Notes under the pieces: model-generated
Told to the model about the DNA's origin: nothing
Databases searched by the model: none
The model's input: only the letters and a program-made list of their open reading frames with translations
Translations under genes and position numbers: made by a program
In this document: piece after piece, positions 1 to 64,000 of the stretch
How positions within the stretch are numbered: position 1 is the first letter of the stretch
How the letters are laid out: every line of letters starts with the position of its first letter
Source of the DNA: Candidatus Eiseniibacteriota bacterium
GTDB taxonomy: Bacteria > Eisenbacteria > RBG-16-71-46
NCBI GenBank assembly: GCA_025360715.1
Contig: JANYBS010000073.1
Span: forward strand, 3,048-67,047
Length of the DNA stretch: 64,000 nucleotides
Direction of reading: 5' to 3'

Positions 1-3000
1 AGCATGACCGCGCTCCGAGCGAAAACCACCTTGCAGAGGTCATAGATGGACCTCTCCGGAGATAGTTGAGCCCCATACGTCGAGACCTGATCGGCAAGGA
101 AGCGGGACATGAGCGCGCGCACCTTCGCCTCTTCGAGCCCGATACCTTCGGGCGAGACCTGCTTGTCGTCCCCGACCACGAGCAGCTTCTTTGCACGAAG
201 CAGTGCTGGCAAAGCTGTCAGATCGGACTGAGATGCTTCATCGATGATCACTAGATCAAAGATGCCCAGCTCGGCTGGAAGGGATTCTGAGACGCGGTAG
301 TGCGCCATGATCCAGCAGGGCACGGCCGTGCTCGCCTTGTCGGCCGCAACTTGGGCGTCCTTGCGGTAACGAATCGCTCGTTTGCCAGAGCCGGTCCCTC
401 CACGAAGTTTAAGGATCGCGGTGAGGTAGGCCGCCAGGGCGGCCTTTGTGCTCGGGGAAGCGTTCTCGGCCAAGCGTAGCCATGTGCGCTTCACTACAAC
501 CATCTCGTAGGACTTCGCCAAGTCGCTCGCTGCAACTTCGCGCTTGGCGGAGAACTCACGAAGTTGTTGGGCGCCCTCAATCGAATCGAGATGAGTGGCC
601 AGTCGGCGAAGTCGCCACTTCGACCTCCAAGTGGAGGGCAGCAGGGGGTCAATCGTCCCAAGCATGGGTTTGCGAAGCTCCTCTGCGAGCAGGGGAGCGC
701 CGGAGGCCGAAATGCTCTCAGTAACTTCAGCGACCGTGTTGAGGTGCGTGGAGAGGCCGTGAACACGAGACAGCTCTGCCAAGAGCTCAGACCAGGCAGT
801 CTGCATGTCTGTGTCGAGCAGCTCGGGACTACCAAGCTGCGCGGAAATGAACTGCCTGAGCGACTGGCTTATGGCGCCACGTCTCGAGGTCAGGACATCA
901 AGGCACTTCTCCTTGTTGCTCCAAGTGCTCTCGAGCCTGCGTCTTGTTAGGTGATGATTTAGGTAGGCGGCGAGTGAATCGAGCCCTTTCGTACCGTCCA
1001 GTATTTCGGCGGAGAACTGTACAGACGGAAACAGAGTGGTGGCATCCGCAAGACAAGAGGACTCAAGCTCGACGAGTGTTCGAATTCGCCGCAGAAAGTC
1101 GATTGACCTGATCGCGGCGAGGCCATCGTCGGCGCCTTCGCCAGACAACCGCTGCAAAGGGAGCTCTGAGGCAAGCGCATTCCAACGGATCGATATCGCA
1201 GACAGGGCGGTACGCACACTGAGGTAGCTTTCGACGTGCTCCCACGCTTCAACGTCCTCGGGCACACGTCCCAGTACTCTAATGCTCTTCAGCCGGTTCT
1301 TCTGCTCCGACTTGCCGAGCAAGCCGCTCAGCCCGAACGCGCGCTTGCCCTCGGAAAGGCGCCCTATGGCTTCCGTAAGATCACTGTCGAATTCGGCCCC
1401 TTCGGGGAGGAGTACAGGCCGCGAGAGTAGTGCGGTGTGCCGGGCGCCCACTCGACTTGCTTCCGCCTGAAGTGCGTCAACTTCACCAAGAAGCTGGTCA
1501 AGCCCCCCCGTCCTCAGTTTCGAGCGTACGTCTTGGCGCCAGTCACTCTCACCGGTCAAGAGCTCGGCTCGTTCTGTGCGCAGTTGGCGAGTCCTCTCGG
1601 CGAGTTCATGCGCAAGCGTGAAGACCTCATCATCTCCGCCGGCGAGCACTGGAACGTCGCCCGAAGCAACCTCGCGCTTCAGCCTCTCGTGCTGCGAGAG
1701 ATCCTGATGCACTGACAGCATTGTGCGAGGGTCGGGGAAATCCGCGCCGAGGGGTAGCGAGGCCCCGAGGTATCCGATGTCCACGCCGAGCTCGCGCCTT
1801 GCTTCTCGAAGTCGTGTCACCTCGACATCGCCAAATTGCGGCGAATGTTCGCTACCGACACCGATCAAGTCAGGCAACCAGCCGAGGTAGTCCAGGCTGT
1901 CTACGACTTGTCTCGCGGCCTCCTCCGGCCGAATGGTCTCACCATCGAGCTCGATGTTGGTGAGATTACGAGTTGCCCAATCGGTGACTTGGTGATCGAT
2001 TGCCGATAGCTGGCCATGCAGGCTCTCGATGCGGGCGTCGAGGTCTCGGATGTCCTTCTGCGTTGCAACGCGATCGAGGCTTTGAACCTCGGCGGCGATC
2101 CTGTTTACCGCGTGCTCGAACTGCTGGAGTCCCTGGTGCTCGCTGCTAAGTAGTGAGATCGCGAGTGGGCGGATGTCGGGAGGCAGCTTCTCCTGAACCT
2201 CTTTAAGGGCCGGGTCCTTCATCGATGTGACCAGCACTCGCTTTCCAAGCGCGAGGTAGTGACAGACCACGTTGGCGATTGTGTGCGTTTTCCCGGTGCC
2301 AGGAGGGCCCTGCACTACAACGCCGTCTGACTTCTCGAGCAGCTGGATAATTCGAATCTGCTCGGCATTGTAGGGTTTGGGAAAGTACAACTCCTGTGGG
2401 GTAGAACCCCTCGGACTGCTGGAGTATGCCCCACGAAACGCAGGGAGCTCAGGGTCCGAGGCATCTTCCGAAGGTTCCGTGACCAGTTCCGCCACTGCTG
2501 CGGGGAGGTCACTCGCTTCCTCGGTCCTGGATCGCAGCTTGAGCAGATCCTCAATCAGTATGCTTGCCGTCCGGGGGCGAGCAAACAGCACCCACGTGTC
2601 CGTTACTCGAAGATTCCGCTCGGCCTTCGGAACAGATCTGTCACCCGGTTGAGCATGCTCGGGCCAATACGCGCCGTGGTCGTGCAAGTGCGTGCTGGCG
2701 GAGCGAAGTACTGGCTCAAAGGTGCCTCGGTCGAAAGGCGAGAACGTGGTTGTGGCCGCGCCAAAAAAGGTCTTTGCTGCCTGCTCAAGGTCCCCTACGC
2801 CGGCGCCCTCGAGGTGCGACGCCCATTCCAGCTCCAGGCGCGCGCCGGCTTCGCGCGGCCGGACTTCAAGTCGGGCGGAATCGCGATCGATCGAGATCTC
2901 AACTCTGCGCGTAATGAGAGGGTACATGACTGTTCCTTCGGGCAGCTCCCAACTGGCCACCCCGACACCCCAGACAAGCTCCATTGGCGTGTCACCGACA

Positions 3001-3554
3001 TTTCCCGCTTGCTGCTGTTGGACCTTGAAAAGCTGCGAGTAGAGCTTGATTGCTTCTCTGCGGAGTCGCTCGGCTCGTGCCCACGGCTGCCACTTCGTGT
3101 CAATGTACTGCGTCAACTGACCACGAACCGCTGGAGCATTCAGGAAGCTATTCATAGGGACTGTGGCGTCCGGGGTCACGCTAGGAAGGGCCGAACGACT
3201 TCTGTCCCTAGAAGACCGATGAGTTCCGGCCGCGATCAAGTCTGAGCCAAGGATAGAAACCGACAGCTCTGGCTGCTTGTCGGGTCCAGCGTGGAGCACC
3301 AGCCACGGCCTCAAGACGGGACCGACGTCCTTGGGAGGGCGGGTTTCGTGTAGGCGCTCGACAACAAGCCATCGCTCGTCGGAGTTTGAATCCGCATCTG
3401 CGTTCAGTGCGACGCCCGGGAGGGTTCGGACCTGCGCTTCCCAGAGCACAAAGGCTTGGTACCCAGCGACCGTGAGGGCGGGGCGCGATCGAAGACGCGC
3501 AGAGTGCTGCGCGAAATCGATAATCGAAAGCAGGCGGTCCTTCTCAATGCCCAT
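1..3554 (-). CDS. Large SF1 (Upf1/AAA_11-AAA_12-like) helicase, N-terminal ~1184 aa; C-terminus lies beyond the window start
   Basis: My own minus-strand translation is open from an ATG at 3552-3554 (in-frame stop at 3663-3665 upstream; GGAG about 10 nt before the ATG) down to position 1. Motif Q/I is ...[31 protein letters not shown] encoded near 2290-2400. Walker B and motif III are ...[37 protein letters not shown] encoded near 120-260. The six-frame track does not list it because the stop is off-window. The plus-strand ORFs across 446-3245 are antisense artefacts. Confidence 0.7.
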
Positions 3555-3722
3555 TGGGCTTGGCTCCGAAAGCGCCGGTGCTTCGTAGTGTCTTTCCGCC
3601 GGCCGGCAGAGGGCGCAGAGTTGGCAGACGTGAGGGAAGGAAAGCTGTCGAGGCGGGCAAAGTCAAGAAGGCACGCCGGGCCTCCGAATCCTCAGCGCGT
3701 GGTATCCGAATCCAGCCTATAC

Positions 3723-3887
3723 CGCGAGAGCCAAGTTGCCTGCGAATTCCTTCGAGGCACGCGTGCATGCCGCTACGAGCCCGAGATCCAGCGCAGCTAC
3801 GAGGAGCTGGCACGCCACTACGGCACGGTGATCCTGCCCGCGCGCCCGGCGCATCCGCGTGACAAGGCCAAGGTCGAGGTGGAGTAG
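3723..3887 (+). pseudogene. IS21-family transposase IstA fragment (remnant)
   Basis: The tail of ORF 3456..3887 reads ...[40 protein letters not shown]. This matches, from memory, the conserved PRDKAKVE (DDE catalytic-E) region of IS21 IstA. Only about 50 aa are present, with no istB and no N-terminal domains. Confidence 0.4.
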
Positions 3888-4270
3888 CCCCGATTTCGTG
3901 GACGGTTGAGGACTGCGGGGGTTGGCTGCCGCGCCTTGCTGCGATCCTTCGTGAGCAGCGCGAGCGCACGTCGGCATTCGAGCGCGAGGCAGGGCAGGTG
4001 GTCCGCTGGGTCTTCCATCGCAACGGCCACCAGGTTGGCGACTACAGCGACTCGTGGGGCACGGCGTGCAAGAAGGCGGGAGTCCCCGGCCGCCTGGTCC
4101 ATGACCTGCGCAGGACCGCCGTGCGCCGCCTCGAGCGCGCGGGCGTGCCGCGGTCGGTCGCCATGAAGCTGACCGGGCACAAGACCGAGAACGTCTACCG
4201 CCGCTACGCGATCGTGTCGGAGTCCGATCTTGCGCTCGGGGTCGCCAAGGTGGCTGCGCTGGACGGCGCG
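3863..4270 (+). pseudogene. Tyrosine recombinase (phage-type integrase) C-terminal fragment, N-terminally truncated
   Basis: The frame opens right after the stop at 3860-3862, and the track ORF 3998..4492 starts at a GTG. The sequence ...WLPRLAAILREQRE...GRLVHDLRRTAVRRLERAGVPRSVAMKLTGHKTENVYRRYAIVSESDLALGV carries the HxLRHT-like box and the catalytic Tyr region of integrases. The N-terminal ~250 aa of a normal integrase are missing. The ORF tail 4270-4492 shows no integrase similarity and runs into the tRNA. Confidence 0.55.
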
Positions 4271-4435
4271 ACCGCCGCGACTGGCCGGCTTGCAGCGTCC
4301 GGCGAGCCGCGCTCCAACGCGACTAGCACAGTTCTGACACAGTTTGCCGATTCCGAGGCCATAGCCGCGAGCCGTCGCGCGTCGCAACGCTCAGCGATCG
4401 CAAGGAGTTCGGCGATCGAGCCGAGCGGCGGAAAG

Positions 4436-4511
4436 TGGCGTCCCGAACGGGATTCGAACCCGTGTCGCCGCCGTGAAAGGGCAGTGTCCTAGGCCTCTAG
4501 ACGATCGGGAC
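4436..4511 (-). tRNA. tRNA-Glu (anticodon UUC), 76 nt with encoded CCA
   Basis: The reverse complement reads GTCCCGATCGTCTAGAGGCCTAGGACACTGCCCTTTCACGGCGGCGACACGGGTTCGAATCCCGTTCGGGACGCCA. The cloverleaf folds with anticodon loop CTTTCAC and a GGTTCGAATCC T-loop. It is near-identical in pattern to E. coli tRNA-Glu. Confidence 0.9.
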
Positions 4512-4599
4512 GCATAAAGCGACTGCGGGCGGGCACTTTATCTGGCGCGCGCGGCATTCGCAAGTCGCTCGCAGCGTGCGCGCTGCCTGCCGCGCAGCG

Positions 4600-5259
4600 C
4601 TATGCGCCGGCACGCTCGATGCGGGTGTTCAGTTCGAACCGGCATGCGGGCCGCTCGCCGTGCGTGCAGCGCGTGGTCACTTCGGCGCCTACAGCGGCGC
4701 TCACCATGCGGCTTGCAAGTTCGCACGCATCGGCGTGGTCACGCGTCACGTCGCCCAGCGGGCAGTCGTGGCAGCCGATCGTGATTCGGCCGTCGTGGGT
4801 CTCTACTTCTGCGGCGCCGCCTAGCACGGCGAACGCAGCGCGCGCGGCGTCCAAACGTTCTTCCAGCGCCGCGTAGGCAGGGGTTTCCACTGGCAATCGT
4901 GCGGCCACGGCGGCCAAAAAAGCGGTGCGTTCGGCAGCCGAGAAGCGTGCGCGCATCTCTTCGAGGATGGCGCCGATCACCACCGCGTGGCCCTTGGGGA
5001 ACAAGGCTTCTCCGGCGGGGGTCAGTGCATAGATGGCCGAGGGCTTTGCGGCGCTGCGCCGCATCTCGCGCACTTCAGCAAGGCCGTCGCGCTGCAGGGC
5101 TGCAAGGTGCCCGCGCACTGCGTTGCCGGTCAGGCCAAGCGCACCGGCAAGCTCCAGCACGGTGCGCCCGCTGCCCCGCAGCAGCGACAGCAGCGTGGCC
5201 TTCGTACCGCGAAGTGCATTCGTTCGCATAGCTTTGGGCGGACCTTTCGAGCGACTCAT
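4600..5259 (-). CDS. ArsR/winged-helix-type transcriptional regulator with a Cys-rich C-terminal (putative metal/redox-sensing) domain
   Basis: Track ORF of 219 aa. The N-terminal HTH region is LLSLLRGSGRTVLELAGALGLTGNAVRGHLAALQRDGL. The C-terminus carries ...GCHDCPLGDV...C...C...C. It is divergent from the DUF4142 gene. Confidence 0.55.
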   Translation of the reverse strand: MSRSKGPPKAMRTNALRGTKATLLSLLRGSGRTVLELAGALGLTGNAVRGHLAALQRDGLAEVREMRRSAAKPSAIYALTPAGEALFPKGHAVVIGAILEEMRARFSAAERTAFLAAVAARLPVETPAYAALEERLDAARAAFAVLGGAAEVETHDGRITIGCHDCPLGDVTRDHADACELASRMVSAAVGAEVTTRCTHGERPACRFELNTRIERAGA

Positions 5260-5280
5260 GAGCGGCAGTTTGGCACATGC

Positions 5281-5335
5281 ATCAGCTTAAAAACAAGTAA
5301 AACAAGAAAAACATTGATTTACATCTCTAACCATG
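5281..5335. promoter_or_regulatory. AT-rich divergent promoter region between the regulator and the DUF4142-cupredoxin operon
   Basis: cagcttaaaaacaagtaaaacaagaaaaacattgatttacatctctaaccatgc is a striking AT island in a ~70% GC background. It contains TTGATT/TTTACA -35-like hexamers. Confidence 0.35.
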
Positions 5336-5418
5336 CGACACTCGCGATCGCGACGGGGCAGGGGACGCCCACCCATCGCGATCCCCTTGTCGTCCGCTCT
5401 TCTCGTTTGGAGGCTCAC

Positions 5419-5985
5419 ATGTCGCGCTTCTTCCTTCGTTCTCTGCCCGCTGCAATGCCCGCCCTCGCTGCCCTCGCTGCGCTCAGCCTCGTGTTGGCCG
5501 GCCCGCTGCATGCCGCTCCCGCCGCTGCGTCTGCGCTCAGCGATGCCAATATCGCTGCCATCGTGCTTGCGGCGAACACGATCGACATCCACAACGGCGA
5601 ACTGGCCACCAAGCGGTCGCACACGAAAACGGTGCTCGAGTTCGCGCATCGCATGACCACCGACCACGCCTCGGTCAACGCCAAGGCCGTGGCGCTGGCG
5701 ACCAAGCTTTCGCTCACGCCGGTCCCCAACGCGGCGAGCCGCAGTCTTGTGCAAAGCACCGATGCGACACGCGCCAAGATGAGCCGCTTGCGCGGCAGGG
5801 CGTTCGATCGCGCGTACATCGACAACGAGGTCGCCTACCATCAGGCGGTGCTCGATCTACTCGATCACACCATCGTGCCCGCGGTGGAGAATGCCGAGCT
5901 CAAGGACCTGCTGGTCAGTGTGCATCCGGCGTTCGTCGCGCACCTCGAGCACGCGAAGATGGTGCAGGCGGAACTCGCCAAGTGA
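5419..5985 (+). CDS. Secreted DUF4142-family protein
   Basis: ATG at 5419 with GGAGG 6 nt upstream. The signal peptide is MSRFFLRSLPAAMPALAALAALSLVLAGPLHA. The body shows a DUF4142-like pattern (...EFAHRMTTDHASVN...FDRAYIDNEVAYHQAVLDLL...). The track ORF 4987.. is an N-terminal over-extension. Confidence 0.6.
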   Translation: MSRFFLRSLPAAMPALAALAALSLVLAGPLHAAPAAASALSDANIAAIVLAANTIDIHNGELATKRSHTKTVLEFAHRMTTDHASVNAKAVALATKLSLTPVPNAASRSLVQSTDATRAKMSRLRGRAFDRAYIDNEVAYHQAVLDLLDHTIVPAVENAELKDLLVSVHPAFVAHLEHAKMVQAELAK

Positions 5986-6341
5986 ACTCCCGCGCGACGT
6001 GGCTGGTTTGCTGCGCCGCGATCGCGGTGATGCCGCTTGCCCAAGGATGCGCGCCGACGCCGGCGCGTGTCCCCCCGCGGCGCGCACCGCAACGGCACGA
6101 CATCGAGATCCGCGCCATGCGCTTCGTGCCCGATTCGGTGCAGGTGGCGCCTGGCGATACCGTGTGCTGGCGCAATCACGACCTGGTGCCGCACACGGCG
6201 TCGGCGGATTCTGGTGCGTTCGACTCGGGAGTCATCGCGCCGGATTCCGCGTTCACCTGGGTGGTCATGGTGCGTATGCCTTCGGGCTATGCGTGCCGCC
6301 TTCACCCCACTATGCATGCGCGCTGTGAGGTCGCTCCATGA
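5982..6341 (+). CDS. Cupredoxin-like (plastocyanin/amicyanin-type) copper-binding lipoprotein
   Basis: Lipobox MPLAQGCAP. Type-1 Cu ligand pattern His (VPHTAS) ... C-x2-H-x2-M (YACRLHPTMH). It overlaps the upstream stop by 4 nt. Confidence 0.6.
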   Translation: MNSRATWLVCCAAIAVMPLAQGCAPTPARVPPRRAPQRHDIEIRAMRFVPDSVQVAPGDTVCWRNHDLVPHTASADSGAFDSGVIAPDSAFTWVVMVRMPSGYACRLHPTMHARCEVAP

Positions 6342-6934
6342 AGGCCACCGCGGTCACCCTGCTGCCCAGCCGCTTCGGCGATTTTCTCGCACACGCGTAT
6401 CCGGGCGATCATCTTGCGCTGGTCTGCGGCGACGTCGAGGCCGCAGGCCCCGTACTCGTGCGCCTGCATTCGGAGTGCCTCACGGGCGATACGCTGGGTT
6501 CGTTGCGCTGCGACTGCGGCGAGCAGCGCGATGCTGCGTTGCAACGCATCGCGCATGCGCGCCGTGGCGTGTTCCTGTATCTGCGGCAAGAGGGGCGGGG
6601 CATCGGTCTCGAGAACAAGATCCGCGCCTATGCGCTCCAGGACGCTGGCTTCGACACTTTCGCGGCCAATCGCATGCTCGGTTTTCGCGACGACGAGCGC
6701 GATTTCGGCATCGCTGCGGCGATGCTGCTGGGCCTTGGCGTGCGGCGCGTGCGGTTGCTCACCAATAATCCCGACAAAGTGGCGGTGTTGTGCGCTCATG
6801 GCATCGACGTGGTGGCGCGCGAAAGCCTGGTGATGGTCGCCAATCCTCACAACGCCCGCTACCTCGAGGCGAAGCGCGCTCTGGCCGGCCACGCGCTGGG
6901 GGCGCCAGAGTCTAGCGCGCCGGGCTCTTGCTGA
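6338..6934 (+). CDS. ribA: GTP cyclohydrolase II
   Basis: 198 aa. Contains LVRLHSECLTGDTLGSLRCDCG (Zn-binding Cys cluster) and RQEGRGIGLENKIRAYALQD, which are characteristic of RibA. Confidence 0.85.
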   Translation: MKATAVTLLPSRFGDFLAHAYPGDHLALVCGDVEAAGPVLVRLHSECLTGDTLGSLRCDCGEQRDAALQRIAHARRGVFLYLRQEGRGIGLENKIRAYALQDAGFDTFAANRMLGFRDDERDFGIAAAMLLGLGVRRVRLLTNNPDKVAVLCAHGIDVVARESLVMVANPHNARYLEAKRALAGHALGAPESSAPGSC

Positions 6935-8819
6935 GCAGCAGCACGCGACCTTCCTTGATCAGGTTGCGGCGCATCAGGTCGGTCGCGGCGGCTTCGGCGC
7001 TCGCTTCGTCGGTGTAATTGCCGATCACGATCCGGTACATGGTCGTGGAACCGTCCTTGTACGCGACCACGCGGCCCGTCTCCTCGGTCGCGTCGCTCAA
7101 GCGGGCGCGTTCGGTGTCTGCGCGGTCTTGGTCCAGGAACGCGCCCACGGCGATGCCGTACACGCGCAACTCCGCGGGCTTCGCGGGCACGGGCGTCGTG
7201 GCGGGCTTCGCGGCCGCGGCCGCAAGCGTGTCCTTCTTGGGTGTCGTCGTTGCGGCGGTGCTCGCCCGCGTCATCGCCTGCGTGCTATCGCTCGCCGCCG
7301 GCGCAGGCGTCATCGCGGCCTTCGGCGCCGGCACCATCGCCTGACCCGGCGCGGGCAGCGTGCTGCTCGCGCTCGCACCACCGACACCGCGCAGCGGCGG
7401 TAAGTCGATCACGCCAAAGCGCTGCGCCAGTACCAGGCCGATCGCGATGGCGGCAACAAGTGCGACCGCCATGATCACCGGTAGCGGCGAGCGCTTCTCG
7501 GCGTCATCGCGCGCGATGTCGGCTTCGATCTTCTCGCGCAGGCGCGGCGGCAGGTGGCTCAGGTCGGCACGCTCGGGATCTGCGGTCTGGCTGCGGTCGA
7601 GCAACTCCTGCGTGCCCGGAAAGCGCGGCACCATGTCCGACACGGGTTCCTCGGGCTCGATCGACAGCGGCGCGGCGGGCGTCACCGACGACTGGGCCAC
7701 CTCGCGCTTGCGCGCCTCCAACAAGTCGCGCGCGGCGACGGTCCAGGCGTCGACCTCGGTGCGCTCGATCACATCGACGGGCGGCGTCACTGAAACGGAC
7801 TTGGGCGCAGCGGCTGGCGGTGGCGGCGCTTGTGCAGGCGCGGTCACTCGCGGCTCGCTCTCGCGCATGAACTCGGGCGGTGTCCACACAGGCGCGGGCG
7901 CTTCGGGCTCGCGGCGCACCGCCGCCAGCGGGGCCGAATGCTCCAACGCCGGCGGTGTCATATCCTCTTCCTCTGGCAACTTCGCTTGCTCGCCGCCACC
8001 GAGCACGCTGCGGAACTCGGCCTCACGCGCGACCGATTGCACGTGCTCGGGCCGCACAGTGGTCACGCCCTCGGCGTACGCGGTGAGCAGCGCGTGCGAC
8101 GCCACGGTGTTGATCTCGCGCGGGATGCCATGCGTGAGCCGATACACCTCGCGGCACGCATCGGGCGGGAACGTGGACCATGCATTGCCGCCCGCCACCG
8201 AGATGCGATGGTGGATGTAGCCCGCGGTCTCCTCGGGCGAAAGCGGGTTCAGTCGGTAATGCACGGTGATGCGCTGGCGCAGCTGGCGCAGGTCGGGGCG
8301 CGCGAGTTTGGCTTCCAACTCCGGCTGGCCCACGAGGAATATCTGCACCAGCTTCTCGCCAGTGGGAGTCTCCAGGTTCGACAGCAACCGGATCTCTTCC
8401 AAGAGCCCCGGCTCCAGGTTCTGCGCCTCGTCCAGCAGCAGCACGGCGTACTCGCCGCGCGCGCGCACAGTGCTCAGGTGGCGCTCGAGCAGTGCGAGCA
8501 TCTTGGGCTTGCTCGAGCCTTCGGGCAGCGCCACGCCAAAGCGCAGGCAGATTTCTTCGAGCAGCTCTGCGCGCGTGAGCGCCGAGTTCGTGATGAGCGC
8601 CACGCTCACCTGCGCGCCCCATTCGGCGAGCGCGTCATACAACGCTGTGGTCTTGCCGGTGCCGACCTCGCCAGTGATCAGTACGAAGGGCTCGCGGTTC
8701 TCGATGCCATAGCGCAGATGCGCGCGGGCCTCCTGGTGCTCACGGCTCGGGTAGAGGAACCGGAGCTGGTGACCACCGGGAAAAGGATTCTCGCGCAGTC
8801 CGAAGTGAGGTTCGTACAT
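6912..8819 (-). CDS. ExeA/GspA-like AAA ATPase fused to a low-complexity Pro/Ala-rich linker, a TM segment and a C-terminal SPOR (peptidoglycan-binding) domain
   Basis: N-terminus MYEPHFGLRENPF...FVLITGEVGTGKTTAL...LLLDEAQNL (AAA_22/ExeA). TM segment PVIMAVALVAAIAIGLVL. C-terminus YGIAVGAFLDQDRADTERARL...YRIVIGNYTDEASAEAAATDL is SPOR-like. Confidence 0.7.
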   Translation of the reverse strand: MYEPHFGLRENPFPGGHQLRFLYPSREHQEARAHLRYGIENREPFVLITGEVGTGKTTALYDALAEWGAQVSVALITNSALTRAELLEEICLRFGVALPEGSSKPKMLALLERHLSTVRARGEYAVLLLDEAQNLEPGLLEEIRLLSNLETPTGEKLVQIFLVGQPELEAKLARPDLRQLRQRITVHYRLNPLSPEETAGYIHHRISVAGGNAWSTFPPDACREVYRLTHGIPREINTVASHALLTAYAEGVTTVRPEHVQSVAREAEFRSVLGGGEQAKLPEEEDMTPPALEHSAPLAAVRREPEAPAPVWTPPEFMRESEPRVTAPAQAPPPPAAAPKSVSVTPPVDVIERTEVDAWTVAARDLLEARKREVAQSSVTPAAPLSIEPEEPVSDMVPRFPGTQELLDRSQTADPERADLSHLPPRLREKIEADIARDDAEKRSPLPVIMAVALVAAIAIGLVLAQRFGVIDLPPLRGVGGASASSTLPAPGQAMVPAPKAAMTPAPAASDSTQAMTRASTAATTTPKKDTLAAAAAKPATTPVPAKPAELRVYGIAVGAFLDQDRADTERARLSDATEETGRVVAYKDGSTTMYRIVIGNYTDEASAEAAATDLMRRNLIKEGRVLLLSKSPAR

Positions 8820-8975
8820 CGGCGTCTTCCGTGGGTCCGGGAAACTACGAAGGCGTGGGGCCGGAATGGTTATCGGCGCCGGGCGGGGCGCGCTTGCGCG
8901 TCACATTTTCGCGGCGATCTCAGCCCGGGAAAGCAGCGGGACACACGCCCTGGGCCTGCGTCCCGCGCGATGGCC

Positions 8976-9530
8976 TCACTTCTCGGCGGGGAGCAACTCG
9001 TTGATCGTGAAAAGGGACGTATACGGATAGCCGCGCTGCTGGAAGATCTGCGGCGCACCCTGACTGCGGTCAACGACCGCCAGCACGCGCACGACCTCGG
9101 CCTTGTACGACTCGGCGGCCTCGGCGGCGATCAACGCGCTCTCGCCGCTGGTGATCACGTCGTCCAGGATGGCGATGCGCTTGTGGCCGGCAAGGTTGCC
9201 CTCGACCTGGCCGCGCATGCCGTGATCCTTGGCGCTCTTGCGCACCAGAAAGCCCTCGAGCGGCTTGCCCTGCTCGAGGCTGTACCACATGAGCCCGGCC
9301 ACCAGAGGATCGGCGCCAAGGGTAAGCCCGCCGATAGCGGTCACCTCGTCGGCCAGTAGCTGCTCCCAGAACAGGTGGGTGATCAGGCGGAGCCCTTCGG
9401 GGTGCAGGCTCGTCTTGCGCACATCGATGTAGTAGTTCGAGGTGGCGCCGGAACTAAGCACGAATTCGCCGAAGCGCATGGAACGCTCGAGGATGATCTG
9501 GCGCAGGCGGTCACGATCGGTCGTGGACAT
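8976..9530 (-). CDS. pyrE: Orotate phosphoribosyltransferase
   Basis: From the internal ATG at 9530 (MSTTDRDRLRQIILERS...). The PRPP-binding motif is RIAILDDVITSGESAL. The track ORF 8976..9668 is over-extended upstream. Confidence 0.85.
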   Translation of the reverse strand: MSTTDRDRLRQIILERSMRFGEFVLSSGATSNYYIDVRKTSLHPEGLRLITHLFWEQLLADEVTAIGGLTLGADPLVAGLMWYSLEQGKPLEGFLVRKSAKDHGMRGQVEGNLAGHKRIAILDDVITSGESALIAAEAAESYKAEVVRVLAVVDRSQGAPQIFQQRGYPYTSLFTINELLPAEK

Positions 9531-9738
9531 AGGCTCCGCGTGGGGTTGAGGCTGGTCGCGCGCGCGCTGGCCGGGTGACCTGCGCGCACCGGTATCGAGA
9601 AGCGATTCGGCCGGAGTGTGCGTACCTTCGCGCGGGCCGTCAAGCGCACGCGGTGCGCTGTGGCGCAACGGCTTGCCGCCGCGCTAGACTTGACGCCAGC
9701 ACCACATCCCGAGTGTCCTTCCGGCTTCCAAGGAACCC

Positions 9739-12700
9739 ATGCAAGCTCATCCCACGCGACTTCATCCGATCGCCCTGCTGCTGCTTGGCCTGCTGCTGGT
9801 ACCGCCGCTGCCCGCGTATGCTGCGCGACTTGCGTTACCTGTGGCCGTGGCCGGCGCTCCCGCGCCCGCGGCGCCGTACTTTGCGGGTGACCGCCTGCTC
9901 GTGCGCCTGCGCCCTGCGGCCTCGCAGTTCCTGAGCGCTCGCCGCGCGGGGCCCACGCGCTCGGGCTTGCAGATGCGCTCGGGCCTCAACTCGCTCGATG
10001 CGGTGGCGGCCTCTCTGGGCGGCGCCACATTCGAGCCGGAGTTCGTGGGCGAGCACGCGCCGGATCCCGCGAGCGGCGATACACTCGACTTCAGCGCGTT
10101 CATGATCGTGCACATCCCCGAGGGCGCCAGCTTGGAAGCCGCGCTCGAACGCTTCGCGGCCTCGCCCGATGTGATGAGCGCAGAGCCGATTCCCATCACG
10201 CGCACATCGGCGCTGCCCAACGACTCGCTCTTCGCGCAGCAGGTATGGCTGCACAAGGACATCCTGCCGCGAGTCGACAACCGCGTGCTCGATGCGTGGA
10301 GCGTCGAGCAAGGCGATACGAACATCGTGATCGGCGTGGTCGACACGGGCATCATCCCGTACCACCCGGATCTCGGTGGGATCACGGCAGGGCTCACGGG
10401 CAACATGTATGTGAACCGCGCCGAGGCGGGCGGCCTGCCGGGAGTGGACGACGACCACAATGGCTTCATCGATGACGTGGGCGGTTGGGACTTCGTCGCC
10501 AATGCGAGTGCCGCCAGTGCCGCAACCGGCGAGGATTGGCGCGACCAGGACAACGACCCGAACGACTTCGCGGGCCACGGCACCACGGTGGCCGGCGTGA
10601 TCGGCGCGTTGATCGACAACACCATCGGCATGGCGGGCATGGTGCCCAACGCGCGGCTCATGCCGCTGCGCATCGGCTGGCAGCCCGCCGGCGGCACCCC
10701 GCCCAATGGTGACGTGAGCATGGACTACGCCGCGCAGGCGATCCGCTACGCCACGCTCATGCATGTGCAGGTGCTCAACTGCTCGTTCAGCTCGTTGTTC
10801 CTTTCCAGCCTCGACGCCGCAGTCACTGCGGCCTCACGCGCGGGCACGGCGCTGGTGGTGGCATCGGGCAACGGCAATGACCCGGCATATCTGGGCCAGC
10901 GCGAAGATGTGATCGCCGTGGCCGGCGTGGACTCCAGCGACGTGATCTGGCCCGGCTCCGTGCTAGGCGCGTGGGTCGATCTTTCGGCCGATGCCACGGG
11001 TATCGTTTCCACGTTCCTCAAGCGCACGACGCCCGACTCTGTCGGCGCGCGCCAGCCGAGCTATCGCGGATTCCTCAACGGCACCTCTTACGCCGCGCCG
11101 CAGGTGGCGAGTGCGCTCGCGCTCATGCAGGCGCAGCGCCTGCATCAGGGCCGCGTGCCTTACACGGTCGCGGGCGCGGTCATGCGCCTGCGTGAGACCG
11201 CCGACGACATCAGCGCGCTCAACACGGGCACGGGCTATGGCGCGGGCCGGCTCGATGTGTATCGGGCGTTGACCGATCGCACGGGTTCGCTGGCGGTGCG
11301 CACGCGCTCGCGGCAGGTGGGACCGCCCGTGATCCTGCGCGAGAACACCGGGCGCTCGCGCATCCTGATCGCGGCGAACGACAAGACGCTGGTGGCTTAC
11401 GACGGAGCCTCGGGCGATACCCTCTGGCGCGTGGTGCTGCCGGCGGTACCGGCGGGCGACATGGCCGCAGCGCCGATCGGCGCGGGCGTGGTCGGCGTGT
11501 TCATCCCCACTGCGAACGGCCGCGTACTTGGCTATACCAGCGACGGTGTCGTGCTTGCGGGATGGCCGCAAGTGGGCACGTCGGGCCAGCAGATGACGGG
11601 CGGCGTTGCGCTCGGCGACCTCGACGGCGACGGTCTGCCCGAAGTGGTGTGCAGCGCGGTCGATGGCCGCGTCTTCGCATGGCATGCGAACGGCGCGCTG
11701 CTCGCGAACTTCCCGTTCGACATGGGCGTGATCGGCTCGGGCGTGCCGGCGCTGGGCGAGCTCGACGGCGTGCCCGGCGACGAGATCGCGATCGTTGGCG
11801 GTGACAATCAGGTGCACGTGATCACGCAAGCGGGCATCGAGGCGCCAGGCTGGCCCATCGCCGCGCCGCCGGGTACGCGCGCGCCGGTGATCGCGCGGCT
11901 CGGCCACGCGGGTCCGGTCGCGCTGATCGTGGGCGGCAATGGCAGCATCACCGCGTATCGCGGCGATGGCACATCGCTCTGGACGCGCGCGTTCACGGGC
12001 ACGCTGGGGCAGGACCTGGCGCTTGGCGACCTCGACGGCGATGGCGCCGACGAAGTCGTCTATGTGACGGGCGGGCCCACCACGGTGAGCGTGTGCGATT
12101 CGGCGGGTGCGGTTTTCAGCAGACAGAACTGGCCGCTCACACCCACGGGCACGCCAGCCGGCGCGCTTGCGATCGGACCGCTGCGCGCCGGGCACAACGC
12201 GGGCGTGTGCTGGCTGCAGTCCACCGGGCTGGTGGCGTATGACGACAGTGCGCAGGTGGTGCGGTGGGTGCCCAAGAGTGGGATCGCGGGCGTGGCTCCG
12301 GCGCTTGCCGATCTCGACGGCGACGGCGCGACCAAGATCGTGGCGGGCATCGCGCTCGCAGATTCCAACTTGTATGTGTACGACGCGGGCGCGGGCTCAT
12401 TCGATGCAGCCAAGCTCGGCTGGCCGACGCCGCGCGGCGACGAATCGCGGCGTGCGAATCACGCCTCGCCGCCGCTGCTCGGCGTGATCGATCGCATCCG
12501 GCCGGCGCGCGTGAACGATCTTGTGGCGCAATCGCTCACCACCACGAGCGCGCGAGTCACTTGGACCATGACGGGCGACGACAGCCTTGCCGGCGCGGCG
12601 AGCGCCACCGAGTTGCGCTACGCCGCTTTCCCGCTCGATGCGAGCAACTTCATCGCGGGGCAGCGGGTACTCGCAACGCCGGTGGGCGCGACTGGCACGC

Positions 12701-13452
12701 GCGATACCGTGCTGGTGAGCGCTCTCGCCGAAGGGCAGCTCTACTACTTCGCGCTGCGCGTGAGTGACGCGGCGGGTAATCTGAGCGCCGTTTCGAACGT
12801 GGACACGGTCGCCATGGCCGGGGTGGCGCCGGCAACGGTGACGGACCTGCGCGTGACGGTGCAGGCCGACACGGCGGCCGCCCTCACGTGGACCGCGGTG
12901 GGCGATGACGGCAATGTGGGCCGGCCGGCGAGCTACACGATCGCCGCAAGCCTGGCACCGGTCGCGCTGGCGACCTTCGACGCATCGGCGCGATTGCTCA
13001 CGGTGGCGGCCACAGTGGATGCCGGCGGAACCGAACACGCCACCCTGAGCGGCCTCACGCGCGGTGAGCGCTGGAACTTCGCGCTGGTCGCGACCGATCA
13101 CACGGCGACGCGATCAGGACTCTCGAACCCCGTGGCGCTGATCCTGCCTGTGGGCGGCGCGCTGCGCGGCCACCTGGGCGTGGCGGTCGCTCAGCACACG
13201 CGGCCGTCTGGCGTGCCGGTCGTGCTGGACTGGCAGGGCGCGGCGGAAGCCGTCGGCACTCCGCAGACGCTCTCGATCCACGATCTCTCGGGCCGCATCG
13301 TGCGGAGCCTGCTGCTTGGCACCGCGGCAGGCGGTTCGGTGAATTGGGACGGCCGGGATGGAGAGAGTCGTCTCCTCCCGGCCGGTCTATACTTTGCGCG
13401 CCTGAGCAGTGGTGGCTTCCACGCTCAGACGCGCATCGTACTGGTCCCTTGA
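9739..13452 (+). CDS. Secreted subtilisin-like S8 serine protease with FG-GAP-type repeats, FN3 domains and a T9SS type-A C-terminal sorting domain
   Basis: Signal peptide present. Catalytic triad blocks: VGVVDTGI (Asp), HGTTVAGVIG (His), GTSYAAPQVASALAL (Ser). Repeated LGDLDGDGxxEVV motifs. C-terminus ...LSIHDLSGRIVRSLLLG...LPAGLYFARL...RIVLVP is a Por_Secre_tail. Confidence 0.85.
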   Translation: MQAHPTRLHPIALLLLGLLLVPPLPAYAARLALPVAVAGAPAPAAPYFAGDRLLVRLRPAASQFLSARRAGPTRSGLQMRSGLNSLDAVAASLGGATFEPEFVGEHAPDPASGDTLDFSAFMIVHIPEGASLEAALERFAASPDVMSAEPIPITRTSALPNDSLFAQQVWLHKDILPRVDNRVLDAWSVEQGDTNIVIGVVDTGIIPYHPDLGGITAGLTGNMYVNRAEAGGLPGVDDDHNGFIDDVGGWDFVANASAASAATGEDWRDQDNDPNDFAGHGTTVAGVIGALIDNTIGMAGMVPNARLMPLRIGWQPAGGTPPNGDVSMDYAAQAIRYATLMHVQVLNCSFSSLFLSSLDAAVTAASRAGTALVVASGNGNDPAYLGQREDVIAVAGVDSSDVIWPGSVLGAWVDLSADATGIVSTFLKRTTPDSVGARQPSYRGFLNGTSYAAPQVASALALMQAQRLHQGRVPYTVAGAVMRLRETADDISALNTGTGYGAGRLDVYRALTDRTGSLAVRTRSRQVGPPVILRENTGRSRILIAANDKTLVAYDGASGDTLWRVVLPAVPAGDMAAAPIGAGVVGVFIPTANGRVLGYTSDGVVLAGWPQVGTSGQQMTGGVALGDLDGDGLPEVVCSAVDGRVFAWHANGALLANFPFDMGVIGSGVPALGELDGVPGDEIAIVGGDNQVHVITQAGIEAPGWPIAAPPGTRAPVIARLGHAGPVALIVGGNGSITAYRGDGTSLWTRAFTGTLGQDLALGDLDGDGADEVVYVTGGPTTVSVCDSAGAVFSRQNWPLTPTGTPAGALAIGPLRAGHNAGVCWLQSTGLVAYDDSAQVVRWVPKSGIAGVAPALADLDGDGATKIVAGIALADSNLYVYDAGAGSFDAAKLGWPTPRGDESRRANHASPPLLGVIDRIRPARVNDLVAQSLTTTSARVTWTMTGDDSLAGAASATELRYAAFPLDASNFIAGQRVLATPVGATGTRDTVLVSALAEGQLYYFALRVSDAAGNLSAVSNVDTVAMAGVAPATVTDLRVTVQADTAAALTWTAVGDDGNVGRPASYTIAASLAPVALATFDASARLLTVAATVDAGGTEHATLSGLTRGERWNFALVATDHTATRSGLSNPVALILPVGGALRGHLGVAVAQHTRPSGVPVVLDWQGAAEAVGTPQTLSIHDLSGRIVRSLLLGTAAGGSVNWDGRDGESRLLPAGLYFARLSSGGFHAQTRIVLVP

Positions 13453-13484
13453 AGATGTACTCGAGCTGCACGTGAGCAGCTCTT

Positions 13485-13511
13485 GGCGCGGGCGGGTGCT
13501 TGACCCGCGCC
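13485..13511. terminator. GC-rich hairpin between convergent genes (candidate bidirectional terminator)
   Basis: GGCGCGGG (13485-13492) pairs with CCCGCGCC (13504-13511) around an 11-nt loop. It lies between the S8 protease stop (13452) and the minus-strand lipoprotein stop (13515). Confidence 0.45.
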
Positions 13512-13514
13512 GCA

Positions 13515-13997
13515 CTACTCCTGCGTCGGGTCGATCGGACGGCCGTTGGGGCCGACCTGCGGGCCGCCCGGGTTCGTGAACGGGTGGCGCACGATGCTGC
13601 CCGAGACCGCGAACGCGCTGCTCAGCCCGTTGCTGCCGTTCGAGCGGACGCCGTAGAACTGCGACACCGCGCTGCCCACGATCGGCATCGGCAGGTCGGT
13701 CGAGCCGACGGGGACGTTGGCGACGAGCGTGCCGGTGGCACCCGTCGAGGGATCGGCGTCGTACACGTACACATCGTACGAGGACACATTGGCGGACGCG
13801 CTGGCATCCCAGTTAAGGTGGTCACGGTTGCCCGCGGCGTCGAACGAACTGTGGACGTTCGTCGGCGCAGCCGGTGCCGTCTGGTTCACGACACCATTGA
13901 TCGGGCTCGTCACCTTCGAGCTGCCAAAGCAGCCCGTCAGCGAGAACATGGAGGCGCTCATCAGGAGCGCGAGTACGGCGGTGCGGTTGGACTTCAC
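13515..13997 (-). CDS. Small lipoprotein with an FN3-like domain (hypothetical)
   Basis: GTG start at 13995-13997, preceded by AAGGAGG 6 nt upstream (read on the minus strand). Lipobox ...AVLALLMSASMFSLTGC. The track ORF 13515..14150 is over-extended. Confidence 0.5.
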   Translation of the reverse strand: MKSNRTAVLALLMSASMFSLTGCFGSSKVTSPINGVVNQTAPAAPTNVHSSFDAAGNRDHLNWDASASANVSSYDVYVYDADPSTGATGTLVANVPVGSTDLPMPIVGSAVSQFYGVRSNGSNGLSSAFAVSGSIVRHPFTNPGGPQVGPNGRPIDPTQE

Positions 13998-14209
13998 GGT
14001 TGGCCTCCTTGTGTGACAACTGGATTCCGAGGGGGTGGGATGTAGGCCTCCAAGCCAGGGGCCCGTTTCGTTCTCCGGGGTGGGTAACAGCAACTGCGGT
14101 GCCAGACAGGGGGGCATGCGGCGTGCGGGACGTGAGTGACGCATTCGCAATCGTTAAGCCGGGTGTGCACAAGGCAACGCGCCCGGAATCCCTGGCCGCG
14201 ACATGCGCG

Positions 14210-16267
14210 ATGCAATGGCAACCCACACGGGCCATTGCGACCTGCTTGGCAACAGGGCTGGCTTTGGCGCTCTCTGCGGTGGCCGGGTTCGCCGCCCCAG
14301 CGCCGCCGCATGCCCCAGAGTTGGGCGCGGCGTTCTTGCGCGCGCCGCTCGCCGGCGCCTTGGTGATCACCGACGGCTTCGGCGCGGTGCGCAGCAACCA
14401 CTTCCACGCGGGCGTCGACCTATCGACCGGCGGCCGCGTGGGCGCCGATGTCTTTGCGCCGCTGCAATGCACGCTCGTGCGCGTGCGCGCGTCGGGCGCT
14501 GGGTACGGCCGCAGCCTCTATCTGATGTCGGGGGACGGTCGCATGATCGTGTTCGGCCACCTGGATGCCTTTGCGCCCGCTGTCGCGGCGTACGTGGACT
14601 CCGCACAGCGCGCGAGCGGCCGCTACGAGCAGGACCTGCAGCCCGCGCCCGGCCGGTTCGCTTTTGCGGCCGGTGAACGTGTGGCGTGGAGCGGCGAGAG
14701 CGGCGATGGGCCGCCGCACCTGCATATGGAAGTGCGCCATGGTGATTTCGCGTTGCATCCGCTGCTCGCGGGACTCCATATGGATGACCGCGATCCGCCC
14801 GTGCTTGATGCGCTCACGTTGGAGCCGCTCGAGGCGGGCTCGTTCGCGCAAGGGCTGGCGTCGCCGGTCACGCGCGCGCTTACGGGCATCGCGGCCGAGA
14901 CGCTCATCGTGCAGGGCCGCGTTCGCGCGGTCGTGCGCGCACACGATGTGATGGGTGCCGCCACGGCGCTGCCGCCGTGGTCGGTGCAGATGGACTACGC
15001 CGGGCAGACGACCACCGCAGCGTTCGACTCGATCTCGTGGGATGGCGAGATGTCGCAGCTGGGCATGGTGATCGACCGTGGCCGCATCGCGGGCGGGGAC
15101 GGAGTCATCCTCGACGCGCCCGAAGGCGTGCGCCCGCGATTCCTGAGTGGGGGAGATCCCGCTGCAGCAAGCAAGCGCTTGGGCGTGATCGCATTGCAAG
15201 CCGGCGAGCCCGCGCGTGCGCTCACGCTCACGGTGTGGGACGCCGCAGGCAACGCGGCCACGCGCAAGATCTACCTGCGTGGCCCGCGCGCGGGTGAGGG
15301 GCCGGACACCACGCAGGCACATGGCCTCAAGCCGCCGGTGGGCGCACCGCGCTGGACGTACGCGTCGTTGCCCGACAAGTGGGTGCGCGTGCGCGTGTCG
15401 AACGTGCCTGCCGGGCTCATGCAAGCGCGCATCGAGCGTGGCCGCGACAGCGACGAGGGCCACGCAGCCACGTGGGACGGCAGCGGCTGGAGCGCGCTCG
15501 TGCGCTGCAAGGGTATACCCGATGAAGATGGCTTCTGGTTCAAGGCGAAAGACAAGACCGGCAAGGCGTGGTGGACTCGCGGCAGCGTCACACTCTGGCC
15601 CGCGGGCGCCGATCTGCCGATCGACCAATCGCCACTCACGCGTGTGTCGCTGCTGCCCACGCGCGTGTTCGAAGGTGGCGTGGTCATGGGGGCGCTGCGC
15701 ACGGCTGTGAGCGCGTCCAAGGGCGAATGGCATGCGATGACGCCGGTGGTCTCGCTCGAGCCCTCGGACTGGCCGCTCGCACAGACCGCCACGGTCACGC
15801 TCAAGGCGCCCGACGGCATGGCGCTCGATCACCTGGTCGCCGCGCGGCGCAGCGGCGATGGCGAGACGTGGGAGTGGGCCAAGTCGACTTACGACGCCGC
15901 AACGCGCGTATTCACCATGGAGAGCGCGAGCTTCGGGCAGTTCGCGCTCATGCACGACACCACGCCGCCGCGCGTGACGCCGCTGACGCCGCCGCGCGTA
16001 GCGCTGGCCGGTGCGTACTCGCGCTGGGCGCTCACGGCCGCGGTGAGCGATGCCGGTAGTGGCATCGACCGCGAGACGAGCGCGTTCCAGGTGGACGGCG
16101 AACGCGTGCCCACCGAGTACGATGCCGAGGCGCACGTGCTGCGGTGGCGGGCCTTGCGGCCGCCGGCCGCCGGCCGCCACACCTACACCGTGGAAGTCGC
16201 CGACCGGGCGGGGAACCGCACGCGGAGCAGTGGTGTCTTTGTGCTAGATTCGGCGGCACATCACTAA
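14210..16267 (+). CDS. Secreted M23-family (LytM-type) metallopeptidase with a large C-terminal extension
   Basis: Signal peptide MQWQPTRAIATCLATGLALALSAVAGFA. The sequence contains HFHAGVDL and GESGDGPPHLHMEV (the HxxxD/HxH motifs of M23). Confidence 0.75.
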   Translation: MQWQPTRAIATCLATGLALALSAVAGFAAPAPPHAPELGAAFLRAPLAGALVITDGFGAVRSNHFHAGVDLSTGGRVGADVFAPLQCTLVRVRASGAGYGRSLYLMSGDGRMIVFGHLDAFAPAVAAYVDSAQRASGRYEQDLQPAPGRFAFAAGERVAWSGESGDGPPHLHMEVRHGDFALHPLLAGLHMDDRDPPVLDALTLEPLEAGSFAQGLASPVTRALTGIAAETLIVQGRVRAVVRAHDVMGAATALPPWSVQMDYAGQTTTAAFDSISWDGEMSQLGMVIDRGRIAGGDGVILDAPEGVRPRFLSGGDPAAASKRLGVIALQAGEPARALTLTVWDAAGNAATRKIYLRGPRAGEGPDTTQAHGLKPPVGAPRWTYASLPDKWVRVRVSNVPAGLMQARIERGRDSDEGHAATWDGSGWSALVRCKGIPDEDGFWFKAKDKTGKAWWTRGSVTLWPAGADLPIDQSPLTRVSLLPTRVFEGGVVMGALRTAVSASKGEWHAMTPVVSLEPSDWPLAQTATVTLKAPDGMALDHLVAARRSGDGETWEWAKSTYDAATRVFTMESASFGQFALMHDTTPPRVTPLTPPRVALAGAYSRWALTAAVSDAGSGIDRETSAFQVDGERVPTEYDAEAHVLRWRALRPPAAGRHTYTVEVADRAGNRTRSSGVFVLDSAAHH

Positions 16268-16338
16268 GCGCACGCTCCGGTTCTGGACCTGCGTCCGGTC
16301 GTCCCCACCGTCGCCACCGCCTCGCGCAGGACGCGCCC

Positions 16339-19300
16339 ATGAAGCATTCCGATTTCGTTCATCTGCATAACCATAGCGACTACTCGCTGCTGGATGGCGC
16401 TTCGTCCATCCAGGGCATGGTTCATCGTGCCGCCGAGCTGCAGATGCCCGCGCTCGCGCTCACGGACCATGGCGTCATGTTCGGTGCCATCGAGTTCTAT
16501 AACGAGGCGCGCAAGGCCGGCATCAAGCCCATCGTGGGCATGGAAGCCTATGTCACGCGCGGTGCGCGCAGCGCCCGCACTCGCGACGACAAGGCGCACC
16601 ATCTGGTGCTGCTCGCTCGCGACGAAGTGGGCTTCCATAACCTGATGCGGCTCTCGAGCCTGGCGTATCTCGAAGGCTTCTATTACAAGCCGCGCGTGGA
16701 CCACGAGATCCTGAGCCGTTTTTCACAAGGCATCCTCGCGCTGAGCGCGTGCCCGCAGGGCGAGATCGCCGCGGATCTCTTGGATGATCGCGACGAAGAG
16801 GCGCTCAAGACCGCGATGATGTATCGCGACATCTTCGGGCCCGAGAACTACTTCCTTGAGATCCAGAACCACGGCCTCGAGATCGAGACCAAGATCCGCG
16901 GCAAGGTCGAGCAGCTCGCACGCAAGACGGGTCTGCCGCTCGTGGCCACGAACGATTGCCACTACATCGGCAAGGACCACACCGAGGCGCAGGATGTACT
17001 GATCTGCATCCAGACCGGTAAGACGGTCAGCGAAGCGCAGCGCATGCGCGCACTGGCCGAGCTGCACTTCCGCACGCCCGACGAGATGCGCCTCGCGTTC
17101 CCGGATCATCCCGAAGCGATCGCGAACACGCTCGCGGTCGCGGAGCGTTGCAACCTGCAGCTGCAGCTGGGCAAGTTCCTGCTGCCGGAGTTCCCGTTGC
17201 CCGAAGGGTGGGCGAGCGCCGAGGAGTACTTTCGCGACCTGTCGTGGCGCGAACTCAAGGAGCGCTTCCGCGGGCAGGTGACCGACGAGAGGAAGACGCG
17301 CTTCGCGTACGAACTCGACGTGATCTGCAAGATGGGCTTCGCGTCGTACTTCTTGATCGTGCGCGACTTCATCAACTACGCGAAGTCGAACGGCATCGGC
17401 GTCGGCCCGGGCCGTGGCTCGGTGGCCGGTTCGCTGGTGGCCTTCGCGCTGCGCATCACGGATGTGGATCCGCTCAAGCATGGCCTCATCTTCGAGCGCT
17501 TCCTGAATCCGGAGCGCGTGACGATGCCCGATATCGATATCGATTTCGACGATCTTCGCCGCGGCGAAGTCATCGACTACGTGAAGCGCAAGTACGGCGA
17601 GACCAACGTCACGCAGATCATCACCTTCGGCACCATGGGCGCCAAGGGTGTGGTGCGTGACGTTGGCCGTGCGCTGGGCTTTCCGGTGGCCGAGGTCAAC
17701 TCGATCGCCAAGATGGTGCCCGATGGCCTGGGCATGACGCTCGAGCAGGCGCTGCAGGATTCGCCGGACTTGAAAGCGCTGCCCTCCAAGGGCGCTGACT
17801 ACGCGAAGCTGCTCAAGACCGCGCGCGTGCTCGAGGGCCTGGCGCGGCATGCGTCCACGCACGCGGCTGGTGTGCTGATCACGCCGGGGCCGCTGCTCGA
17901 CTATGTGCCGCTGTATCGCCAGAAAGACGGCTCGACCACGACCCAGTGGGATATGAAGTCGGTCGAGAAGGCGGGGCTGCTCAAGATGGACTTCCTCGGG
18001 CTGCGCACGCTGAGCGTGCTCGCCGAGGGCCTGCGCTTGGTGGAGAAGCACCACGGTCAGGTGATCGATTGGCAGGCGCTCGAGTTCGACGATCCGGCGG
18101 TCTACAAGCTCTTCCAGGAAGGCGACACGGTCGCGATCTTCCAGTTCGAGTCGCCGGGCATGCGCGACTACCTCAAGCGACTCAAGCCGACGGTGTTCGA
18201 GGACCTGGTCGCGATGAACGCGCTCTACCGCCCGGGCCCCATCGAGAACATCCCTTACTTCGTCGATTGCAAGCATGGCGTGAAGATCGCGAAGTATGAC
18301 CACGCCAAGCTCGAGCCGATCCTCAAGGGCACCTACGGCGTGTTCGTCTACCAGGAACAGGTCATGGGCGCCGCCCACGACCTGGCCGGCTTCTCGATGG
18401 CGCAAGCAGACGAGCTGCGCCGCGCCATGGGTAAGAAGAACGTCGAAGAGATGCAGAAGAAGCGCACCCAGTTCATCGAGGGCTGCGCGAAGAGCTCGAG
18501 GATCTCGGAGAAGGTCGCGGACAAGATCTTCACGACGATGGAGAAGTTCGCGGGCTACGGGTTCAACAAGTGTGTTTTAGAGAAAACGGAAATATTTAAT
18601 TTCGATACTGGTGAGAGAACCACGGTAGGCGAACTTTTCCGCAGCAAGCGCGAGTTCCATATTCACGCACTCGACAATCAATGGAAGTTGGTCCGACGCG
18701 CCGTGACCGACGTGGTGTGGAATGGGGTGAAGCCGGTCTTCGAGTTGAAGACCCTGCTCGGCCACCGCATCACCGCAACGTCCAATCACCCGTTGCGGAC
18801 ACTCGATGGATGGACCGACCTGGGAGACCTGAAGCCCGGGGACCACATCGCAGTCCCGCGCCGACTGGATATCGCCGGAGATCTGACCTGGCCGCGGCAT
18901 GAGATCATCACGCTCGCCGGATTGCTCGCTGAAGGCAATACCTGTCATCCTTCGACACTCTACTTCTACGGAAATGATCGCGTGCTCGTCGAAGATCTCC
19001 GCGACGCGGTGGCTTGCTTCCCGGATACGGTTGCGCGCATCCACGATCGCGGAGACGGTCGACTCGAGGTAGCGGCGAACCTCGGTGCCGGGTATGCCCG
19101 AGAGGGCGATGAAGCAGGCTGCGGGCTCGCTTCGCTGCACGGCAATCTCGCAGTAGTGATGGAAGCGTTGCCGCGCCGTTGCGGCGCATTCCAGTGGGCA
19201 CAACGTTTGGGCATCATCGGGAAAAAGGCGACCGAGAAGGTCGTGCCGCCGGACGTATTCCGATTGTCTGAAGCAGATCTGGAACTGTTTGTTGGACGGC

Positions 19301-21123
19301 TCTGGGCGGGCGACGGTTTCATCGCGAACCACGCATTGGCGATGCCTTACTACGCGACGAGTTCCGAGCGGCTAGCGAAGGACGTGCAGCAGCTCTTACT
19401 TCGATTGGGCATGATCAGCGGCCTCCAGACGAAGCGATTCAAGCATCGCGGGGAGATCCGGCTCGGCTACACGGTTCGCGTGCTTGGCGAGGATTCCGCC
19501 GAAACTTTCCTCCGACGCGTCGCACCAAATGCTTTGGGCCGGGACCATGCAATCGAGTTCCTTCGGGCTCATGTCCAAGAGACTCGGCGAGGGTTGAGTT
19601 CGCGGGATGTGATCCCCGGTGCTGTCCGAGCTTGGGTCGACCGCGAACGCCGTCTTCGCGGGCTAAGCTGGGCGGCGCTGTGCGAGCTTTCGGGTGTGTC
19701 CTTGTCGAATCTGGTCGCCGGCGTCGGGCATGGCGTGCGCCGCTCCATTATCCAGAAGCTCGCGCGCTTCTTCGCTTCGATGCCTCTCGAACGCCTCGCC
19801 ACTTCCGACGTCTTCTGGGACCGCGTGGTCTCCATCACGCCCATGGGCGAGCAGGACACGTACGACCTGACGGTCGAGAAGGACCACAACTTCGTCGCCG
19901 ACGGCCTGATCGTGCATAACTCGCACTCCGCGGCGTACGCGCTCGTGGCGTATCAGTGCGCGCACCTCAAGGCGCACTACCCGGCCGAGTTCATGGCCGC
20001 CACGATGACGAGCGAACTCAGCGATACCGCGCGCATCTTCACGCTCATCGAGGAGTCGCGCCGGATGGGCATCGAGGTGCGGCCGCCCGATGTGAACACG
20101 AGCGACCTGCGCTTCTCGATCGAAGACGGCGCCATTCGGATCGGCCTGGCGGCCATCCGCAATGTGGGCGAGGGTGCGGTCGAAGCGCTGATCGCCGCGC
20201 GCGAGGCGGATGGGCGATTCAAGGACGTCTTCGACATGGCGGGGCGTGTGGCGGCTGGCGTGTTCAACCGCCGCGTGCTCGAGAGCCTGATCTGCGCCGG
20301 CGCGTGCGACGCGCTGGGGCCGCGCGCGGCGATGTTCGCGGCGGCAGGCATGGCGCTCGATCATGCGGCGTCGGTGCATCGCGAGCGCGAGAGCGGGCAG
20401 TCATCGCTCTTCGGCGGCACCGAGGACGCGGGCCTCACCTCGGCGGCGCCGCCGTTGCCGCAGGTGCCCGAGTGGACGGGGCGCGAGCGCTCGGCCAAAG
20501 AGAAAGAGGGCCTGGGCTTCTACCTGAGCGATCATCCGCTCATGCACATCCGCGACGAGGTGGCCGCCGTGGCCACCCACACGCTGGCCGACGCGCTCGA
20601 ATCCGAAGATGGCACCGAGGTGCGCATCGTCGGTATCGTGTCCGAGAAGAAGCAGATCATGACCAAGAGCGGCAAGCTCATGGGCAAGGTGCACCTGGAA
20701 GACCTCTCTGGCCGCGCCGAGTGCACGCTGTTCTCCGACGCGTGGGAGGCGAGCAAGCCGCTGCTCGAGACCGACGCGATCGTGATCGGCATCGGCAAGG
20801 TCGAGAAGCGCGGCGATTTCGGGCCGCAGATACTTCTCAACGAAGTGCGGGGCTGGGAGCGCGGGGCGGGGTCTTTCCGGCCCATCCTGCAGATCGAGAT
20901 GCGCGCGGAGGAGCTCACCGAGGACCGCCTGCGCAGCATCGATGAAGTATTGGCGCTCTACCCGGGCGATTCCGATGTATATCTTCATATCGTGAGGCCG
21001 GATCATTCGCGGCTGGCCATGCGCTCCAAGCGCTGCCGGGTTGCGCAGGCGGAAGGCTTGCTCGAGGGCCTCAAGGAACGTGTTCCCAGCTGCCGTGCGC
21101 GCTGGGGAAAGGGGGGCGCATGA
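16339..21123 (+). CDS. dnaE: DNA polymerase III alpha subunit, interrupted by an in-frame intein
   Basis: PHP domain [20 protein letters not shown]; polymerase core; OB-fold region. 1594 aa including a 450-aa intein (about 1144 aa without it). accA follows immediately, as in E. coli. Confidence 0.95.
18571..19920 (+). mobile_element. Intein with LAGLIDADG homing-endonuclease domain, inserted in DnaE between GYGFNK and [12 protein letters not shown]
   Basis: Exteins flank it as ...FAGYGFNK[C VLEKTEI ... DGLIVHN][21 protein letters not shown], giving Cys1, a C-terminal His-Asn and a +1 Ser. Block B is TSNHP. Two LAGLIDADG-like blocks are present ([23 protein letters not shown]). Block F/G reads [21 protein letters not shown]. 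The first ~100 nt are markedly AT-richer than the surrounding sequence. Confidence 0.85.
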
Positions 21124-22082
21124 CAGTCTGGCTCGATTTCGAGAAGCCGGTGCTGGAACTGGAGCAGAAGATCCAGGAGCTCAAGGAAAGCGCGGCCGAG
21201 CGCGGCTTGGGCGGCGAAGACGAACTTGGCGAGCTCGAGCGTAAGGCCGAGGCCCTGCGCCGCGACATCTACGCGAACCTCACGCGCTACCAGCGTGTGC
21301 AGATCGCGCGGCACCCCAAACGGCCCTATACGCTCGATCATATCCAGCGCATCTTGACGGGCTTCGAGGAACTCCACGGCGATCGCCATTACGCCGACGA
21401 CCCGGCGATCGTCGCGGGGCTGGGGTGGCTCGATCAGCGGGCGGTCATGGTGATCGGCCAGCAGAAGGGCCGCGATACCAAAGAGAACCTGCTGCGGCGC
21501 TTCGGCATGCCGAATCCCGAGGGCTATCGCAAGGCGCTACGGTTGATGCAGCTCGCCGACCGCTTCCGCGTTCCGATCGTGACGCTCGTCGACACGCCCG
21601 GCGCGTACCCGGGTCTGGGCGCTGAGGAACGCGGCCAAGCCGAGGCGATCGCCGTGAACCTGCGCGAGATGGCAGTGCTGCGCGTTCCGATCGTGACCGT
21701 GGTGATCGGTGAGGGCGGCTCGGGTGGCGCGCTGGCGATCGCCGTGGCGGACCGCGTTCTCATGTTCGAGAACTCGGTCTACTCGGTGATCTCGCCCGAG
21801 GGCTGCGCGTCGATCCTCTGGCGTGACGGCAAGCAGGGCGCCAAAGCGGCCGAAGCCCTGCGCCTGGCGGCCCCCGACCTCATGTCGCTCAAGATCGTCG
21901 ACGGCGTCCTGCCGGAGCCGGTCGGAGGCGCGCACCGGGACTGGGACCTGGCAGCGGCCACCCTCAAGGGTGCACTGACCCAGAACCTTGACGAACTGGG
22001 CGGTGTAAGGCCAGAGGAGCTCATCACCCAGCGGGCAGCGCGCTTTCGGAAGATCGGGGTATTCAGCGACTCGGGCGCTTGA
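21120..22082 (+). CDS. accA: Acetyl-CoA carboxylase carboxyltransferase alpha subunit
   Basis: 320 aa. Contains ...[25 protein letters not shown]...[12 protein letters not shown]..., the canonical AccA sequence. The start overlaps the dnaE stop (ATGA). Confidence 0.9.
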
Positions 22083-22311
22083 CCCTTTCGAAATGCGGTT
22101 GCTAGACTCGCGAACCCCTGTCCACCATCGACTTGCGAGAATCCATCACGACTCTGTGCTACCGCAGTTCGCCCCCCTGGTGGACACCCGGGCGGCCTTC
22201 GATCGAAGCGCCTATGATGTCGCTTCGAGATGTCGCCTTGGAGATATCGACCCAAAGGCCGGGTCGACCTTCCGGTACCTCGTTCCAGCGTCACGTTCCC
22301 CGAGGATCCTC

Positions 22312-22479
22312 ATGGCACTGAGTCCCGAGCTTCTCAACATCCTGGTCTGCCCCGCATGCAAGGGTGATCTTGCCTACGACACCACCGCGCAGACGCTCAC
22401 GTGCAATGCCTGCCGGCTCAAGTACAAGGTCGTCGACGATATCCCGGTCATGCTCCCCGAAGAGGCGGAGAAGTTCTGA
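22312..22479 (+). CDS. Trm112/UPF0434-family small zinc-ribbon protein
   Basis: 55 aa: [60 protein letters not shown] sits 6 nt upstream of the ATG. The track ORF 22093.. is over-extended. Confidence 0.6.
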
Positions 22480-22502
22480 CCCCCTCGGGTCGGGCGACCG
22501 CG

Positions 22503-25500
22503 ATGACGGACCGAACCCACTCGCGCACCCGTAGCGCACGCGCAGCCATGTCCCGCGCGGTCCTTGGCACGGCCATGGCGGCGGTTCTCTTCGCAGGCGC
22601 GATGCTCGCCATGCCGGCCACCGCGGCGCCCGCGCTTGTCCATCTGGCGCCGGCCTCACCGGGCGCGGTGCGCTTCACGATCAACGTGCCTGTCCCGAAG
22701 CTCGTACGCCTCGAAGCGGGCGACGCGACCGCGCGGCTGGACCTGGATGGTTTCCTACTCGAAGGCAAGCCGGGCGCGCCGGCGATGCCGGTTCGTGTCC
22801 TGCTCGTCGCAGTGCCGCCGCTGGGCGCAGTGCGCGTGTCGGGCGTCGCGTCCGAACTCCGCATCGATGAAGGTGTCCTGTTGGCGTCCACTGCAACGCG
22901 CGATGCGGCGGGCGAGGTGCACCAGATGCGCTCGAGCGCAGCCTATGGCGCCAAGGGCAGCGCGCAGCCCGAGGCGGCGAAGCTGCTCGATGTGACGTGG
23001 GTGCGCAATCAGCGCGTGGCGCGCATCGCGATCATGCCGTCGGCCTATGAGCCCTCGGCGCGCCGGCTCACGACGGCCGCGCGGATCGATGTCGAGGTCC
23101 AGGTCCAGCCCATGGACGTGCTGGGGCCGCCGGTCGAGACGAGCGATCCCTACGAGCCGGTCTACGAATCCGCGCTCGTGAACTACGCGCAGGGCAAGAA
23201 CTGGCGCCGGCCGGCCACCTCTGTGCTCGCCGCTGCGGCGCGGCGGATGGGCATGAGCGTCGCAGGCGTCACGGAGCTGGCGGCGCCGCCGGACACGAGC
23301 GTCTTCGTGGGCCGGCAGTGGGCGCGACTCGCCATCACGCAGGCGGGCTTCTATTCCGTGAACTATTCCAACCTGCGCCTGACGGCACTCATCAATCAGG
23401 GCAGCTTCGCGTTCGATTCGCTGCGGCTCTTCACGCTGCCCGGCTACCCGCAGTTGCCCGAGAACACGTATTGCGATTCCTGTGATCTCAAGGAAGTCGC
23501 GATCGGCGTGATCGACGTGGGCAACGACGGCCTGTTTTCGGTGAACGACGACACGTTCTACTTCTTCGCGCAGGGTCCGAGCGGCTGGGCGGACGACTAC
23601 AACCTCGCGCTCGCGGATACGCTCTACCTGAATCATCCGTATGAAACCCGCAACATCTACTACCTTACCGTCGCAACGGGACCGCTGCCGGTCGCGGGCG
23701 CGCCCAGACGCATCGGCCGCCGCGACGCCACGCCTCAGGTGGCGAGCGGCGCGACGCCGGTGACCACGTTCGCCGATCGCGCGCACTTCGAACAGGACGT
23801 CGAGTACTGGCCGGACGCGAATCCACGCGGCAGCTCGCTCTTCTGGGAGAAATGGTACTGGCGCAGTCTGAGCAACACGGCCACGGGCAATTCGTTCACG
23901 ACCACATTCGCGTTACCCGGCGCCGACACGCTGCAGGCTGCGCGGCTGCGCCTGCGGCAGTGGGGCCTGACGGACAACGTGATCTTCAACGGCTGCGGTA
24001 ACACGACACCGGACCATCTTCTCGACGTGCGGCTGAACGCTTTCGGCCTGCGACGCGGTGCCTGGAACAGCTTCATCGCGGCGTACGGTGGTCAGTACAC
24101 GTTCGATACCACGGGCGTATTCCTGAACCGCGTGAGCAACTCGCTCCAGCTGACGGTGCCGGTGGTCTCCGCGCCGGATTGTCCGAACCGCTCCGACCGC
24201 AGCGCGCTTGCGTGGTTCGACCTCTACTACCAGCGCTTCTTCCAGCCACAGGACGATGTGTTGCGCTTCCGCGGCCCTGCCACCGCGGGGCTCTACCGCT
24301 ACGATGTCGGACCGTTCAAGTCGAGCGCGCAGCCGCGGCTCTTCGATATCACCGATCCGCTCTCGCCGTCCGAACTCACCGCGGCGGCCACGGCGTTCGG
24401 GCCGGTCGCGGGCGGGTTCCAGCTGTCGATCGAAGACACGCAGAGCGTCCAGCATCGTTTCCTGGTCGTGCCCGATTCGTTCATCACGGCCGTGCACCTG
24501 CCGGTGACAGCGATCGACGATGCGCCCTTCACGAGCTTGGATAACCTGCGCAGCCGCACGAACGGCGCGGACTACCTGGTCATCTACTACGACGGTTTCG
24601 CCGCTGCCGCCACGGCGCTGGGAGATGCGCGCAAGCTCAAGCTGCCGCTCACCGACAAGCCGGCGCCCTACGTGACCAAGACGATCCCGATCTCGGCGCT
24701 GTACGACCAGTTCTCGGGCGGCCGTACCGACCCTGCCGCGATCCGCAACTTCCTGCGCGCCGCTTACTTCAATTGGTCGCTGCGTCCGCGCTTCGTGACG
24801 TTCATCGGCGATGCGTCTTACGACTACAAGAACATCACCGGCCGCGCGCCGAGCGGCCAGCCCGGTTCGCTGTTGCCCACCTATGAGAACGGTTTCGACG
24901 ATCATTTCAACGTGCTGCGCCAGTTCGCCACCGACGACTGGCTGCTCAATGTGAATGACGCGAACTCGTTCGTCCCGGATTTCTACGGCGGGCGCCTGCC
25001 GGCCGACGATGCGGCCTCGGCGCTCAAGGTGGTCAATGGCAAGATCCTCGCCTACGAGAATGCAGCGCCGGTGGGCGAGTACCGCAACCGAGTCATGCTG
25101 ATCGCGGACGACGACCAGCAGGGCGAGAGCCCCGACCAGCTTGCGTGGACGCACGTACAGCAGACCACCGATCTGGATACCACGAGCACGCCCGATCACC
25201 TGGACCGCACGTACGTGTACTTGCATACCTATCCGTCGGGCACGGGCAACACCAAGCCGGGTGCGCGCGCCGACATCAAGAACACCATCAACAACGGCGT
25301 CGCGCTGTTCAACTACGTGGGCCATGGCAGCCCGTTCAAGATCAGCGACGAGAGCGTGTTCATCGATTCCGACGCGGGCACGCTCACGAATGGCCTGCGC
25401 ATGCCGCTCTTTGTGGCGGCCTCCTGCGACGTGGGCAAGTTCAACGATCCGACGGTGCAGAGCCTGGGCGAGCGTCTGGTCATGGCTTCTGACGCCGGCG

Positions 25501-26888
25501 CGATCGGCGTCATCTCGGCCACCGAGCAGGCGTTCAGTTCGGACAACAGCCTGCTCAATCGCTTCCTCTACAAGCAGATGTTCCGGCGCGACGCGGTGGT
25601 GGTGGGTGCCGACACGCTCGCGGGCTTCGGCCAATACCATATGGCGGTCTCCGCCGCGCTGCTGTCGGCCAAGATCAGCGCGCCCGGCACGAACGAGATC
25701 AACAACTCCAAGTATCAATACATGGGTGATGCCGCGACGCGGCTCAACGCCCCGCGCCTGTGGGCCGACATCCAGCTCACCGACGTGGCTGGGGTGCCGA
25801 TCACTGAGCTCAAGCGCGGCCAGACGGTCGTGGTGAGTGGTCGCGTGCTCGATGCGCCCGGCGGCACGTTCACGCCATTTGACGGCGTGGCGAGCCTGTT
25901 CGTGGAGGATTCGGCGCCCATCGACAACACCGGGCTCAATCCCGATCCGAACTTCCTGTCGCACTACTATTCGGTGAACTACCGCTTCAGGGCGGGTCCG
26001 ATCTATCACGGCGACGTCACCTGCACGAACGGTACATTCGAAGGGCGCTTCGTCGTACCGGCCGATGCGACCACCGGTGCGTACGGTCGTGTGCGCGCGT
26101 ACCTCGACGGCCGTACGCTCAACGCGAAGCGCGACGACGATGGTGCGGGCAGCGTCAAGGTGCAGGTTTCGAGCGCGCCGATCGTGACCAGCGACGCCGA
26201 AGGGCCGCGCATCACGCTGTCGTTCGTGGGCGGCGCCACGTCGGTGCGCCCCGATGCCCAGTTGCGCATCGACCTCTTCGACCAGAGCGGCATCATGACG
26301 ACCGGGCATTCGCTGCAGAACTCGATCGTGGTGACCATCGACGACAACACCACCTCGCGCGTGGACGTGACGGGATCGTTCCGCTATGCGGCGGATTCGT
26401 ACCAGTCCGGCACGGCCAGCTTCGCGCTGCCCAGCCTGAGCGCGGGCCACCACCGTATCCGCGTCTCGGCGGCCGACAACCTGGCCTCAGGCATCAACGC
26501 TTCGGCCCATCGAAACAGCTCGACGCTCGAGTTCGACGTCATCAGCACGCCGACGCTTAATGTGGCGCGCACCTATCTCTTCCCGAACCCCACCCGCTCG
26601 AGCGGGCCGGGGGCGGGCGGGACGTTCATCGTCGACGCACCGGGCGACTCGGTGAACACGCTCATCCGGCTGTATACGGTCTCGGGAAAGCTGATCCGGA
26701 CGCTCAAGTCGTTCGGAGCGCTGGGACAGGTCCAGATCCCGTGGGATGGCCGGGATGCCGAAGGGGATGCCCTGGCCAATGGCACCTATCTCTATAAGGT
26801 GTATGTGAATGGCCGACTTGCCGATGGAACCAGCAGCGCCAGCCAGAAGGCTATCGCCGAAGGCCGTGTCGTCATCGTTCACCATTGA
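22503..26888 (+). CDS. porU: PorU-like C25 (gingipain-family) peptidase with T9SS C-terminal domain (T9SS C-terminal signal peptidase candidate)
   Basis: Signal peptide MTDRTHSRTRSARAAMSRAVLGTAMAAVLFAGAMLAMPATA. C25 catalytic blocks YVGHGSP (His) and FVAASCDVGKF (Cys). C-terminal Por_Secre_tail ...YLFPNPTRS...RLYTVSGKLIRTL...GTYLYKVYVNG. Immediately followed by an OM-barrel gene, matching the porU-porV synteny of Bacteroidota. Confidence 0.75.
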   Translation: MTDRTHSRTRSARAAMSRAVLGTAMAAVLFAGAMLAMPATAAPALVHLAPASPGAVRFTINVPVPKLVRLEAGDATARLDLDGFLLEGKPGAPAMPVRVLLVAVPPLGAVRVSGVASELRIDEGVLLASTATRDAAGEVHQMRSSAAYGAKGSAQPEAAKLLDVTWVRNQRVARIAIMPSAYEPSARRLTTAARIDVEVQVQPMDVLGPPVETSDPYEPVYESALVNYAQGKNWRRPATSVLAAAARRMGMSVAGVTELAAPPDTSVFVGRQWARLAITQAGFYSVNYSNLRLTALINQGSFAFDSLRLFTLPGYPQLPENTYCDSCDLKEVAIGVIDVGNDGLFSVNDDTFYFFAQGPSGWADDYNLALADTLYLNHPYETRNIYYLTVATGPLPVAGAPRRIGRRDATPQVASGATPVTTFADRAHFEQDVEYWPDANPRGSSLFWEKWYWRSLSNTATGNSFTTTFALPGADTLQAARLRLRQWGLTDNVIFNGCGNTTPDHLLDVRLNAFGLRRGAWNSFIAAYGGQYTFDTTGVFLNRVSNSLQLTVPVVSAPDCPNRSDRSALAWFDLYYQRFFQPQDDVLRFRGPATAGLYRYDVGPFKSSAQPRLFDITDPLSPSELTAAATAFGPVAGGFQLSIEDTQSVQHRFLVVPDSFITAVHLPVTAIDDAPFTSLDNLRSRTNGADYLVIYYDGFAAAATALGDARKLKLPLTDKPAPYVTKTIPISALYDQFSGGRTDPAAIRNFLRAAYFNWSLRPRFVTFIGDASYDYKNITGRAPSGQPGSLLPTYENGFDDHFNVLRQFATDDWLLNVNDANSFVPDFYGGRLPADDAASALKVVNGKILAYENAAPVGEYRNRVMLIADDDQQGESPDQLAWTHVQQTTDLDTTSTPDHLDRTYVYLHTYPSGTGNTKPGARADIKNTINNGVALFNYVGHGSPFKISDESVFIDSDAGTLTNGLRMPLFVAASCDVGKFNDPTVQSLGERLVMASDAGAIGVISATEQAFSSDNSLLNRFLYKQMFRRDAVVVGADTLAGFGQYHMAVSAALLSAKISAPGTNEINNSKYQYMGDAATRLNAPRLWADIQLTDVAGVPITELKRGQTVVVSGRVLDAPGGTFTPFDGVASLFVEDSAPIDNTGLNPDPNFLSHYYSVNYRFRAGPIYHGDVTCTNGTFEGRFVVPADATTGAYGRVRAYLDGRTLNAKRDDDGAGSVKVQVSSAPIVTSDAEGPRITLSFVGGATSVRPDAQLRIDLFDQSGIMTTGHSLQNSIVVTIDDNTTSRVDVTGSFRYAADSYQSGTASFALPSLSAGHHRIRVSAADNLASGINASAHRNSSTLEFDVISTPTLNVARTYLFPNPTRSSGPGAGGTFIVDAPGDSVNTLIRLYTVSGKLIRTLKSFGALGQVQIPWDGRDAEGDALANGTYLYKVYVNGRLADGTSSASQKAIAEGRVVIVHH

Positions 26889-26995
26889 AACACCCACTCG
26901 AGAGTTTTTTTCGGGAGAAATCCAAAGCGTCGCGGTGTAGTACCCCGGGCAACGTCTCCCGCTCGCAGGGTTCGCGATCTCTCAGAGGAGTATCT

Positions 26996-27946
26996 ATGCG
27001 TTTGTCTACCACGTTGATCCTGAGCGTTTTACTGGGGCTCTGCCTCGCTGCCTCCGCGCAGGCGCAGGGCACCGGCCGCTCGCTGGATATCCAGCCTGGC
27101 GCACGCCAGAACGGTCTGGGAGCGGCGGGAGTGGCTCTTGCCGAGGATGCCAGCGGCGTGACCTGGTGGAACCCCGCAGGACTCGGGTTCGTGAACAAGG
27201 CTGCCGTCGAACTCAGCTATGCCCAGTTGGTTCCGGGCCTCGCGAGCGACGTGAGCTACAACTACGCGACGTTCGTGAAGCCGATGCAGGGCTGGGGCGC
27301 TTTCGGCGTCGGCCTTGTGTTCCTTTCCTATGGTACGAGCGAGCAGACCGACAACAGCGGCAACGTCATCGGCAGCTTCACGTCGAACGAGCTCTCGCCG
27401 GCGCTGTACTACGGCACGAAGCTGCTGCCCGAGCTTTCGATCGGCGCATCGCTCAAGTACATCCGCATCCAGCTCGCGCCTTCGCAGCAGTCCGGCGTCG
27501 GCTCCACGTTCGGACTCGACGTCGGTGCGCTCTATCGTATCCCGGCCGCGCGCCTGAACCTGGGGATGAACGTACAGAACCTGGGTCCGGCCGTGACGTT
27601 CCTGAACGAAGACCAGAAGAGCCCGCTCTCGCGCAACCTCAAGGTCGGCGCGGCGTGGGAGGCGACCTCCTCCAAGGAGTTCCGCCTCATGGTCGTGGGT
27701 GACTTCAACCAGTCGCTCGTCACCAACCAGTTCCGCACTTACAACGGCGGACTCGAACTTCGTTACACGGACCAGATCGCCGGTCGAGTCGGTTACTACG
27801 ACGATCCTCTGGGCGACATCAAGGACCTCACCTACGGCATCGGTGTGGGTTGGAAGGGCCTGAGCCTGGACTACGCCAGTATCCCGCAGGCCAAGGGTTC
27901 CGGGCTGCCGAACGTGACCAAGATCACCATCGGCTATCGCTTCTGA
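26996..27946 (+). CDS. porV: PorV/LptO-like (or PorP/SprF-like) outer-membrane beta-barrel protein
   Basis: ATG at 26996 with GAGGAG upstream. Signal peptide MRLSTTLILSVLLGLCLAASAQA. Alternating amphipathic beta-strand pattern. The C-terminal residue is Phe (...KITIGYRF). Position directly downstream of porU. At 316 aa it is shorter than classical PorV (~390 aa), so the family assignment is tentative. Confidence 0.5.
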   Translation: MRLSTTLILSVLLGLCLAASAQAQGTGRSLDIQPGARQNGLGAAGVALAEDASGVTWWNPAGLGFVNKAAVELSYAQLVPGLASDVSYNYATFVKPMQGWGAFGVGLVFLSYGTSEQTDNSGNVIGSFTSNELSPALYYGTKLLPELSIGASLKYIRIQLAPSQQSGVGSTFGLDVGALYRIPAARLNLGMNVQNLGPAVTFLNEDQKSPLSRNLKVGAAWEATSSKEFRLMVVGDFNQSLVTNQFRTYNGGLELRYTDQIAGRVGYYDDPLGDIKDLTYGIGVGWKGLSLDYASIPQAKGSGLPNVTKITIGYRF

Positions 27947-27954
27947 TCGAATCC

Positions 27955-30900
27955 GTGATCAATCTCGCCACGCTCCTGAGCACATCGCGAAGGTCATCGA
28001 AGGTCGTGAGTCTGGCCGTGCTGGCGCTTCTCGCCGGCGCGGCCGTCGCGCATCCGGATGCGCTCACGGTCACGCCGCTCAACACGCAGGCAGGGCTGGC
28101 CAGCGCTCGCGACAAGGGCATCATCGCCCGCGGCGCGCCCATGAACGCGTCCGAACGTACGGTCCTCGAGGCGCGCCTGGCGCGCCAGCGCGCATTCCTG
28201 CCGGTGCAGCGCCAGCTCTTCTCGCCGGGCCGCGCCATCGATCGCTCGCTGTTCGGCAACCGCCGCGTGGGCTGGCAGCCGCCGATCGGCGCGAGCCGCG
28301 ACCCCCGACAGCCGATGCGCATGCAGCGCTTTGGCACGACGATCGCGCCGCCTGACACCATTCACCTGGCGATCATCCGCATCGACTTCCTGAATGACCG
28401 CGGCGGCGCCAAGTCCTCGGGTACCGGCCGGTTCAACCTGGATGCCGCCGACACCGTGGACAATCCGGTCGACCGCCCACCGCACAATCGCGCCTTCTAC
28501 GTCTCGCAGGGCGAGGCGTTGCGCCGTTACTACGACCAGCAGTCCTATGGCCGTGTCGTGGTGGACATCGACGTGTGGCCCACACAGCAGGACAGTGCCT
28601 TCCACCTCACCGACATGGCCGACCTGGGGCCGTGGTCGTTCGGCCAGGGTGTGTTCCAAGCCGCGGTCAAGATGATGCGCGGTATGTTCTTCGCTGCCGA
28701 CTCGCAGTCCACCGCGCTGGGCAACCGCATCCCGTGGGATCACTATGACCGCTATTGTCTGGTGCACGCGGGCAGTGATCTTCAAAGCGACATCAAGCAG
28801 GACTCCAAAGAAGACATCCCGTCGTTCACGCTCTTCATCAGCGACACGGACCGCGTGATCTTCCCGGATTCGACCACGCGCCCGATCGACCGCGCGTCGT
28901 TCATCCCCGAGACCATCAATCAAGATGGCTACTACGGCGCGATCAATGGCGTGATGGCGCACGAGAACGGCCACAACATGTTCGGCTTCCTCGACGTGTA
29001 CAACGTCGAGACGGGTTACCCGGTGGTGGGGTACTGGTCGCTCATGGACAGCGGCAATCTGGTGGGCTCGCGTCTGCAGCTCAAGGACGGCAGCGAGATC
29101 TTCGCGACCGGCCTGCTGCCGCCGAGTATCGATCCGCTGCAGCGCGATTTCATCGGCGGGGGCCTACGCTTCGCCGAGCCGGCGTGGGGCGAGACGCTGA
29201 GCATCGCGAACAACGAGCGGAATAACCTCATGTACAAGGTGCCGCTCTCGTCGGATGAATACCTGCTGCTCGAGAACCGCTACCTGTCGCCGGCAGCGGC
29301 CGTGCAGCTCGAGGCCGACAGCATCACGCACGTGGTGCTGGGCCCCAAATCGCCCGACCGCTACGAGTACGACGCATTGTTGCCGGGCAGCGGCATCCTG
29401 GTCTGGCATATCGATGCGAGCGTGATCCCGTTCGAGACCTCGCTGCGCCCGAATCCCGACTTCAGCCTGAACGCGAATCCCGCGCGCTTGGCCGATGAGG
29501 TGATCCAGGCCAGTGGCTTGGACGACCTGGGCGACGTGAGCTCGCCGTACCTGCTGGGTAGTCCGCTCGATCCCTACCAACGCTCGATCAATCCATCGTT
29601 GAGTGACTCCACACAGCCGAACCTGATCCCCAACCAGAAGACGCGTCCGCACGTGCGCATCGACTTCCTCGATGACACGGGAGCGACGCAGCACTTCGTC
29701 GCCAACCGCACTTGGGCGCAGCCGGGCTGGCCGATCGTGGCCAGCTTCCCTCCGGGCGGTCCGTTGCCGCTCGCGATCGACATGGACGGCGACCGCAACC
29801 TGGAAGTCTGCTGGGCCGGCGGCCGCGCGGGCCGCGCGGACAGCGCGGCGGTCTTCGCCGTGCGCTCCAACGGAACGGGGCTGCTGGGCACGTCGCTCGA
29901 GTTGACGAGCCTGCCGCAACGCCCGCGGCCGTTGATCGCAGCCGTCGTCACCGGCGATCCCGATCTGGGCACGGGGCCGTCTCTGGTCGCCGCGACCACG
30001 TATCACTACGGCGCCGCCGACACGACCGGTGGGCGCGTTTACTTGATCGATCACAACGGCGCTCAGTCGTTCGGCTGGCCGGTGAAGTTGCCGTCGCCGG
30101 CGTCCACATCGCCGGTGATCGCCGGCGCGTGGCCGAACATCTTCGTCTTTGTGGGCGCTGAGGATGGCCGTGTATATGTGCTCGATCGCACGGGTGCGGT
30201 GGTGGCCACGAGCAATACGTCACTGGGCAGCGCGATCACCGGGCGGTTGGCGTTCTGGCAGGGCGGCCCCACTCCGAACACCGAGGTCGCGGGCGCGAAG
30301 AACCTGATCGCCGCCGGCTGTGCGACGGGTCTCGTGTCGACGTTCGCGTTCAACGCATCGGCGCTCACCCAGGAAGGCCAGATGCAGGTCACGTCGTCGA
30401 CCACATTCACTCCCGACTTCCTGTGGCTGCGCATGAACGGCACCGGCGCGCAGGCTGCAGCGGATTGCGCTGCGGGCGGCCCCGTGCTGGCGGTGCACCA
30501 CGCCGACAAGATCTGGGCGTTCTGCCCGAGTGGCGCGGCATTGCCGGGCTGGGGGCACTCGCTGGGCGACACCGTCGTCGCGGGCCTTGGCGCCGGCGAC
30601 CCCGACGGCGATGGCTTCCCCGAAGTGCTCTATCAGACCGTCACGTCGCAGGTGGGTTTCCTCAACCGTGACGGCTATCCGTCGCCGGGTTGGCCCAAGG
30701 CCGGCACGACCGAGCACCTGCGCACGCTCTCGCCGGCACTCGCACTTGATGTCGACCACGATGGCCGCTCCGAGGTCGTGGCGCTCGATGGCAGCGGCGT
30801 GATCGCGGCGCTCGATGCGCGCGGCAAGACCCCGGCGGGCTGGCCGTTGGCGACAGGGGCGGGCGCGTCGGGTTCCGGTGTCGCCGCGGATCTCGATCGT

Positions 30901-31356
30901 AACGGTAGTCTTGAGCTGGTCGCTCCGGACCGCGATAGCCTTCTCTATGCCTATTCACTTCCCATCCTGGCCAATGACGCCGTCGCCACCTCGTGGACGA
31001 TGGTCGGCGGCGACCCGGGGCGCACGAGCGCCCTGCTCGAGTCGCGCACGCCGTCGCCGGCGGCGGCTTCGCCGGGGCCGCTCGTGCGCGCGAGCTTCAA
31101 GGCGTTCCCGAACCCCGCGCGTCGCAAGCCCGTGGAGTTCGCGTTCACGCTGAGCGAGCCCGCGCAGGTGGAGTTCCGCATCGTCGATTCGTCGGGCCAC
31201 GAAGTGGCGTCGTTCTCGCGCCATGGCGAGCGCGCCGAGAACCTTGTGGTCTGGGATCCTGGCGCGCTGCCGGCCGGCTTGTACGTGGCGCGCGTCAAGT
31301 TCTCGGGCCCGGGCGGCTCGCAAGTGGCCATCCAGCCCGTGGGACTCCTGCGGTGA
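27955..31356 (+). CDS. Secreted M6/InhA-like zinc metalloprotease with FG-GAP/beta-propeller-like repeats and a T9SS C-terminal domain
   Basis: Probable GTG start at 27955 (VINLATLLSTSRRSSKVVSLAVLALLAGAAVA signal). The sequence contains HENGHNMFGFLDVYN (HExxH...D.Y as in M6). VCWAGG/DGDG repeats are present. C-terminus FKAFPNPARRKPVEF...FRIVDSSGHEV...LPAGLYVARVKF is a Por_Secre_tail. Confidence 0.65.
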   Translation: MINLATLLSTSRRSSKVVSLAVLALLAGAAVAHPDALTVTPLNTQAGLASARDKGIIARGAPMNASERTVLEARLARQRAFLPVQRQLFSPGRAIDRSLFGNRRVGWQPPIGASRDPRQPMRMQRFGTTIAPPDTIHLAIIRIDFLNDRGGAKSSGTGRFNLDAADTVDNPVDRPPHNRAFYVSQGEALRRYYDQQSYGRVVVDIDVWPTQQDSAFHLTDMADLGPWSFGQGVFQAAVKMMRGMFFAADSQSTALGNRIPWDHYDRYCLVHAGSDLQSDIKQDSKEDIPSFTLFISDTDRVIFPDSTTRPIDRASFIPETINQDGYYGAINGVMAHENGHNMFGFLDVYNVETGYPVVGYWSLMDSGNLVGSRLQLKDGSEIFATGLLPPSIDPLQRDFIGGGLRFAEPAWGETLSIANNERNNLMYKVPLSSDEYLLLENRYLSPAAAVQLEADSITHVVLGPKSPDRYEYDALLPGSGILVWHIDASVIPFETSLRPNPDFSLNANPARLADEVIQASGLDDLGDVSSPYLLGSPLDPYQRSINPSLSDSTQPNLIPNQKTRPHVRIDFLDDTGATQHFVANRTWAQPGWPIVASFPPGGPLPLAIDMDGDRNLEVCWAGGRAGRADSAAVFAVRSNGTGLLGTSLELTSLPQRPRPLIAAVVTGDPDLGTGPSLVAATTYHYGAADTTGGRVYLIDHNGAQSFGWPVKLPSPASTSPVIAGAWPNIFVFVGAEDGRVYVLDRTGAVVATSNTSLGSAITGRLAFWQGGPTPNTEVAGAKNLIAAGCATGLVSTFAFNASALTQEGQMQVTSSTTFTPDFLWLRMNGTGAQAAADCAAGGPVLAVHHADKIWAFCPSGAALPGWGHSLGDTVVAGLGAGDPDGDGFPEVLYQTVTSQVGFLNRDGYPSPGWPKAGTTEHLRTLSPALALDVDHDGRSEVVALDGSGVIAALDARGKTPAGWPLATGAGASGSGVAADLDRNGSLELVAPDRDSLLYAYSLPILANDAVATSWTMVGGDPGRTSALLESRTPSPAAASPGPLVRASFKAFPNPARRKPVEFAFTLSEPAQVEFRIVDSSGHEVASFSRHGERAENLVVWDPGALPAGLYVARVKFSGPGGSQVAIQPVGLLR

Positions 31357-32144
31357 TGAAGCTCTGGCGCCATGTGGCCTGTGGGGCGATGCTCGGCGTG
31401 CTGCTGGTTGCCGCCGCATCGGCCGACGTGCCGACGTATTCGCAGATGGCGCTGCCGCTCTGGATGCCTGCCGCCAAGGCCGATGGCCTGCTGGCTCAGC
31501 GCACGATCGATCGCGACTGGGGTGCTTCTGAGGACTCCATCTACAAAGAGGTCGATGTGCCGGGCTTCAAGTCAGAAGGGCTCGCGCTCGCGGCCTCCGC
31601 GGCGATCCCGGGCGCGGGACAACTCTATGCGGGCGAGGGTAGCGGCTGGCTGTTCCTGCTCACCGAGGCCGCGGGCTGGACCGGCCGGGTGTTCTCCAAC
31701 CGCAAGGCCGACCGCTACAACGATCAAGCGATCCGCTATCTGGGTACGCCGACGGATTCGAGCTCGAACTGGTCTTTCCGGCGCTGGGTGAACTCCACGG
31801 GCGGCGACCCGAGCAATCTGGAACAGCTGTATGCGGCCGACCGCGAATCATTCTACCGGGCCCTCGCCACGGATCCGCAATACCTGGCGGGGTTCGGCAC
31901 CACGCATCCGGAATTGGTGTATTCCGCATACCGCGACCTGCGCACACGCCGCGATGACACATTGCACCGCACCTGGCTGATCGAATCCGCACTTTGGCTC
32001 AACCATCTCGTGGCTGCGATCGACGCGTTCCGCGCCGCGCGGTCACACAACCTGCCGCTGCGCCAGCAGTACGAGCTCAAGCTCGGCCAGCGCTGGAATC
32101 ACGGGACGCCCGAGTTCAAGGCGGCGCTCGTGCGGAGGTTCTGA
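31356..32144 (+). CDS. Secreted hypothetical protein (paralog family A)
   Basis: The ATG overlaps the upstream TGA (TGATG). Signal peptide MKLWRHVACGAMLGVLLVAAASA. It has an IPGAGQLYAGEGSGWLFLLTEAAGWTGRVF segment similar to the next gene. It ends ...VRRF. Confidence 0.45.
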   Translation: MKLWRHVACGAMLGVLLVAAASADVPTYSQMALPLWMPAAKADGLLAQRTIDRDWGASEDSIYKEVDVPGFKSEGLALAASAAIPGAGQLYAGEGSGWLFLLTEAAGWTGRVFSNRKADRYNDQAIRYLGTPTDSSSNWSFRRWVNSTGGDPSNLEQLYAADRESFYRALATDPQYLAGFGTTHPELVYSAYRDLRTRRDDTLHRTWLIESALWLNHLVAAIDAFRAARSHNLPLRQQYELKLGQRWNHGTPEFKAALVRRF

Positions 32145-32149
32145 AGGAC

Positions 32150-33055
32150 GTGCGACGCATTCCTGTTCTGCTGCTCTCGCTCGCATTCGCGGTCCTCACG
32201 GCAAGTGCCGTGTGCGCCGGAAGCCTGACCGGCTTCACGCTCGAACCGGTCACGCCAGCACCTTCCTTGGTGCTGGTCTCCGATCTTCTGGCTGCGCCCG
32301 AAGTGGACTTCGGCGGCTCGACGATCAGCTCCTTCGGCGAGAAACCCAAGGGCGAGAAGAAGAATGCAAAGAAGGGCAAGCACGAGCCGGCGCCGGCAGC
32401 CGACGAGGACGTCGGCCTGGGACTGGGCGCCGAACGCGCGCAGATCCTGCTGCGATCGCTCACGGTGCCGGGTTGGGGTCAGGCCACGTTGGGCCACCGC
32501 CACGCAGCGGCGTTCTTCGGTACGATCGAGCTGGGCGTGTGGACGGCCTTCACGGCATTCCATATCCAAGAGGCGATGCGCACCGAGAGTTCGCTGCGCT
32601 CGGCGCGGTTGGACGCGGGCATCGACCTTCACGGCCGCGATGATGAGTTCCGGCGCATCGTGGGCGCGTTCGCGAGCAGCGATGAATACAACTTGTTCGT
32701 CGTCACGCGCGATGCCGCGAATCTCTTTCTCAACGATGTGAATGCACCCGATATATCGCGCTATCGCGCCTACATCGCCGAGCACTCGCTCAAGGGCAAA
32801 GACGCGTGGGCGTGGTCGAGCAACGATACGCGCGACCGCTACGCTGCTCGCCGCAAGGATGCCAATCGCGCATCGTTGCGCGCGAACACCGCACTTGGCA
32901 TCGCGATCGCGAACCGGCTCGTGAGCGCCCTGCACGCCTCTCGTGCAGCGGGCCGCGCGCACCGCGCCCCGGCGCACAGCTGGAACTTCGAGATCACGCC
33001 TGCACCGGGCGTGGACCCGACTGCGTTCCGCGCCGGAGTGAGCGCGAGCTTCTGA
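32150..33055 (+). CDS. Secreted hypothetical protein with a Lys-rich segment (paralog family A)
   Basis: GTG at 32150 preceded by GAAGGA. Signal VRRIPVLLLSLAFAVLTASAVCA. Contains EKPKGEKKNAKKGKHEP. It has VPGWGQATLGHRHAAAFFGTIELGVWTAF, which parallels the segment in the previous gene. It ends ...SASF. Confidence 0.4.
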   Translation: MRRIPVLLLSLAFAVLTASAVCAGSLTGFTLEPVTPAPSLVLVSDLLAAPEVDFGGSTISSFGEKPKGEKKNAKKGKHEPAPAADEDVGLGLGAERAQILLRSLTVPGWGQATLGHRHAAAFFGTIELGVWTAFTAFHIQEAMRTESSLRSARLDAGIDLHGRDDEFRRIVGAFASSDEYNLFVVTRDAANLFLNDVNAPDISRYRAYIAEHSLKGKDAWAWSSNDTRDRYAARRKDANRASLRANTALGIAIANRLVSALHASRAAGRAHRAPAHSWNFEITPAPGVDPTAFRAGVSASF

Positions 33056-33072
33056 GCCCGCGGCCGCGCGCC

Positions 33073-34077
33073 ATGCTGCCGCCGCGACTCGCGACACTGC
33101 TCGCACTCGCGCTCACGCTCACGGCGAGTCTCGCCTACAGTGCGCAGCCCGATTCGACGCTCGTCGCTGGCGCCACGCCGCTCAGGCTCGATTCGCTGGG
33201 CGTCTATGGTCACGCCGGCACTGACGACGGCGGGCTGGTGGCGCCCTCCGGGCTGGCGACCGATCAGTTCGCGCACATCTGGGTGAGTGATGCGAGCACG
33301 AACCGCCTGCAGCGCTGGGATGCCGCGGGGCAGTGGCTGGGGCAGAGCGGCTCGCTTGGCAGTGACGCGAACCAGTTCCGCCGGCCTGCGAGCGTTGCTC
33401 GCCTGGGATCCTCGGGCGTGGCGGTGCTGGACATCGAGAACCGCCGCGTCGTGACGTATGACCTGCTCGGCCGCCTTGCCGTGGTGCTGGTGCAACTCGA
33501 TGCCGCAGCCCTCGAGGAGCAGACGGGCCGTATCACGCCGGTGTCCCTGGCCGCGGACCGCGGCGGCGCGCTGTACGTGGCCGATGGCGATCGCGACCGC
33601 GTGCTGGCGTTCGACTTCGCCGGGCGGCTGGTGCGTACCGTGGGCAGCTATGGCGCAGCACCCGGCAGCTTCCGCGGACTCGCGAGTATCGCCGTGGCGC
33701 CGCATGGCGAGTTGGTCACGGTCGAGCGGCCGGTGAGCCTGCCGCGCAAGCGCGCGAACGCCGCCGATAGTCTTGCGGCCTCGGGCGCGCGTGTGCAGCG
33801 GCTCGATGCGGGCGGTGCGCCGATCGCCTCGTGGCTCGTGCCGGCCGTATCCGAAGAGAGTTTCGCGCTGGCCGTGGACGACTCGGGCCGTGTGGCGGTC
33901 ACCTGCGCGTCGGCCGGCACGGTGACCGTGTACTCGCGCGAGGGCCGAGTGCTGGCAGCGCGCGAAGGCCTCGCTCAGCCTGGCGCGGTGGCATGGATGC
34001 CCGACGGCGCGCTGCTGGTGGCCGAAGCGGGACGCGGCCGGATCCTGCGCGTCGCGCCTTCTGCCGCGAAGCCGTGA
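33073..34077 (+). CDS. Secreted NHL-repeat (six-bladed beta-propeller) protein
   Basis: Signal MLPPRLATLLALALTLTASLAYSA. Repeated ...IWVSDASTNRLQRWD..., ...GALYVADGDRDRVLAFD..., ...LLVAEAGRGRILRV... blocks typical of NHL repeats. Confidence 0.6.
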   Translation: MLPPRLATLLALALTLTASLAYSAQPDSTLVAGATPLRLDSLGVYGHAGTDDGGLVAPSGLATDQFAHIWVSDASTNRLQRWDAAGQWLGQSGSLGSDANQFRRPASVARLGSSGVAVLDIENRRVVTYDLLGRLAVVLVQLDAAALEEQTGRITPVSLAADRGGALYVADGDRDRVLAFDFAGRLVRTVGSYGAAPGSFRGLASIAVAPHGELVTVERPVSLPRKRANAADSLAASGARVQRLDAGGAPIASWLVPAVSEESFALAVDDSGRVAVTCASAGTVTVYSREGRVLAAREGLAQPGAVAWMPDGALLVAEAGRGRILRVAPSAAKP

Positions 34078-37000
34078 TGCGGCACGCGGCGCGCATCGCG
34101 CTGCTGCTGGCCGGCGTGCTGGGTGGCGGCGCAGGTCAAGGCATAGGGAACAACGTGACGCCGCTCTTGCTGCTGCCGGCCGCGGCGCAGGCGAGCGAGG
34201 CGCGCGATCCCGGTTGCGGCGTCACGCGCATCGTCGCGGTCTCGGGCGCGGTCACCTACCGGTTGCCGCACGGCTTCGTTCGCGCGGGCAGCGATTCGCT
34301 GTGGACGCGTGCGCGCACCTGGGTGCGCGGCAAGGACTACCTGCTCGATGCGTTGCGCGGCGACGTGCGTGTGCTGGCGTCGCTCACGCCAGGCGAGACG
34401 CTCTACGTCGCGTCCTGCTGGCTGCTGCGCCCGCCGCCCTTGGAATACGCGCGCGCCTACTACCGGCCGCTGCGGATGGATGAGCCTGCGGCGGCCGCAC
34501 CGGATTCCGCGAACGTGCAGGCCGCGCCGCGGCCATCCACGGGCCGCGAACTGGCCAATGCTCCAGGCGGTGCGCAGCTGAGCGTGACGGGCAACAAGAC
34601 GATCGCGGTGGAGTTCGGCTCGTCACAGGATGCGGCGCTACGGCAATCGCTCGATCTGGCGGTGATCGGCCAGCTCGCGCCGGGGGTGGAGTTGACCGGC
34701 GTGCTCTCGGACCGCAACACGCCACTCACCGCGCAGGGCACGACGCAGGACTTGCAATCGCTCGACCGTGTGCTGCTCGAGCTCAAGGCCCCGCGCGGCA
34801 GTGCGTCGTTCGGCGACATCCCGCTGGTGTTCGACCGCGGCCAGTTCTCGCGACTGGAACGGCGTGTGCAAGGCGTGCGCGGCGAAGTGCATGATCACGG
34901 CTTCACGGCTTCGCTGGCGGCGGCGAGCGCGCAAGGCGAGTACAACCGCATGCAGTTCGTCGGCGTGGACGGCCTGCAAGGGCCGTACGCACTCACCGAC
35001 CGCACGGGCAGCACCGCGATCACCGTGGTCGCCGGCAGCGAAGTGGTCACCGTCGACGGCGCGCGCATGACTCGTGGCGAGAGCGCGGACTACTCGATCG
35101 ACTACGAACGCGCTCGCATCACATTCTCCAACCGCCGCCCGGTCTCGAGCGCGAGCCGCATCACGGTGGAATACCAATATGCGGTCACGCGTTACCGCCG
35201 CAACCTCGCGGCGTTCACGGGCGGCTGGGGCACCGGCGCGTACCGCTTGTTCGTGAACGCCATCCGCGAGAGTGACGACAAGGGCCGGCCGTTGGATCTG
35301 ACCTTCTCGGCGCAGGACCTGCTGACCCTGGCCGCTGCAGGCGATTCGGCGGCGCGCGCGGTGGGCAACGGCGTGACGGCTGGCACCGGCGATTACGATT
35401 CGTTGCGCGTGGCGCTGGATACACTCATCTATGTCTTTGTAGGTTCCAACGCGGGCCACTTCGACGTGCGGTTCGCGCGTATCGGGCCGGGTCAGGGTGA
35501 CTACGCGGATTCCGCCGTGGTCGCGGGCCGCACGTCTTACCGGTACGTGGGCCCGGGTGGGGGCGCATTCGTGATCGGTCGCGCGCTGCCGTTGCCTGAA
35601 TCGCATGACCTGCTGGCACTGGGCGGCAGCGCGGCGTTCGGCGCGCTCACGCTCGAAGCCGAAGGCGCCACGTCGAAGCGCGACCGCAATCTCTACTCGG
35701 CGCTGGACGACCAGAATGATGGTGGTGCTGCCGGGCGTCTGAGCGCGCAACTCGAAGGGCGTCTCGGCCCGCTGCCGGGCCGCGCCGGCGCGCAGGTGGG
35801 CGCGCGTACCGTGGCGCGGCGTTTCGAGTCGTTCTCGCGCCTGGAGCGTCCGTTCGCCGAAGAGGACTGGGGCTTACCCGTGGGCGCCGACCTGGAACAC
35901 CAGCGCCGCGGCGACGGTGCGCTGTGGTGGCAGCCGCGCGTGGGCAGCGAACTGCGCGTGGACGTGAGCGCGCTCAGCACCCCCGACGGCTACCGCGGCA
36001 CGCGCCGCCATGGGGAATGGACGGGCGCCGGGCGGCTCTCCACCCACGCGCTGTGGCTGGAGTCCGACGGCACGCTGAGTGGCGTACGTTATGGCGCGGC
36101 CGGGCGTTCGCGCTGGCTCGCCGAGGCGCGCTTCACGGGCGGCGTGCTGGTGCCCGCGGTGCACGCCGAGCATGATCGCCGGCGCACAGCGGCGGATTCG
36201 GCGGCCAGTGTGAACCGCGTCGATGAAGTGACGGGCGAGCTGGCCTCGGGCGCGCAGGTACCGTGGAAGCTGCTCGCCGGCCTGGGCGAGCGCCGCGAGA
36301 CGCAGGAGGCTTCGGCGGCATCCAGCGCTCGAGCGCGCCGCGCGACCACGTACCGGCTGCAGGCCGAGAGTCCGCCCACGGCGCCGGTTGGCGTGGGGCT
36401 GAGCGGCCTGCGACGCGTGGCGCATGACGCGCTCGCCGCGCGAACGTCGAGCGATCTGGCGAGCGTCCGGCTGCGTGGCGAGCGCAAGCGCTGGGGACTC
36501 TCGGGCACCATGAACGTGGAGGTCACGAGCGAAGCCGAGAACCAGCGCGTGCGGACGCTGCAATTCGTGGGCGCGGGCCGCGGCGCCTACGACGCGTTCG
36601 GCAACTTCGTGGGCACCGGCGACTACGATCTGGTGCTCACGGTGAGCACACTTCTCGACCGCTATGCGCGCGTGGCGACCAGTGCGCATGCGGCGTGGGT
36701 GTTCGGCAAGAGCGAGATGTGGCGCGGCTCACGCATGGAGTTCACGCTCGAGGATGAAGCGCGCCGCCGCGGCGAGCTGCGTCTTGCCGACGCGATCCTC
36801 TCGACGGGTATCGCGCTCGAGGACGGCGCGCTCTCTCGCGGCGCGGTGCTGCAGCGTCTAGAGGGCGAGCTGGCGCCCGGCTCGCGGATCGCGGCGCTGC
36901 GCATGCGCGCGGAGCGCCGCGTGGCCGCGGACCGATCGTTCAGTGATTTCGCACAGACGACCGACCAGCGTCAGGGCTCGCTGCGTTGGCGCGCGAGGCC

Positions 37001-37478
37001 GGGCAAGGAGACCACGGTGGAGACCGAAGCGCGCGTCAACTGGCAGCGCGCGACTCAAGAGCTGGCGGCCGGCAGTCGCTACGACCGCACGATCGTGGAG
37101 GAGGGCGCGCAGACGCAGTGGGTATGGCAGCCGGGCCCGGCGCTGCGGTTGGCTGGCGCTGCGGACCTGGGGTTCTCGAGGCCGCAGGGGCAGTTGGATG
37201 CCACGCGTACGATCAAGATCGGCCCCGACGTGAGTATGGCCGTGGGCGCGCGCGGCCGCGCCGAACTGGTGCTGCGCCGCGCGTTCGTTTCGGGCCCGCC
37301 GGCGAGCGCGCTGATCCCGAGTGTGGATCCCGCGGGCGCCGCGCGCTGGGACGCGCACGCGCGCTTCGACCTGCGCTTGCATGAGACAACGACCTTCGGC
37401 TTGAGCGGCGACCTGCGCGAGCGCCCGGACCGCCCGACCGTGGTGAGTGGCCGGGCAGAAGTGCGAGCGTTCTTTTGA
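34077..37478 (+). CDS. Large (1133 aa) secreted/outer-membrane-associated protein, possibly TamB/AsmA-like (hypothetical)
   Basis: The ATG overlaps the upstream TGA. N-terminal signal/anchor MRHAARIALLLAGVLGGGAG. Beta-rich and Arg-rich composition. The C-terminus ...GRAEVRAFF has a terminal aromatic like OM beta-signals. It is immediately followed (4-nt overlap) by an Omp85-family gene. Confidence 0.45.
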   Translation: MRHAARIALLLAGVLGGGAGQGIGNNVTPLLLLPAAAQASEARDPGCGVTRIVAVSGAVTYRLPHGFVRAGSDSLWTRARTWVRGKDYLLDALRGDVRVLASLTPGETLYVASCWLLRPPPLEYARAYYRPLRMDEPAAAAPDSANVQAAPRPSTGRELANAPGGAQLSVTGNKTIAVEFGSSQDAALRQSLDLAVIGQLAPGVELTGVLSDRNTPLTAQGTTQDLQSLDRVLLELKAPRGSASFGDIPLVFDRGQFSRLERRVQGVRGEVHDHGFTASLAAASAQGEYNRMQFVGVDGLQGPYALTDRTGSTAITVVAGSEVVTVDGARMTRGESADYSIDYERARITFSNRRPVSSASRITVEYQYAVTRYRRNLAAFTGGWGTGAYRLFVNAIRESDDKGRPLDLTFSAQDLLTLAAAGDSAARAVGNGVTAGTGDYDSLRVALDTLIYVFVGSNAGHFDVRFARIGPGQGDYADSAVVAGRTSYRYVGPGGGAFVIGRALPLPESHDLLALGGSAAFGALTLEAEGATSKRDRNLYSALDDQNDGGAAGRLSAQLEGRLGPLPGRAGAQVGARTVARRFESFSRLERPFAEEDWGLPVGADLEHQRRGDGALWWQPRVGSELRVDVSALSTPDGYRGTRRHGEWTGAGRLSTHALWLESDGTLSGVRYGAAGRSRWLAEARFTGGVLVPAVHAEHDRRRTAADSAASVNRVDEVTGELASGAQVPWKLLAGLGERRETQEASAASSARARRATTYRLQAESPPTAPVGVGLSGLRRVAHDALAARTSSDLASVRLRGERKRWGLSGTMNVEVTSEAENQRVRTLQFVGAGRGAYDAFGNFVGTGDYDLVLTVSTLLDRYARVATSAHAAWVFGKSEMWRGSRMEFTLEDEARRRGELRLADAILSTGIALEDGALSRGAVLQRLEGELAPGSRIAALRMRAERRVAADRSFSDFAQTTDQRQGSLRWRARPGKETTVETEARVNWQRATQELAAGSRYDRTIVEEGAQTQWVWQPGPALRLAGAADLGFSRPQGQLDATRTIKIGPDVSMAVGARGRAELVLRRAFVSGPPASALIPSVDPAGAARWDAHARFDLRLHETTTFGLSGDLRERPDRPTVVSGRAEVRAFF

Positions 37479-39316
37479 AAGAGTGGCGTAAGCGCGTGGC
37501 TTCGCGGGCCGGCGGCCCGCTCGTCCGATGGCATCACGCCTCCGGCGCGAAGCGGCTGGCTTGCGGCGGGTGCGGGACGACCGCCCGAACCCGATTGGCG
37601 GCAGGCCTGCTCGTGTGCACAGCGCTTCTGTTTTTTGCGACGAATGCTCTCGCCGCGCCCGCGCGCCTTGCACTCTCGGGCTGGCCGGGCATCGCGCGTG
37701 AGGGCGATGCGGTGCTCCAGCCTGCCGTGCGCTCGCCGGGCGATTCGCTCGCACTGTCGCGTGTGCTGGGTGATGCGGCGGCGGTGTTGCAGGACCAGGG
37801 GTGGCTCGATGCGCGACTCACGGGGGACTGGACGCCTGCGCCCGATCCCGTGTTGAGCGTGCGCGTGATGCCGGGCGTGCGCTACCACTGGGCGGGCATC
37901 GCGCTCGATGCCGCGCCGGGCGACTCGAGTGTGTTCGCGGCGGCGCTCGCACCGGCGAGCGGTGCGGTGGCGAGTCCGGGTGCGTTGCGCACCGGGATCG
38001 AGCGCGCGGTGCGCGATGCCGAAGCGGCGGGCTATGCCTGGGCGCAGTTGGGTGTGAGCGCGTGGACTCAGGATTCGGGCGTGGTGCGCGTGCGGCTGCG
38101 CGGCACACGCGGGCCACGGGTGCAGGTGAGCCAGGCGCGCATCGATGGCTTGAGCACCACGCGCGAGGATGTGGCGCAGCGCGCGGTGGGCAGACTGGTG
38201 GGCCGGCCGTTCGATCCGCTCGCCATTCGCGCGAGTACGCAGCGGCTCGAGCAACTGGGCGTGTTCTCGCGTGTGGAATATCTGGGCCTGGCGGGCGGCG
38301 GCGATTGGCAGCAGGGCATCGTGCGCTGGCGCGTGAGCGAGCCGCGTTACAACACGTTCGAAGGCGCGGTCGGCGTGCAGGGCGCCGCGGGCGTGACAGG
38401 ACTCGCGCATCTGGAACTGGGCAACCTGGCGGGTACCGCGCGCGCGATGGGCCTTACGTGGCAGTCGCGCGGCAAGGGTCTCACGGACTTCTCGGCGCGC
38501 TATGGTGAGCCCCTGGTGATGGGGTTGCCCGTCAAGCTCGAACTGGCGCTGGCGCAGCAGATCCAGGACACGCTCTACTCGCGCTTCCGCTATGGTGCGA
38601 AGGGTCGTGTGGCCCTGTCGGCGGGTCAACGGTTCGAGGCGGGGTTCGAGGAAGAACGCGTCGTGCAGCCCCACGGCGCCGTCCAGGAGGCGGATCTGCA
38701 GAACACCACATTCGCGCTCGAGCGCGACCTGCGCGACGACGCGCTCGCGCCTCGGCGCGGCACGCGTCTGCGCGTGGGCGCGAGCCAGGTCTACAAGCGC
38801 GAGACGCTGCGCGCGACGGCCTTCAGCGCGGCCACCAAGCGCCGCGCGCAGGCAAGTGCCGCCGACGCGCACTTCGAGTGGCACCGGGCCACGGGCACGC
38901 GTTCGGGCGTGGCGCTCGAGGCGAGCGCAGCGGCGCGCTTCAGTGACCAGCGCGTGCTGCCGGACTGGGAACGCTATCCCGTGGGAGGCGCGGCGTCCCT
39001 ACGGGGTCATGCCGAAGAAGAGTTCAAGGCCGACCGTTACGCGCTCTCGCGTCTGGAATACCGTTGGTTCCTGGACTCGGCGGGCTCGCGCGCGTCGCTC
39101 TTCTGGGACCACGCGTTCGTGCAGTCGCGCGATGCGGTTCTCGATGCCACCGGCGCTGCCTCGGGCGACGCGCTGCACCGCCAGCAGGCCGACGGCCTGG
39201 GCTTTGGTCTGCGCTTGCCGGCGGCCGGCGGCGTGGTGGACCTGGACTATGGTATCGCGCCGGGACGTGGCTTCCTCGAAGGCAAGATCCACCTGCAACT
39301 GGTGACGGCATTCTGA
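37475..39316 (+). CDS. Omp85-family (TamA/BamA-like) outer-membrane protein with POTRA domains
   Basis: 613 aa. N-terminal signal peptide. POTRA-like segments (VRVMPGVRYHWAGIALD..., VRLRGTRGPRVQVSQARIDGL...REDVAQRAVG...). A C-terminal barrel ending ...GKIHLQLVTAF. Size is consistent with TamA. Confidence 0.65.
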   Translation: MKEWRKRVASRAGGPLVRWHHASGAKRLACGGCGTTARTRLAAGLLVCTALLFFATNALAAPARLALSGWPGIAREGDAVLQPAVRSPGDSLALSRVLGDAAAVLQDQGWLDARLTGDWTPAPDPVLSVRVMPGVRYHWAGIALDAAPGDSSVFAAALAPASGAVASPGALRTGIERAVRDAEAAGYAWAQLGVSAWTQDSGVVRVRLRGTRGPRVQVSQARIDGLSTTREDVAQRAVGRLVGRPFDPLAIRASTQRLEQLGVFSRVEYLGLAGGGDWQQGIVRWRVSEPRYNTFEGAVGVQGAAGVTGLAHLELGNLAGTARAMGLTWQSRGKGLTDFSARYGEPLVMGLPVKLELALAQQIQDTLYSRFRYGAKGRVALSAGQRFEAGFEEERVVQPHGAVQEADLQNTTFALERDLRDDALAPRRGTRLRVGASQVYKRETLRATAFSAATKRRAQASAADAHFEWHRATGTRSGVALEASAAARFSDQRVLPDWERYPVGGAASLRGHAEEEFKADRYALSRLEYRWFLDSAGSRASLFWDHAFVQSRDAVLDATGAASGDALHRQQADGLGFGLRLPAAGGVVDLDYGIAPGRGFLEGKIHLQLVTAF

Positions 39317-41487
39317 TGAGCCTGCGCACGCGGGTCGAGGCGGCGCTGGGGCCGCAGGGCGTCCTGGCCAAGCGCTGGCCGCACTATGAAGAGCGCAAGG
39401 CACAGGTGGACCTCGCGGGCGATGTGGCGCGCACGCTCGAACATGGCGGCGTGCTCATGGCCGAGGCGCCCACGGGCGTCGGTAAGTCGCTCGCGTACCT
39501 GCTGCCCGCGGTGCTGCACGCATTGGACGGCGAAGAGCGCGTGGTTGTGGCCACCTGCACGCGCTCGCTGCAGGACCAGTTGAGTGAGCGCGACCTGCCG
39601 GCGCTGCTCGAAGCGCTGGGTCTGCCGGTGCCATTCGCGGTGCTCAAGGGAAAGTCGAACTACCTTTGTCCGCGCGCGCTCGAGATGGCCGACGGTCAGG
39701 GCGCCGAGGAAGACGAAGCCATCGAAGCGCTGCGCGCATGGGCGGCGGTCGATCCCACGGGCGACCTGGACCGCTTCGTGGCGCCCGACGCCGAGGCCTA
39801 CCGGCGCGTGCGCCCGCGCGTGGCCACCGATCCGTCCGCGTGCACCGGTGCCGTCTGCCGGCGCGGGCGCGAGTGCTTCTGGGCACGTGCGCGCCGGGTG
39901 GCGAGCGAGGCGCGCATCACGATCGTGAATCACGCGCTTCTGGTGCGCGCGGCCGAGGCCGACGGCCTGCTGCCCAGCTTCGATGTGCTCATCATCGACG
40001 AGGCGCACCGCTTGGAAGGCGTGCTCTCGAGCCAGCTGGAGAAGCATGTGTCCCGGCATCGCTTCGATGACCTGTTACGGCTCACCGGCACTGTCGGGGC
40101 GCCCAAGCGTGGCGGCGCGCGCGCCACGCGTGCGTCGGGCGGATTGCTCGCGCGCGTGCGCTCGTATGCGCTGCCGTTGCTGGAGCTGGATCCCGCGCGC
40201 GAGCGGCTGTATGCGGACCTCGAGCGGCTCTCGAGTCGCGCCGACGAAGCGCGCGCACATGCCGAGGGTTTCTTCACGAGCATCGCACCGGGGACCGGCG
40301 TCAAGGGCGGCTTGTATGGTTCGCGCCAGCGCTACCGCTCACAAGGCGAGCTGCTCGGAACTGACCTGCAGCCATTGCAGCTGCTGCTGGAGCACGCGCA
40401 GGTGTATGCCGATGCGCTGCGGCGCACGGCCGGCGCGGTGCAGAGCGCGGCGGAGAGTGGCGGCATGGGGCGCGACAAGACAGGCACGGCGGGCACGGAG
40501 CTATCGGCCGAACTCGAGCTCGTCTCGGGGCGCTGGGAGCGCTTGCGCGCCGATCTTATGGAGTTGGGCGAGGCGCTCGACCCGGACTGGGTCTACTGGC
40601 GCTCGCAAGGGGCCAAGTCGCAGGCCGCCGAGCTACGCGGCGCGCCGGTGTCGGTGGGCGACCACGCGCGGCGGCAGTTGCTCTCGCGCGCGCGGTCGGT
40701 GGTCCTGACGTCGGCCACGCTGTCGGCCACGTTGTCGGCCGAAGGCGACTTCGATTGGGCAGCACAGCGCCTGGGCATGGGCGAGGATCTGGGGCTGCCT
40801 TACGAGACGGCCACCTATCCATCGCCGTTCCCGCTCGCCCAGCAGATGCGCACGTACGTGTATGAAGGAGGTGCCGACGAGGCCGCCAGCATCGCCGAGG
40901 TCGTGGCCGAACTGGCCAAGGCGACCCGTCGCAACACGCTCGTGCTGTTCACCGCGCACCAGCGCCTGCGCATCGCCCGCGACAAGCTGCGGCTGTTGCT
41001 GCCGCCCGACGTGCCGCTCATGGCGCAGGAGTTAGATGGACCCGCAGGGACCTTGATCGACCGTTTCCGGCTTTCGCGGGGCGCGGTCTTGCTTGGGGTG
41101 CAGAGCCTATGGGAAGGTGTGGACTTCCCGGGAGAGACGCTCGAGGTGCTCGTGGTCGCGAAGCTGCCGTTCTCGGTCCCCGACGATCCCATCGTCGAGG
41201 CTCGAGGAGAGCGGTTACGCGAGCGCGGTGTGGATCCCTTCCGCGGCGACGCCGTGCCAGAAGCAGTTCTTCGATTCCGGCAGGGCATCGGGCGCCTCAT
41301 CCGCCGCTCGGACGATCGCGGGGTGCTGGTCGTATGCGACCCGCGCCTGGCGAACGCGTCGTATCGCGGTCCGTTCCGCGCGGCGCTCCCGGTGGCACCG
41401 GACATCCAACGCGATGCGCGAGCACTGGCCGCAGATGCGGCCCGGTTCCTCGCCAGTGAGATGAGCGTGACACGGGAGGACGTGTGA
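39316..41487 (+). CDS. dinG: DinG/Rad3-family ATP-dependent DNA helicase
   Basis: ATG at 39316 overlapping the upstream TGA. Contains LMAEAPTGVGKSLAYLLPAV (Walker A), VLIIDEAHRLE (DEAH), and a C-terminal helicase domain. The track ORF 39064.. is over-extended. Confidence 0.8.
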   Translation: MSLRTRVEAALGPQGVLAKRWPHYEERKAQVDLAGDVARTLEHGGVLMAEAPTGVGKSLAYLLPAVLHALDGEERVVVATCTRSLQDQLSERDLPALLEALGLPVPFAVLKGKSNYLCPRALEMADGQGAEEDEAIEALRAWAAVDPTGDLDRFVAPDAEAYRRVRPRVATDPSACTGAVCRRGRECFWARARRVASEARITIVNHALLVRAAEADGLLPSFDVLIIDEAHRLEGVLSSQLEKHVSRHRFDDLLRLTGTVGAPKRGGARATRASGGLLARVRSYALPLLELDPARERLYADLERLSSRADEARAHAEGFFTSIAPGTGVKGGLYGSRQRYRSQGELLGTDLQPLQLLLEHAQVYADALRRTAGAVQSAAESGGMGRDKTGTAGTELSAELELVSGRWERLRADLMELGEALDPDWVYWRSQGAKSQAAELRGAPVSVGDHARRQLLSRARSVVLTSATLSATLSAEGDFDWAAQRLGMGEDLGLPYETATYPSPFPLAQQMRTYVYEGGADEAASIAEVVAELAKATRRNTLVLFTAHQRLRIARDKLRLLLPPDVPLMAQELDGPAGTLIDRFRLSRGAVLLGVQSLWEGVDFPGETLEVLVVAKLPFSVPDDPIVEARGERLRERGVDPFRGDAVPEAVLRFRQGIGRLIRRSDDRGVLVVCDPRLANASYRGPFRAALPVAPDIQRDARALAADAARFLASEMSVTREDV

Positions 41488-43001
41488 TCCGGCTGGGCGA
41501 GACGAGACTGGGACTCGATGAAGTGGTGGCGGTGGCCCGTGACGGCGCCGGCGTCGAGATCGCCAAAAGCGCGTACGAACGCATGCGTCAGAGCCGCGCG
41601 GCCGTGGACCGCTTCGTGAGCGAGAACCGCGTCGTGTATGGCGTCACAACGGGGTTCGGCGAGCTCAAGGACAAGCGGATCTCGGCCGACGACACGCGCC
41701 AACTGCAAGTCAACCTGCTGCGCTCGCACTCGGCGGGAGTGGGGCCTTCGGCGCCGCGCGATGTCGTGCGCGCGATGCTGTTGCTGCGCGCGGCTTCGCT
41801 CACCGCGGGACGCTCGGGCGTGCGACCCGAGGTGGTCGACATGCTGCTGGCGATGCTCGAGCGTGGCGTCACGCCGATCGTGCCGCTGCAGGGCTCGGTC
41901 GGGGCTTCGGGGGATCTTGCGCCGCTCGCGCATCTGGCGTGCGTGCTGATCGGCGAGGGTGAGGCGTTCCTGGGCGACCAGCGAATGCCGGCGGGGCTCG
42001 CGCTGCGCGGTGCGCACCTGCAGCCGCTCACGCTGGAGGCCAAAGAAGGCCTGGCGCTCATCAACGGCACGCAGTTCTCCACGGCGCTCGCAGCGCTCGC
42101 GTGCGCGGATGCAGAACGGCTCTGGGAAGCGGCGGTCGCGGCGGCAGCGCTCAGTACCGACGTGTTGCTGGGCAGCTTCCAGCCGGCGCGCGAGGACGTG
42201 ATGCAGCTGCGGCCCTATGCGGGCGCACTGGAGGCCGCCAAGCGCCTGCGCGCGTTCTCGCGCGGCAGCGCGTTGGTGGAGTCGCACAAAGACTGCGGCC
42301 GCGTCCAGGATGCCTATAGCTTGCGCTGTGCGCCGGTCGTGCTGGGCGCGTCGTGGGATGCGATCCTGCACGTGGAAGGCCAACTCGAGATCGAGCTCAA
42401 CGCGGTCAACGACAATCCGTTGATCTTCCCGGACTCCGACGAGGCCGTCTCGGCGGGACTGTTTCACGCGCAACCGGTGGCGCTCGCGGCCGACTATCTC
42501 AAGATCGCGGTCGCCGAGATCGCGTCGATCTCGGAGCGTCGGATCGACCGGCTGGTGGACTCGCGCGTATCGGAGCTGCCCGCGGTGCTGGCGACGCAGC
42601 CCGGTCTGGAGTCGGGCTACATGATCGCCCAGTACACGGCGGCGTCATTGGTATCCGAGAACAAGACACTCGCGCATCCGGCGAGTGTGGATTCGATCCC
42701 CACGGGCGCGGGGATCGAAGACCACGTGAGCATGGCGCCGATCGCCGGCCGGCATGTGCGGCAGATCGTCGAGAACTCCGCGCGAGTCGTGGCCATGGAA
42801 CTGCTCTGTGCCTGCCGTGGATTGGAGTTCCGCCGCCCGCTGCAGGCGGGGCATGGCAACGAGATGCTGTATGGCGCCATCCGCCGCGTGGCCCCGGCGC
42901 CCGATGGCGACCGCCCGCTGTCGGGGCCGTGCGAGAGCGTGGCCAAATGGGTGCTCTCGCGCGCGCCACTCACGTTGGCCGAAGAGGTGCTCGACGCATG
43001 A
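41484..43001 (+). CDS. hutH: Histidine ammonia-lyase
   Basis: Contains [15 protein letters not shown] (the MIO-forming ASG motif) and YGVTTGFG. Confidence 0.9.
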
Positions 43002-44671
43002 GCGTGGCGACGGGCAAACGCGTGCTTCGCGCGCCGCACGGCAGCGAGATCTCCTGTAAGTCGTGGATCCAGGAAGCCGCGCTGCGCATGCTCATGAATA
43101 ATCTGGATCCGGATGTGGCCGAACGTCCGGATGACTTGATCGTCTACGGCGGGACCGGTAAGGCGGCGCGGGACTGGGAGAGCCTGGACAAGATACTCAG
43201 CGCACTGCGCGCACTGGAGAATGACCAGACTCTGCTTGTGCAAAGCGGCAAGCCCGTCGGCGTATTCGAGACCCATGAGAACGCTCCGCGTGTGTTGATC
43301 GCGAACTCGAACCTGGTGCCGCGCTGGGGCACTTGGGAGCATTTTCGCGAATTGGAGCGCAAGGGTCTGATCATGTACGGCCAGATGACCGCGGGCTCGT
43401 GGATCTACATCGGCTCGCAGGGCATCGTGCAAGGCACGTTCGAGACATTCGCCGAGATGGCGGAGAAGCATTTCGGTGGGACGCTCGCCGGGCGCTTGGT
43501 GCTCACGGCCGGCCTGGGCGGCATGGGCGGCGCGCAGCCGCTGGCGGTGACCATGAATGGCGGCGTGTGCCTGGCGATTGAAGTGGACCCCGCGCGCGCA
43601 CAGCGGCGTGTGGATACGCGCTATTGCGATCGCATGACGCATGATCAGGCCGAAGCCCTGACATGGGCGCGAGGCGCCCAGGCTGCGAAGCAGCCCCTGA
43701 GCATCGCCCTGGTCGGCAATGCCGCCGAGGTGATCCCCGCGCTGTTCGCACAGGGCGTGATCCCCGATGCCGCCACCGACCAGACGAGCGCGCACGATCC
43801 ACTCGTGGGTTACGTGCCGGCCGGCATCACGCTCCAGCAGGCGGCTGCGATGCGCCTGAACGATCCGGACATGGTGGTGCGGCGCGCGCGCGAGTCCATG
43901 GCCACGCATGTGCGTGCATTGCTGGGGATGAGGTCACGTGGCAGCGTGGTCTTTGACTATGGCAATAACCTGAGAGGCGAAGCCGTCAAAGGCGGCGTGC
44001 CCGAGGCCGAGGCGTTCTCTTACCCCGGCTTCGTGCCCGAATACATCCGGCCGCTGTTTTGTGTTGGAAAAGGCCCGTTCCGCTGGGCCGCGCTCTCGGG
44101 CGACCCGGCCGACATCGCCGCGACCGACGCCGCAGCGCTCGAAGAGTTCCCCGACGACGCGCGGCTCGCGCGCTGGATCCCGCTCGCGCAGAAGCACATC
44201 CCGTTCCAGGGTCTGCCGGCCCGCATCTGTTGGCTGGGCTATGGCGAGCGACACCGGCTTGGGCTTCGTTTCAATCAGATGGTCCGCGATGGCGTGCTCA
44301 AGGCTCCCATCGTCATCGGCCGCGATCATCTGGATACGGGCTCCGTGGCCTCGCCCTATCGCGAGACGGAGGCGATGCGAGATGGCTCCGATGCGATCGC
44401 CGACTGGCCGCTGCTGAACGCGATGCTCAACACCGCGAGCGGCGCGAGTTGGGTGAGCCTGCATCACGGCGGTGGCGTGGGGATCGGCAACTCGATCCAC
44501 AGCGGCCAGGTGATCGTCGCCGACGGCACGCCGCAGGCAGACGAACGACTGCGCCGCGTACTCACGAATGACCCGGGTACGGGCGTCATGCGGCACGCCG
44601 ACGCGGGTTACCCGGAAGCGATCGCGCACGCGAAGAAGACGGGTATGAATCTACCGGGTATCACCACCTGA
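42998..44671 (+). CDS. hutU: Urocanate hydratase
   Basis: ATG at 42998 overlapping the hutH stop (ATGA). The sequence [42 protein letters not shown]...[37 protein letters not shown] is canonical HutU. The 772-aa track ORF 42353.. is an over-extension. Confidence 0.9.
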
Positions 44672-44681
44672 AGGGCGAGCG

Positions 44682-45977
44682 ATGACCTACTGGGCCGCGC
44701 ATGATCCCTCGAGCAAGCCTGTCGCCGGACGTACGGCGTACCTGATACTGCACAATACATCCGAAGTCGTGACGCCGGACGCAGAGGGCCGCGAGGTCTT
44801 GAGGTTTCCCAAGGGCGCGATCGTGTTCCGTGATGGCCGTGTGCTCGAAGTGGGGCCGGCGACCGAACTGCATCGCAAGCATCCGGATGCGCGGCCCTTG
44901 AATGCCAATGGAAAATTGGTGACGCCGGGCCTGGTGGACTGCCACACGCATATGATCTTCGGCGGCGACCGCGCAACCGAGTTCCAGCGCAAGCTAGCTG
45001 GCGAGAGTTATGCGAGCATCGCTGCAAGTGGCGGCGGCATCGCGTCGACCGTGCGCGCGACATCGGCCGTGAAGGACGAAGTGTTGGAGAAGCTCTTGGC
45101 GAATCGCCTCGAGCGCTGGCGCGCCAATGGCTGCACCACGGTGGAAGTGAAGAGCGGCTATGGCCTGGAGCCCAGCCGCGAGATCCGGCTGCTCGAGCTC
45201 ATGGGCGGCGCCGCCATTCGTGTGCCCGTGCGCGTGCATCGCACGGCACTCGTGCTGCACGCGCTGCCGGAGAAGTACGCGGAGCGGCGTGCCGAGTACG
45301 TCGAAGAAGTCCGCACCACCATGCTCACCGAACTTCATCGCCGCGGCATGGCCGGCGCGATCGATGTGTTCTGCGATCCGGTCGCCTTCACGGTCGAGGA
45401 GTGCCGCGCGGTGCTCCAGCGCGCGGTCGAGCTGGGCTTCCCGGTGAAGCTGCATGCCGAGCAGATGGCGCACTTCGGCGGCGCCAAGCTGGCGGCCGAA
45501 CTGGGCGCTCGCAGCGCCGATCATCTGGAAAGCGCCACCGAAGAAGACTGGAAATTGCTCGCCGAGGCCGGCACGGTGGGTGTGCTGCTGCCGGCGGCGG
45601 CGCTCACGCTGCGCCAGAGCCTGCCGGACGCCGCGATGATCCGTCGCACGGGCGCGCGTTTCGCGATCGCCACGGACTTCAATCCCGGCACCGCGCCTGC
45701 GCAGAGCCTTATGGAATGCGGGGCGCTCGCTTCACGTCTGTGCGGCTTCACGGCCCAGGAGATCCTGCTGGCGATCACGTGGAACGCCGCGCGCGCGCTC
45801 GGGGCCGAGGCGGAGATCGGCCACCTCACGCCGGGCGCGTGGGGCGATGCGGTGCTCTGGGAGTGCGAGTCTTTGGAAGAACTCCCGTACTGGATGCCGG
45901 CGGTGCGGCCGGACACGGTCTTCATGCGCGGCGCGGACCTGGCGCTGCCAGCGGTGGAGCGAAGGGTGTGGCCGTAG
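44682..45977 (+). CDS. hutI: Imidazolonepropionase
   Basis: Contains GLVDCHTHMIFGGDRATEFQRKLAG. 431 aa, amidohydrolase fold. Confidence 0.9.
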   Translation: MTYWAAHDPSSKPVAGRTAYLILHNTSEVVTPDAEGREVLRFPKGAIVFRDGRVLEVGPATELHRKHPDARPLNANGKLVTPGLVDCHTHMIFGGDRATEFQRKLAGESYASIAASGGGIASTVRATSAVKDEVLEKLLANRLERWRANGCTTVEVKSGYGLEPSREIRLLELMGGAAIRVPVRVHRTALVLHALPEKYAERRAEYVEEVRTTMLTELHRRGMAGAIDVFCDPVAFTVEECRAVLQRAVELGFPVKLHAEQMAHFGGAKLAAELGARSADHLESATEEDWKLLAEAGTVGVLLPAAALTLRQSLPDAAMIRRTGARFAIATDFNPGTAPAQSLMECGALASRLCGFTAQEILLAITWNAARALGAEAEIGHLTPGAWGDAVLWECESLEELPYWMPAVRPDTVFMRGADLALPAVERRVWP

Positions 45978-46060
45978 GGCGAATGGAATTCGGCGCCGAT
46001 CCGGGAATGTGGACCCAATTCCCATTGCTCCGGCGTCTGCCCTGCCACTAGGCTTCGCGT

Positions 46061-47809
46061 ATGCGAACGTCGATTCGATCCGCCCGAGCACTGATGGTGG
46101 TGAGCGCCATGGCCTGTTTGGCATGGATGCCTGCGCGCGCTCACGCTCAGTGGCCGATCGATTCACTCGCGGCACTGCCGATAACAACGCCGTTGCAGTG
46201 GAGCACCCCTAACACGGGGCCATCGCCCATGTGTTCGGACTCGGCCGGCGGCTTCCTCGTGCCCCTCGCGGTGTACTCGAGCAACCCGCCGACGGGCTCG
46301 AACTCGGCGTTCGACATGGTCGTGCGACGGATCGATGCATCTGGAGGATCGCCGTGGGCTTGGCCCGGCCCCGAGTCTCCTCGAATGGGAATGCCGGAGG
46401 CCATCGCGCCCGACGGACTGGGCGGCGCTTGGGTCGCCGCCGACACGACGCAGGCCTGGCCCTACGGGACGATGTTCGCGGCGCATGTGAGCGCGGCCGG
46501 CATCATGGGCCCGAAGGTGGTGCTCGGCAGTTCGGACTACTACGGCTCTGCGACTGCCACTTCCGACGGCAGTGGTGGCGTGTTCGTGGTCTATCGTTCG
46601 ATGGAGGCGCCGGACTATGGGACAGGACTTCGGATCCAGCACATCGGCGCCGACAACGCGCTGAAGCTGGCACCGGGTGGTCTGCTGCTCCATGGCGCGA
46701 GCACCGACCGTTTTGCGAGCCTTGAATCGTGTACCGATGGCCACGGCGGCGTCTTCGTCTCGTGGACGCGCTATCCCAGCAGCGGCGGTGGTTCGAGTGC
46801 ATATCTGGTGCATGTGGCATCCACCGGAGAACTCGTGGGCCCAGCGAAGGATCTGCCTCCGGGCGTAGTCACCTCGATCGGCCCGCGGATCGAGCACATC
46901 CTGTCGGATGGGGTCGATCGTGTACGCGCGATCTGGATCGGCCCCGGTGCGAACTCGGCCCCGGCGATACTGATGCAGCGGCTGGATGCCAACTGCGCGC
47001 CGATGTGGCCCTCAGACGTGACTGTCTCGGGATACGCCTCGAGCAAGTACGTCATCATGAACTCGGGTGGCGGGGAAGTCATCGTCGGGTGGTCGGACGG
47101 TTCGGCTTCATACCTGGCGATTCGGGCGCAGCGCGTGGGAGTGGATGGGAGTCTGCGCTGGCCCATCGGCGGAGTCGAGGTTGTGCGCGTACCCGGGAAC
47201 AACATCGCACAGATGGCGGTTGCGTCCGATGGCAGTGGGGGAGCGATGATCGGATACGTCGACTACATTCCCTTCGGGCAGATCAACTCCTACATCTATT
47301 ACGAGGCGGCACGCGTCACCGCGGACGGCGTGCGTGCCTGGCCGACGCCAGGATTCCGGTTCGACGCTGACGCTTCTTTCAAGACGAGCCTGACCGCTTT
47401 CCCATCGTTCGATGGCCGCGTGATCTTCGCCTGGGTGGACACGCGTACCCCTTCGGGCGGGAGTGCGTACAACATCTGGGCGCAGCTGATCACCCCGAAG
47501 GGGGCGTTCTACGCAGGTGCGGCAACAGGCGTGCCCGACGGCCGCGCCATATCGTCTGTCCACGCGTGGCCCCAGCCGGCAGCTGGAGGTGTCGAGATGG
47601 CGCTGCCGGGTGATGCCGGGGGCAGTGACGTGCGCCTGCTTGATGTCGCAGGACGCTTGGTGCGCGAGTGGCACGTGCCGGCGGGGTCCACGCGCACGTC
47701 GTGGGACGCCCGGGATGCGAAAGGCGCGCTGGTGCCGCCGGGGTTGTACCTGGCGCGAGTGAAGTCCTCGCATGGCGAGCAGGTCGCACGAGTGGTGATC
47801 GCGCGCTGA
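46061..47809 (+). CDS. Secreted repeat protein with T9SS C-terminal domain (hypothetical cargo)
   Basis: Signal MRTSIRSARALMVVSAMACLAWMPARAHA. An ~50-aa repeat with DGSGGVFVVY / DGHGGVFVSW / DGSGGAMIGY / GGGEVIVGW cores. C-terminus VHAWPQPAAGG...RLLDVAGRLVREW...PPGLYLARVK...VVIAR is a Por_Secre_tail. Confidence 0.6.
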   Translation: MRTSIRSARALMVVSAMACLAWMPARAHAQWPIDSLAALPITTPLQWSTPNTGPSPMCSDSAGGFLVPLAVYSSNPPTGSNSAFDMVVRRIDASGGSPWAWPGPESPRMGMPEAIAPDGLGGAWVAADTTQAWPYGTMFAAHVSAAGIMGPKVVLGSSDYYGSATATSDGSGGVFVVYRSMEAPDYGTGLRIQHIGADNALKLAPGGLLLHGASTDRFASLESCTDGHGGVFVSWTRYPSSGGGSSAYLVHVASTGELVGPAKDLPPGVVTSIGPRIEHILSDGVDRVRAIWIGPGANSAPAILMQRLDANCAPMWPSDVTVSGYASSKYVIMNSGGGEVIVGWSDGSASYLAIRAQRVGVDGSLRWPIGGVEVVRVPGNNIAQMAVASDGSGGAMIGYVDYIPFGQINSYIYYEAARVTADGVRAWPTPGFRFDADASFKTSLTAFPSFDGRVIFAWVDTRTPSGGSAYNIWAQLITPKGAFYAGAATGVPDGRAISSVHAWPQPAAGGVEMALPGDAGGSDVRLLDVAGRLVREWHVPAGSTRTSWDARDAKGALVPPGLYLARVKSSHGEQVARVVIAR

Positions 47810-48031
47810 GCCGGTTGTGATGGCGGGCCTGCGCGGGTTCTTGATCGCTTTTCGCTTGACGGCTTGCGGCAGCGATCCAGTGCGCGCGTCAGACCGGTGA
47901 TGCCACGTGCCCGTATCGTGCGCAGCGCAAGCTCAGGCGCATTTGTGTGCGCAGGCCTTCGCGCGTTGTCGTGATCGCAGGCGTTCTGCGCCCTGCGCGG
48001 CGCTGAGAGCGCCGCATTCGCGTGTGAGAGC

Positions 48032-49138
48032 ATGGGCATGCCACCGCGAACCCGCCCCCGCGATGGGTGTGTCATGCATAGCCATTCGGTCACGCGCCTT
48101 CCGGATCATGTCCTGCTGCAGGCGCTGAAGGAACTGGTCGTACAGGACCGCAAGACCACCGCGCAGCTGCTGGTGCATCTTGCAGAAGTCGAGCGGCGAA
48201 AGCTGTATCGCGACGCCGCGTGCTCGTCGATGCATGTCTACTGCGTGCGCGAACTGCACATGTCGGATGACATGTCGTACAAGCGTATTCGCGTGGCGCG
48301 CGCCGCGCGCCGGCATCCGGCTTTGTTGCCCGCGATCGCCGACGGCCGCCTGCACTTGACCGCCGTCGTGCTGCTCGCACCACTGCTGACAGCCGCGAAT
48401 GTGCAGGAGTTGATCGAGGCCGCGGCGCACAGCACGAAGTCCGAGGTGGAACTGCTTGTGGCGTCGCTGGCACCGAGACCCGACGTGACCGAGCGCGTGC
48501 ATGAGCTCAGGGCTCCCGTTGCGCAACTGGTTCCGGAACCAGTAGTCCCATCGAATCTGGCGGAACCAGCAAGGTCCATGGTGCCAGTTCCTGTTGCCGC
48601 TGCACCGATGCCGGCACAGAGCGCACCGGCGCGGGTCGTATGTGTGCAGCCCACGGCACCTGCGAAGCTGGCACCGATCGCACCCAGTCGCTTCGAGCTT
48701 CGAGTGACGGTGGACCAGGAGACCTACGAACAGCTCCAGCGCGCGAAGGAATTGCTTGGCCACACGATTCCGAACGGCGAACTGGCCCAAGTGCTCAAGT
48801 ACGCCCTCGATGCATGCGTGAAGAAACTCGAGAAGCGGAAGTTCGCGAAGGCAGCCCACGAGAGGCCGCGCGGCGGCCAGGCGCGCGGCCGACACATCCC
48901 TTCGAGCATCAAGCGCGAGGTATGGAAGCGCGACAAGGCCTGCTGCACGTTCGTCGGCTCGAATGGCAAGCAATGCCACGAGCGCTCACGGCTCGAATAC
49001 GATCACATCATCCCCATCGCCCGCGGCGGCGAGACTTGCGCCAGCAATCTACGGCTGCGATGTCGCGCGCATAACGCGCTCGAGGCAGAACGGGTGTTCG
49101 GTGAGGCGTTCATGAGGTCAAAGCGTGGGCTCGGGTGA
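48032..49138 (+). CDS. DUF222 (REP13E12-like) N-terminal domain + HNH endonuclease domain protein
   Basis: The start may instead be the ATG at 48074. The C-terminus CCTFVGSNGKQCHERSRLEYDHIIPIARGGETCASNLRLRCRAHN is an HNH motif. The N-terminus LPDHVLLQALKELVVQDRKTTAQLLVHLAEVERRKLYRDAA... resembles DUF222. Confidence 0.6.
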   Translation: MGMPPRTRPRDGCVMHSHSVTRLPDHVLLQALKELVVQDRKTTAQLLVHLAEVERRKLYRDAACSSMHVYCVRELHMSDDMSYKRIRVARAARRHPALLPAIADGRLHLTAVVLLAPLLTAANVQELIEAAAHSTKSEVELLVASLAPRPDVTERVHELRAPVAQLVPEPVVPSNLAEPARSMVPVPVAAAPMPAQSAPARVVCVQPTAPAKLAPIAPSRFELRVTVDQETYEQLQRAKELLGHTIPNGELAQVLKYALDACVKKLEKRKFAKAAHERPRGGQARGRHIPSSIKREVWKRDKACCTFVGSNGKQCHERSRLEYDHIIPIARGGETCASNLRLRCRAHNALEAERVFGEAFMRSKRGLG

Positions 49139-49186
49139 ACGCGATCGACCACGGATCGTCGCGCTTGCCGGTCACCACGTGCGCCA

Positions 49187-49858
49187 ATGGCTGGTGGGGG
49201 AGATTTCCTGCGGCATAGTGGCGCGGGGCGTCTCTTGAGCGCAGCGTTGGCCTGCGCTGGCCATGCGTACGCAGGCCAGATCGATCTCACGTTCGGCACC
49301 CTGCCTTCGGCGCAGGGCTGGACGTTCGTCAGCGGCGGCTCGCCTGTGGCCACCGTGGCGCAGTCGTTCACGGCGAGTGCGGGTGTCCCGACGCTTGATA
49401 CGATGGCGTTCGGAATCACCGGGTCGGGGACGAGCGCGCTTTACTCGCGCGCGACCGGCGTCAACGGGATTGAGCCGGTGGTGATCCGTATGCGCGGGCG
49501 GTTGCTGGAGCATGAAGGTGACTTCAGTAACACGTTCGTCGGGGGCGGATTCTCGTTCGGATATTCGAACGCGCTCGCGCTCTACCAGATGGGCATCACG
49601 CCCACGCAGATCCGCAATACGAAGGGAACCATTCTTTCGAGTGCTTACGACAACACCCAAGTCCATGATTACCGGCTCGAGTTCACGGCGCCCTCGAGTG
49701 TGCGCTACTCAGTGGACAACACGCTCATCTCCACGAACAGTTCGGGGCTGGCCACTTCGCTGCTGCGGCTCACGCTGGGTGATGTCACGGGCCTGCAGGG
49801 TCAGGCCACGCCGGCGCGTGCGACGAGTTGGGGACGCCTCAAGTCCCTGCGTCCGTGA
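49187..49858 (+). CDS. Secreted hypothetical protein (jelly-roll/lectin-like)
   Basis: The only support is the ORF, a plausible signal region (GAGRLLSAALACAGHAYA) and beta-rich composition. No motif was recognised. Confidence 0.35.
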   Translation: MAGGGDFLRHSGAGRLLSAALACAGHAYAGQIDLTFGTLPSAQGWTFVSGGSPVATVAQSFTASAGVPTLDTMAFGITGSGTSALYSRATGVNGIEPVVIRMRGRLLEHEGDFSNTFVGGGFSFGYSNALALYQMGITPTQIRNTKGTILSSAYDNTQVHDYRLEFTAPSSVRYSVDNTLISTNSSGLATSLLRLTLGDVTGLQGQATPARATSWGRLKSLRP

Positions 49859-49882
49859 GCGCGCGCGGATGACTGGCTGGGC

Positions 49883-51379
49883 TCAGCGCCGCTCGAGTAC
49901 CCAGAGATGATAATCCGCCGCGAAGCGGCGGGTGCTCGTGAGCACGTAGCCTGCGCGCGTGAGTGCCGGAAGGTAGGCGCTCTCATACGAGTTCCAGCCC
50001 CAAGGCTCGAACATCTGGCGCTGCTTGCTAACGAGCACCACGATATCGGGATGCAGCGCCAGCAGTCGCGCTGGGTCACGCCGGTGGGTGACCGCATACG
50101 CGCGGTCATTGAGACCAATCAAGTCGCGCGTCCACCAGCCGGACAGATACGGCACGGCGCCGCCGTCACTGAGTGCAAGCGTCGCGTTGGGTGTGTGTCG
50201 CGCGGCCAGTTCGCGGCCAAGCTGTTCGTGCGCAGCCGCGAGGCCGTCGGCGTAGGTGAGGCGGTCTGTAAAAGCCGCCGGGAGCCCGGCGGCCTGCCAC
50301 GCGGCGACCGCCACGAATGCAAGTAAGGGCACTGCGCTCGCCAGCGCTCGCGGGCCATGTGTCTGCAGCCAGCGCGCGATGAGTTCCAGGCCCACCGCTG
50401 CGAGCGCACAGACCAGGGCATCCAACGGCGCCAGGTAGCGCGACTGATAGCCCATGAGATGCTCAGGCAAGAGAAAGAACACCAGCAGCGCCGCAAGAGT
50501 CACCGCCGCCGGGCGCAGCGCGCGCGAGGGTGGGAGCAGGCCGACCAGCGCCAAGAGCCCTGCATGCTTCGCATGTCTTGTAAGCCACGCCAGCACATCG
50601 GGCAGCCCCGGTAGTGCGCCCGGGGTGCTGAGCTTCACATAGAACGGAAGCGGGAATGCTAAACCGTAGTACCACCAGCGCAAGCCCCAGTACGCCGCGA
50701 ATGGCAGCACGAACAGGGCGATACTCCAGCGCGCCAGCGCGCGTTGCTCGGGAGCATCGAGAGACCAGGCCGTGACCGCGAGCACGAGCGCGCCCGCCAC
50801 CGTGCCCTCGGGCCGAGTCAGTGCCAAGAGCAGCGCCACCGCAGGCACGAGCGGCGAGCCGTAGCCGCAACGCATCGCGCGGGCGGCCGCCGCGAAGAGC
50901 GCCGTGAGCAGCATCGTGAAAAGCGCAGTCTCCATGCCCGAGATCGCATGTGCCGCTGTGGCCGGCCACACGAGATAGAGCGCAGCCGCCGCATCGGGCC
51001 GCCAGCTGCTCGCGCCCGCCTCGCGCGCCAGGCGCCGCGCGAGCCACGCGCCAAGTAGCGTCGCCGCGACGCCCAGAAGCTTTGCGCACAGCACCGCGTC
51101 AAGACGCAACACATGCGGCGCCACGAGCAACGCCATCCAGAACAAACTCGTATAGCCCTCGTCCCGAGCGCCGCCCGTGTTGTAGACAGGTCCCGCGCCT
51201 TGCGCGACATGCTGCGCGTAGCGCAGCGTGATATATGCGTCGTCGACCGTGAAGCGCCACAGATGGCTCGTCGCGACGGCGAAGACGCCCAGCGCCATCG
51301 CGAGCACGAACCAGCCCAGGAGCCGCGTGACCGGCTGCGGTGCGTGCGTTGGCTCTTGGGAAAGCTCTCGGGGTAGCAT
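49883..51379 (-). CDS. Polytopic membrane glycosyltransferase, ArnT/PMT (GT39/GT83)-like
   Basis: Start chosen at the ATG at 51377-51379 (MLPRELSQEPTHAPQPVTRLLGWFVLAMALG...). An N-terminal loop motif TVDDAYITLRYAQ follows TM1. About 11 predicted TM segments. The track ORF extends to 51691 into the divergent intergenic region and is probably too long. Confidence 0.55.
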   Translation of the reverse strand: MLPRELSQEPTHAPQPVTRLLGWFVLAMALGVFAVATSHLWRFTVDDAYITLRYAQHVAQGAGPVYNTGGARDEGYTSLFWMALLVAPHVLRLDAVLCAKLLGVAATLLGAWLARRLAREAGASSWRPDAAAALYLVWPATAAHAISGMETALFTMLLTALFAAAARAMRCGYGSPLVPAVALLLALTRPEGTVAGALVLAVTAWSLDAPEQRALARWSIALFVLPFAAYWGLRWWYYGLAFPLPFYVKLSTPGALPGLPDVLAWLTRHAKHAGLLALVGLLPPSRALRPAAVTLAALLVFFLLPEHLMGYQSRYLAPLDALVCALAAVGLELIARWLQTHGPRALASAVPLLAFVAVAAWQAAGLPAAFTDRLTYADGLAAAHEQLGRELAARHTPNATLALSDGGAVPYLSGWWTRDLIGLNDRAYAVTHRRDPARLLALHPDIVVLVSKQRQMFEPWGWNSYESAYLPALTRAGYVLTSTRRFAADYHLWVLERR

Positions 51380-51473
51380 GCGATGCCGCGCGCCTCCCGA
51401 CGCGCATAGCCTCTGTCCGACCATTTCGCTCATGGCATGCGAAGCATGCCTTGCAAACAGGAGCCCCGGTACT

Positions 51474-53006
51474 ATGCCGCGTCTTGTCGAGTGTGTCCCG
51501 AACTTCTCCGAAGGCCGCCGTCGCGAAGTGGTGGACGAGATCCTGGGCGCGATCGCCGCCGTGCCAGGCGTGACGCTGCTGGACGCCGAGATGGACCCGG
51601 ACCACAACCGTTCCGTACTCACGTTCGCGGGCGAGCCCGAGCCAGTGATGGAGGCCGCCTTCCGCGCGGTCCAGCGCGCAGCGCAGTGCATCGACCTGAA
51701 CCATCACAGCGGCCAGCACCCGCGCATGGGTGCCGCGGATGTCGTGCCGTTCGTGCCTGTCGAAGGCGTGACCCTGGAAGACTGCGCCGAGTACGCGCGC
51801 GTCGTGGGCAAGCGCATCGGCGAGGAGCTGGGCATCCCGGTGTTTCTCTATGAGGCCGCTGCGCGCACTCCGGCGCGCAAGAGCCTGGCCGACGTGCGGC
51901 GCGGTGAGTTCGAAGGCCTGCGCGAGGCGATCGGCCGCGACTCGGCGCGCAAGCCGGACTTCGGCCCCGAGAAGATCCACGCCACCGCCGGCGCCACGGC
52001 CGTGGGCGCGCGCAAGTTCCTGGTGGCGTTCAATGCGAATTTGAATACACCCGACGTGCGAGTCGCAAAGGCCGTCGCTGCGTCGATCCGGGAACAAAGC
52101 GGGGGTCTCAAGAACGTGCGCGCGTTGGGCTTCTCGATCGAGAACGGTCGCCGTGCGCAGGTGAGCATGAACCTGGTCGACGTGGAAGCCACGCCCATTC
52201 ACCGCACGCTCGCACTGGTACGCGATGAGGCCGCCCGCCATGGCGCCGTCATATCGGGCTGCGAGGTGGTGGGCCTGATCCCCGAGGCCGCCATGCTGGC
52301 GGCAGCCGAGCATGCGATGCAGCTCGAGAACTTCTCGCGCGACCAGGTACTCGAACTGCGCCTGCGCACACCGCCGCTCACCGAAGCTGTCCCCATCGCC
52401 ACGTTCTTCGACCAGGTGGCCGGACCCACGCCGACGCCGGGCGGCGGGACCGTGGCGGCGTTCGTGGGCTCGCTGGCCAGCTGCCTGGCGGCCATGGTGG
52501 CGAATCTCACGCTTGGGAAGAAGAAATACGCGGGCAGCGAAGCGGCCATGCGTGAAGTGAAGCGCGACGCCGAAGCCCTGCGCCGGGACCTGTTGGCGCT
52601 TGGGCGACGGGACTCCGAGGCGTTCGACGCCGTCCTGGCCGCGCGCCGTCTGCCGCAGACGACGCCTGACGAAGTGGCAGCAAGAGAAGCAGCGATCACG
52701 GCCGCTGACTTGGGCGCCGCCCGTGTGCCGCTCGAGACCGCGCGGGCCTGTGTGCGCGTGCTCGAAGTAGCAGGTATCGCCGCCGAGAAGGGCAACGTGA
52801 ACGCCATCTCCGACGCTGGGGTGGCCGGGCTTCTTGCCACGGCGGCCGGGGAGGGTGCATTGCTGAATGTGCAAATCAACCTGAAGTCCATGCCCGAGTC
52901 GGCCGATAAGTCAGCAGTGGCCGCGCAGCTCGAGGAGACTCGTGCAGCGCTGCTCGCGGCTTCGGGGAGGATCCGGGCCACGGTGCAGGCCGCCATGAAC
53001 GCTTGA
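51474..53006 (+). CDS. ftcD: Bifunctional glutamate formimidoyltransferase / formimidoyltetrahydrofolate cyclodeaminase
   Basis: AGGAG 10 nt upstream of the ATG at 51474. The N-terminus MPRLVECVPNFSEGRR is the signature of the formiminotransferase domain. The C-terminal ~200 aa (…PTPTPGGGTVAAFVGSLASCLAAMVANLT…) matches the cyclodeaminase domain. Confidence 0.85.
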   Translation: MPRLVECVPNFSEGRRREVVDEILGAIAAVPGVTLLDAEMDPDHNRSVLTFAGEPEPVMEAAFRAVQRAAQCIDLNHHSGQHPRMGAADVVPFVPVEGVTLEDCAEYARVVGKRIGEELGIPVFLYEAAARTPARKSLADVRRGEFEGLREAIGRDSARKPDFGPEKIHATAGATAVGARKFLVAFNANLNTPDVRVAKAVAASIREQSGGLKNVRALGFSIENGRRAQVSMNLVDVEATPIHRTLALVRDEAARHGAVISGCEVVGLIPEAAMLAAAEHAMQLENFSRDQVLELRLRTPPLTEAVPIATFFDQVAGPTPTPGGGTVAAFVGSLASCLAAMVANLTLGKKKYAGSEAAMREVKRDAEALRRDLLALGRRDSEAFDAVLAARRLPQTTPDEVAAREAAITAADLGAARVPLETARACVRVLEVAGIAAEKGNVNAISDAGVAGLLATAAGEGALLNVQINLKSMPESADKSAVAAQLEETRAALLAASGRIRATVQAAMNA

Positions 53007-53068
53007 TGGTCAGGGATACCCTTTGTCCGGCGCCGAGCGGGGGGCAAGCCGGGGAGAGATAAGCCAAC

Positions 53069-55234
53069 TTGGAAAAGGCGATCGAGATCAAGCGTCGGGC
53101 TCAGCGATGCATCCAGAACGGTGATCTGGATGGAGCGCTTGCGGAGTACGAGAAGCTCGTAGACTCTGCGGAGTCGGACCCCTATAACTTCGTCTTGCTG
53201 GCCGACCTTCTCTACAAGAAGGGCGAGCCCGGCGAGGCTGCGGAGCGCTATCTCACGGCAGTCGCTGCCTATGAGAAAGCTTCGCTCTATAAGAATGCCA
53301 TCGCCGTGTGCAAGAAGATGTTGCGGCTCTCGCTCGCGCCGGCCAAGGTCCTGCAGGCTCTCGCGCATCTGCATGCGCTCGACGGGCTCGCGGGCGAGGC
53401 GTCGCTTTACCACGTGCAGTACGCCGAATACATGGTGCGCGCGAACGAGCCTACGGAAGCTGCGCGGGCGCTGCGCCGGGCATTCGATGTGTGCCAGGAC
53501 AACGTGAAGGTGCTTGAACAGCTGGCCGAGGCCTGGTTGCTCGCGGGGGAGAACGCGCACGCCGCAGCCACACTCATGGAGGCCGCACAGCACTATCGCT
53601 CGCGCTCGCAGGAGAACGACGCGCAACGCGTGGCCGATCGCGCGCATATGCTCGACGCGAATGTGAGCGAAGCGCCTGTGGTGATCGCCGAGCCTCCGGT
53701 GCCCGTGGCACAAGCTTCCGCCCGCGAACCGGTGGCGTTCCTGCAGGACACCGAGATTCGTACGGGCGATCCGATGCCGGTCGACACGCACGTGCAGACG
53801 CCGGTCGTCCCGGTTGCCGCCGATCGCCTCGACGGCCTGGATAGCGGCCGCCACTACAACGCGCCGCCGCGGCTCTCGGACGAGTTCGAGACCACGCACG
53901 CGGCCAGCACGCCCGCTGCCGAGTCCCCGGCGCCGCAAGCTACAGAAGTCGACACGCTGCCGGCCGACGCGTTCCTGCGCGCCGCCAGCGCTGCCATGAA
54001 TGAGACTCGCGAAGCAGCGGAGCCTGAGCGGGTGGAGCCTGTCGCGGCGGAGCCGGAACTCGAAGCGCCGGTCGCCGAGATCACGCCGGCCACGGAGCCG
54101 GAGCCCGAGTCGCAGGTCTACGAGATCAGTGACGCCGACTTGTCTTTGACGTCGGATGCTGCCGGGACGCCAGAACCCAGTCCCGAGCAGGTCCACGCGA
54201 TCGACGAAACGCCCGAAGCCGGCATCTCGAATGACTCGCCCGACGTCCCGGGCCTGGCCTTTGGTACGCCGGTCACCGCGCAGCTGGAGCCGAGCACGGA
54301 TGAGATGGGCATGGCCGATGTCGAGAGCCTGCTCGCGAAGGCGCAGGAGCAGTTCCGCTCCGGCGACCGCGAGGATGCGTCCGCGACGCTGGCGCAGGCC
54401 GCGCAGGCCTACGAGGCCATCGGCCGGTTCGATTCCGCCGTGACGATCTATCGCAGCCTGGGCCGCGGTGCACATTCGACGCCGCGGATCATGGAGCTCT
54501 GGCTCGCGAACTGCGAAGCGCGCGAGGACATGCTGGAAGCCGCGCAGGTCGCCTGCGAGCTGGGCGATGCTTCGCTCAACCAGAATGACGCCGCGACCGC
54601 GAAGGGCTGGTTCCAGCGCGCGGCGAGTTACGACCCGAACAACGAACTGGCCCGGCGTCGCCTGCAGCGGCTGGACAGCCCGGGCATGCCCGCGCCTGAG
54701 CCGGTCGCGCAGGTGGCCTCGGTGACGCCGACGTCGCCCGAGCCGGTCGCCGAGGGCGGCCGCGTCGAAGTCGCGGTCGGCCGTGGCGAAGCCGTGACCT
54801 TCGATCTGAGCGGGCTTCTGGCCGAATTCCAGCGGGGTGTCGAGTCCCAGTTGGCCGGCGACGCCCAGAGCCATTACGATCTGGGCATGACCTACCGTGA
54901 GATGGGCTTGCTCGAGCAGGCAGTGGACTCGTTCCGCGTCTCCGAGCAGGACCCGCGACTGACCGCGCGTTCGCTCGAGATGATCGGGCGTTGCTTCGAC
55001 GATCAAGGCCGGTATGCCGAGGGCGCGCTGGAGTTCCGTCGCGCCATCGACGCGCCGGGTGTGAGTGCCGACATGCTCGACGAGCTGCATCTGCAGCTCG
55101 CGACGTCGCTCGCCCGCAGCGGCGACGCGGCGGGAGCGGAGTCGGAGCTTGCGCGCATCGGTGCCGACTTCGACACCGATCCCGATCTCGCGGAGCGCGT
55201 CGCCGAACTGCGCCGGTCGTTGGGAGCGTCGTGA
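53069..55234 (+). CDS. TPR-repeat protein with a long acidic Pro/Glu-rich linker
   Basis: 721 aa. N-terminal and C-terminal TPR-like helices. Central low-complexity region EPVAAEPELEAPVAEITPATEPEPE. Confidence 0.55.
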   Translation: MEKAIEIKRRAQRCIQNGDLDGALAEYEKLVDSAESDPYNFVLLADLLYKKGEPGEAAERYLTAVAAYEKASLYKNAIAVCKKMLRLSLAPAKVLQALAHLHALDGLAGEASLYHVQYAEYMVRANEPTEAARALRRAFDVCQDNVKVLEQLAEAWLLAGENAHAAATLMEAAQHYRSRSQENDAQRVADRAHMLDANVSEAPVVIAEPPVPVAQASAREPVAFLQDTEIRTGDPMPVDTHVQTPVVPVAADRLDGLDSGRHYNAPPRLSDEFETTHAASTPAAESPAPQATEVDTLPADAFLRAASAAMNETREAAEPERVEPVAAEPELEAPVAEITPATEPEPESQVYEISDADLSLTSDAAGTPEPSPEQVHAIDETPEAGISNDSPDVPGLAFGTPVTAQLEPSTDEMGMADVESLLAKAQEQFRSGDREDASATLAQAAQAYEAIGRFDSAVTIYRSLGRGAHSTPRIMELWLANCEAREDMLEAAQVACELGDASLNQNDAATAKGWFQRAASYDPNNELARRRLQRLDSPGMPAPEPVAQVASVTPTSPEPVAEGGRVEVAVGRGEAVTFDLSGLLAEFQRGVESQLAGDAQSHYDLGMTYREMGLLEQAVDSFRVSEQDPRLTARSLEMIGRCFDDQGRYAEGALEFRRAIDAPGVSADMLDELHLQLATSLARSGDAAGAESELARIGADFDTDPDLAERVAELRRSLGAS

Positions 55235-56070
55235 ACGTGACGGGGCCGCCGCAGTCCGGTGGCCGCCGAGTCGATCTGCACACGCACACGGTGTTCAGCG
55301 ACGGGACGCTCACGCCGGAAGCGCTGCTGGACCATGCCCGCAGCCGCGACGTGAGCATCCTGGCCATCACCGACCACGACAACGTGGATGCCCTGCCGTT
55401 CGCGCTCGCGGCCGCAGGCGACGTGATGGTCGTCCCCGGCATCGAGATCTCGAGCGCGCTCGACAACCTGGACCTGCACATGCTCGGCTACTTCGTGGAT
55501 CACACGAACGAAGCCCTGCGTGACCGCCTCACCGGTTTTCGCGACGAACGCCGTAGCCGCGCGCAGGCGATCCTGGACAAGCTTTCCGCGCTGGGCGTGC
55601 CCGTCGATGCCGACGAGGTCTTCGCCGCTGCAGGCCCTGGCGTGGTCGGCCGTCCGCATGTCGCGCAGGCGCTGGTCAAGGCAGGGCATGTGCCCAACAT
55701 CGACATGGCGTTCCAGCGCTATCTGGGGCCGCGTGGCGCGGCGTTCATCCAGCGCCCCGCGTTCCACTCCGAAGAGGCCATCGCTACCATCCACGCGGCC
55801 GGTGGCGCTGCGGTGCTCGCGCATCCGGGCGGCTCGCTTCCCGAGCACATCGCAGAGCGCTTGCGCGACGCCGGTCTGGATGGCGTCGAGGTCTGGCACC
55901 CGCAGCACGGTGTGAATGCCGTGCGCCGCTGGCATGAGACGGCGAAGAAGCTGGGCTTGATCGAGAGCGGTGGCTCGGACTTCCACGGCCCGCACCGGGG
56001 CGCTGGGCTTGGCGACATGCCGGTGCCCGAGCGGACAGTCGAGTTACTGAGGGCAGCCGCGAGCCGTTGA
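55231..56070 (+). CDS. PHP-domain phosphoesterase (TrpH/YciV-like)
   Basis: GTG start overlapping the upstream stop. Contains RVDLHTHTVFSDGTLTPEALLDHARSRDVSILAITDHDNVDA ... ESGGSDFHG (the PHP metal-binding His/Asp motifs). Confidence 0.7.
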   Translation: MNVTGPPQSGGRRVDLHTHTVFSDGTLTPEALLDHARSRDVSILAITDHDNVDALPFALAAAGDVMVVPGIEISSALDNLDLHMLGYFVDHTNEALRDRLTGFRDERRSRAQAILDKLSALGVPVDADEVFAAAGPGVVGRPHVAQALVKAGHVPNIDMAFQRYLGPRGAAFIQRPAFHSEEAIATIHAAGGAAVLAHPGGSLPEHIAERLRDAGLDGVEVWHPQHGVNAVRRWHETAKKLGLIESGGSDFHGPHRGAGLGDMPVPERTVELLRAAASR

Positions 56071-56132
56071 CGGGGACCTGAGCGCGTGGCTACTCTACTC
56101 GCGCTCCCATCCGCACACCCCGACGGAGACGC

Positions 56133-57953
56133 GTGATCTCTTCTTCCAGGCTATTGATTCCGGTGGTTGCCGTGTTCCTGGCCGTGAGTGTGCCCCCGGC
56201 CGTGCGCGCGGATTCCCCTGTGGGCGATCCGTACGTGATGCCATTGGCGGCGCGCTTCACTGCGCCCGGCGAGCCGGGGTTCGTCTCGCAATACGACCTG
56301 CAGCGCGGTATGCCGTGGACGTTCGCCGGTCTTACCGCTGGCGCCTGGGAGTCGCGCGACCCGTTCGTCACGGCTGCCGGCACCGGCCCCGGCGTGCTCG
56401 AGGCGGCGGCGCCGCTGGCATGGGCGGACTCCAGCGCGATCACGTTCGGTGAGGGCAGCGGCTGGCGCGGCTTCGGCGCCACGCTGGCGGTGGCAGAGAC
56501 GTTCGTGAAGCCCGTGGGCCGCAAGCCGCGCGCGGTGTTCACGCTCATGAATGGCGGCGGCTCGCTCGACCGCTACAGCCTGTTCATCGAGCGCGGCGAT
56601 GATCGCTCATGGGTGCGCGGCGGCACGACAGGAGAGAAGCGCGGCGCCTTGGGCGCTCTCGACCTGGAAGGCGCGCACCTCTGGTTCCTGTCCGCCGGCA
56701 CGCGCCGCGGCGCGCACACGTTCGAGGCGCGTATGTCGCAGCAGGGCATGGGCGCACAGTTGGCGAGCGCGCCCACGCTCGACGGTACAGCGGGCGGCTT
56801 CGGCGAAGGCGCGCATGGAATCGCCGGCAGCGCGGGCTGGACGTGGCGCGGCGACGGTACGCTGCTGTCGGCGCGGCTCGCGCGCGGCGTGGATGGCCGC
56901 GACTCGCATGGCGCGGAAGGTTCGTTCTATTCGCGCCGCGATGCGTGGCGCGACGCACTCGAGCTCGTGGGTGAGCGCCGCGCCGCGGACTGGACGTACG
57001 GCGCGCGCATCGCGGTGGATCGCTCGCACGTCGTGCGCTGGGGCGCGGTCACGTCCGACGCCTACACGCGCACGCAGTGGGACGCGCAGAGCCAGTGGGC
57101 GGCGCTGCGGACGCAGGGCACGCTCGCCGGTGGCCGCCTGAACGCGAGCCTGGGCGGCGGGCATCTCGATGCGCCCGCGCGTAGCGCCGAGCGATTCCAG
57201 ATCGCGCCATCGCTCGCGTGGACACGCGGCGTGGGCGCCTGGAACGTGCGATTGCACACGCAGCGCGTGGTCGATCCGCTCTGGAGCGATCTCTCCGACG
57301 GCACGCCAGCATTCGTGCAAGACGTGTGGAGCGAAGGCGTGGACGTGAGTCTTGCGCGGGCCGGCGAGGCCGCATCCGGCACCTTGGTGAACAGCCCTCT
57401 CGGCGCCGGCGTGATGGCGCTGCAGACGGGCGGGCGTGCGACCAGCATTCGCTATCCGTTGCGCGACTTCGTGCTGCGCAACGGTTGGCGCCGCGCAGGC
57501 AGCGACCTCGCCATGCTGCTCGGCACCGCGCATGCGCGAGGCCACTGGCGCGCGCTGGGCGCCGATGCGAGCGGCTGGGCACTTTCGCGACCGCACACGC
57601 GTGATGAAGCGGCCGTCGATCCTGTGGTCGGCGGGCGCGCCGGGCTCGAGACGCGCTTCCGGGTCTTCGCGAACGATCTGGGTGTGCGGCTGCGCCTGGA
57701 AGCCGCGTACGTGGGTTCGCGCGACGCCGATCCCGATGCTGGCGGCTTCGCAGGCCGGTTGCCCGGCTACACGACGCTGTCGGGCACAGCCTCGCTCACG
57801 CTCGGCGATGCCACGATCGTGCTGCGCGGCGAGCAACTCGAGGGCACCCGCCACGCGGAGGTGTGGACGGACCCGGTGGGTGGCTCGAGCCTGCCGGCCT
57901 TGGGTCCGGGAAGATCGATCCGCGCCGAGGTGACCTGGCCGTTGTTCGACTAG
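56133..57953 (+). CDS. Secreted/outer-membrane hypothetical protein
   Basis: Signal MISSSRLLIPVVAVFLAVSVPPAVRA. 606 aa, beta-rich. No motif recognised. Confidence 0.4.
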   Translation: MISSSRLLIPVVAVFLAVSVPPAVRADSPVGDPYVMPLAARFTAPGEPGFVSQYDLQRGMPWTFAGLTAGAWESRDPFVTAAGTGPGVLEAAAPLAWADSSAITFGEGSGWRGFGATLAVAETFVKPVGRKPRAVFTLMNGGGSLDRYSLFIERGDDRSWVRGGTTGEKRGALGALDLEGAHLWFLSAGTRRGAHTFEARMSQQGMGAQLASAPTLDGTAGGFGEGAHGIAGSAGWTWRGDGTLLSARLARGVDGRDSHGAEGSFYSRRDAWRDALELVGERRAADWTYGARIAVDRSHVVRWGAVTSDAYTRTQWDAQSQWAALRTQGTLAGGRLNASLGGGHLDAPARSAERFQIAPSLAWTRGVGAWNVRLHTQRVVDPLWSDLSDGTPAFVQDVWSEGVDVSLARAGEAASGTLVNSPLGAGVMALQTGGRATSIRYPLRDFVLRNGWRRAGSDLAMLLGTAHARGHWRALGADASGWALSRPHTRDEAAVDPVVGGRAGLETRFRVFANDLGVRLRLEAAYVGSRDADPDAGGFAGRLPGYTTLSGTASLTLGDATIVLRGEQLEGTRHAEVWTDPVGGSSLPALGPGRSIRAEVTWPLFD

Positions 57954-57994
57954 CGCGACTCAGCCGCTACTTGCAGCATCACGCCCCCGCGTGA

Positions 57995-58471
57995 GTGATC
58001 ATGCTGGATCTGACGCCTCAAGAGCGCCGCGGGGCGCTGGTCGTGCTCTCGCTCTTTGTGATCGGGACGCTGTGGGATCTCGTGCACGTGGAGCCGCGCT
58101 TGACGCCCCCGCTGCCGGCGGCCATGGAGATGCCGGCGACTGCAGCGGTTGAGGGCGCGCAGAATGATGCCGCTGTGAGTGCGTCACTCACTGTCGCGCC
58201 GACAGCCCCCACGGCGCCGCCAGCCGCGCGGCACGGCAAAGCCCCGCCTTCACAGCCATTGCCGCTTGCGAGCGCGAGTGCGCAGGACCTAGCGAGACTG
58301 CCGGGCATCGGCCCGGTGCTGGCTCAGCGCATCGTCGATCGCCGTGAACGCGTGGGTGGCTTCCATTCGGTCGACGATCTGCTTGCGGTGCCCGGCATCG
58401 GCCCGCGCCTCTTCGAGCGCATCCGGCCGTGGCTGCGAACCGGAGGAGACGTGCGTTCTGCACGGCCGTGA
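57995..58471 (+). CDS. comEA: ComEA-like helix-hairpin-helix DNA-binding protein
   Basis: N-terminal TM anchor. C-terminus LARLPGIGPVLAQRIVDRRERVGGFHSVDDLLAVPGIGPRLFERIRP is a tandem HhH. Confidence 0.7.
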   Translation: MIMLDLTPQERRGALVVLSLFVIGTLWDLVHVEPRLTPPLPAAMEMPATAAVEGAQNDAAVSASLTVAPTAPTAPPAARHGKAPPSQPLPLASASAQDLARLPGIGPVLAQRIVDRRERVGGFHSVDDLLAVPGIGPRLFERIRPWLRTGGDVRSARP

Positions 58472-58677
58472 GCGGTGGATACGTGCAGTTTTCGCTTCAG
58501 GGAGAACACCCCGGTTGCCGATGACTCAGGTGGCCCGTGTCGCTGCGGAACTTACGCCATGCGTGGTGTGCGTTCCGCACGGCACGACCATTGCCAAAGG
58601 CTTGGCGGTTCGTGTGGCAGCACGCGCCCAGTCAGGGGCCACGGAAACGGCAGCCCTCCTCCCTCACGAGGCATCCC

Positions 58678-60378
58678 TTGGTCGTCGAAGACATCGGACA
58701 GAAGCTCCTCGAGGCACATCTCATCGATGAGAACGCCTTGCAGAAGGCGGCGCTCCAGCAGAAGACGGCTGGTGGCACCGTCACGAGCAATCTTGTCAAG
58801 ATCGGCGCTCTGACCGAAGAGGCGCTGCTCGACTTCCTGTCGAAGCTCTACAATTGCCCGTCGATCGACCTCAAGAACTTCGAGCCCGATCCTGCGCTGA
58901 CGCGCTTGATTCCCGGTGACGTCGCCACCAAGTTCATGGCGCTTCCGGTGTCCAAGAGCGGCCGCAAGCTGGTCGTGGCCATGGTGAATCCGTCGAATAT
59001 CTTCGCCATCGACGACATCAAGTTCATCACCGGTTACGAGGTCGAGCCCAACGTCGCCGCCGAAGCTGGGGTCAAGAAGGCGCTCGATCGCGCGTATGAC
59101 TCGGCCGGCACCATGGCCGATGTCATGAAGAACATGGAAGAGGACCTCGCGGTCGTCGAAGAAGACGAGGTCGCCGAGGCCCAGGCATCGGGTCTTGACC
59201 AGATGAACGAGGCGCCGATCGTCAAGCTGGTCAACTCATTGATCGCGGACGCGGTGCGCAAGGGCGCCTCGGATATCCACATCGAACCTTACGAGAAGAC
59301 GATGCGCGTGCGTTTTCGCATCGATGGCGCGCTGCAGGAGATGATGGCGCCGCCTTACAAGTTCAAGGCGGCGATCACATCGCGTCTCAAGATCATGGCG
59401 GATCTCGATATCGCCGAGCGGCGCGTTCCGCAGGACGGCCGTATCAAGATCAAGGTGCTCAACCGCACGATCGATCTGCGCGTCAACTCGCTGCCGACGA
59501 TCTTCGGCGAGAAGATCGTCATGCGTATTCTCGACAAGACCAATCTGAACATCGACCTGGAGAAACTGGGCTTCGAGCCCAAGGCGATGAAAGACTTCAT
59601 CGGCGCGATCTCGAACCCTTACGGCATGGTGCTCGTCACCGGGCCGACCGGATCGGGCAAGACCACGTCGCTCTATTCGGCGCTCTCGCGCGTGAACACG
59701 CCCGAGGTGAACGTGATGACCGCCGAGGACCCGGTCGAGTACAACCTGGACGGCATCAACCAGGTGCTCGTCAATGATGGCGTGGGACTGTCGTTCTCCG
59801 CGGCGCTCAAGGCGTTCCTTCGCCAGGACCCGAACATCATCATGGTCGGCGAGATCCGCGATATCGACACCGCCGGCATCGCGACCAAGGCCGCACTCAC
59901 GGGCCACTTGGTGCTGAGCACGCTGCACACGAACGATTCGCCCAGCGCCATCGGCCGTCTGATCGACATGGGTATCGAGCCGTTCCTCGTGGCCTCTTCG
60001 GTGAACCTGATTCTGGCGCAGCGGCTCGTGCGCCGCGTCTGCGCGGTCTGCCGGCGGCCGACAAAGATCACGGACGAGATCCTGGACGAGCTGCAGATGG
60101 ACAAGAGCCTGCTCGAGGGCGCGAACATCGTCGAAGGCGAAGGCTGTGTGGAGTGCAACAACACCGGTTACCGCGGCCGCGCCGGCATCTACGAAGTCCT
60201 CAACATCTCGCCGGCCATCCGCGACCTCATCCTGCAGCGCGGCTCGTCGATCGACCTCAAGCGCCTCGCGGTCAAGGAGGGGATGCTCACCCTTCGGCGC
60301 GACGCGATCATGAAGTTGCGGCGCGGCGTCACGTCAGTCGAGGAAGTGCTCAAGGAGTCCGCGGCAGACAAGCTTTGA
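58678..60378 (+). CDS. pilB: Type IV pilus assembly ATPase PilB (GspE family)
   Basis: Probable TTG start at 58678 with GAGG upstream; the track ORF starts at 58537. N-terminal GSPII domain. Walker A LVTGPTGSGKTTSLYS. Tetracysteine CAVCRRP...CVEC. About 566 aa. Confidence 0.85.
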   Translation: MVVEDIGQKLLEAHLIDENALQKAALQQKTAGGTVTSNLVKIGALTEEALLDFLSKLYNCPSIDLKNFEPDPALTRLIPGDVATKFMALPVSKSGRKLVVAMVNPSNIFAIDDIKFITGYEVEPNVAAEAGVKKALDRAYDSAGTMADVMKNMEEDLAVVEEDEVAEAQASGLDQMNEAPIVKLVNSLIADAVRKGASDIHIEPYEKTMRVRFRIDGALQEMMAPPYKFKAAITSRLKIMADLDIAERRVPQDGRIKIKVLNRTIDLRVNSLPTIFGEKIVMRILDKTNLNIDLEKLGFEPKAMKDFIGAISNPYGMVLVTGPTGSGKTTSLYSALSRVNTPEVNVMTAEDPVEYNLDGINQVLVNDGVGLSFSAALKAFLRQDPNIIMVGEIRDIDTAGIATKAALTGHLVLSTLHTNDSPSAIGRLIDMGIEPFLVASSVNLILAQRLVRRVCAVCRRPTKITDEILDELQMDKSLLEGANIVEGEGCVECNNTGYRGRAGIYEVLNISPAIRDLILQRGSSIDLKRLAVKEGMLTLRRDAIMKLRRGVTSVEEVLKESAADKL

Positions 60379-60415
60379 AACGCAAGTGGTCCCATCGCCA
60401 CACATCGAGGTATCC

Positions 60416-61498
60416 ATGGCGGAACTGACACTGAAGCAGCTGCTCGAAGACATGGTCGCGAGGCGCGCCTCGGACTTGCACATCACGGCGGGCGTGCCCC
60501 CCGAGATGCGTATCGACGGGTCGATCACGGCCACGGAGTACGAGGTCCTGACGCCCGACAAGTGCACGTCGATCGCTTACAGCGTGCTGTCCGATGAGCA
60601 GCGCAAGCGCTTCGAGACCACCAAGGAACTCGACTTCTCGTTCGGCGTGAAGGGTCTGTCGCGCTTCCGCGCGAACGTCTTCTTGCAGCGCGGCGTCGTG
60701 ACCATGGCCATAAGGCAGATCCCGTACGAGATCATGAATATGGACAAGCTGGGCTTGCCCAACATCGTGCGTGAGTTCACGAATCGCCAGAAGGGCCTGA
60801 TCCTGGTCACCGGCCCCACGGGCAGCGGCAAGTCCACGACCCTGGCGGCTATGCTCGACAAGATCAACGCGACGCGTCAGAGCCACATCATGACGATCGA
60901 GGATCCAATCGAGTACATCCACCATCACAAGAAGTGCATCGTGAACCAGCGCGAGGTCGGCGCCGATACGGCGTCGTTCCCGACTGCGCTCAAGTATGTG
61001 CTGCGACAGGATCCGGACGTGATCCTGATCGGTGAGATGCGCGACCTGGAGACCATCGAAGCGGCGTTGACGATCGCCGAGACGGGTCACCTGGTCTTTG
61101 CGACCCTGCATACGAACTCCACGTACGAAGCGGTCAACCGCATCGTCGACGTGTTCCCATCCGACCAGCAGAAGCAGATCCTGACCCAGCTGGCCTTCAC
61201 GCTCGAGGGTGTGATGACGCAGCAGCTCATCCCGCGCAGCCACGGGGCCGGCCGCGTGATGTGCACCGAGATCCTTGTCTGCACGCCGGCCATCAAGGCG
61301 ACGATCCGCGAAGGCAAGGTCCACCAGATCTACTCGCTGATGCAGGCGGGGCAGAAGTTCGGCATGCAGACCATGAACATGGCGCTCCATCAGGCGGTGC
61401 TCGACAAGCACCTGACGCCCGAGGACGCACTCGACCGCAGCATGGACCGTGTGGAGCTGGAGGGCATGCTCCAAAAGGTCCTCCGCTCGGCAGCCTAG
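60416..61498 (+). CDS. pilT: Twitching-motility retraction ATPase PilT
   Basis: 360 aa. Contains LVTGPTGSGKSTTLAAM, the AIRE-box region and GMQTMNMAL. Very similar to canonical PilT. Confidence 0.9.
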   Translation: MAELTLKQLLEDMVARRASDLHITAGVPPEMRIDGSITATEYEVLTPDKCTSIAYSVLSDEQRKRFETTKELDFSFGVKGLSRFRANVFLQRGVVTMAIRQIPYEIMNMDKLGLPNIVREFTNRQKGLILVTGPTGSGKSTTLAAMLDKINATRQSHIMTIEDPIEYIHHHKKCIVNQREVGADTASFPTALKYVLRQDPDVILIGEMRDLETIEAALTIAETGHLVFATLHTNSTYEAVNRIVDVFPSDQQKQILTQLAFTLEGVMTQQLIPRSHGAGRVMCTEILVCTPAIKATIREGKVHQIYSLMQAGQKFGMQTMNMALHQAVLDKHLTPEDALDRSMDRVELEGMLQKVLRSAA

Positions 61499-61508
61499 GA
61501 GGAACGCG

Positions 61509-62726
61509 ATGGCGGTCTATATCTGGAAGGGACGTACGCTCGCTGGGGAAGCCCAGACGGGTGAGATCGAGGTTGGGCGCCAGGACGAAGCGCTCGAACT
61601 GCTGCGCAAGAAGCGCATCCTTGTGACATCGCTCACGCCGAAGGGCGGCGGCTTCAAGCTGCCCAAGTTCGGCGGCGGCGTAACGGTGAGCACCAAGGAG
61701 CTGGCCATCTTCACGCGCCAGTTCGCGACGATGATCTCGGCGGGTCTGCCGCTGGTCCAGTGCCTGGACATCCTCGCGAAGCAGTCGAGCAAGCCTTCGT
61801 TCGGGCGTGTCATCAGCGAAGTCACGCGCGAGGTCGAGGCCGGCTCCACGTTGAGCGATTCGCTTGGCAAGCATAAGTCCGTCTTCGACGACCTGTTCCG
61901 CAACATGGTCGCGGCTGGCGAGGCCGGCGGTGTGCTCGACGAGATCCTGCTGCGTCTGGCGACCTACATCGAGAAGGCCGACGCGCTCAAGCGCAAGGTC
62001 CAGAGCGCCATGGTCTATCCGGCCGTCGTGCTTACCGTGGCCATGGGCGCCACGGCGTTCATGCTTGTGTTCATCATCCCGACGTTCGCCAAGATGTTCA
62101 TGGACTTCGGCGGCGAGTTGCCGCTGCCGACGAAGATCGTGCTCATGGCGTCGAACTTCCTCATGCACTGGTGGTGGGCGCTCTGTCTGCTGGCGTTCGG
62201 CGCCATGGTGATGCTGCAGCGCTTCTATGCCACCGAGAACGGCCAGCGCACCCTGGACGGCTTGATGATCAAGATGCCGGTCCTGGGCGACGTGCTGCTC
62301 AAGGGCGCCGTCGCGCGCTTCACGCGCACGCTCGGCACGCTGATCAGCTCCGGCGTACCCATTCTGGCCGGTCTCGAGATCACCGCCCGCACTGCGGGTA
62401 ACAAGGTGATCGCCGAGGCCATCATGAGCGCGCGCGCTTCGATCCGGGAGGGCGAGACGGTCTCCGCACCGCTCAAGGCGTCGGGCGTGTTCCCGCCGAT
62501 GGTCACCCAGATGATCGCCGTAGGCGAGCAGACGGGCGCCCTCGACGAGATGCTCACGAAGATCGCCGTGTTCTACGAAGCCGAGGTCGACACGGCTGTC
62601 GATACGCTCACGTCGATCATCGAGCCGATCATGATCGTGGTCATGGGCGGCATCGTCGGCGGCATGGTCGTGGCCATGTACCTGCCGATGTTCAAGCTCA
62701 TCTCGGTCGTGGCAGGCGGCAACTGA
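61509..62726 (+). CDS. pilC: Type IV pilus inner-membrane platform protein PilC (GspF family)
   Basis: AGGAGG upstream of the ATG at 61509. 405 aa, with a duplicated GspF domain and three TM regions. Confidence 0.9.
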   Translation: MAVYIWKGRTLAGEAQTGEIEVGRQDEALELLRKKRILVTSLTPKGGGFKLPKFGGGVTVSTKELAIFTRQFATMISAGLPLVQCLDILAKQSSKPSFGRVISEVTREVEAGSTLSDSLGKHKSVFDDLFRNMVAAGEAGGVLDEILLRLATYIEKADALKRKVQSAMVYPAVVLTVAMGATAFMLVFIIPTFAKMFMDFGGELPLPTKIVLMASNFLMHWWWALCLLAFGAMVMLQRFYATENGQRTLDGLMIKMPVLGDVLLKGAVARFTRTLGTLISSGVPILAGLEITARTAGNKVIAEAIMSARASIREGETVSAPLKASGVFPPMVTQMIAVGEQTGALDEMLTKIAVFYEAEVDTAVDTLTSIIEPIMIVVMGGIVGGMVVAMYLPMFKLISVVAGGN

Positions 62727-64000
62727 TGACCCCTGTCACCCGCATGGGCGCGCGTCTGGTTCCGGGCTTTGATGCGCCCGGGGCCGAGGATCAGGGCTGG
62801 AGTGCGCTCCGCCACCTGATCCTCGCGCGCCTGCTGGTGGCTTCGCTGGCGCTGCCCTTTGGCATCCTGCTGCGGCCCGACCTCACGGACCGGCCGGTGC
62901 AGCTGCTGTGGACGGCGATGGCGGTGGTGGTGGCGCTGTCCTGCGCGGGCGCACTGGGCGTGCGCTGGCGCAAAGGGCTTGCACTGCAGACGCACCTGAA
63001 TGTGATCGCGGACCTGGCGTTCGTCACGTATCTGGCGGCCAACACCGGCGCCCGCGACAGCCAGTTCGTGCTGTTCTACGCCCTTGTCGTCATCACCGGC
63101 GGGCTCTTCGGCCGCATCGGCAGCGGACTCTTTGCCGCCGCCGGAGCGTGCGCGGGTTACCTGGCGCTGCCGTGGCTGGCGCAGTGGGAGACCGGCCACG
63201 GCATGATCGCGTCGGGGACTTTACCGAAGCCCGAGCTGCTCGTGGCATTCCTCACCATGGTCGGCGTGCTGGCAGGCGTGCTGGGTGAGCGCGTGCACCG
63301 CACCCGCGGCGACCTGGAGCGCACCGCGCGCGAGCTGGACCGCGTGCGCGTGGACAACGATGTGATCCTGCGACACCTCACGACCGGCGTGTTCATGGTC
63401 GAGCACACTGGCGTGGTCGGATACTTGAATCCCGCGGCCGAGCAGGTGCTCGGCGTGCGCGCGATCGAGACGCGCGGGCGCCACGTGAGCGTGGCCATGC
63501 CCGAGCGCTTGGGCGCGCTGCGTGACCTTGTATTGGAGACCATCCGCGGTCAGCGCGGCCGCGCGCGCGCCGAGCTGCTCATGGTGGGCGCGCTGGGCAA
63601 ACCGCTGCCGGTGGGGGTGTCGACGAACGTGCTCATGCACGAAGGGCAGATGACCGGCGTGGTCGCCGTGTTTCAAGACTTGACCGAAGTGCGCGAGATG
63701 GAGCGCCGTGCGCGCCGCAACGAGACGCTCGCTGAGGTCGGCGCGCTCGCGGCCGGCATCGCACATGAACTGCGCAACGGCCTCAAGCCGATCGCGGGGT
63801 CGGTGGAATACCTGCAGCGCGAACTCAAGCCGGAAGGCGAGACGGCCGAACTCATGGACTTGATCGCGCGCGAATCCGGGCGATTGAACAAGTTCGTGAG
63901 CGATCTTCTGAGCTATTCGCGCGAGCGCGACCTGGCGCTCGAATGCGTGGATCTGGACGGCGTGCTGCGCGACGTGCTGGCGGCGCTGTCGCATGACCCG
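62726..64000 (+). CDS. pilS: PilS-like membrane sensor histidine kinase (partial; continues past the window end)
   Basis: The ATG overlaps the pilC TGA. Multi-TM N-terminus. Has a PAS-like region and the H-box GIAHELRNGLKPI. Not in the ORF track because no stop lies inside the window. Confidence 0.7.
   Translation, partial: MTPVTRMGARLVPGFDAPGAEDQGWSALRHLILARLLVASLALPFGILLRPDLTDRPVQLLWTAMAVVVALSCAGALGVRWRKGLALQTHLNVIADLAFVTYLAANTGARDSQFVLFYALVVITGGLFGRIGSGLFAAAGACAGYLALPWLAQWETGHGMIASGTLPKPELLVAFLTMVGVLAGVLGERVHRTRGDLERTARELDRVRVDNDVILRHLTTGVFMVEHTGVVGYLNPAAEQVLGVRAIETRGRHVSVAMPERLGALRDLVLETIRGQRGRARAELLMVGALGKPLPVGVSTNVLMHEGQMTGVVAVFQDLTEVREMERRARRNETLAEVGALAAGIAHELRNGLKPIAGSVEYLQRELKPEGETAELMDLIARESGRLNKFVSDLLSYSRERDLALECVDLDGVLRDVLAALSHDP

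Follow-up and report, generated by a model that had tools for sequence, protein, structure and literature searches.

Organization of the tRNA-Glu locus

The window, by which we mean the whole 64,000-nucleotide stretch of DNA analyzed, carries a single tRNA gene, an intact tRNA-Glu(UUC) with an encoded CCA end located at positions 4436 to 4511 of the minus strand and identified by both ARAGORN and Rfam (tRNA model, 58.1 bits). The 3′ end of this tRNA lies at position 4436, and on that side begin the remnants of mobile elements, with a tyrosine integrase fragment followed by a scrap of an IS21 transposase gene, a short stretch of low GC content and a giant helicase gene. The tRNA and these genes had been named in an earlier sequence-only reading, whose coordinates were off by no more than a few tens of bases.

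The integrase remnant is a C-terminal fragment on the plus strand, recognized by Pfam, tblastn and its motifs at about 3920 to 4270. Its reading frame opens at 3863 and spans 3863 to 4492, continuing into the tRNA gene. By tblastn, the region of homology corresponds to residues 96 to 286 of P0122 and residues 98 to 209 of P0124, with the integrase homologs of the remnant 62 to 76% identical. The Phage_integrase profile (PF00589) was matched at positions 109 to 168 of 172 (E 6.9e-6), at a score of 26.4 bits, just below the cutoff of 27.1. The fragment retains the HxxR box (HDLRR), GH motif and catalytic Tyr (YRRY) but has lost Arg I, the beta-hairpin Lys and the N-terminal domain, leaving the catalytic set R-K-H-R-H/W-Y incomplete. 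The fragment reads toward the 3′ end of the tRNA, which lies 166 nt past 4270. These results agree with the N-terminally truncated integrase at 3863 to 4270 described earlier, and the motifs lost indicate an integrase that is destroyed and predicted to be non-functional. Since the remnant differs from the integrase of a related locus, L120, by 18 synonymous but only 3 nonsynonymous codons, the integrase appears to have been functional until recently; the L120 copy bears another lesion, a 1-nt insertion.

Abutting the integrase remnant is an internal fragment of an IS21-family IstA gene (about 3735 to 3884, plus strand), closed by a stop codon at 3885 to 3887 and in keeping with the roughly 50-aa IstA fragment first placed at 3723 to 3887. 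The NCBIfam model transpos_IS21 (NF033546) matched a core at 3759 to 3881 (plus strand) with an E-value of 1.2e-10, covering profile positions 191 to 232 of 294 at 41 bits versus a cutoff of 160; when judged by eye, the similarity begins near 3735, such that about 41 to 50 aa are matched. Neither IstB nor terminal inverted repeats were found with this scrap, which is not a full IS21. The region between it and the helicase start codon (3555 to 3734) is low in GC (about 0.62) and had no recognizable coding homology and no promoter-like site.

Integration at tRNA-Glu in related loci

Members of the integrase family were found at the 3′ end of tRNA-Glu in three independent loci: the window, L123 (the P0122 locus) and L120, the last in both of its integrase copies. 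In L123, int is followed by tRNA-Glu and, like that of the window, its ORF continues into the tRNA. The P0122 contig is ordered AdoHcyase, two small ORFs, a 212-aa ORF, int, AAA_22, a 184-aa gene and a large plus-strand gene cut by the contig end; by reference to L123, tRNA-Glu would lie between int and AAA_22, and the genes on the right side match the ExeA-like, 184-aa and S8 genes of the window in order, strand and length. L120 matches window positions 4055 to 4448 at 88.7% identity, and after this shared segment has a 2.1-kb tandem insert that holds a second integrase remnant beside an intact tRNA-Glu. The insert is flanked by a 22-nt direct repeat (L120 positions 2153 to 2174 and 4277 to 4298; 20/22 identical), the counterpart of which in the window is the att-core equivalent at 4427 to 4448, composed of the last 13 nt of the tRNA (4436 to 4448) and 9 nt of 3′ flank. 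Because this repeat bounds the tandem insertion in L120, the lineage has an active hot spot of integration at the 3′ end of tRNA-Glu, and tRNA-Glu(UUC) is the integration target. No second copy of the tRNA-Glu 3′ end or att repeat was found within the 64-kb window, and the island extends past window base 1, placing its far boundary and attR outside the stretch analyzed. Two CACAGTT heptamers spaced 11 nt apart (4327 to 4344, plus strand; about 92 to 109 nt from the tRNA 3′ end) are kept in the window, the outer copy of L120 and L123, and in part in the inner copy of L120; they may represent candidate arm-type sites of the integrase.

The outboard genes of these loci were also compared. The integrase remnant is common to the window and L120 from 4055 rightward and the two are entirely different to the left. 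Two relatives with related integrases at the same tRNA-Glu 3′ end showed no helicase in the 2 to 3 kb of tRNA-distal flank visible; they are 89% and 71% identical to the window in nucleotide sequence of the integrase region and are not conspecific with it. A same-species empty site, with tRNA-Glu free of insertion, was not found. The outboard genes of L120 and L121 encode T9SS-tailed secreted proteins, and the high-GC lineage encodes type IX secretion and is perhaps Gemmatimonadota-like.

A giant Upf1-like helicase and its family

The first 1,184 codons of a giant SF1 helicase occupy positions 3554 to 3 of the minus strand (start ATG at 3554 to 3552), free of stops and frameshifts down to window base 3, and the gene continues beyond the window; thus, the SF1 helicase of more than 1,180 aa noted previously was recovered. 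Pfam AAA_11 was matched with an E-value of 4.6e-16 (59.8 bits versus a cutoff of 27). Three helicase motifs were located on the minus strand: (i) motif I, GPPGTGKT (aa 416 to 423; 2309 to 2286); (ii) motif II, DEASQ (aa 1105 to 1109; 242 to 228); and (iii) motif III, VGDDKQ (aa 1127 to 1132; 176 to 159), with about 680 aa inserted between motifs I and II. The closest PDB sequences are those of IGHMBP2 and Upf1. The protein is a Upf1-like SF1B helicase (AAA_11/AAA_12), the AAA_12 part of which, present in all full-length homologs, is predicted to be located past the window. Preceding the helicase is an N-terminal domain of about 390 aa (2385 to 3554, minus strand), which is conserved and was matched by no Pfam family and no PDB sequence. 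An AF2 model of this domain (pLDDT 80, pTM 0.71) likewise found no PDB match at E ≤ 0.001 by Foldseek.

Homologs of the helicase are about 1770 aa in length and cover 100% of the query. Among the 3408 matches, the top 120 are all 50 to 54% identical and come from many phyla; no homolog of greater than 54% identity was found among 5.8 billion clusters. Family members average 74% mutual identity, while the window protein is about 48% identical to all of them. The architecture of full-length homologs is AAA_11, AAA_12 and the MTES_1575 nuclease (PF18741; about aa 1400 to 1490, E 1e-29 to 1e-31), plus a sub-threshold match to DUF3320, a region described as winged-helix (Anantharaman et al. 2013, PMC3710099). 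By comparison with these homologs, a C-terminal Vsr-like nuclease is presumably encoded by the helicase gene of the window beyond its first base.

The homologs are stand-alone genes in defense or mobile contexts of many phyla. Their neighbors include toxin-antitoxin (ParE, PemK), HEPN, WYL, SLFN (Schlafen-like) and NERD genes, as well as type IV restriction enzymes, DUF1156/DUF499, IS3, IS21, resolvase and ArdC; a complete IS21 adjoins the homolog in L112. The solitary occurrence of the homologs among toxin-antitoxin, restriction, WYL, Schlafen-like and transposase genes fits the defense-island type of helicase that the sequence-only reading had proposed. No neighboring gene was conserved across 21 helicase-homolog loci. 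In addition, none of 28 such loci had a tRNA within 10 kb, which suggests that the helicase is not a habitual cargo of tRNA islands.

Comparison with known defense proteins

The helicase is partly similar to the defense models PDC-S37, Hhe, MkoA, ProA and PLuB. Hhe is a single-gene anti-phage protein with a DUF4011 helicase and a Vsr-like nuclease (NF042953, PDLC02194). It resembles the helicase family in being a giant single polypeptide, in having AAA_11 split by a long insertion and followed by AAA_12 and an MTES_1575/DUF559 nuclease (the nuclease being seen in the homologs), and in occurring as a stand-alone gene in defense islands. The N-terminal 390 aa, however, are a different domain. 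Assignment to Hhe was rejected, as the model scored 69.9 bits on the window fragment and 136 to 149 bits on full-length homologs versus a cutoff of 2000, and DUF4011 was not matched.

The top NCBIfam match was ProA (NF058533, "anti-phage protein ProA", a model of 1903 positions), with an alignment spanning the helicase, insertion, nuclease and C-terminal region (model positions about 650 to 1900). This assignment was also rejected, with scores of 105 bits for the fragment and 210 to 240 bits for homologs versus a cutoff of 1500, and with about 640 N-terminal positions of the model unmatched; other proteins that share the N-terminal domain of the helicase scored 218 to 292 bits. A literature search found no paper describing the ProA protein. 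Among PADLOC models the top match was PDC-S37 (PDLC05009), with E-values of 8.5e-30 for the fragment and 4.5e-76 for the homolog P0003, covering the C-terminal half of the helicase and the nuclease. The match is nonetheless partial (101 to 255 bits on a model of 1550 positions), PDC-S37 is itself an unvalidated candidate system, and no literature on it was found.

Proteins of the MTES_1575 type have been described with HEPN, transglutaminase, SF1 helicase, Vsr REase and two wHTH domains (Anantharaman et al. 2013, PMC3710099). The helicase family shares with them the SF1 helicase and the MTES_1575 nuclease of Vsr fold, and the weak, sub-threshold DUF3320 region of the homologs is equivalent to the wHTH region of that study. 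In contrast, no HEPN or transglutaminase domain was detected in the helicase, and its N-terminal domain is an unrelated module.

Base composition and proposed history of the locus

When GC and codon usage of the helicase gene were compared with those of core genes, as the sequence-only reading had proposed, the helicase was found to be compositionally foreign (GC 0.60 and GC3 0.67, versus GC3 of 0.81 to 0.87 in at least nine core genes), at a level comparable to the DnaE intein (GC3 0.72). By the same measure the integrase remnant (0.87) and IstA fragment (0.88) are host-like, and a step in GC at about 3600 to 3750 separates the IstA scrap from the helicase.

Islands of the P4 type and related kinds are integrated at tRNA genes by a tyrosine integrase and can accrete in tandem at one tRNA. 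The window resembles them in having (i) an insertion on the 3′ side of the tRNA with the integrase beside it; and (ii) a cargo of foreign composition, a decayed integrase and IS debris, with the direct repeat of the tRNA 3′ end seen in the relative L120 and not in the window. It departs from them in that the integrase remnant matches the host in composition and the cargo does not, and in that the integrase frame continues into the tRNA gene. The tRNA-Glu island is of an ordinary, well-understood kind, although its helicase belongs to a family not previously studied.

Overall, we favor a history in which an element with a tRNA-Glu-associated tyrosine integrase would have integrated at tRNA-Glu, with int beside the tRNA and reading toward it. 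The integrase would later have been inactivated by loss of everything upstream of about the HxxR box region, including Arg I, in association with an IS21 insertion that was itself deleted to about 150 bp. The intact helicase gene, which lies directly outboard, would have come by horizontal transfer from a donor of lower GC. With no working integrase, the segment could presumably no longer excise, and the helicase may be fixed in the chromosome as had been suggested. We place the probability of this reading as a whole, including the hot spot, integration, integrase decay, horizontal acquisition of the outboard helicase and a role in defense, at about 0.7. The earlier claim of a tRNA-targeted element with a destroyed integrase is upheld by the family position at the 3′ end of tRNA-Glu, the repeat in L120 and the loss of Arg I; its second part, that the helicase was the cargo, fares less well given the host-like GC3 of the integrase and the absence of tRNAs near the homologs. 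The helicase may have been carried in by the element that left the integrase remnant, and it is about equally likely to have reached the hot spot on its own; the host-like GC3 of the integrase and IS fragments, set against that of the helicase, suggests that the two perhaps came separately.

A less likely account is one of separate arrivals: the integrase remnant would be the relic of an older, clade-native element, and the helicase DNA, never its cargo, would have come later by a second tandem element at the same tRNA, an IS21-associated event or recombination at the hot spot. The difference in GC3 and the GC step between IstA scrap and helicase are consistent with such a course, as are the tandem accretion directly seen at this tRNA in L120, the complete divergence from L120 to the left of 4055, the complete IS21 beside the L112 homolog and the lack of tRNA linkage of homologs elsewhere. 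Islands are, however, often compositional mosaics, such that a difference in GC alone cannot separate the events. Furthermore, tandem accretion normally puts the newer element beside the tRNA, as in L120, yet here the low-GC and seemingly newer helicase is outboard, and no second att copy lies between it and the integrase remnant.

It is highly improbable that the left 3.7 to 4.4 kb (approximately) stems from another organism of the metagenome, with the conserved tRNA or the IS21 scrap as the point of joining. At least nine independent same-species Logan contigs (99.8% identity) all end inside the tRNA at window position 4476, no near-identical helicase or integrase-remnant ORF was found in same-species runs, and the composition of the helicase is unlike the rest of the window. 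However, a break at 4476 would be expected in a k=31 graph from a second tRNA-Glu differing at tRNA position 6, and the protein searches are blind to long proteins, with the matches listed never exceeding about 1.75 times the query length. In L120, an integrase remnant and a tRNA-Glu with 29 nt of its 5′ flank, both similar to those of the window, are independently linked, the integrase remnant of the window has a GC3 like that of the host, and the IstA piece is an internal scrap of about 150 bp with non-IS DNA on both sides, where a join through a shared IS would have left a different pattern.

That the helicase is an ancestral chromosomal gene, separated from the tRNA by incidental pseudogene debris, is very hard to sustain against its deviant GC3, the ceiling of 54% identity in the cluster search, its absence from the corresponding flank of two relatives, and a patchy family in which members of many phyla are closer to each other than any is to the window protein, although its ORF is intact and defense hot spots can be flanked by giant DUF4011-type helicases that are conserved core genes, as at P. 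aeruginosa cDHS1 (PMC10250203).

Proposed function of the helicase

As modeled on its homologs, the encoded protein would be about 1770 aa in length and consist of the uncharacterized N-terminal domain, an SF1B helicase with an insertion of about 680 aa in RecA1, an MTES_1575 (Vsr-like) REase and a weakly matched DUF3320 region. It is most likely a single-gene defense protein that targets nucleic acids. By the mechanism proposed for Hhe-type proteins, the helicase would be loaded onto foreign DNA and translocate along it, and the nuclease fused to it would cleave that DNA. More tentatively, the helicase/Vsr-like-nuclease proteins of about 1770 aa might constitute an unrecognized and very widespread single-gene immune system apart from Hhe and ProA, in which the N-terminal domain could be a sensor of a new kind, licensing the helicase-nuclease to act on foreign nucleic acid, and the window copy a deep-branching variant. 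The N-terminal domain was found to open proteins of 1500 to 1900 aa in at least 953 clusters at 50% identity.

Integrase and IS21 remnants next to tRNA-Glu

The sole tRNA detected by ARAGORN in the 64-kb window was tRNA-Glu(UUC), located at 4436-4511 on the (-) strand (Rfam, 58.1 bits), with an encoded CCA and its 3′ end directed to lower coordinates. Downstream of this end, on the (+) strand, was found the C-terminal fragment of a tyrosine integrase in a frame open from 3863, which matched Pfam Phage_integrase (E 6.9e-6) over profile positions 109-168 of 172 and displayed the motifs HDLRRTAV, KLTGHKT, and YRRYAIVSE. Analysis by tblastn with related integrases placed the left limit of homology at ~3920, and the fragment lacks Arg I and all sequence upstream of Arg I. 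An IS21 IstA fragment at 3759-3881 (+) was identified by NCBIfam transpos_IS21 (E 1.2e-10); this piece is an internal scrap that covers profile positions 191-232 of 294 and is terminated by a stop codon at 3885-3887. The giant SF1 helicase gene lies on the (-) strand, with its frame open from 3662 to base 3 and an ATG at 3554, and is read for 1184 codons to the window end. All four parts of the sequence-only reading of this locus (tRNA-Glu, integrase fragment, IS21 fragment, and helicase) were thus confirmed by ARAGORN/Rfam, Pfam, NCBIfam, and ORF analysis. When 3300-4700 and 1-10000 were scanned for promoters, terminators, and Rfam families, only the tRNA was found.

tRNA-Glu as a recurrent integration site in related genomes

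A search with the integrase fragment returned the window's own ORF at 3998-4492 (P0121) and many integrases of 56-76% identity. One of these proteins, P0122, is 62% identical to the fragment, and its frame extends into tRNA-Glu as in the window (tail WRPQRDSNSCRRRERAVS); the P0122 locus, L123, ends in tRNA-Glu(UUC) as detected by ARAGORN. On the 8.5-kb contig of P0122, the integrase gene is preceded, in order, by those for AdoHcyase, two small ORFs, and an ORF of 212 aa; it is followed by genes for an AAA_22 protein (729 aa) and a protein of 184 aa and then by a large (+)-strand gene that is incomplete at the contig end. By analogy with L123, we infer that tRNA-Glu is positioned between the integrase and AAA_22 genes on this contig. 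The right side of the contig corresponds to the ExeA-like, 184-aa, and S8-peptidase genes of the window in order, strands, and lengths, while the left side has a housekeeping gene within ~2 kb and no helicase. Neither integrase frame (3998-4492 in the window and P0122 in L123) has a stop before the tRNA, and both run 50-60 nt into it with the tail WRP(E/Q)RDSN(P/S)CRRRERAVS, which could be either simple run-on of the frame in DNA of high GC or a true int/att overlap.

A closer relative, P0217 (loci L120 to L122), is 86% identical to the integrase fragment. At the nucleotide level, L120 was 88.7% identical to window positions 4055-4448, a stretch that takes in the integrase remnant, the spacer, and the 3′-terminal 13 nt of the tRNA. 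This alignment is followed in L120 by a 2.1-kb divergent insert with a Laminin_G_3 gene and another integrase remnant, which is truncated and frameshifted; beyond the insert, L120 is again 88.9% identical to the window (4427-4540), including the whole tRNA-Glu and its flank. The insert is bounded by a 22-nt direct repeat (2153-2174 and 4277-4298 of L120), GGCGGAG(A/T)(G/A)TGGCGTCCCCAAC, composed of 9 nt of flank and the tRNA-Glu 3′ end. This repeat is an att-type duplication and shows tandem accretion at tRNA-Glu. The outer copy runs on as a degenerate pseudo-T-arm (GAGAATTCGAACC). The equivalent of this att core in the window is at 4427-4448 (tRNA-Glu 3′-end sequence TGGCGTCCCGAAC, flank GGCGGAAAG), and no att repeat of the tRNA-Glu 3′ end was found elsewhere inside the 64-kb window.

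Over 70 aligned integrase codons, the window and L120 were found to differ by 18 synonymous and only 3 nonsynonymous changes, and a 1-nt insertion is specific to the L120 gene. These differences indicate that the integrases were under selection until recently and decayed independently. To the left of 4055 the window and L120 are unrelated in nucleotide sequence; outboard of the older integrase remnant, the genes of L120 and L121 are for secreted proteins with T9SS tails and not for a helicase.

Several minor features of the region were observed. The window and L120 share ~92% identity over the whole spacer at 4290-4435. Two CACAGTT heptamers, 11 nt apart (4327-4333 and 4338-4344) and located ~92-109 nt beyond the tRNA 3′ end, are kept among the window, L120, and L123 loci, which are otherwise only ~70% identical; they may represent arm-type binding sites of the integrase. 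The tRNA-Glu itself has G8/C65 in the window (4504, 4447) versus C8/G65 in L120 and L123, a paired change that sits just within the 13-nt att core. A 16-nt inverted repeat (14/16 matching; 3592-3607 and 4420-4435) encloses both mobile-element remnants, with the right arm touching the tRNA 3′ end; this repeat was set aside as probably due to chance, since it does not reach into the tRNA and ten pairs of this kind occur in 6 kb.

Composition of the helicase gene and its surroundings

The GC content was 0.65-0.72 for the bulk of the window versus 0.58-0.63 across 1-3700, with a step at ~3600-3750, between the helicase and the IstA scrap. When codon usage was compared with that of core genes, as the sequence-only reading had proposed, the helicase was found to be atypical, with a GC3 of 0.672 versus 0.81-0.87 for at least nine core genes. 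The integrase and IstA fragments were host-like in GC3 (0.87 and 0.88, respectively). A GC3 near the helicase value was displayed by the intein of DnaE (0.72), a known mobile insert. Elsewhere, the window consists of ordinary chromosomal DNA with genes of housekeeping or lineage-typical kinds, including those for RibA, an ExeA-like AAA_22/SPOR protein, DnaE (with its intein), AccA, hut functions, a DinG-like helicase, PilB- and PilC-like proteins, type IX PorV, and T9SS-type-tailed proteins.

A divergent member of a helicase-nuclease family with defence-like genomic contexts

The visible part of the helicase matched Pfam AAA_11 (E 4.6e-16) and has intact SF1 motifs, including GPPGTGKT (aa 416-423), DEASQ (aa 1105-1109), and VGDDKQ (aa 1127-1132); the spacing of motifs I and II indicates that ~680 residues are inserted between them. 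Among 8000 scored candidates, 3408 proteins were homologous at E ≤ 1e-10, and the best 120 of these 3408 covered 100% of the fragment at 50-54% identity and were mostly 1500-1800 aa in length. The sources were Nitrospirota, Vicinamibacterales, Krumholzibacteriia, Syntrophobacteraceae, Spirochaetia, and others. Metagenome searches with the helicase gave at most 54% identity for full-length alignments and at most 74% for short, partial ones. No near-identical fragments were found among the listed matches, which were at most ~1.75 times the query length, so pieces of 260-650 aa may escape.

Full-length homologs have a split AAA_11, an AAA_12, and an MTES_1575 Vsr-like nuclease (~aa 1400-1490), followed by a weak, sub-threshold match to DUF3320 (~aa 1611-1651). 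The MTES_1575 protein combines helicase, Vsr REase, and wHTH modules, with the wHTH overlapping DUF3320 (Anantharaman et al. 2013, PMC3710099). The closest solved sequences to the helicase were those of IGHMBP2 and Upf1, suggesting an Upf1-like SF1B motor. The N-terminal 390 aa had no sequence match in Pfam or the PDB. An AlphaFold model of this domain (59 sequences; pLDDT 80, pTM 0.71) had no significant match in the PDB by Foldseek and a single weak match in a viral library, to an unnamed 'AAA domain protein'. The domain was detected in 953 clusters at 50% identity, at the N-terminus of 1500-1900-aa proteins. The window helicase was ~48% identical to all 58 aligned homologs, which average 74% among themselves, placing it as a deep branch beside a tightly conserved and horizontally spread clade.

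The best named relatives were ProA, Hhe, and PLuB among the NCBIfam anti-phage models and PDC-S37, Hhe, and MkoA in PADLOC. Scores were well below the cutoffs for both ProA (105-240 versus 1500) and Hhe (70-149 versus 2000), and five other proteins with the N-terminal domain likewise fell far under these two cutoffs. The likeness to the validated proteins Hhe and ProA is restricted to the helicase-nuclease core, and DUF4011 was not detected in the helicase or its homologs. A literature search for ProA and PDC-S37 found no reports. Overall, the family is uncharacterised and related to known defence helicase-nucleases, and the window helicase is a new, divergent member of it.

The sequence-only reading had likened the gene to helicases of anti-phage defence islands, and the genomic habit of the family bears this out. 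In five unrelated contexts, the neighbours were defence or mobile genes, including ParE, PemK, and HigB toxin-antitoxin pairs; HEPN proteins; a WYL regulator; a type IV restriction-like enzyme; a DUF1156/DUF499/SNF2 cluster; Schlafen-like, NERD, and MazG-like genes; a resolvase and ArdC; and IS3, IS21, and DDE transposases. No conserved flanking ORF or partner gene was found across 21 homolog loci and no tRNA nearby across 28, which suggests that the gene is a self-contained unit moving between islands rather than specifically a cargo of tRNA islands. IS21 elements were found repeatedly around the family. In L112, a complete IS21 (15344-17723; IstA 496 aa, IstB 251 aa) lies 150 nt after the helicase homolog P0066, which is shorter (1730 aa) and lacks the C-terminal ProA-model match; the IS21 may have clipped P0066.

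By analogy with Hhe-type helicase-nuclease defence proteins, the SF1B motor would translocate 5′-3′ on foreign nucleic acid, and the fused Vsr-fold nuclease, predicted from the homologs to be encoded in the ~1.8 kb of the gene outside the window, would cut it. The C-terminal DUF3320 (wHTH) region would add DNA binding, and the N-terminal domain would serve as a sensor or regulator. Were protection against phages demonstrated for the family, this domain would represent a new sensor module for helicase-nuclease immune proteins.

Origin of the locus

In the best-supported account of the locus, the 3′ end of tRNA-Glu is a hot spot of integration, at which are found (i) the wreck of an integrase of a tRNA-Glu-associated family; (ii) an IS21 scrap that would mark how the integrase broke; and (iii) a helicase-nuclease of defence type that is intact and was acquired horizontally. 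The segment has no integrase and is therefore immobile. The tRNA-targeted island described by the sequence-only reading is supported in its main lines, and its far boundary (attR) lies outside the window. The helicase may have been cargo of the same element as the integrase remnant; about as plausible, the helicase arrived separately from the visible integrase. Separate arrival is consistent with the split in composition between the helicase and the host-like integrase and IstA fragments and with the tandem accretion in L120, but tandem arrays are normally newest next to the tRNA, and here the low-GC helicase is outboard. That the helicase is an ancestral gene is unlikely, as this is contradicted by its composition, the relatives, and the distribution of the family. 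A chimeric assembly is also unlikely, given that L120 independently joins an integrase remnant to tRNA-Glu and that the IstA scrap is internal.

The island documents tRNA-Glu(UUC) as a site used recurrently by a single integrase family in a high-GC lineage that has been poorly sampled and encodes type IX secretion, together with tandem accretion and independent integrase decay. The island is of a known, textbook kind and in itself adds little; its cargo is the more useful part, representing a large, uncharacterised family of giant stand-alone helicase-nucleases that is defence-like in genomic context.

At least nine Logan contigs (loci L001, L002, L115-L119), which derive from seven or more sequencing runs, were ~99.8% identical to the regulator side, and all end at 4476, inside the tRNA. 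These ends were rejected as evidence of a variable island, since the break fits a shared tRNA k-mer and not an att junction. The common end probably stems from a second tRNA-Glu sequence in the samples, with a difference at tRNA position 6, and is uninformative on the island.

Other features of the window

The DnaE (Pol III alpha) gene at 16144-21123 (+) is split at ~18604-19920 by an intein that carries a homing endonuclease of the LAGLIDADG type (Intein_splicing, aa 821-1259; LAGLIDADG_3, aa 1049-1126). The GC3 of the intein is 0.72, versus 0.85-0.87 for the exteins, which explains the fall in GC at 18-19 kb. In this window of ~68% GC, PorV adjoins a C25 (gingipain-like) peptidase and FG-GAP/FlgD_ig-tailed proteins (22401-31356 and 46061-47809), a combination that points to an organism of Gemmatimonadota-like or other FCB-group affiliation.

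Between the 5′ side of tRNA-Glu and the ExeA-like gene is a four-gene block (4600-6934) that encodes an ArsR/SufR-like regulator, a DUF4142 protein, a cupredoxin-like protein, and RibA. Among GTDB species representatives, no RibA relatives of >65% identity were found, and the matches were in unrelated taxa; a search of genome contigs with the regulator for an empty site in the same species gave no match. The block is missing from the syntenic P0122 contig, where the integrase (and the tRNA-Glu presumed to overlap its end) is directly followed by the ExeA-like gene, and three genes of the block are slightly low in GC3 (0.75-0.79). Possibly, the four genes are another insertion, older than the first and on the opposite side of tRNA-Glu.

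Follow-up and report, generated by a model that had tools for sequence, protein, structure and literature searches.

A putative helicase-nuclease with a large helical module embedded in RecA1, encoded at the edge of a probable tRNA-Glu genomic island

The window analysed here, a stretch of 64,000 nucleotides from a Candidatus Eiseniibacteriota bacterium, opens with the 5' part of a large gene on the reverse strand (Table 1). The reading frame is open from position 3662 to base 3 and its start is the ATG at 3554, which is preceded by GGAG; the first eleven residues of the protein align with the homologue consensus MSxERDRLLSL. The last third of the protein, its C-terminal part, lies beyond base 1, and its content is read from homologues. 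An earlier reading of the same DNA, made from the letters alone and referred to here as the sequence-only reading, had placed the missing domains upstream, whereas the off-window part is downstream. As the sole promoter-like match falls inside the coding region, the promoter search gave no usable evidence.

Table 1. Coordinates of the gene fragment, its domains and the neighbouring features in the window
Feature	Position	Strand	Basis
5' part of the predicted helicase-nuclease gene, 1184 codons	1..3554	(-)	open frame and motifs; cut off by the window end at base 1
N-terminal alpha/beta domain, residues 1-360	2475..3554	(-)	AlphaFold model; conserved in diverse members
RecA1, first part, residues 396-470: Q-motif N396/Q399, Walker A (from residue 416; 2309-2280), motif Ia	2145..2369	(-)	AAA_11 profile
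All-alpha inserted module, ~600 residues (471-1078)	321..2144	(-)	inserted after motif Ia, ahead of the strand that precedes motif II
RecA1, second part, residues 1079-1184: motif II DEASQ (from residue 1101; 254-228), motif III (from residue 1126; 179-150)	3..320	(-)	PADLOC and NCBIfam helicase profiles match
IS21-family istA transposase remnant, ~50 codons	3735..3881	(+)	tblastn, 63% identity to annotated istA genes, E 3e-13
Tyrosine recombinase (integrase), C-terminal half only, 5' side truncated	4001..4216	(+)	Pfam Phage_integrase positions 93-168 of 172, 27.6 bits, E 3e-6
tRNA-Glu (TTC)	4436..4511	(-)	ARAGORN; 3' end faces the integrase remnant

The helicase gene sits at the edge of a foreign island. 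Its GC content is 60%, compared with 67-70% elsewhere in the window, and its GC3 value is 0.67 as opposed to 0.75-0.90 in the neighbouring core genes; across positions 3500-4000, GC climbs from 0.60 to 0.69. The upstream flank holds only debris of mobile elements and a tRNA gene, namely the IS21 remnant, the integrase remnant, in the translation of which HDLRRT and the region of the catalytic Tyr are still visible, and tRNA-Glu, after which the core genes ribA, dnaE and accA follow. A boundary tRNA, an adjacent integrase and a compositional shift, which characterise tRNA-integrated genomic islands, are all found here. The tRNA-Glu gene is likely the integration site of the island and its boundary with the core chromosome; a second copy of the tRNA-Glu 3' end (att) was not found within the window.

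The encoded protein is an Upf1-like SF1B (AAA_11) helicase, the RecA1 domain of which houses a large accessory module. The SF1B RecA1 motifs Q (residues 396-399), I (GxxGTGKT, 416-425), Ia (439-450), II (DEAxQ, here LVIIDEASQ, 1101-1109) and III (GDxxQ, 1126-1135) are present. Pfam AAA_11 matches the fragment in two stretches, with profile positions 2-139 aligned to residues 396-519, and these motif columns are invariant in our alignment (A1). As the AAA_11 match has an E-value of 4.6e-16 and 3885 homologues were found, the best of which cover 100% of the fragment, the helicase identity is no chance match. Motifs I and II are separated by exactly 685 residues and 415 residues precede Walker A, so that the translation confirms the motif positions and both lengths given in the sequence-only reading. 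The contrast with the usual spacing drawn there also holds, the same distance being ~158 residues in IGHMBP2 and ~150 positions in the MkoA profile, and the large accessory domain it had suspected inside RecA1 is borne out by an AAA_11 domain that is split by a module of ~600 residues.

Two parts of the protein lie outside the recognisable helicase core. The N-terminal domain, which is modelled by AlphaFold with pLDDT values of mostly 70-92 and contains one 45-residue helix, has no Pfam, NCBIfam or PADLOC match at E<=1. Of 68 diverse family members, 93% possess the domain, with W62, R67, W155, W158, E162, W202, W321, R326 and D336 as conserved residues. The inserted module is all-alpha (pLDDT 80-93 within the whole AlphaFold model; 85.9 and pTM 0.57 when modelled alone) and consists of about 28 helices of 5-37 residues each in the model; the coiled coil proposed earlier for this insertion could not be shown in canonical form. 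At least 515 clusters (50% identity) contain a match over the full length of the module, and in all of them it lies near positions 520-1060 of a protein 1500-1900 residues long. It has no match to a family model of NCBIfam or PADLOC at E<=1, and a Foldseek search with the isolated insertion returned no significant PDB fold match (best E 3e-3, TM 0.12). With the whole model as with the insertion, the Foldseek matches were generic helical or SMC-like ones of TM <= 0.12. For the module and the N-terminal domain alike, no internal repeats were detected, profile-profile comparisons of segments gave probabilities below 10%, and no solved relative was found, as sequence and profile searches matched helicase cores only. 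In Upf1 structures, RecA1 carries the accessory domain 1C between its motifs Ia and II. The inserted module occupies the place of domain 1C in Upf1-like helicases.

SMC, Rad50, SbcC, MukB and JetC proteins, which are listed first by Foldseek (PDB E 4e-4; viral models E 3e-6, probability up to 0.99), share with the window protein a P-loop fold that is split by a long helical excursion. Kinship was rejected: TM scores are 0.05-0.12 and rmsd values 40-80 A (all >25 A), the motifs Ia and III are of the SF1 type, an ABC-type head is missing, and the short helices of the window protein differ from the continuous arms of SMC-type proteins. The viral SMC and SbcC matches were treated as a topological analogy at most, not homology. 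One might still speculate that the module is no passive spacer but a mechanical element, such as a stalk-and-cap or an SMC/Rad50-like arm, which dimerises or clamps DNA and couples what is held to the ATPase site that the two RecA1 halves form. In that case, the topology or the ends of DNA would be sensed by the helicase-nuclease in a way undescribed for SF1 helicases, and this, together with the N-terminal domain, would set the family apart from Hhe and ProA as a new defence family, a scenario we judge quite improbable.

The best homologues are 47-55% identical to the fragment and ~1770 residues long. Full-length homologues contain, in this order, the unannotated N-terminal domain, the split AAA_11, AAA_12, a Vsr-type MTES_1575 nuclease and sometimes DUF3320. 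AAA_12 (RecA2) is present in every full-length homologue examined, MTES_1575 (PF18741; Vsr-type PD-(D/E)xK, DUF559) is matched with E-values of 1e-27 to 1e-31, and DUF3320 matches are weak. The nuclease residues in RIDMVVEG...AVECDGDKYHG are nearly invariant, including the acidic D, E and D. AAA_12 and a PD-(D/E)xK nuclease or DUF3320 had been predicted in the sequence-only reading; DUF4011, also anticipated there, was detected neither in the fragment (E<=1) nor in three full-length homologues (E<=0.01). The closest relative is 55% identical among 185,579 species genomes and 54% identical in metagenome contigs. As no relative closer than 55% was found to supply the full gene, we infer the C-terminal part from homologues, and the missing part would hold RecA2 (AAA_12), the Vsr-type PD-(D/E)xK endonuclease (MTES_1575) and a variable tail (DUF3320/wHTH). 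Homologues occur across many phyla, and copies from different phyla are 57-95% identical. Three of the 11 full-length genome loci carry a split gene, which suggests that some copies of the family may be decaying.

No neighbouring gene is common to the 13 homologue genome loci, and the neighbours differ in each of five further contexts and two plasmids. A methyltransferase or nuclease partner, as had been suggested for the window gene, is not conserved next to the homologues. The genes found there include Hma-like genes, ParE, AbiU2, GmrSD, RepA, ArdC, resolvase, HigB, PIN, PemK, IS21 and RmuC, and the surroundings also hold toxin-antitoxin, BREX and transposase genes, relaxase/MobC and ParAB. 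One homologue is encoded directly after a BREX-1 operon on the Acinetobacter plasmid p3ABAYE, another beside a BPTD_3080-type restriction endonuclease on a conjugative Sphingobium plasmid, a third adjoins an Hma-like SNF2/DUF1156/DUF499 cluster, and one lies amid redox and core metabolic genes without obvious defence neighbours. The family is found on 83 plasmids, 22 of them conjugative and 24 mobilizable; no copy was found in 50,697 phage genomes.

We propose, with a probability of roughly 65%, that the window gene represents the first two-thirds of a stand-alone helicase-nuclease of ~1770 residues, which is carried on the horizontally acquired island at the tRNA-Glu gene and works on its own in innate defence against invading DNA. 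This reading is suggested by the nearest named relatives, PDC-S37, ProA and Hhe, which are defence proteins or candidates, together with the mobile, partner-less contexts of the family and the foreign composition of the window gene. In such a scheme, the motor would load on structures of phage or plasmid DNA and, driven by ATP, move along single-stranded DNA in the 5'->3' direction. The N-terminal domain and the helical module could lie over the nucleic-acid channel, like the domains 1B and 1C of Upf1, and serve as a substrate sensor or gate, roles that are assigned from their position only. Once the motor is engaged, the fused nuclease would cut the DNA. The same motor-then-nuclease logic has been proposed for Hhe.

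The protein could instead be one component of a multi-gene system with partner genes off-window downstream, for example a helicase-nuclease that assists a BREX, Hma or restriction-type system. The homologues that lie immediately beside BREX-1, the Hma-like cluster and the BPTD_3080-type endonuclease fit such an arrangement, and the downstream side of the window gene lies outside the window; yet the 13 loci and the additional contexts share no neighbour, the adjoining systems are complete known systems, and a single chain already combines motor and effector, all of which makes a multi-gene system unlikely. It also seems unlikely that the gene serves a mobile element and not the host, be it in competition between plasmids or islands, in an addiction-like role or in processing of the element's DNA. 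The frequency of the family on plasmids, its proximity to relaxase/MobC, ParAB, RepA, ArdC, resolvase and transposase genes and its absence from the phage genomes searched would agree with this, but the family shows no constant association with any gene for replication, transfer or partition, and the closest named relatives are anti-phage proteins. As defence genes are typical cargo of such elements, the mobile context itself does not discriminate between the two.

A housekeeping role in DNA repair or replication, analogous to that of Dna2, RecD2 or AddAB, appears very improbable. An SF1B core combined with a nuclease is also found in Dna2, one homologue adjoins RmuC and another is the copy among core metabolic genes. 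Against this stand the scores of RecD2 and RecD, which were tried as candidates and rejected (~26 bits each, with cut-offs of 500 and 310 for TIGR01448 and TIGR01447), the patchy distribution of the family across phyla, identities that reach 95% between members from different classes, its variable contexts, and the foreign composition of the window gene beyond the tRNA/integrase boundary. No match to a housekeeping family and no conserved chromosomal context turned up, so that the sequence-only reading withstands the refutation it had named for itself. The decayed state of the island, in which the adjacent integrase is truncated and the IS21 gene is reduced to ~50 codons, raises the question whether the window gene is itself an inactive relic in the source genome, as might the three homologous loci with split genes and the position of its 3' third outside the window. 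We regard this as quite unlikely, as 1184 codons are open, every visible catalytic motif is intact, a plausible ribosome-binding site and start are present, and the invariant residues of the family are kept.

For Hhe and other single-gene helicase-nucleases, defence is established, but the recognition of foreign DNA is not understood. In the family described here, ~960 of ~1770 residues, those of the N-terminal domain and of the inserted module, lack a family model and a solved structural relative; they show good conservation and are modelled with confidence. The family is large, with its 3885 matches, the clusters that share the module, a spread over many phyla and copies on plasmids of clinical Acinetobacter. 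If it is shown to defend, these two parts would be obvious sensor candidates, and the split RecA1 would lend itself to the study of how an SF1 motor is controlled allosterically. The value of the window gene alone is limited, since the gene is truncated and its function inferred.

Among solved structures, the helicase cores of the SF1B proteins IGHMBP2, Upf1, Sen1 and Dna2 are closest by sequence and fold, and the likeness is confined to the motor. Upf1-like helicases also place accessory domains in RecA1 at the same topological site. In contrast to the window family, these proteins have a spacing of ~150-160 residues, lack a Vsr nuclease and serve as RNA or replication factors. The Mokosh proteins MkoA and MkoC match in core stretches only and MkoA has a normal distance between motifs I and II; the family was not assigned to Mokosh. 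MTES_1575-type proteins combine HEPN, transglutaminase, SF1 helicase, Vsr REase and two wHTH domains (Anantharaman et al. 2013, PMC3710099). The homologues of the window protein likewise carry the same Vsr-type REase family after an SF1 helicase, followed by a DUF3320/wHTH tail; HEPN and transglutaminase domains were not detected in the N-terminal part of the fragment or of the homologues.

PDC-S37 (PDLC05009), a computational phage-defence candidate of PADLOC v2, is the best PADLOC match, with E-values of 8.6e-30 for the fragment and 4.5e-76 for a full-length homologue, and the distance between motifs I and II in its profile is ~626. Positions 295-421 and 702-1532 of this 1550-position profile are matched in a homologue, so that only ~60% of the profile is covered; the latter match (859-1756 of the homologue) begins inside the late part of the insertion, and the N-terminal domain and the insertion of the window protein have no PDC-S37 match on their own. 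The best NCBIfam match is the anti-phage protein ProA (NF058533), with an E-value of 6e-71 for a full-length homologue. The helicase, nuclease and tail are covered (412-1737 of the homologue aligned to profile positions 662-1899), and the motif I-II distance is similar (~635 positions). ProA differs by another region of ~600 positions ahead of the helicase, the scores of 105 bits for the fragment, 239.5 bits for the full-length homologue P0003 and 210-276 bits for five distant members lie below the cut-off of 1500, and the window insertion alone has no ProA match at E<=1. Our literature search found no publication describing ProA or PDC-S37.

The likeness to Hhe (HheA; NCBIfam NF042953, PADLOC PDLC02194) extends to a single chain of ~1800 residues, SF1B AAA_11/AAA_12, a Vsr-type nuclease and a DUF3320-type tail. 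The Hhe profile also has a very long distance between motifs I and II, ~935 positions as compared to 685 in the window protein. In the sequence-only reading, the insertion had been likened to DUF4011/AAA_11 helicases; the long spacing is indeed shared, whereas the N-terminal DUF4011 of Hhe was not detected in the window family. The NCBIfam match runs from motif II to the nuclease (residues 1054-1495 of P0003 aligned to profile positions 1232-1683, E 1e-43), with 69.9 bits for the fragment and 149 bits for P0003 against a cut-off of 2000, and residues 1-380 and the inserted module show no detectable similarity to the Hhe model and no NCBIfam or PADLOC match. The PADLOC models gave an Hhe match to a full-length homologue with an E-value of 3.7e-32, and MkoA and MkoC were also matched. 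The ProA and Hhe matches are far below their cut-offs and stem from the helicase-nuclease core that the proteins share. Hhe confers protection against lambda, T3, T7 and PhiV-1, and the substitution E1731A in its Vsr-type nuclease abolishes protection (bioRxiv 10.1101/2022.06.16.496414). It is a single gene, for which the T7 DNA-metabolism genes g1.4-g2 and g2.8 were identified as potential triggers (bioRxiv 10.1101/2024.10.10.617714). Taken together, the family is a widespread sister family of the known single-gene anti-phage helicase-nucleases, and the window gene a plausible candidate defence gene that is not fundamentally new.

The helicase gene at the beginning of the window encodes a protein in which the conserved motifs I and II are separated by 685 residues. 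Its reverse-strand frame is open from position 3662 to base 3, and the start was assigned to the ATG at 3554, which is preceded by GGAG and places the N-terminus of the protein at the beginning of the homologue consensus. The distance between motifs I and II is ~158 residues in IGHMBP2, the closest solved relative, and ~150 in the Mokosh MkoA profile, so that the window gene contains ~530 extra residues. The long split noted in a sequence-only reading is thereby confirmed, and the ~415 residues reported ahead of Walker A were counted as 415 in the translated frame. The Pfam model AAA_11 matches the visible 1184-residue fragment in two separated stretches (E 4.6e-16). The fragment is matched by 3885 proteins, the best 120 of which cover 100% of it with 50-54% identity. 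Full-length homologues have ~1770 residues and consist of an unannotated N-terminal region, the split AAA_11 domain, AAA_12, an MTES_1575 domain and a variable tail. Across 111 aligned sequences, the signature RIDMVVEG...AVECDGDKYHG of the nuclease hardly varies. MTES_1575 has been described as a Vsr-fold REase, and DUF3320, weakly matched by the tail, as winged helix-turn-helix domains that come after an SF1 helicase (Anantharaman et al., 2013, PMC3710099). As no relative with more than 55% identity was found in the genome and metagenome collections searched, we infer the C-terminal third of the window gene from these homologues.

Features of the window gene, its surroundings and its homologues
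Feature	Location	Strand	Remarks
Walker A (motif I)	residue 416, window 2309-2280	-	
Glycine-rich loop GGTGSGKR	residues 1052-1059, window 378-401	-	end of inserted module, just ahead of RecA1 resumption
Motif II	residue 1101, window 254-228	-	
Motif III	residue 1126, window 179-150	-	
IS21 istA remnant	3735-3881	+	~50 codons, 63% identical, E 3e-13; upstream of window gene start
Tyrosine recombinase	4001-4216	+	C-terminal half only, 5'-truncated; Pfam 27.6 bits; between istA remnant and tRNA-Glu
tRNA-Glu	4436-4511		3' end faces both remnants
ArsR-type HTH ORF	4600-5259	-	just past tRNA-Glu
DUF4142 ORF	4987-5985	+	overlaps ArsR-type ORF
dnaE (DNA polymerase III alpha)	16144-21123	+	intein ~18604-19920; Intein_splicing residues 821-1259, LAGLIDADG_3 1049-1126 (Pfam)
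C25 (gingipain/PorU-like) peptidase with FlgD_ig (Pfam), then PorV	22401-27946	+	
AAA_12	~1184-1355 of full-length homologues		
MTES_1575, Vsr-type restriction endonuclease	~1399-1492 of full-length homologues		E 1e-27 to 1e-31; overlaps DUF559
Variable tail	C-terminal end of full-length homologues		weak DUF3320; some members GreA/B C-terminal domain or zinc ribbon
WP_000653919.1 (locus L023)	L023 8782-13512		Acinetobacter baumannii AYE plasmid p3ABAYE (NC_010404.1); 64 bp after brxL
Split homologues	L003 9953-14598; L007 10001-14138; L010 10320-14815		

In an alignment-based AlphaFold2 model of the fragment (mean pLDDT 77.5, pTM 0.37) the domains are good, but how they are placed relative to one another is uncertain. 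Nearly all of residues 472-1077 is helical (pLDDT 80-93), with ~28 helices, each 5-37 residues long, and two small hairpins; a canonical coiled coil, one of the possibilities suggested for the insertion, was not seen in the model. Modelled alone, the inserted module reached a pLDDT of 85.9 and a pTM of 0.57, with all five models at 82-86. It lies between motif Ia and the strand leading into motif II, the site at which domain 1C is inserted in Upf1-like helicases. No internal repeats were found in the module, and neither the module nor the N-terminal domain alone matched a Pfam, NCBIfam or PADLOC model or a PDB sequence. A Foldseek search of the isolated module against the PDB gave no significant match (best E 3e-3, TM 0.12). 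Homology to SMC, MukB, JetC, Rad50 and SbcC, which were among the top-listed matches, was rejected (TM <=0.12, rmsd of tens of angstroms), and we read the likeness of the models as a common topology, that is, a P-loop fold broken by long helices.

When residues 525-1045 alone were searched against 1.84 billion cluster representatives, 515 clusters were found at E<=1e-3 and 123 at E<=1e-30, mostly matching end to end (query 2-520) with 22-43% identity and at ~520-1060 in full-length proteins of 1500-1900 residues. From these matches, the module forms an ancient part of the family and has a fixed length. Among 68 diverse members, the module is present in 98% and the N-terminal domain in 93%, with conserved W, P, G, R and D residues dispersed over both; G1053, G1055, G1057 and R1064, in or near a glycine-rich loop with low pLDDT in the model, are at least 85% conserved. 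The family is big and widespread, and two-thirds of it is unannotated.

The window gene has a GC content of 60% (GC3 0.67), compared with 67-70% (GC3 0.75-0.90) for neighbouring genes. Together with the istA and recombinase remnants, the tRNA-Glu and the core genes beyond it (ribA, dnaE with its intein, accA and genes for type IX secretion), this makes it the last gene of a foreign island, which probably integrated at tRNA-Glu and whose mobility genes have decayed; the island looks immobilised. Only one of the two overlapping readings just past the tRNA can be real. The dnaE intein carries a LAGLIDADG homing endonuclease, and GC falls to 0.615 across it. Several large FG-GAP/subtilase proteins are encoded near the C25 peptidase and PorV, and from these genes the host seems to possess type IX secretion despite its GC content of 67-70%, which would point to a bacterium of the FCB group or one resembling Gemmatimonadota.

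We consider it best supported that the window gene encodes a stand-alone helicase-nuclease defence protein, whose family is a sister to Hhe and ProA. That the protein is instead a subunit of a larger system seems unlikely to us. The p3ABAYE homologue directly follows a complete BREX-1 operon, and another, carried by a conjugative plasmid of Sphingobium, adjoins a restriction endonuclease, but no neighbouring ORF is common to 13 homologue loci in species genomes, including Beta- and Deltaproteobacteria, Acidobacteriota, Chloroflexi, Bacillota and Zixibacteria. A methyltransferase or nuclease partner, for which the sequence-only reading had proposed a check, is likewise missing on the visible side of the window gene. 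WP_000653919.1 carries no annotation beyond that of an AAA domain-containing protein, and it sits on a clinical Acinetobacter plasmid lineage that occurs in numerous isolates of A. pittii and A. baumannii. It is similarly unlikely that the gene serves a mobile element. The family occurs on 83 plasmids, and annotated neighbours include RepA and transposases beside an Hma-like SNF2/DUF1156/DUF499-HEPN cluster, ParE, AbiU2 and GmrSD in one set, ArdC, resolvase, insertion sequences, HigB and PIN in another, and, in further contexts, RmuC, HEPN, IS21 and PemK or ParE, other toxin-antitoxin pairs and a DDE transposase; no members were found in 50,697 phage genomes.

A dead relic in this genome is rather improbable. 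In favour of a relic, the mobility remnants lie next to the gene, and at 3 of the 11 full-length genome loci its homologue is broken up into two or three ORFs, through either genuine pseudogene formation or, perhaps, indel errors of metagenome assemblies; against it, the frame of the window gene is open to the window end. A housekeeping repair enzyme appears very improbable. One homologue lies among redox genes, but the helicase genes of the 13 loci are 57-95% identical across phyla, which indicates horizontal spread. The data show the architecture of the stand-alone protein, its conservation, its mobility and the lack of a constant partner; beyond these we infer a role in defence, in which the helicase would translocate 5'->3', the fused nuclease would cleave, and the N-terminal domain and helical module might act in sensing or gating. 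The concept of helicase-nuclease defence is already familiar, and the window copy is truncated.

Among PADLOC models, the candidate PDC-S37 matched the fragment and a full-length homologue with 8.6e-30 and 4.5e-76, and Hhe with 2.8e-13 and 3.7e-32; MkoA and MkoC also matched. Hhe, which consists of one gene, acts against lambda, T3, T7 and PhiV-1, and defence is lost upon an E1731A substitution in its Vsr domain (bioRxiv 10.1101/2022.06.16.496414); potential triggers are the T7 DNA-metabolism genes g1.4-g2 and g2.8 (bioRxiv 10.1101/2024.10.10.617714). No publication describing ProA or PDC-S37 came up in our literature search. With motifs mapped onto profile coordinates, the motif I-II spacing is ~935 in Hhe, ~635 in ProA and ~626 in PDC-S37, so that the long split is common to this helicase-nuclease group. 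The sequence-only reading, which had likened the split to DUF4011/AAA_11-type helicases, was largely right in its interpretation and wrong on the coiled coil, the partner genes and DUF4011, which is absent from the fragment and from the full-length homologues examined. The module and the N-terminal domain have no detectable sequence relation to the three models. With NCBIfam, ProA gave 105 bits for the fragment and 240 bits for the full-length homologue (curated cut-off 1500), with 210-276 bits for five distant family members, and Hhe gave 70 and 149 bits (cut-off 2000). By these curated cut-offs the family does not belong to Hhe or ProA, yet it follows the same plan.

Follow-up and report, generated by a model that had tools for sequence, protein, structure and literature searches.

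The fingers domain of the DNA polymerase III α subunit (DnaE) is known as a hot spot of intein insertion, and the sites occupied in this protein have been lettered a to g, in a text that carries no flanking sequences (Novikova et al. 2016). Site 'a' is that of the cyanobacterial split DnaE inteins (Ssp and Npu), which are naturally split, splice in trans, have no endonuclease, use Cys+1 and are inserted at AEY/CFNK (PMC3759424; here and below a slash in a sequence motif marks the insertion point). A further site is represented in Table S1 of PMC3359363, drawn from InBase in 2009, where the DnaE intein of Gemmata obscuriglobus (Gob DnaE) is placed at FNK/SHTA and the DnaE-2 intein of Thermus thermophilus (Tth-HB27 and Tth-HB8) at FNK/SHAA. 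According to InBase the Tth DnaE-2 intein is full length with 423 aa and the Gob DnaE intein has 446 aa; Thermus also has a second intein, DnaE-1, at LRR/S.

Inteins of other host proteins are also relevant to the present case. The DnaB inteins (Ssp, Npu and Mtu DnaB; PRK07773 in NCBIfam) are located at sites such as GK/C...HN/T (or S) and RESG/C...HN/SIEQD. Inteins of known structure in which the Hint domain is interrupted by a pseudo-dimeric LAGLIDADG endonuclease include TliVMA (7qss), PI-PfuI (1dq3), PI-TkoII (2cw7) and PI-SceI (1vde/1lws), from archaeal or yeast hosts.

In the current analysis we describe a dnaE gene, encoded in a 64-kb stretch of DNA (referred to as the window) from an Eisenbacteria-like bacterium, whose product is interrupted by a long insert. 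We consider it very probable that the insert represents a canonical class 1 intein, horizontally acquired and occupying the FNK/SH site, and that a LAGLIDADG homing endonuclease is nested in it. The coordinates of its parts and of the surrounding genes are collected in Table 1.

Table 1. Features of the dnaE locus and of the intein encoded in it (positions in the window; aa numbers of intein parts are counted from Cys1)
Feature	Position	Strand	Description
dnaE precursor gene	16339..21123	+	1594 aa plus stop; DNA polymerase III α with one intein
N-extein coding region	16339..18570	+	744 aa; last residue aligned with E. coli Pol III α K758
Intein, class 1 (Cys1 ... His449-Asn450)	18571..19920	+	450 aa
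Hint splicing domain, N-terminal part	18571..18885	+	about aa 1-105; block A Cys1, block B T70-x-x-H73
LAGLIDADG homing-endonuclease domain	18886..19590	+	about aa 106-340; approximate limits from secondary structure of the model
LAGLIDADG motif 1, TLAGLLAEG	18910..18936	+	aa 114-122; catalytic acid E121
LAGLIDADG motif 2, VGRLWAGDG	19291..19317	+	aa 241-249; catalytic acid D248
Helical (helix-turn-helix-like) accessory region	19591..19800	+	about aa 341-410; between endonuclease core and C-terminal splicing segment
Hint splicing domain, C-terminal part	19801..19920	+	aa 411-450; block F D432, block G His449-Asn450; NCBIfam intein_Cterm
C-extein coding region	19921..21123	+	400 aa plus stop; Ser+1 first (SHSAAYAL...), aligned with E. 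coli S759
accA	21120..22082	+	Pfam ACCA, E 2.5e-142; context gene, outside the element

The open reading frame around dnaE extends over 16144..21123, and the ATG at 16339 is the likely start, because the N-extein aligns over its full length with relatives from residue 1 and the PHP domain begins at residue 8. The product has the Pfam domains PHP, DNA_pol3_alpha, DNA_pol3_finger, HHH_6 and OB-fold and scores 1353 bits with PRK05673 (NCBIfam), in two stretches parted by the insert. The insert (residues 745-1194 of DnaE) starts with CVLEKTEIF and finishes with LIVHN, between the flanks FAGYGFNK and SHSAAYAL. Its conceptual excision leaves an open reading frame for a DnaE of 1144 aa (744 + 400), which matches PRK05673 and the Pol III α of E. 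coli or Taq without gaps and whose spliced junction would read ...TACGGGTTCAACAAG/TCGCACTCCGCGGCG.... The original prediction had given exactly these lengths for the precursor, the insert and the polymerase without it, as well as the boundaries 18571-19920 and the interruption of the conserved motif GYGFNK/SHSAAY. The ATG of accA overlaps the stop codon of dnaE (ATGA), and this synteny, used as a marker of orthology, recurs in intein-containing loci (L008, L010, L011, L001 and L002) and in an intein-less one (L081). The window accA had no exact match in a sequence look-up, and the host is described as Eisenbacteria-like from the resemblance of its exteins and accA to those of Eisenbacteria metagenome-assembled genomes.

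The assignment of the insert as an intein is borne out, well above chance level, by several kinds of comparison. Pfam Intein_splicing (E 7e-24) and LAGLIDADG_3 (E 4e-11) are matched above their gathering scores, and intein_Nterm and intein_Cterm of NCBIfam are each matched past the cutoff. Search of the PDB sequences identified the Ssp DnaB mini-intein (1mi8, E 9e-25) as well as the Npu DnaB and Mtu RecA inteins, and the N-terminal part of the Hint domain aligns with the mini-inteins of Ssp DnaB and Mtu RecA. The set of splicing motifs is complete (Cys1, T70/H73, D432, H449-N450 and Ser+1); C1, T70, H73, D432, H449 and N450, together with Ser+1, are invariant in all 62 homologues at the DnaE site, and of 82 highly conserved columns the window intein differs from the family at 3, which is the family median. 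A profile made from the 62 homologues matched dnaE alone, and no further inteins were found in the 64-kb window.

The AlphaFold model of the intein has a pLDDT of 87.9 and a pTM of 0.87, and the endonuclease domain belongs to its high-confidence part. The best match of the model in Foldseek is the TliVMA intein (7qss, E 3e-21, TM 0.69/0.72), and PI-PfuI, PI-TkoII and PI-SceI are among the other top matches. For the Hint part, the fit to the mini-inteins of RecA and DnaB gives an rmsd of about 1 Å over about 97 columns. The insert is thus predicted to have the Hint fold, and the endonuclease, which matches those of PI-PfuI, TliVMA, PI-SceI, I-DmoI and I-Tsp061I, is modelled as the pseudo-dimeric α-β-β-α-β-β-α fold. 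In these results the original prediction of a full-length intein with a Hint domain, a LAGLIDADG endonuclease of two motifs, and Cys1, His-Asn and Ser+1 is upheld.

The view of the genome is limited to 64 kb, which leaves some room for reading the insert as a lineage-specific domain insertion of DnaE, or the gene as a disabled pseudogene copy, in either case with no functional intein. Both the sequence matches and the predicted fold correspond to Hint plus a LAGLIDADG domain, every splicing residue is present, the frame is open with intact and conserved exteins, and the arrangement of dnaE and accA with overlapping stop and start codons is conserved. This reading is effectively refuted.

The intein lies between the Lys and the Ser of the GYGFNK/SHS motif of Pol III α, equivalent to E. 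coli K758/S759. This position had been proposed to lie near the active-site region of the polymerase; it is within the fingers domain, and the catalytic residues are elsewhere, in the palm. The motif strings of the site gave no match in a search of the full-text literature. The site is nevertheless already catalogued, in the Tth DnaE-2 and Gob DnaE entries, so the window intein is an ordinary new example.

Scanning of genomes revealed 62 intact loci and one degenerate locus of DnaE or DnaE2 with an intein at the FNK/SH position, and homologous inteins occur there in at least 62 species-representative genomes of many phyla. The window intein shares 31-59% identity over the full length with 61 other inteins of this site, where mini-inteins of 141-230 aa are also located. 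All the DnaE matches of the protein search that span the junction carry an intein at the same position; the DnaE sequences returned from the protein database do not exceed about 790 aa, all the protein matches are thus fragments, and the complete genes were read from the genome loci.

The two catalogued inteins share the site and a DnaE host with the window intein. Tth DnaE-2 also has the FNK/SH cassette and Ser+1, and differs in that its host belongs to another phylum and that the Thermus DnaE-1 intein has no counterpart in the window dnaE. For the body of Tth DnaE-2, homology is suggested through relatives from Deinococcus, Deinococcales and Trueperaceae that are 38-41% identical to the window intein. 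With the latter as query, homologues at FNK/SH were retrieved from these groups (L022, L028, L030, L034 and L038), and the position was confirmed in the Deinococcus loci L034, L038 and L022. The likeness to Gob DnaE is seen in the site and, for the intein body, is suggested by a copy in a Gemmataceae metagenome-assembled genome (L003, flank SHTAAYAQIGYQ), which at 58% identity is among the closest relatives.

The cyanobacterial split DnaE inteins share the fingers loop of DnaE and the Hint fold with the window intein, and the sequence and fold matches between them are weak. Their site is indeed distinct, as had been predicted, and AEY/CFNK is 4 residues upstream of GFNK/SH and not 3. The window intein, in contrast to them, is contiguous, has an endonuclease and uses Ser+1; membership in this group is rejected on all these differences together with that of the site.

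The closest relatives outside DnaE are the DnaB inteins (266 bits with PRK07773). Identity is 33-38% over about 97 columns for 1mi8 and 4o1r (Foldseek) and 28-36% for the full-length DnaB inteins, which have the endonuclease and the helical accessory region in common with the window intein but differ in host protein and sites. The endonuclease-bearing inteins of known structure resemble the model with TM-scores up to 0.72, although they are only 10-18% identical and interrupt other host genes.

Comparison of inteins with their hosts suggests that this intein reached the Eisenbacteria-like lineage horizontally and is polymorphic there, with occupied and empty alleles. The Gemmataceae copy is as similar as described above, whereas the exteins of this Planctomycetota host are only 42% and 34% identical to those of the window. 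In the closest host (L008) the exteins are 79% and 63% identical and the intein 54%. The identity of inteins and that of exteins are poorly correlated (Spearman rho 0.01 to 0.34), and this decoupling of intein similarity from host similarity points to continued mobility of the family. The GC3 of the intein is 0.711, as against 0.875 and 0.870 in the exteins, and the mini-intein derivatives at the FNK/SH site are a further sign of mobility. With just 59% identity to the nearest homologue, a recent transfer cannot be pinned down.

The survey for intein-less alleles proposed with the original prediction has located them among relatives as close to the window as those that have the intein. Eight such genes (P0121, P0122, P0124-P0128 and P0138) are 66-81% identical and have a contiguous GYGFN[KR]SHS junction; for P0125 and P0126 the DNA was retrieved as well. 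In L081 an intein-less dnaE, with the junction ...GGTTTCAATAAG/TCACATTCGGCT..., is followed by an accA that is 81.6% identical to that of the window, as compared with 81.9% for the intein-containing L008. No phage vector of the dnaE intein was found by tblastn in 50,697 phage records; the matches obtained were distant inteins in terminase and helicase genes, none of them in dnaE, 21-28% identical over the full length, and one partial match of 40% in a DnaB-like helicase gene.

The catalytic acids of both LAGLIDADG motifs are intact, E121 being retained in 61 of 62 homologues and D248 in all of them, which is necessary, yet insufficient, for cleavage. The accessory region, with model helices at aa 349-362, 367-374, 391-401 and 404-410, is present in most of the full-length homologues and deleted from the forms of 381-392 aa (P0005 and P0009). 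It is probably an additional module for DNA contact. Two features of the window intein in these parts could lower DNA binding, a diverged, disordered loop of low confidence at aa 176-199, which is peculiar to this copy, and a deletion of 3 residues near aa 386 in the accessory helices. A compensated frameshift in the loop was considered and rejected, as the family consensus is absent from the other reading frames.

These two features, the occurrence of mini-intein derivatives at the same site and the identity of just 51-59% among the inteins of the closest hosts would all suit an intein that splices but has lost the activity of its endonuclease and, handed down vertically as a relic, is turning into a mini-intein. 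We regard this as possible, though doubtful, since both catalytic acids and nearly all the family-conserved columns are intact, the endonuclease domain is modelled at high confidence, the GC3 of the intein is still below the level of the host and the lack of coupling to host kinship indicates a family that is still mobile.

If the intein with its endonuclease is functional, the conserved residues suggest the following course. The precursor would be translated whole, and an N-S acyl shift at Cys1, aided by Thr70 and His73 of block B, would produce a thioester that the hydroxyl of Ser+1 attacks to form a branched ester. Cyclisation of Asn450, with the help of His449 and the block F Asp432, would release the intein, and an O-N shift would restore the native Lys-Ser bond and an intact GYGFNKSHS motif in the mature DnaE. 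Once excised, the intein would be expected to use its two LAGLIDADG helices, with E121 and D248, to cut an intein-less dnaE at the junction, and repair would copy the intein into the empty allele; the coexistence of occupied and empty alleles, the decoupling from host relatedness and the low GC3 lend such cleavage indirect support. That splicing is essential for viability is a reasonable inference within the 64 kb considered, and a second dnaE or polC may be present elsewhere in the genome.

Splicing of this kind could also be imagined to serve the host, a conditional (redox-, metal- or temperature-sensitive) reaction throttling the maturation of the polymerase. Novikova et al. (2016) take the clustering of inteins in the fingers of Pol III α as a hint of functional adaptation, and mycobacterial DnaB inteins, which are among the nearest non-DnaE relatives of the window intein, are reported to splice conditionally (PMC7360933). 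However, no sensor is evident in the sequence, a Cys that could act as redox trap is absent both at +1 and in the flanking GYGFNK of the N-extein, and the intein is missing from equally close relatives. The retained endonuclease and the patchy distribution across phyla are more in keeping with a selfish element, and retention for a benefit to the host is very improbable.

The significance of the horizontally acquired class 1 intein described here is small beyond the correct annotation of dnaE, the product of which is an intein-containing precursor of a mature polymerase of 1144 aa. The FNK/SH family is a possible source of Ser+1-dependent inteins for protein engineering, for which many equivalents are already public. 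The window intein adds an Eisenbacteria-like host to this widely dispersed allele, and the empty alleles, full-length inteins and mini-inteins together illustrate all stages of the homing cycle at a single position.

The insert at GYGFNK/SHSAAY in the window DnaE (a slash marks a splice junction) had been described in the original prediction as a full-length LAGLIDADG intein. The current analysis bears out this interpretation through splicing residues, both LAGLIDADG acids, family models and predicted fold, and all its coordinates and lengths have been reproduced on recomputation. Pfam families Intein_splicing (E-value 7e-24; 84.8 bits, cutoff 35.8) and LAGLIDADG_3 (E-value 4e-11) have been assigned to the insert, which is preceded by PHP, DNA_pol3_alpha and DNA_pol3_finger domains and followed by HHH_6 and OB-fold domains. 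The NCBIfam models intein_Nterm and intein_Cterm both score over cutoff, the top NCBIfam model being PRK07773 of intein-containing DnaB (266 bits), and among PDB sequences the Ssp and Npu DnaB mini-inteins (1mi8, E-value 9e-25) and the Mtu RecA intein match best. An AlphaFold2 model based on an 8-sequence alignment has a pLDDT of 87.9 and pTM of 0.87, with values below 50 only at intein residues 176-199 and 340-343. Foldseek searches of PDB with this model rank full-length endonuclease-bearing inteins first (TliVMA, 7qss, E-value 3e-21, TM 0.69/0.72; PI-PfuI, PI-TkoII, PI-SceI), mini-inteins second (rmsd about 1 Å) and the free-standing LAGLIDADG enzymes I-DmoI and I-Tsp061I third. Family models and predicted structure agree on a Hint fold.

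A comparison of residues covered 62 inteins of this DnaE site, comprising the window copy and 61 genome loci. No variation occurs at C1, at T70 and H73 (block B), at D432 (block F), or at H449 and N450 (block G), and the LAGLIDADG acids E121 (TLAGLLAEG) and D248 (VGRLWAGDG) are present in 61 and all 62 respectively. Of the 82 columns that are highly conserved, the window intein deviates at 3, a number equal to the family median, and its Ser+1 is the conserved host serine. Judged by sequence, it has the complete class 1 residue set. By established intein chemistry, splicing would proceed through an N-S shift at Cys1, transesterification onto Ser+1, cyclisation of Asn450 and an O-N shift. A window-specific diverged, disordered loop (residues 176-199) replaces the TGxDxRFxKGxxPWN segment of the family; a frameshift artefact was considered for it and rejected, as no alternative frame restores the consensus. 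The helical accessory region has a 3-residue deletion.

The ATG at 16339 is a plausible dnaE start: the PHP domain begins at residue 8, and alignments to relatives cover the protein from residue 1 on. A clear Shine-Dalgarno sequence is lacking ahead of it. The product would be of 1594 residues, or 1144 (744 + 400) without the intein. The overlap of the dnaE stop with the accA start suggests translational coupling, and the dnaE-accA order is kept in intein-plus and intein-minus relatives alike. The PorU-like peptidase and PorV homologue downstream belong to type IX secretion, as would fit a host from Eisenbacteria or the FCB (Fibrobacterota-Chlorobiota-Bacteroidota) group.

Features of the window around the intein-containing dnaE
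Feature	Coordinates	Strand	Remarks
Very large secreted protein	9739-13452		Peptidase and FG-GAP domains; FlgD_ig-terminated
M23-peptidase-like ORF	14000-16267		755 aa; end overlapped by dnaE ORF
ORF holding dnaE	16144-21123	+	Mechanical ORF
ORF 5' of likely ATG	16144-16338		65 codons
N-extein	16339-18570		GC3 0.875
Intein	18571-19920	+	Residues 745-1194, 450 aa; CVLEKTEIF...LIVHN; GC3 0.711
Diverged intein loop	19096-19167		
C-extein	19921-21120		GC3 0.870
dnaE stop/accA start	21120-21123		ATGA
C25 peptidase (PorU-like), then PorV homologue	22401-27946		Peptidase 1495 aa, with propeptide and C-terminal FlgD_ig
Very large secreted protein	27850-31356		Peptidase and FG-GAP domains

The intein junction aligns with K758/S759 of E. 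coli Pol III alpha (2hqa, 2hnh, 5fku) in the fingers domain, reported as the Pol III alpha hot spot for inteins, where sites a-d and g fall within 75 residues, site a being that of the split cyanobacterial intein (Novikova et al. 2016, PMC4760082). The window site is distinct from the cyanobacterial one, as had been predicted; it lies 4 residues downstream of it and not 3, since the split Npu intein has AEY/CFNK as its native exteins (PMC3759424). The site is not new. A table taken from InBase in 2009 (Table S1 of Apgar et al. 2012, PMC3359363) has the Gob DnaE intein (762-1207, FNK/SHTA) and the Tth-HB27 and Tth-HB8 DnaE-2 inteins (1239-1661, FNK/SHAA) at exactly this position, so that the allele has been catalogued since at least 2009; further DnaE sites there are Tth DnaE-1 (LRR/SMGK), Ter DnaE-2 (LRR/CMGK) and Ter DnaE-1 (GVL/CYQE). 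Copies at the same site in Gemmataceae, Deinococcus, Deinococcales and Trueperaceae lead us to infer that the window intein is homologous to those of Tth DnaE-2 and Gob DnaE.

Searched against proteins, the intein retrieved about 50 DnaE fragments of 36-59% identity (P-handles for protein hits), and all those spanning a junction read YGFNK/C or HN/SH[STA]. Scanning one genome for each species gave 518 relatives (L-handles for loci), of which the best 80 include 62 intact DnaE or DnaE2 inteins at the window site, counting L022, L034, L038 and L051 with offset tblastn starts (the first three confirmed separately); the degenerate L032 comes on top of the 62. Hosts of the inteins at this site include Eisenbacteria, Gemmataceae, Planctomycetes, Desulfobulbaceae, Bacteroidota, Gammaproteobacteria including cultured Allochromatium humboldtianum, Polyangiaceae, Omnitrophota, Chloroflexota, Deinococcus including cultured D. 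arenicola, Trueperaceae, Gemmatimonadaceae, Saccharibacteria and other candidate-phyla-radiation (CPR) lineages. At the other loci the intein lies in DnaB, at one of two sites, or, in a single case, in a P-loop protein. Inteins about 31-36% identical occur in dCTP deaminase, a RadA/Sms protein and a P-loop protein (GEPGTAK/C...HN/SWLSE) (P0068, P0093, L075), which shows that the clade's host range reaches beyond DnaE and DnaB.

DnaE2/ImuC-like error-prone polymerases have homologous inteins at the homologous position, flanked by YGFPE/C and HN/SHAASFALL (L042, L046, L047, L048, L052, L066; P0019, P0104, P0107, P0118), both full-length (about 423 aa) and as 141-aa mini forms, suggesting homing across paralogues. 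A Deinococcales MAG (L022:4001-5956, JAWKPU010000003.1) has two dnaE inteins separated by about 50 residues, a mini-intein (ADLLRR/C...HN/SMGKKK) and a full-length one (YGFNK/C...HN/SHAAAY), the layout of the Thermus DnaE-1 (LRR/S) and DnaE-2 (FNK/S) pair in InBase. The copy in a Dormibacteraeota MAG (L032:4001-5348, CAVQVY010000053.1) has stop codons and an out-of-frame C-terminal end (...LCCERPGRPQ/SHSVAY), and is either decaying or affected by a long-read assembly indel.

The nearest hosts by extein identity, mostly Eisenbacteria MAGs (L008, with 79% and 63% for N- and C-extein, L010, L001, L011, L002), have inteins merely 51-59% identical to the window's. Those of Gemmataceae, Desulfobulbaceae and Bacteroidota are 56-58% identical, with exteins of just 42-51% (N-extein) and 34-38% (C-extein). 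The rank correlation of intein identity is 0.34 with that of the N-extein (0.16, not significant, without close relatives) and 0.01 with that of the C-extein. The intein is lower in GC3 than both exteins, its most AT-rich part being the first 105 codons (GC 0.565). Tblastn of 50,697 phage records revealed no phage vector.

Intein-minus dnaE alleles, for which the original prediction had proposed a survey, are present. With the 300-aa spliced junction as query, relatives 66-81% identical have a contiguous GYGFN[KR]SHSAAYAL (P0121, P0122, P0124-P0128, P0138), and intein-plus relatives spliced in silico are 71-76% identical across this region. L081 encodes dnaE without intein, with accA next to it downstream; AccA of this locus and of the window share 81.6% identity, on a par with the 81.9% of intein-plus L008, and the L081 junction matches the spliced window junction at 76 of 90 nt. 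Mini-inteins at the same FNK/SH site (P0037, 230 aa; P0072, 213 aa; P0075, 169 aa; P0104/P0107, 141 aa), all in other hosts, lack part or all of the endonuclease and represent stages of its decay. Together, the host-intein decoupling, codon composition, empty alleles, the L081 matched pair and mini-inteins trace out the homing cycle in its classic form, from invasion and fixation to decay of the endonuclease and loss. They speak for an endonuclease that, in the family, is active now or was until recently; that of the window copy is somewhat more likely than not to be functional. Splicing would be obligatory for viability, as originally predicted, only if this dnaE, seen here within 64 kb, is the sole replicative polymerase gene. 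The window intein is an ordinary further case of a known allele, now seen in dozens of phyla-spanning genomes.

Follow-up and report, generated by a model that had tools for sequence, protein, structure and literature searches.

The DNA analyzed here, called the window, is a 64,000-nt stretch from Candidatus Eiseniibacteriota (GCA_025360715.1, contig JANYBS010000073.1, positions 3,048 to 67,047, forward strand). The best explanation of its region from ~22.5 to 39.3 kb as a whole, which we consider about evenly balanced between right and wrong, is that its genes make up the outer-membrane part of a type IX secretion system (T9SS). With the same divided confidence, we propose an outer-membrane T9SS module consisting of a cap-less SprA-like translocon with a dedicated Omp85-family protein and a propeller as partners. 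The giant protein encoded by g7 is, in its predicted structure, a half-size relative of the T9SS translocon SprA/Sov, and comparison among loci strengthened the support for an evolutionary link between the Omp85 gene and the porU-porV/barrel cluster.

A row of eight genes

The preliminary description of this DNA had listed eight consecutive same-strand genes from porU to the Omp85 gene, and a check of the open reading frames (ORFs) found eight co-directional ORFs, all on the + strand (Table 1).

Table 1 Genes of the porU-to-Omp85 row, with positions in the window
Gene or product	Position	Strand	Description
porU	22503..26888	+	C25-type T9SS sortase / C-terminal signal peptidase, with its own CTD
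porV-family outer-membrane barrel	26996..27946	+	T9SS cargo shuttle family
M6-like metalloprotease	27955..31356	+	FG-GAP repeats, T9SS type-A C-terminal domain; probable cargo
g4	31356..32144	+	262 aa, secreted or envelope, DUF5683-like; ends -RRF
g5	32150..33055	+	301 aa, paralog of g4; ends -ASF
NHL-repeat β-propeller	33073..34077	+	Signal peptide, no lipobox, no CTD
g7	34077..37478	+	1133 aa, predicted giant outer-membrane β-barrel, SprA/Sov-like, half-size (cap-less)
Omp85-family protein	37595..39316	+	TamA-like architecture; probable start, public gene call starts at ~37613

An operon had been read from the spacing of these genes, and most of the tight junctions are real. The g4 start overlaps the M6 stop in a TGATG at 31354-31358, a second TGATG (34075-34079) joins the NHL gene to g7, and the g4/g5 (32144/32150) and g5/NHL (33055/33073) junctions were confirmed in the sequence, g5 having a GTG start with GGAGG upstream. 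The porV/M6 junction, given as 27944/27955, is indeed close, with the porV stop at 27946 and the M6 start at 27955. The 4-nt overlap of g7 and the Omp85 gene (37475/37478) is likely wrong, as it requires a TTG start that adds ~40 residues before the signal peptide. Because an identical protein in the database has 567 aa and most orthologs have ~565 to 575 aa, the Omp85 start is probably at 37595-37613, which would leave a gap of ~117 to 135 nt after g7. Among the other starts, porU has an alternative ATG at 22548, and the most likely porV start is the ATG at 26996, which lies 107 nt past the porU stop, has AGAGGAG upstream and yields a clean signal peptide.

Tight spacing is a habit of this genome and therefore no special mark of the porU-to-Omp85 set. 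The unrelated flanking genes dnaE and accA overlap by 4 nt, the Omp85 gene meets a DinG-like helicase gene in a TGATG (39314-39318), and the helicase gene overlaps hutH by 4 nt. A consensus scan of the region detected no + strand terminator between genes and a single promoter-like site, in the 420-nt gap ahead of porU; one such site is not above chance expectation. The gene row, most identities and most junctions of the preliminary description thus stand; the 4-nt overlap and the meaning given to spacing do not, the operon argument being weak where unrelated flanking genes are equally tight.

The first three products fit their earlier assignments. PorU, described as a C25 peptidase with a CTD, passes NCBIfam NF033707 (T9SS_sortase; 497 bits, cutoff 420), has Pfam Peptidase_C25 (2.4e-71), Propeptide_C25 and C-terminal FlgD_ig/Por_Secre_tail domains, and carries the signal peptide MSRAVLGTAMAAVLFAGAMLAMPATA. 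The PorV-like barrel is upheld at the family level: it passes the NCBIfam PorV/PorQ family model (PorV_fam; 196 bits, cutoff 90) and matches Pfam PorV (1.6e-15), with 134 bits against the PorV equivalog, under its cutoff of 250. Its gene is the most conserved secretion gene of the cluster (median identity, 70%). The M6-like protein, named as a CTD protease, has an intact HENGH at residue 336 and a Por_Secre_tail/FlgD_ig CTD at residues 1051-1116; its matches to TIGR03296 (M6 domain; 1.3e-15) and NF052323 (T9SS-dependent M6-like; 3.4e-34) are below cutoff. It is a probable T9SS cargo. CTD cargo genes within the window lie at 9739-13452, 27955-31356 and 46061-47809, and no genes for SprE, SkpA or GldK/N were noticed there.

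The paralogy claimed for g4 and g5 also holds, as a distant, profile-level relation (hhalign 96.3%, E = 1.7e-9) that plain BLASTP does not detect (E = 0.34). A PGAGQ motif in g4 and a PGWGQ motif in g5 are each followed by a hydrophobic helix. No Pfam model matches g4 at E ≤ 0.01, DUF5683 reaching E = 0.08; a g5 homolog in the divergent locus L082 scores 27.9 bits, above the DUF5683 gathering threshold of 26.7.

The giant barrel and its neighbors

The protein encoded by g7, whose length and C-terminal -RAFF the translation confirms, had been taken for a TamB/AsmA-like protein. It has no Pfam match, and neither Pfam nor NCBIfam gives a TamB or AsmA match. Of the two folds in question for 34077-37478, a β-taco and a giant barrel, the AlphaFold (AF2) model is the latter, with ~36 to 40 long antiparallel strands as counted from the DSSP string. 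A signal peptide precedes a small N-terminal β domain (~47-115), and further domains are inserted at ~296-360 and 406-508. From this model and its C-terminal aromatic signature, g7 is predicted to be a giant outer-membrane β-barrel. The fold and domain results reject TamB as its identity, so the pair would be a SprA-like barrel and an Omp85 protein with TamA architecture.

In a Foldseek search of the PDB, the best four matches of the g7 model were SprA chains (5.5e-10 to 1.5e-6), followed by TonB-dependent transporters and LptD. SprA forms a barrel of 36 strands, and >150 kDa of the protein lies outside the membrane (PMC12611786; PMC10994853). Without this outer cap it would, by our arithmetic, be about as large as g7 (122 kDa). 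The SprA model TIGR04189 matches 31 of 43 diverse g7-family members at E ≤ 0.01 (best, 4e-10), and g7 itself scores 18.7 bits, with the family cutoff at 200. These matches are confined to one inserted domain of ~50 residues (g7 ~300-366, SprA profile ~600-654) that also weakly matches phage tail-tube models; they may therefore reflect a shared module and are not proof of barrel homology. Surveyed FCB phyla except Chlorobiota are reported to have SprA, and Ignavibacterium album was among the surveyed species (PMC12611786). If the reported SprA is a separate, full-length protein, the g7-type barrel could be a paralog that does something else.

The neighboring Omp85 protein matches Pfam Omp85 (1.5e-11) and POTRA models. 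It has a signal peptide, and its AF2 model (pLDDT 89) contains three β-α-α-β-β POTRA units and a 16-strand barrel of the BamA/TamA type, with Foldseek matches to BamA (1e-28) and TamA (3e-25). The earlier assignment as a POTRA/Omp85 barrel is thus sound, and the POTRA count makes the architecture TamA-like; the length of 613 aa is likely ~567 aa. Residues of a loop-6-like GG...LRG motif are invariant across the family. The propeller is, as described, a standard NHL propeller (Pfam NHL, 8e-13; PDB NHL propellers, 2.7e-28) and is probably periplasmic.

Conservation, mechanism and alternatives

Comparative genomics is stronger evidence than junction spacing. Gene order from porU through porV, M6, g4, g5 and NHL to the barrel is colinear in 38 of the 38 Eisenbacteria loci that extend far enough upstream, and Omp85 directly follows the barrel gene in 57 of 57 testable Eisenbacteria loci. 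Conservation within the phylum is by itself weak evidence because Eisenbacteria synteny is broadly frozen; the helicase gene and hutH also follow in most of these loci. Among diverse loci, Omp85 lies downstream of the barrel in 17 of 56 testable cases, and NHL and Omp85 genes around the barrel nearly always come together (both in 13, neither in 25, Omp85 only in 1 and NHL only in 0). Carriers of the propeller-barrel-Omp85 triad form several branches deep in the barrel tree. The triad recurs amid unrelated neighbors (chemoreceptor, cytochrome bd and RNase R genes) in distant metagenome lineages, and in several distant triad lineages the barrel stop overlaps the Omp85 start. The barrel gene also follows porV, alone or together with porU, in three divergent loci whose flanks differ (L080, L082 and L083); L080 lacks the M6-like gene and is otherwise syntenic. 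In L156, porU is 7.5 kb away, and most triad-bearing metagenome loci have no porU or porV detected within 10 kb. That the Omp85 gene follows the barrel amid wholly different flanks bears out the claim that it is tied to the cluster. The literature searched holds no description of the Omp85-barrel-propeller partnership, in line with the remark that the association was not known to have been described.

A large derived Ignavibacteria clade has the barrel alone among housekeeping genes, with no Omp85, propeller or porV nearby, which counts against the proposed Omp85-partnered translocon.

In the proposed module, the g7 barrel would be the channel that takes CTD proteins across the outer membrane; PorV would dock on it and hand cargo to PorU, as in Flavobacterium. 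Omp85 would be a private partner of the barrel, most likely a dedicated insertase that folds the unusually large g7 into the outer membrane, with the propeller probably aiding it in a BamB-like role. g4 and g5 may seal or anchor the complex. The earlier idea of a module dedicated to inserting T9SS barrels can be kept once modified, with the neighboring barrel as likely client or partner and no TamB component. We know of no system in which a dedicated Omp85 assembles a single barrel, and this counts against the proposal.

Omp85 could instead be a permanent structural or functional translocon subunit, its POTRA arm and the propeller forming, on the periplasmic side, the receiving platform for a cap-less channel of the SprA type and replacing the SprE/SkpA/PorK-N scaffolds of Bacteroidota. 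The strict co-occurrence of propeller, barrel and Omp85 in deep lineages, with frequent stop/start overlap, is typical of stoichiometric partners, and the window's apparent lack of SprE, SkpA and GldK/N fits. However, the ordinary BamA/TamA fold and invariant LRG are expected of an active insertase, and the Ignavibacteria clade retains its barrel without an adjacent Omp85; we think this reading unlikely. We are just as doubtful that the triad serves an outer-membrane function outside T9SS, for example as a channel for another polymer or in uptake, adjoining porU-porV in Eisenbacteria only through frozen gene order. That view draws on the many triad loci without porU or porV nearby, on dnaE-accA and helicase-hutH being just as syntenic, and on the restriction of the SprA sequence signal to one small domain. 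Against it, porV, whether or not joined by porU, lies ahead of the triad in at least three divergent lineages that differ in their outer flanks (Eisenbacteria with L080, L083 and L082), porU is not far off in L156, and SprA is the best structural match. In Bacteroidota, sprA is commonly unlinked to porU/porV, so loci elsewhere in which the genes are unlinked do not argue against a role in T9SS.

That the organism uses this Omp85 as its housekeeping BamA, reduced to three POTRA domains and placed after the barrel gene by chance, seems to us quite improbable. Public pipelines name its orthologs "BamA" or "BamA/TamA family," and BamA is its best structural match, but it scores 50 bits against the BamA equivalog TIGR03303 (cutoff 297) and lacks two of five POTRA domains. 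Moreover, the neighborhood is not the usual bamA-skp-lpxD type, and the presence of Omp85 tracks barrel and propeller across unrelated neighborhoods, which is unexpected for a housekeeping gene. The original interpretation, a TamB/TamA-like translocation and assembly module on the porU-porV operon, is scarcely credible. Omp85 has the three-POTRA architecture and size of TamA, and g7 is β-rich with a length like that of TamB; against this, g7 has no TamB (DUF490) or AsmA match and no inner-membrane anchor, and has a cleavable-type signal peptide and the -RAFF outer-membrane signature.

Comparison with known systems

SprA/Sov (Flavobacterium johnsoniae; PDB 6H3I, 6H3J, 8GL6 and 8GL8) resembles the modeled g7 as a giant outer-membrane β-barrel of ~36 strands, in the inserted domain detected by the SprA HMM, and in context, g7 adjoining porV and porU near CTD cargo genes. 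It differs in size (~2400 aa versus 1133 aa), and g7 fails the SprA threshold. g7 has no room for the extracellular cap, which closes off SprA and contributes to CTD binding. The Omp85 and propeller partners of g7 are not known for SprA, and its vicinity showed no genes for Plug, PPI, SprE or SkpA.

The side-by-side PorU-, PorV- and M6-like CTD trio of the window recalls the NCBIfam models NF052324, NF052325 and NF052323 (PorU2, PorV2 and a T9SS-dependent M6-like inactivated metalloprotease), which, from their consecutive accession numbers, we infer to describe one gene neighborhood. The window proteins match all three below threshold. The window PorU passes the canonical PorU model and not the PorU2 model, and the M6-like protein is not obviously inactivated, since it retains the HEXXH motif.

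The Aim operon of Porphyromonas gingivalis (PGN_0296-0301), which holds PorG, a UppS-like protein, the BamA-like Omp85 PGN_0299 and SkpA, is a partial Bacteroidota precedent (PMC12773653) in that it groups T9SS parts in one operon with an Omp85 and factors of outer-membrane biogenesis; SkpA is a biogenesis-type protein recruited into the extended T9SS translocon. Its Omp85 is a general BamA in a widely conserved uppS-bamA-skp cluster, and the operon lacks SprA/Sov and PorU/PorV, whereas here a reduced Omp85 lies directly 3' of a SprA-like gene.

With TamA-TamB, the Omp85 protein shares three POTRA domains, a 16-strand barrel, its size and an adjoining partner gene of >1100 aa. TamB, however, is an inner-membrane-anchored β-taco with DUF490, whereas g7 is a predicted outer-membrane barrel; the order here is partner and then Omp85, no TamA model matches the Omp85 of the window, and TamL of TamL-TamB is a lipoprotein, unlike this protein. 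The BAM complex likewise combines an Omp85 insertase fold bearing a conserved loop-6-like RG motif with a periplasmic β-propeller; for the L083 propeller homolog, the BamB family model gives a weak, sub-cutoff match (E = 5e-4). BamA has five POTRA domains rather than three, and BamB is an eight-bladed PQQ-like lipoprotein, whereas the propeller here is a six-bladed NHL protein without a lipobox. BAM serves general outer-membrane protein biogenesis, whereas the Omp85/propeller pair is genetically tied to one barrel gene.

The porU-porV gene row and its junctions

The window has a G+C content of ~67%, and its closest protein relatives are encoded in Candidatus Eisenbacteria metagenome-assembled genomes. 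Between 22.5 and 39.3 kb, eight genes lie in the same direction on the + strand. The row of genes that the preliminary description reported as an extended porU-porV operon is largely real.

Features of the window and of three comparison loci (L082, L083, and L156) that carry the barrel family
Locus	Feature	Position (nt)	Strand	Evidence or observation
Window	635-aa protein	6912-8819	-	C-terminal region RlpA/FtsN-like; N-terminal half resembles XrtA/PEP-CTERM system-associated ATPase (252 bits, below cutoff of 324)
Window	S8 subtilase	9739-13452	+	FG-GAP repeats; T9SS-type C-terminal FlgD_ig domain
Window	dnaE (DNA polymerase III alpha)	16339-21123	+	Overlaps accA by 4 nt; interrupted by intein with LAGLIDADG homing endonuclease (ORF residues ~821-1259)
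Window	porU	22503 or 22548 to 26888	+	NCBIfam T9SS_sortase (NF033707), 497 bits (cutoff 420); Peptidase_C25, 2.4e-71; C-terminal T9SS tail (FlgD_ig/Por_Secre_tail)
Window	porV family	26996-27946	+	PorV/PorQ family model, 196 bits (cutoff 90); PorV equivalog NF033710, 134 bits (cutoff 250)
Window	M6-like protease	27955-31356	+	HENGH intact; FG-GAP repeats; T9SS C-terminal domain
Window	g4	31356-32144	+	No Pfam match at E<=0.01
Window	g5	32150-33055	+	No Pfam match at E<=0.01
Window	NHL propeller	33073-34077	+	Pfam NHL; PDB NHL propellers
Window	g7 (1133 aa)	34077-37478	+	No Pfam match; C-terminus -RAFF
Window	Omp85	37595 or 37613 to 39316	+	Pfam Omp85 and POTRA
Window	Helicase (DinG-like), hutH, hutU, hutI	39316-45977	+	Follow Omp85; overlaps at first two junctions
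Window	582-aa protein	46061-47809	+	T9SS-type C-terminal FlgD_ig domain
Window	pilB-pilT-pilC (type IV pilus gene set)	58537-62726	+	PilB above equivalog cutoff
L082	PorV-family protein (858 aa)	984-3560	+	Fused to region with faint Reg_prop matches
L082	Second C25 peptidase gene	23185-23543	+	Nearby; dockerin-like match
L083	PPIC-type rotamase (SurA/PpiD-like; 582 aa)	15484-17232	+	Directly after Omp85
L156	BNR/sortilin-type propeller (1079 aa)	6326-9565	+	Directly upstream of barrel, in place of NHL propeller

Six close junctions had been cited as linking these genes. Five are as described, but the sixth, in which g7 and the Omp85 gene would overlap by 4 nt, is probably wrong. This overlap requires a TTG start at 37475, which adds ~40 residues before the Omp85 signal peptide. 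Because the identical database protein has 567 aa and orthologs mostly have ~565 to 575 aa, we place the start at 37595 to 37613, ~117 to 135 nt past the g7 stop. The end of porU and the start of porV are separated by 107 nt. Overlapping stops and starts also occur upstream, at dnaE/accA, and downstream, at Omp85/helicase and helicase/hutH. Tight packing is general to this genome, and spacing does not set the eight genes apart. We therefore dropped junction spacing as an argument for an operon, as unrelated flanking genes are equally tightly joined. A scan for promoter and terminator consensus sequences gave counts at chance level and was uninformative.

The porU product qualifies as PorU by its family model. 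The porV product failed the PorV equivalog model and passed the broader one, making it a member of the PorV/PorQ family; its orthology to PorV and not PorQ rests on adjacency to porU. The S8 subtilase and the 582-aa protein encoded elsewhere in the window probably represent further cargo of this T9SS.

The two small ORFs after the M6-like gene, g4 and g5, had been called paralogous secreted proteins. Their paralogy holds at the profile level (hhalign, 96.3%; E = 1.7e-9) and is visible only by profile-profile comparison, with BLASTP detecting no similarity (E = 0.34). In each, a hydrophobic helix follows a PGxGQ motif, and both may be related to DUF5683, for which one homolog passes the family threshold. 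Against PF18935 (DUF5683; gathering score, 26.7 bits), g4 scored 13.4 bits (E = 0.08) and g5 gave no match; the g5 homolog in L082 scored 27.9 bits, and other homologs scored 20 to 21 bits. Sequence searches of the PDB with g4 and g5 returned noise only.

A giant barrel with a SprA-like fold

Nearly all knowledge of T9SS comes from Bacteroidota, whose translocon, SprA, has a mass of 267 kDa and bears a cap. We modeled the 1133-aa g7 protein with AlphaFold2, using an alignment of 36 homologs (mean pLDDT, 77). The model contains a signal peptide, a small N-terminal β domain, ~36 to 40 long antiparallel strands, and two modest inserted domains, in agreement with the giant 36-strand outer-membrane β-barrel of SprA/Sov. 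In a Foldseek search of the PDB, the top four matches were SprA chains (8gl6_A, 5.5e-10; 8gl8_A; 6h3i_A; 6h3j_A), with TonB-dependent transporters and LptD ranking behind them. LptD itself was rejected as an identity for g7: its structures reached only 1e-4 to 1e-5, behind SprA, and Pfam gave no LptD or OstA match.

The preliminary description had taken g7 for a TamB-like protein. TamB is an elongated, periplasm-spanning β-taco with an open groove, an N-terminal inner-membrane anchor, and no outer-membrane barrel, and g7 does not match this description. Neither Pfam nor NCBIfam detected a TamB/AsmA domain in g7 at E<=0.01, and neither fold-search list for g7 contained a TamB/AsmA structure. 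Domain and fold evidence together rule out a TamB/AsmA identity; the earlier assignment was wrong.

Sequence evidence for a relationship to SprA is weaker and local. Against the SprA/Sov family model TIGR04189 (cutoff, 200 bits), g7 scored 18.7 bits (E = 2e-4) over residues 312 to 366 only, and 31 of 43 diverse members of the barrel family matched at E<=0.01 (best, 4e-10). The match is limited to an inserted domain of ~50 residues (~300 to 366 in g7; also seen in L082, L087, L101, and L149, four loci carrying the family), so homology of the barrel itself to SprA is unproven by sequence. The same domain is the most conserved stretch of the family, and it also weakly matches phage tail-tube/distal-tail models in 10 of the 43 members. 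Precomputed Pfam annotations of g7 homologs showed no domains, and a sequence search of the PDB with the family profile found nothing even at E<=10.

The SprA barrel has a lateral opening and is closed by a large extracellular cap, which exceeds 150 kDa (PMC12611786). No such cap is present in g7, which in its entirety has a mass of ~122 kDa and whose inserted domains total ~170 residues. Subtracting the cap from the 267 kDa of SprA leaves approximately the mass of g7, and "cap-less SprA" describes the model fairly. We assign g7 as a translocon with moderate confidence.

Conservation of the barrel, the Omp85 protein, and the propeller

The barrel family is large: a profile search recovered 3057 representatives clustered at 50% identity, and 2011 of these had E-values below 1e-30. 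At full length, the proteins have ~1100 to 1200 aa. Among the matches listed, none has an annotated Pfam domain or an informative name. In Eisenbacteria, the order porU-porV-M6-g4-g5-NHL-barrel is colinear in all 38 loci with enough upstream DNA, and an Omp85 gene lies downstream of the barrel in all 57 testable loci. The helicase begins within 400 nt after Omp85 in 44 of 58 loci, and a hutH gene was identified in 39 loci. Because these two genes usually follow as well, conservation within the phylum alone could reflect frozen synteny.

The more distant loci are informative. L080 contains porU-porV-g4-like-g5-like-NHL-barrel-Omp85 without the M6 gene and with different downstream genes; L082 contains the complete set between other flanks; and L083 retains porV through Omp85, with a PPIase gene next. 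A peptidyl-prolyl isomerase is a subunit of the Flavobacterium johnsoniae SprA translocon (PMC10994853). In L156, porU is on the opposite strand, 7.5 kb downstream. A further 89 loci were collected, 80 of them through a metagenome scan using a narrower alignment of the barrel family. Among the 56 testable for a downstream Omp85 gene, 17 had one and 39 did not. The presence of Omp85 and of the NHL propeller was coupled in these further loci (both, 13; neither, 25; Omp85 only, 1; NHL only, 0).

Outside Eisenbacteria, loci with the triad of propeller, barrel, and Omp85 genes have unrelated neighbors, such as a chemoreceptor, cytochrome bd, and RNase R. In a neighbor-joining tree of the barrel, the triad lineages form several deep branches, and the stand-alone barrels group together in a single large, derived clade. 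This clade belongs to Ignavibacteria, where the barrel sits amid housekeeping genes. Co-occurrence, differing flanks, and multiple deep branches indicate that the triad is a self-contained conserved module, coupled to porU-porV in Eisenbacteria and a few relatives.

The AlphaFold2 model of the Omp85 protein (pLDDT, 89) shows three β-α-α-β-β POTRA units followed by a 16-strand barrel. The best fold matches were BamA (1e-28) and TamA (3e-25; target-normalized TM, 0.62). Three POTRA units with a 16-strand Omp85 barrel are the architecture of TamA. Residues resembling loop 6 (GG...LRG) are invariant among the orthologs.

Possible functions and relation to known systems

Four points are directly supported: the identities of the PorU and PorV-family genes, the fold of the barrel, the architecture of Omp85, and the conservation of the linkage. 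Our main reading, which we regard as having an even chance of being correct, is that the barrel is a T9SS channel served by PorV and PorU, with Omp85 as its private insertase. The g7 barrel would form the channel; PorV would dock on it and deliver to PorU cargo bearing the T9SS C-terminal domain, of which the neighboring M6-like protease is an example. What links PorV to the barrel is genetic: porV is found upstream of it in 38 of 38 Eisenbacteria loci, as well as in L080, L082, and L083. Omp85 would insert the barrel, perhaps with the propeller as a BamB-like helper.

Alternatively, Omp85 might be a standing subunit of the channel. We consider this unlikely. There is precedent for such recruitment in SkpA, a biogenesis-type protein found in the extended translocon of F. 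johnsoniae (PMC10994853). A related and similarly doubtful proposal is that the triad is an autonomous protein-export machine, with Omp85 acting as a working part of a SprA-type channel that lacks the cap. Such a machine could represent a minimal, possibly ancestral T9SS translocon outside Bacteroidota, perhaps operating without the GldKLMN motor. It is also improbable, to about the same degree, that the triad is unconnected to T9SS. The idea underlying the earlier proposal, that the Omp85 gene is tied to outer-membrane parts of T9SS, was right, with better support now than the sequence alone could give.

Two further identities for Omp85 fare worse. A role as the housekeeping BamA, the closest fold, is very unlikely: the protein scored 50.4 bits against TIGR03303 (cutoff, 297) and has three POTRA units, against the five of BamA. 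Pairing it as a TamA with the 1133-aa protein as TamB is more improbable still. The TamA half of the suggested TamB/TamA-like pair survives as an architecture; the adjoining protein is no TamB, since this large neighboring gene encodes an outer-membrane barrel, and no TamB was seen within the window.

Under the main reading of a T9SS channel, a half-size SprA-like family would define the minimal needs of a translocon and the way in which cargo exits a cap-less channel. The conserved pairing of the barrel with a three-POTRA Omp85 and a propeller would represent either an insertase reserved for a single giant barrel or the recruitment of an Omp85 into a channel for secretion, and either outcome would inform how very large barrels are assembled. 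This question was posed for SprA and SusC in work on the Bacteroidota BAM (PMC12611786). At present, the barrel and Omp85 genes are labeled "hypothetical protein" and "BamA."

Our literature search, with incomplete coverage and thus giving absence of evidence only, turned up no report of T9SS in Eisenbacteria; within the same coverage, it returned no short SprA, no function for DUF5683, and no account of the barrel-Omp85-propeller linkage. SprA has been reported in the surveyed FCB phyla except Chlorobiota, with short and full-length forms not specified (PMC12611786). The systems closest to the triad are SprA/Sov, TamA-TamB, BamA-BamB, and the Porphyromonas gingivalis Aim operon, which brings together PorG, a BamA-like Omp85, and SkpA (PMC12773653). 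The triad differs from all four in combining a SprA-like barrel with an adjoining reduced Omp85 and a propeller.
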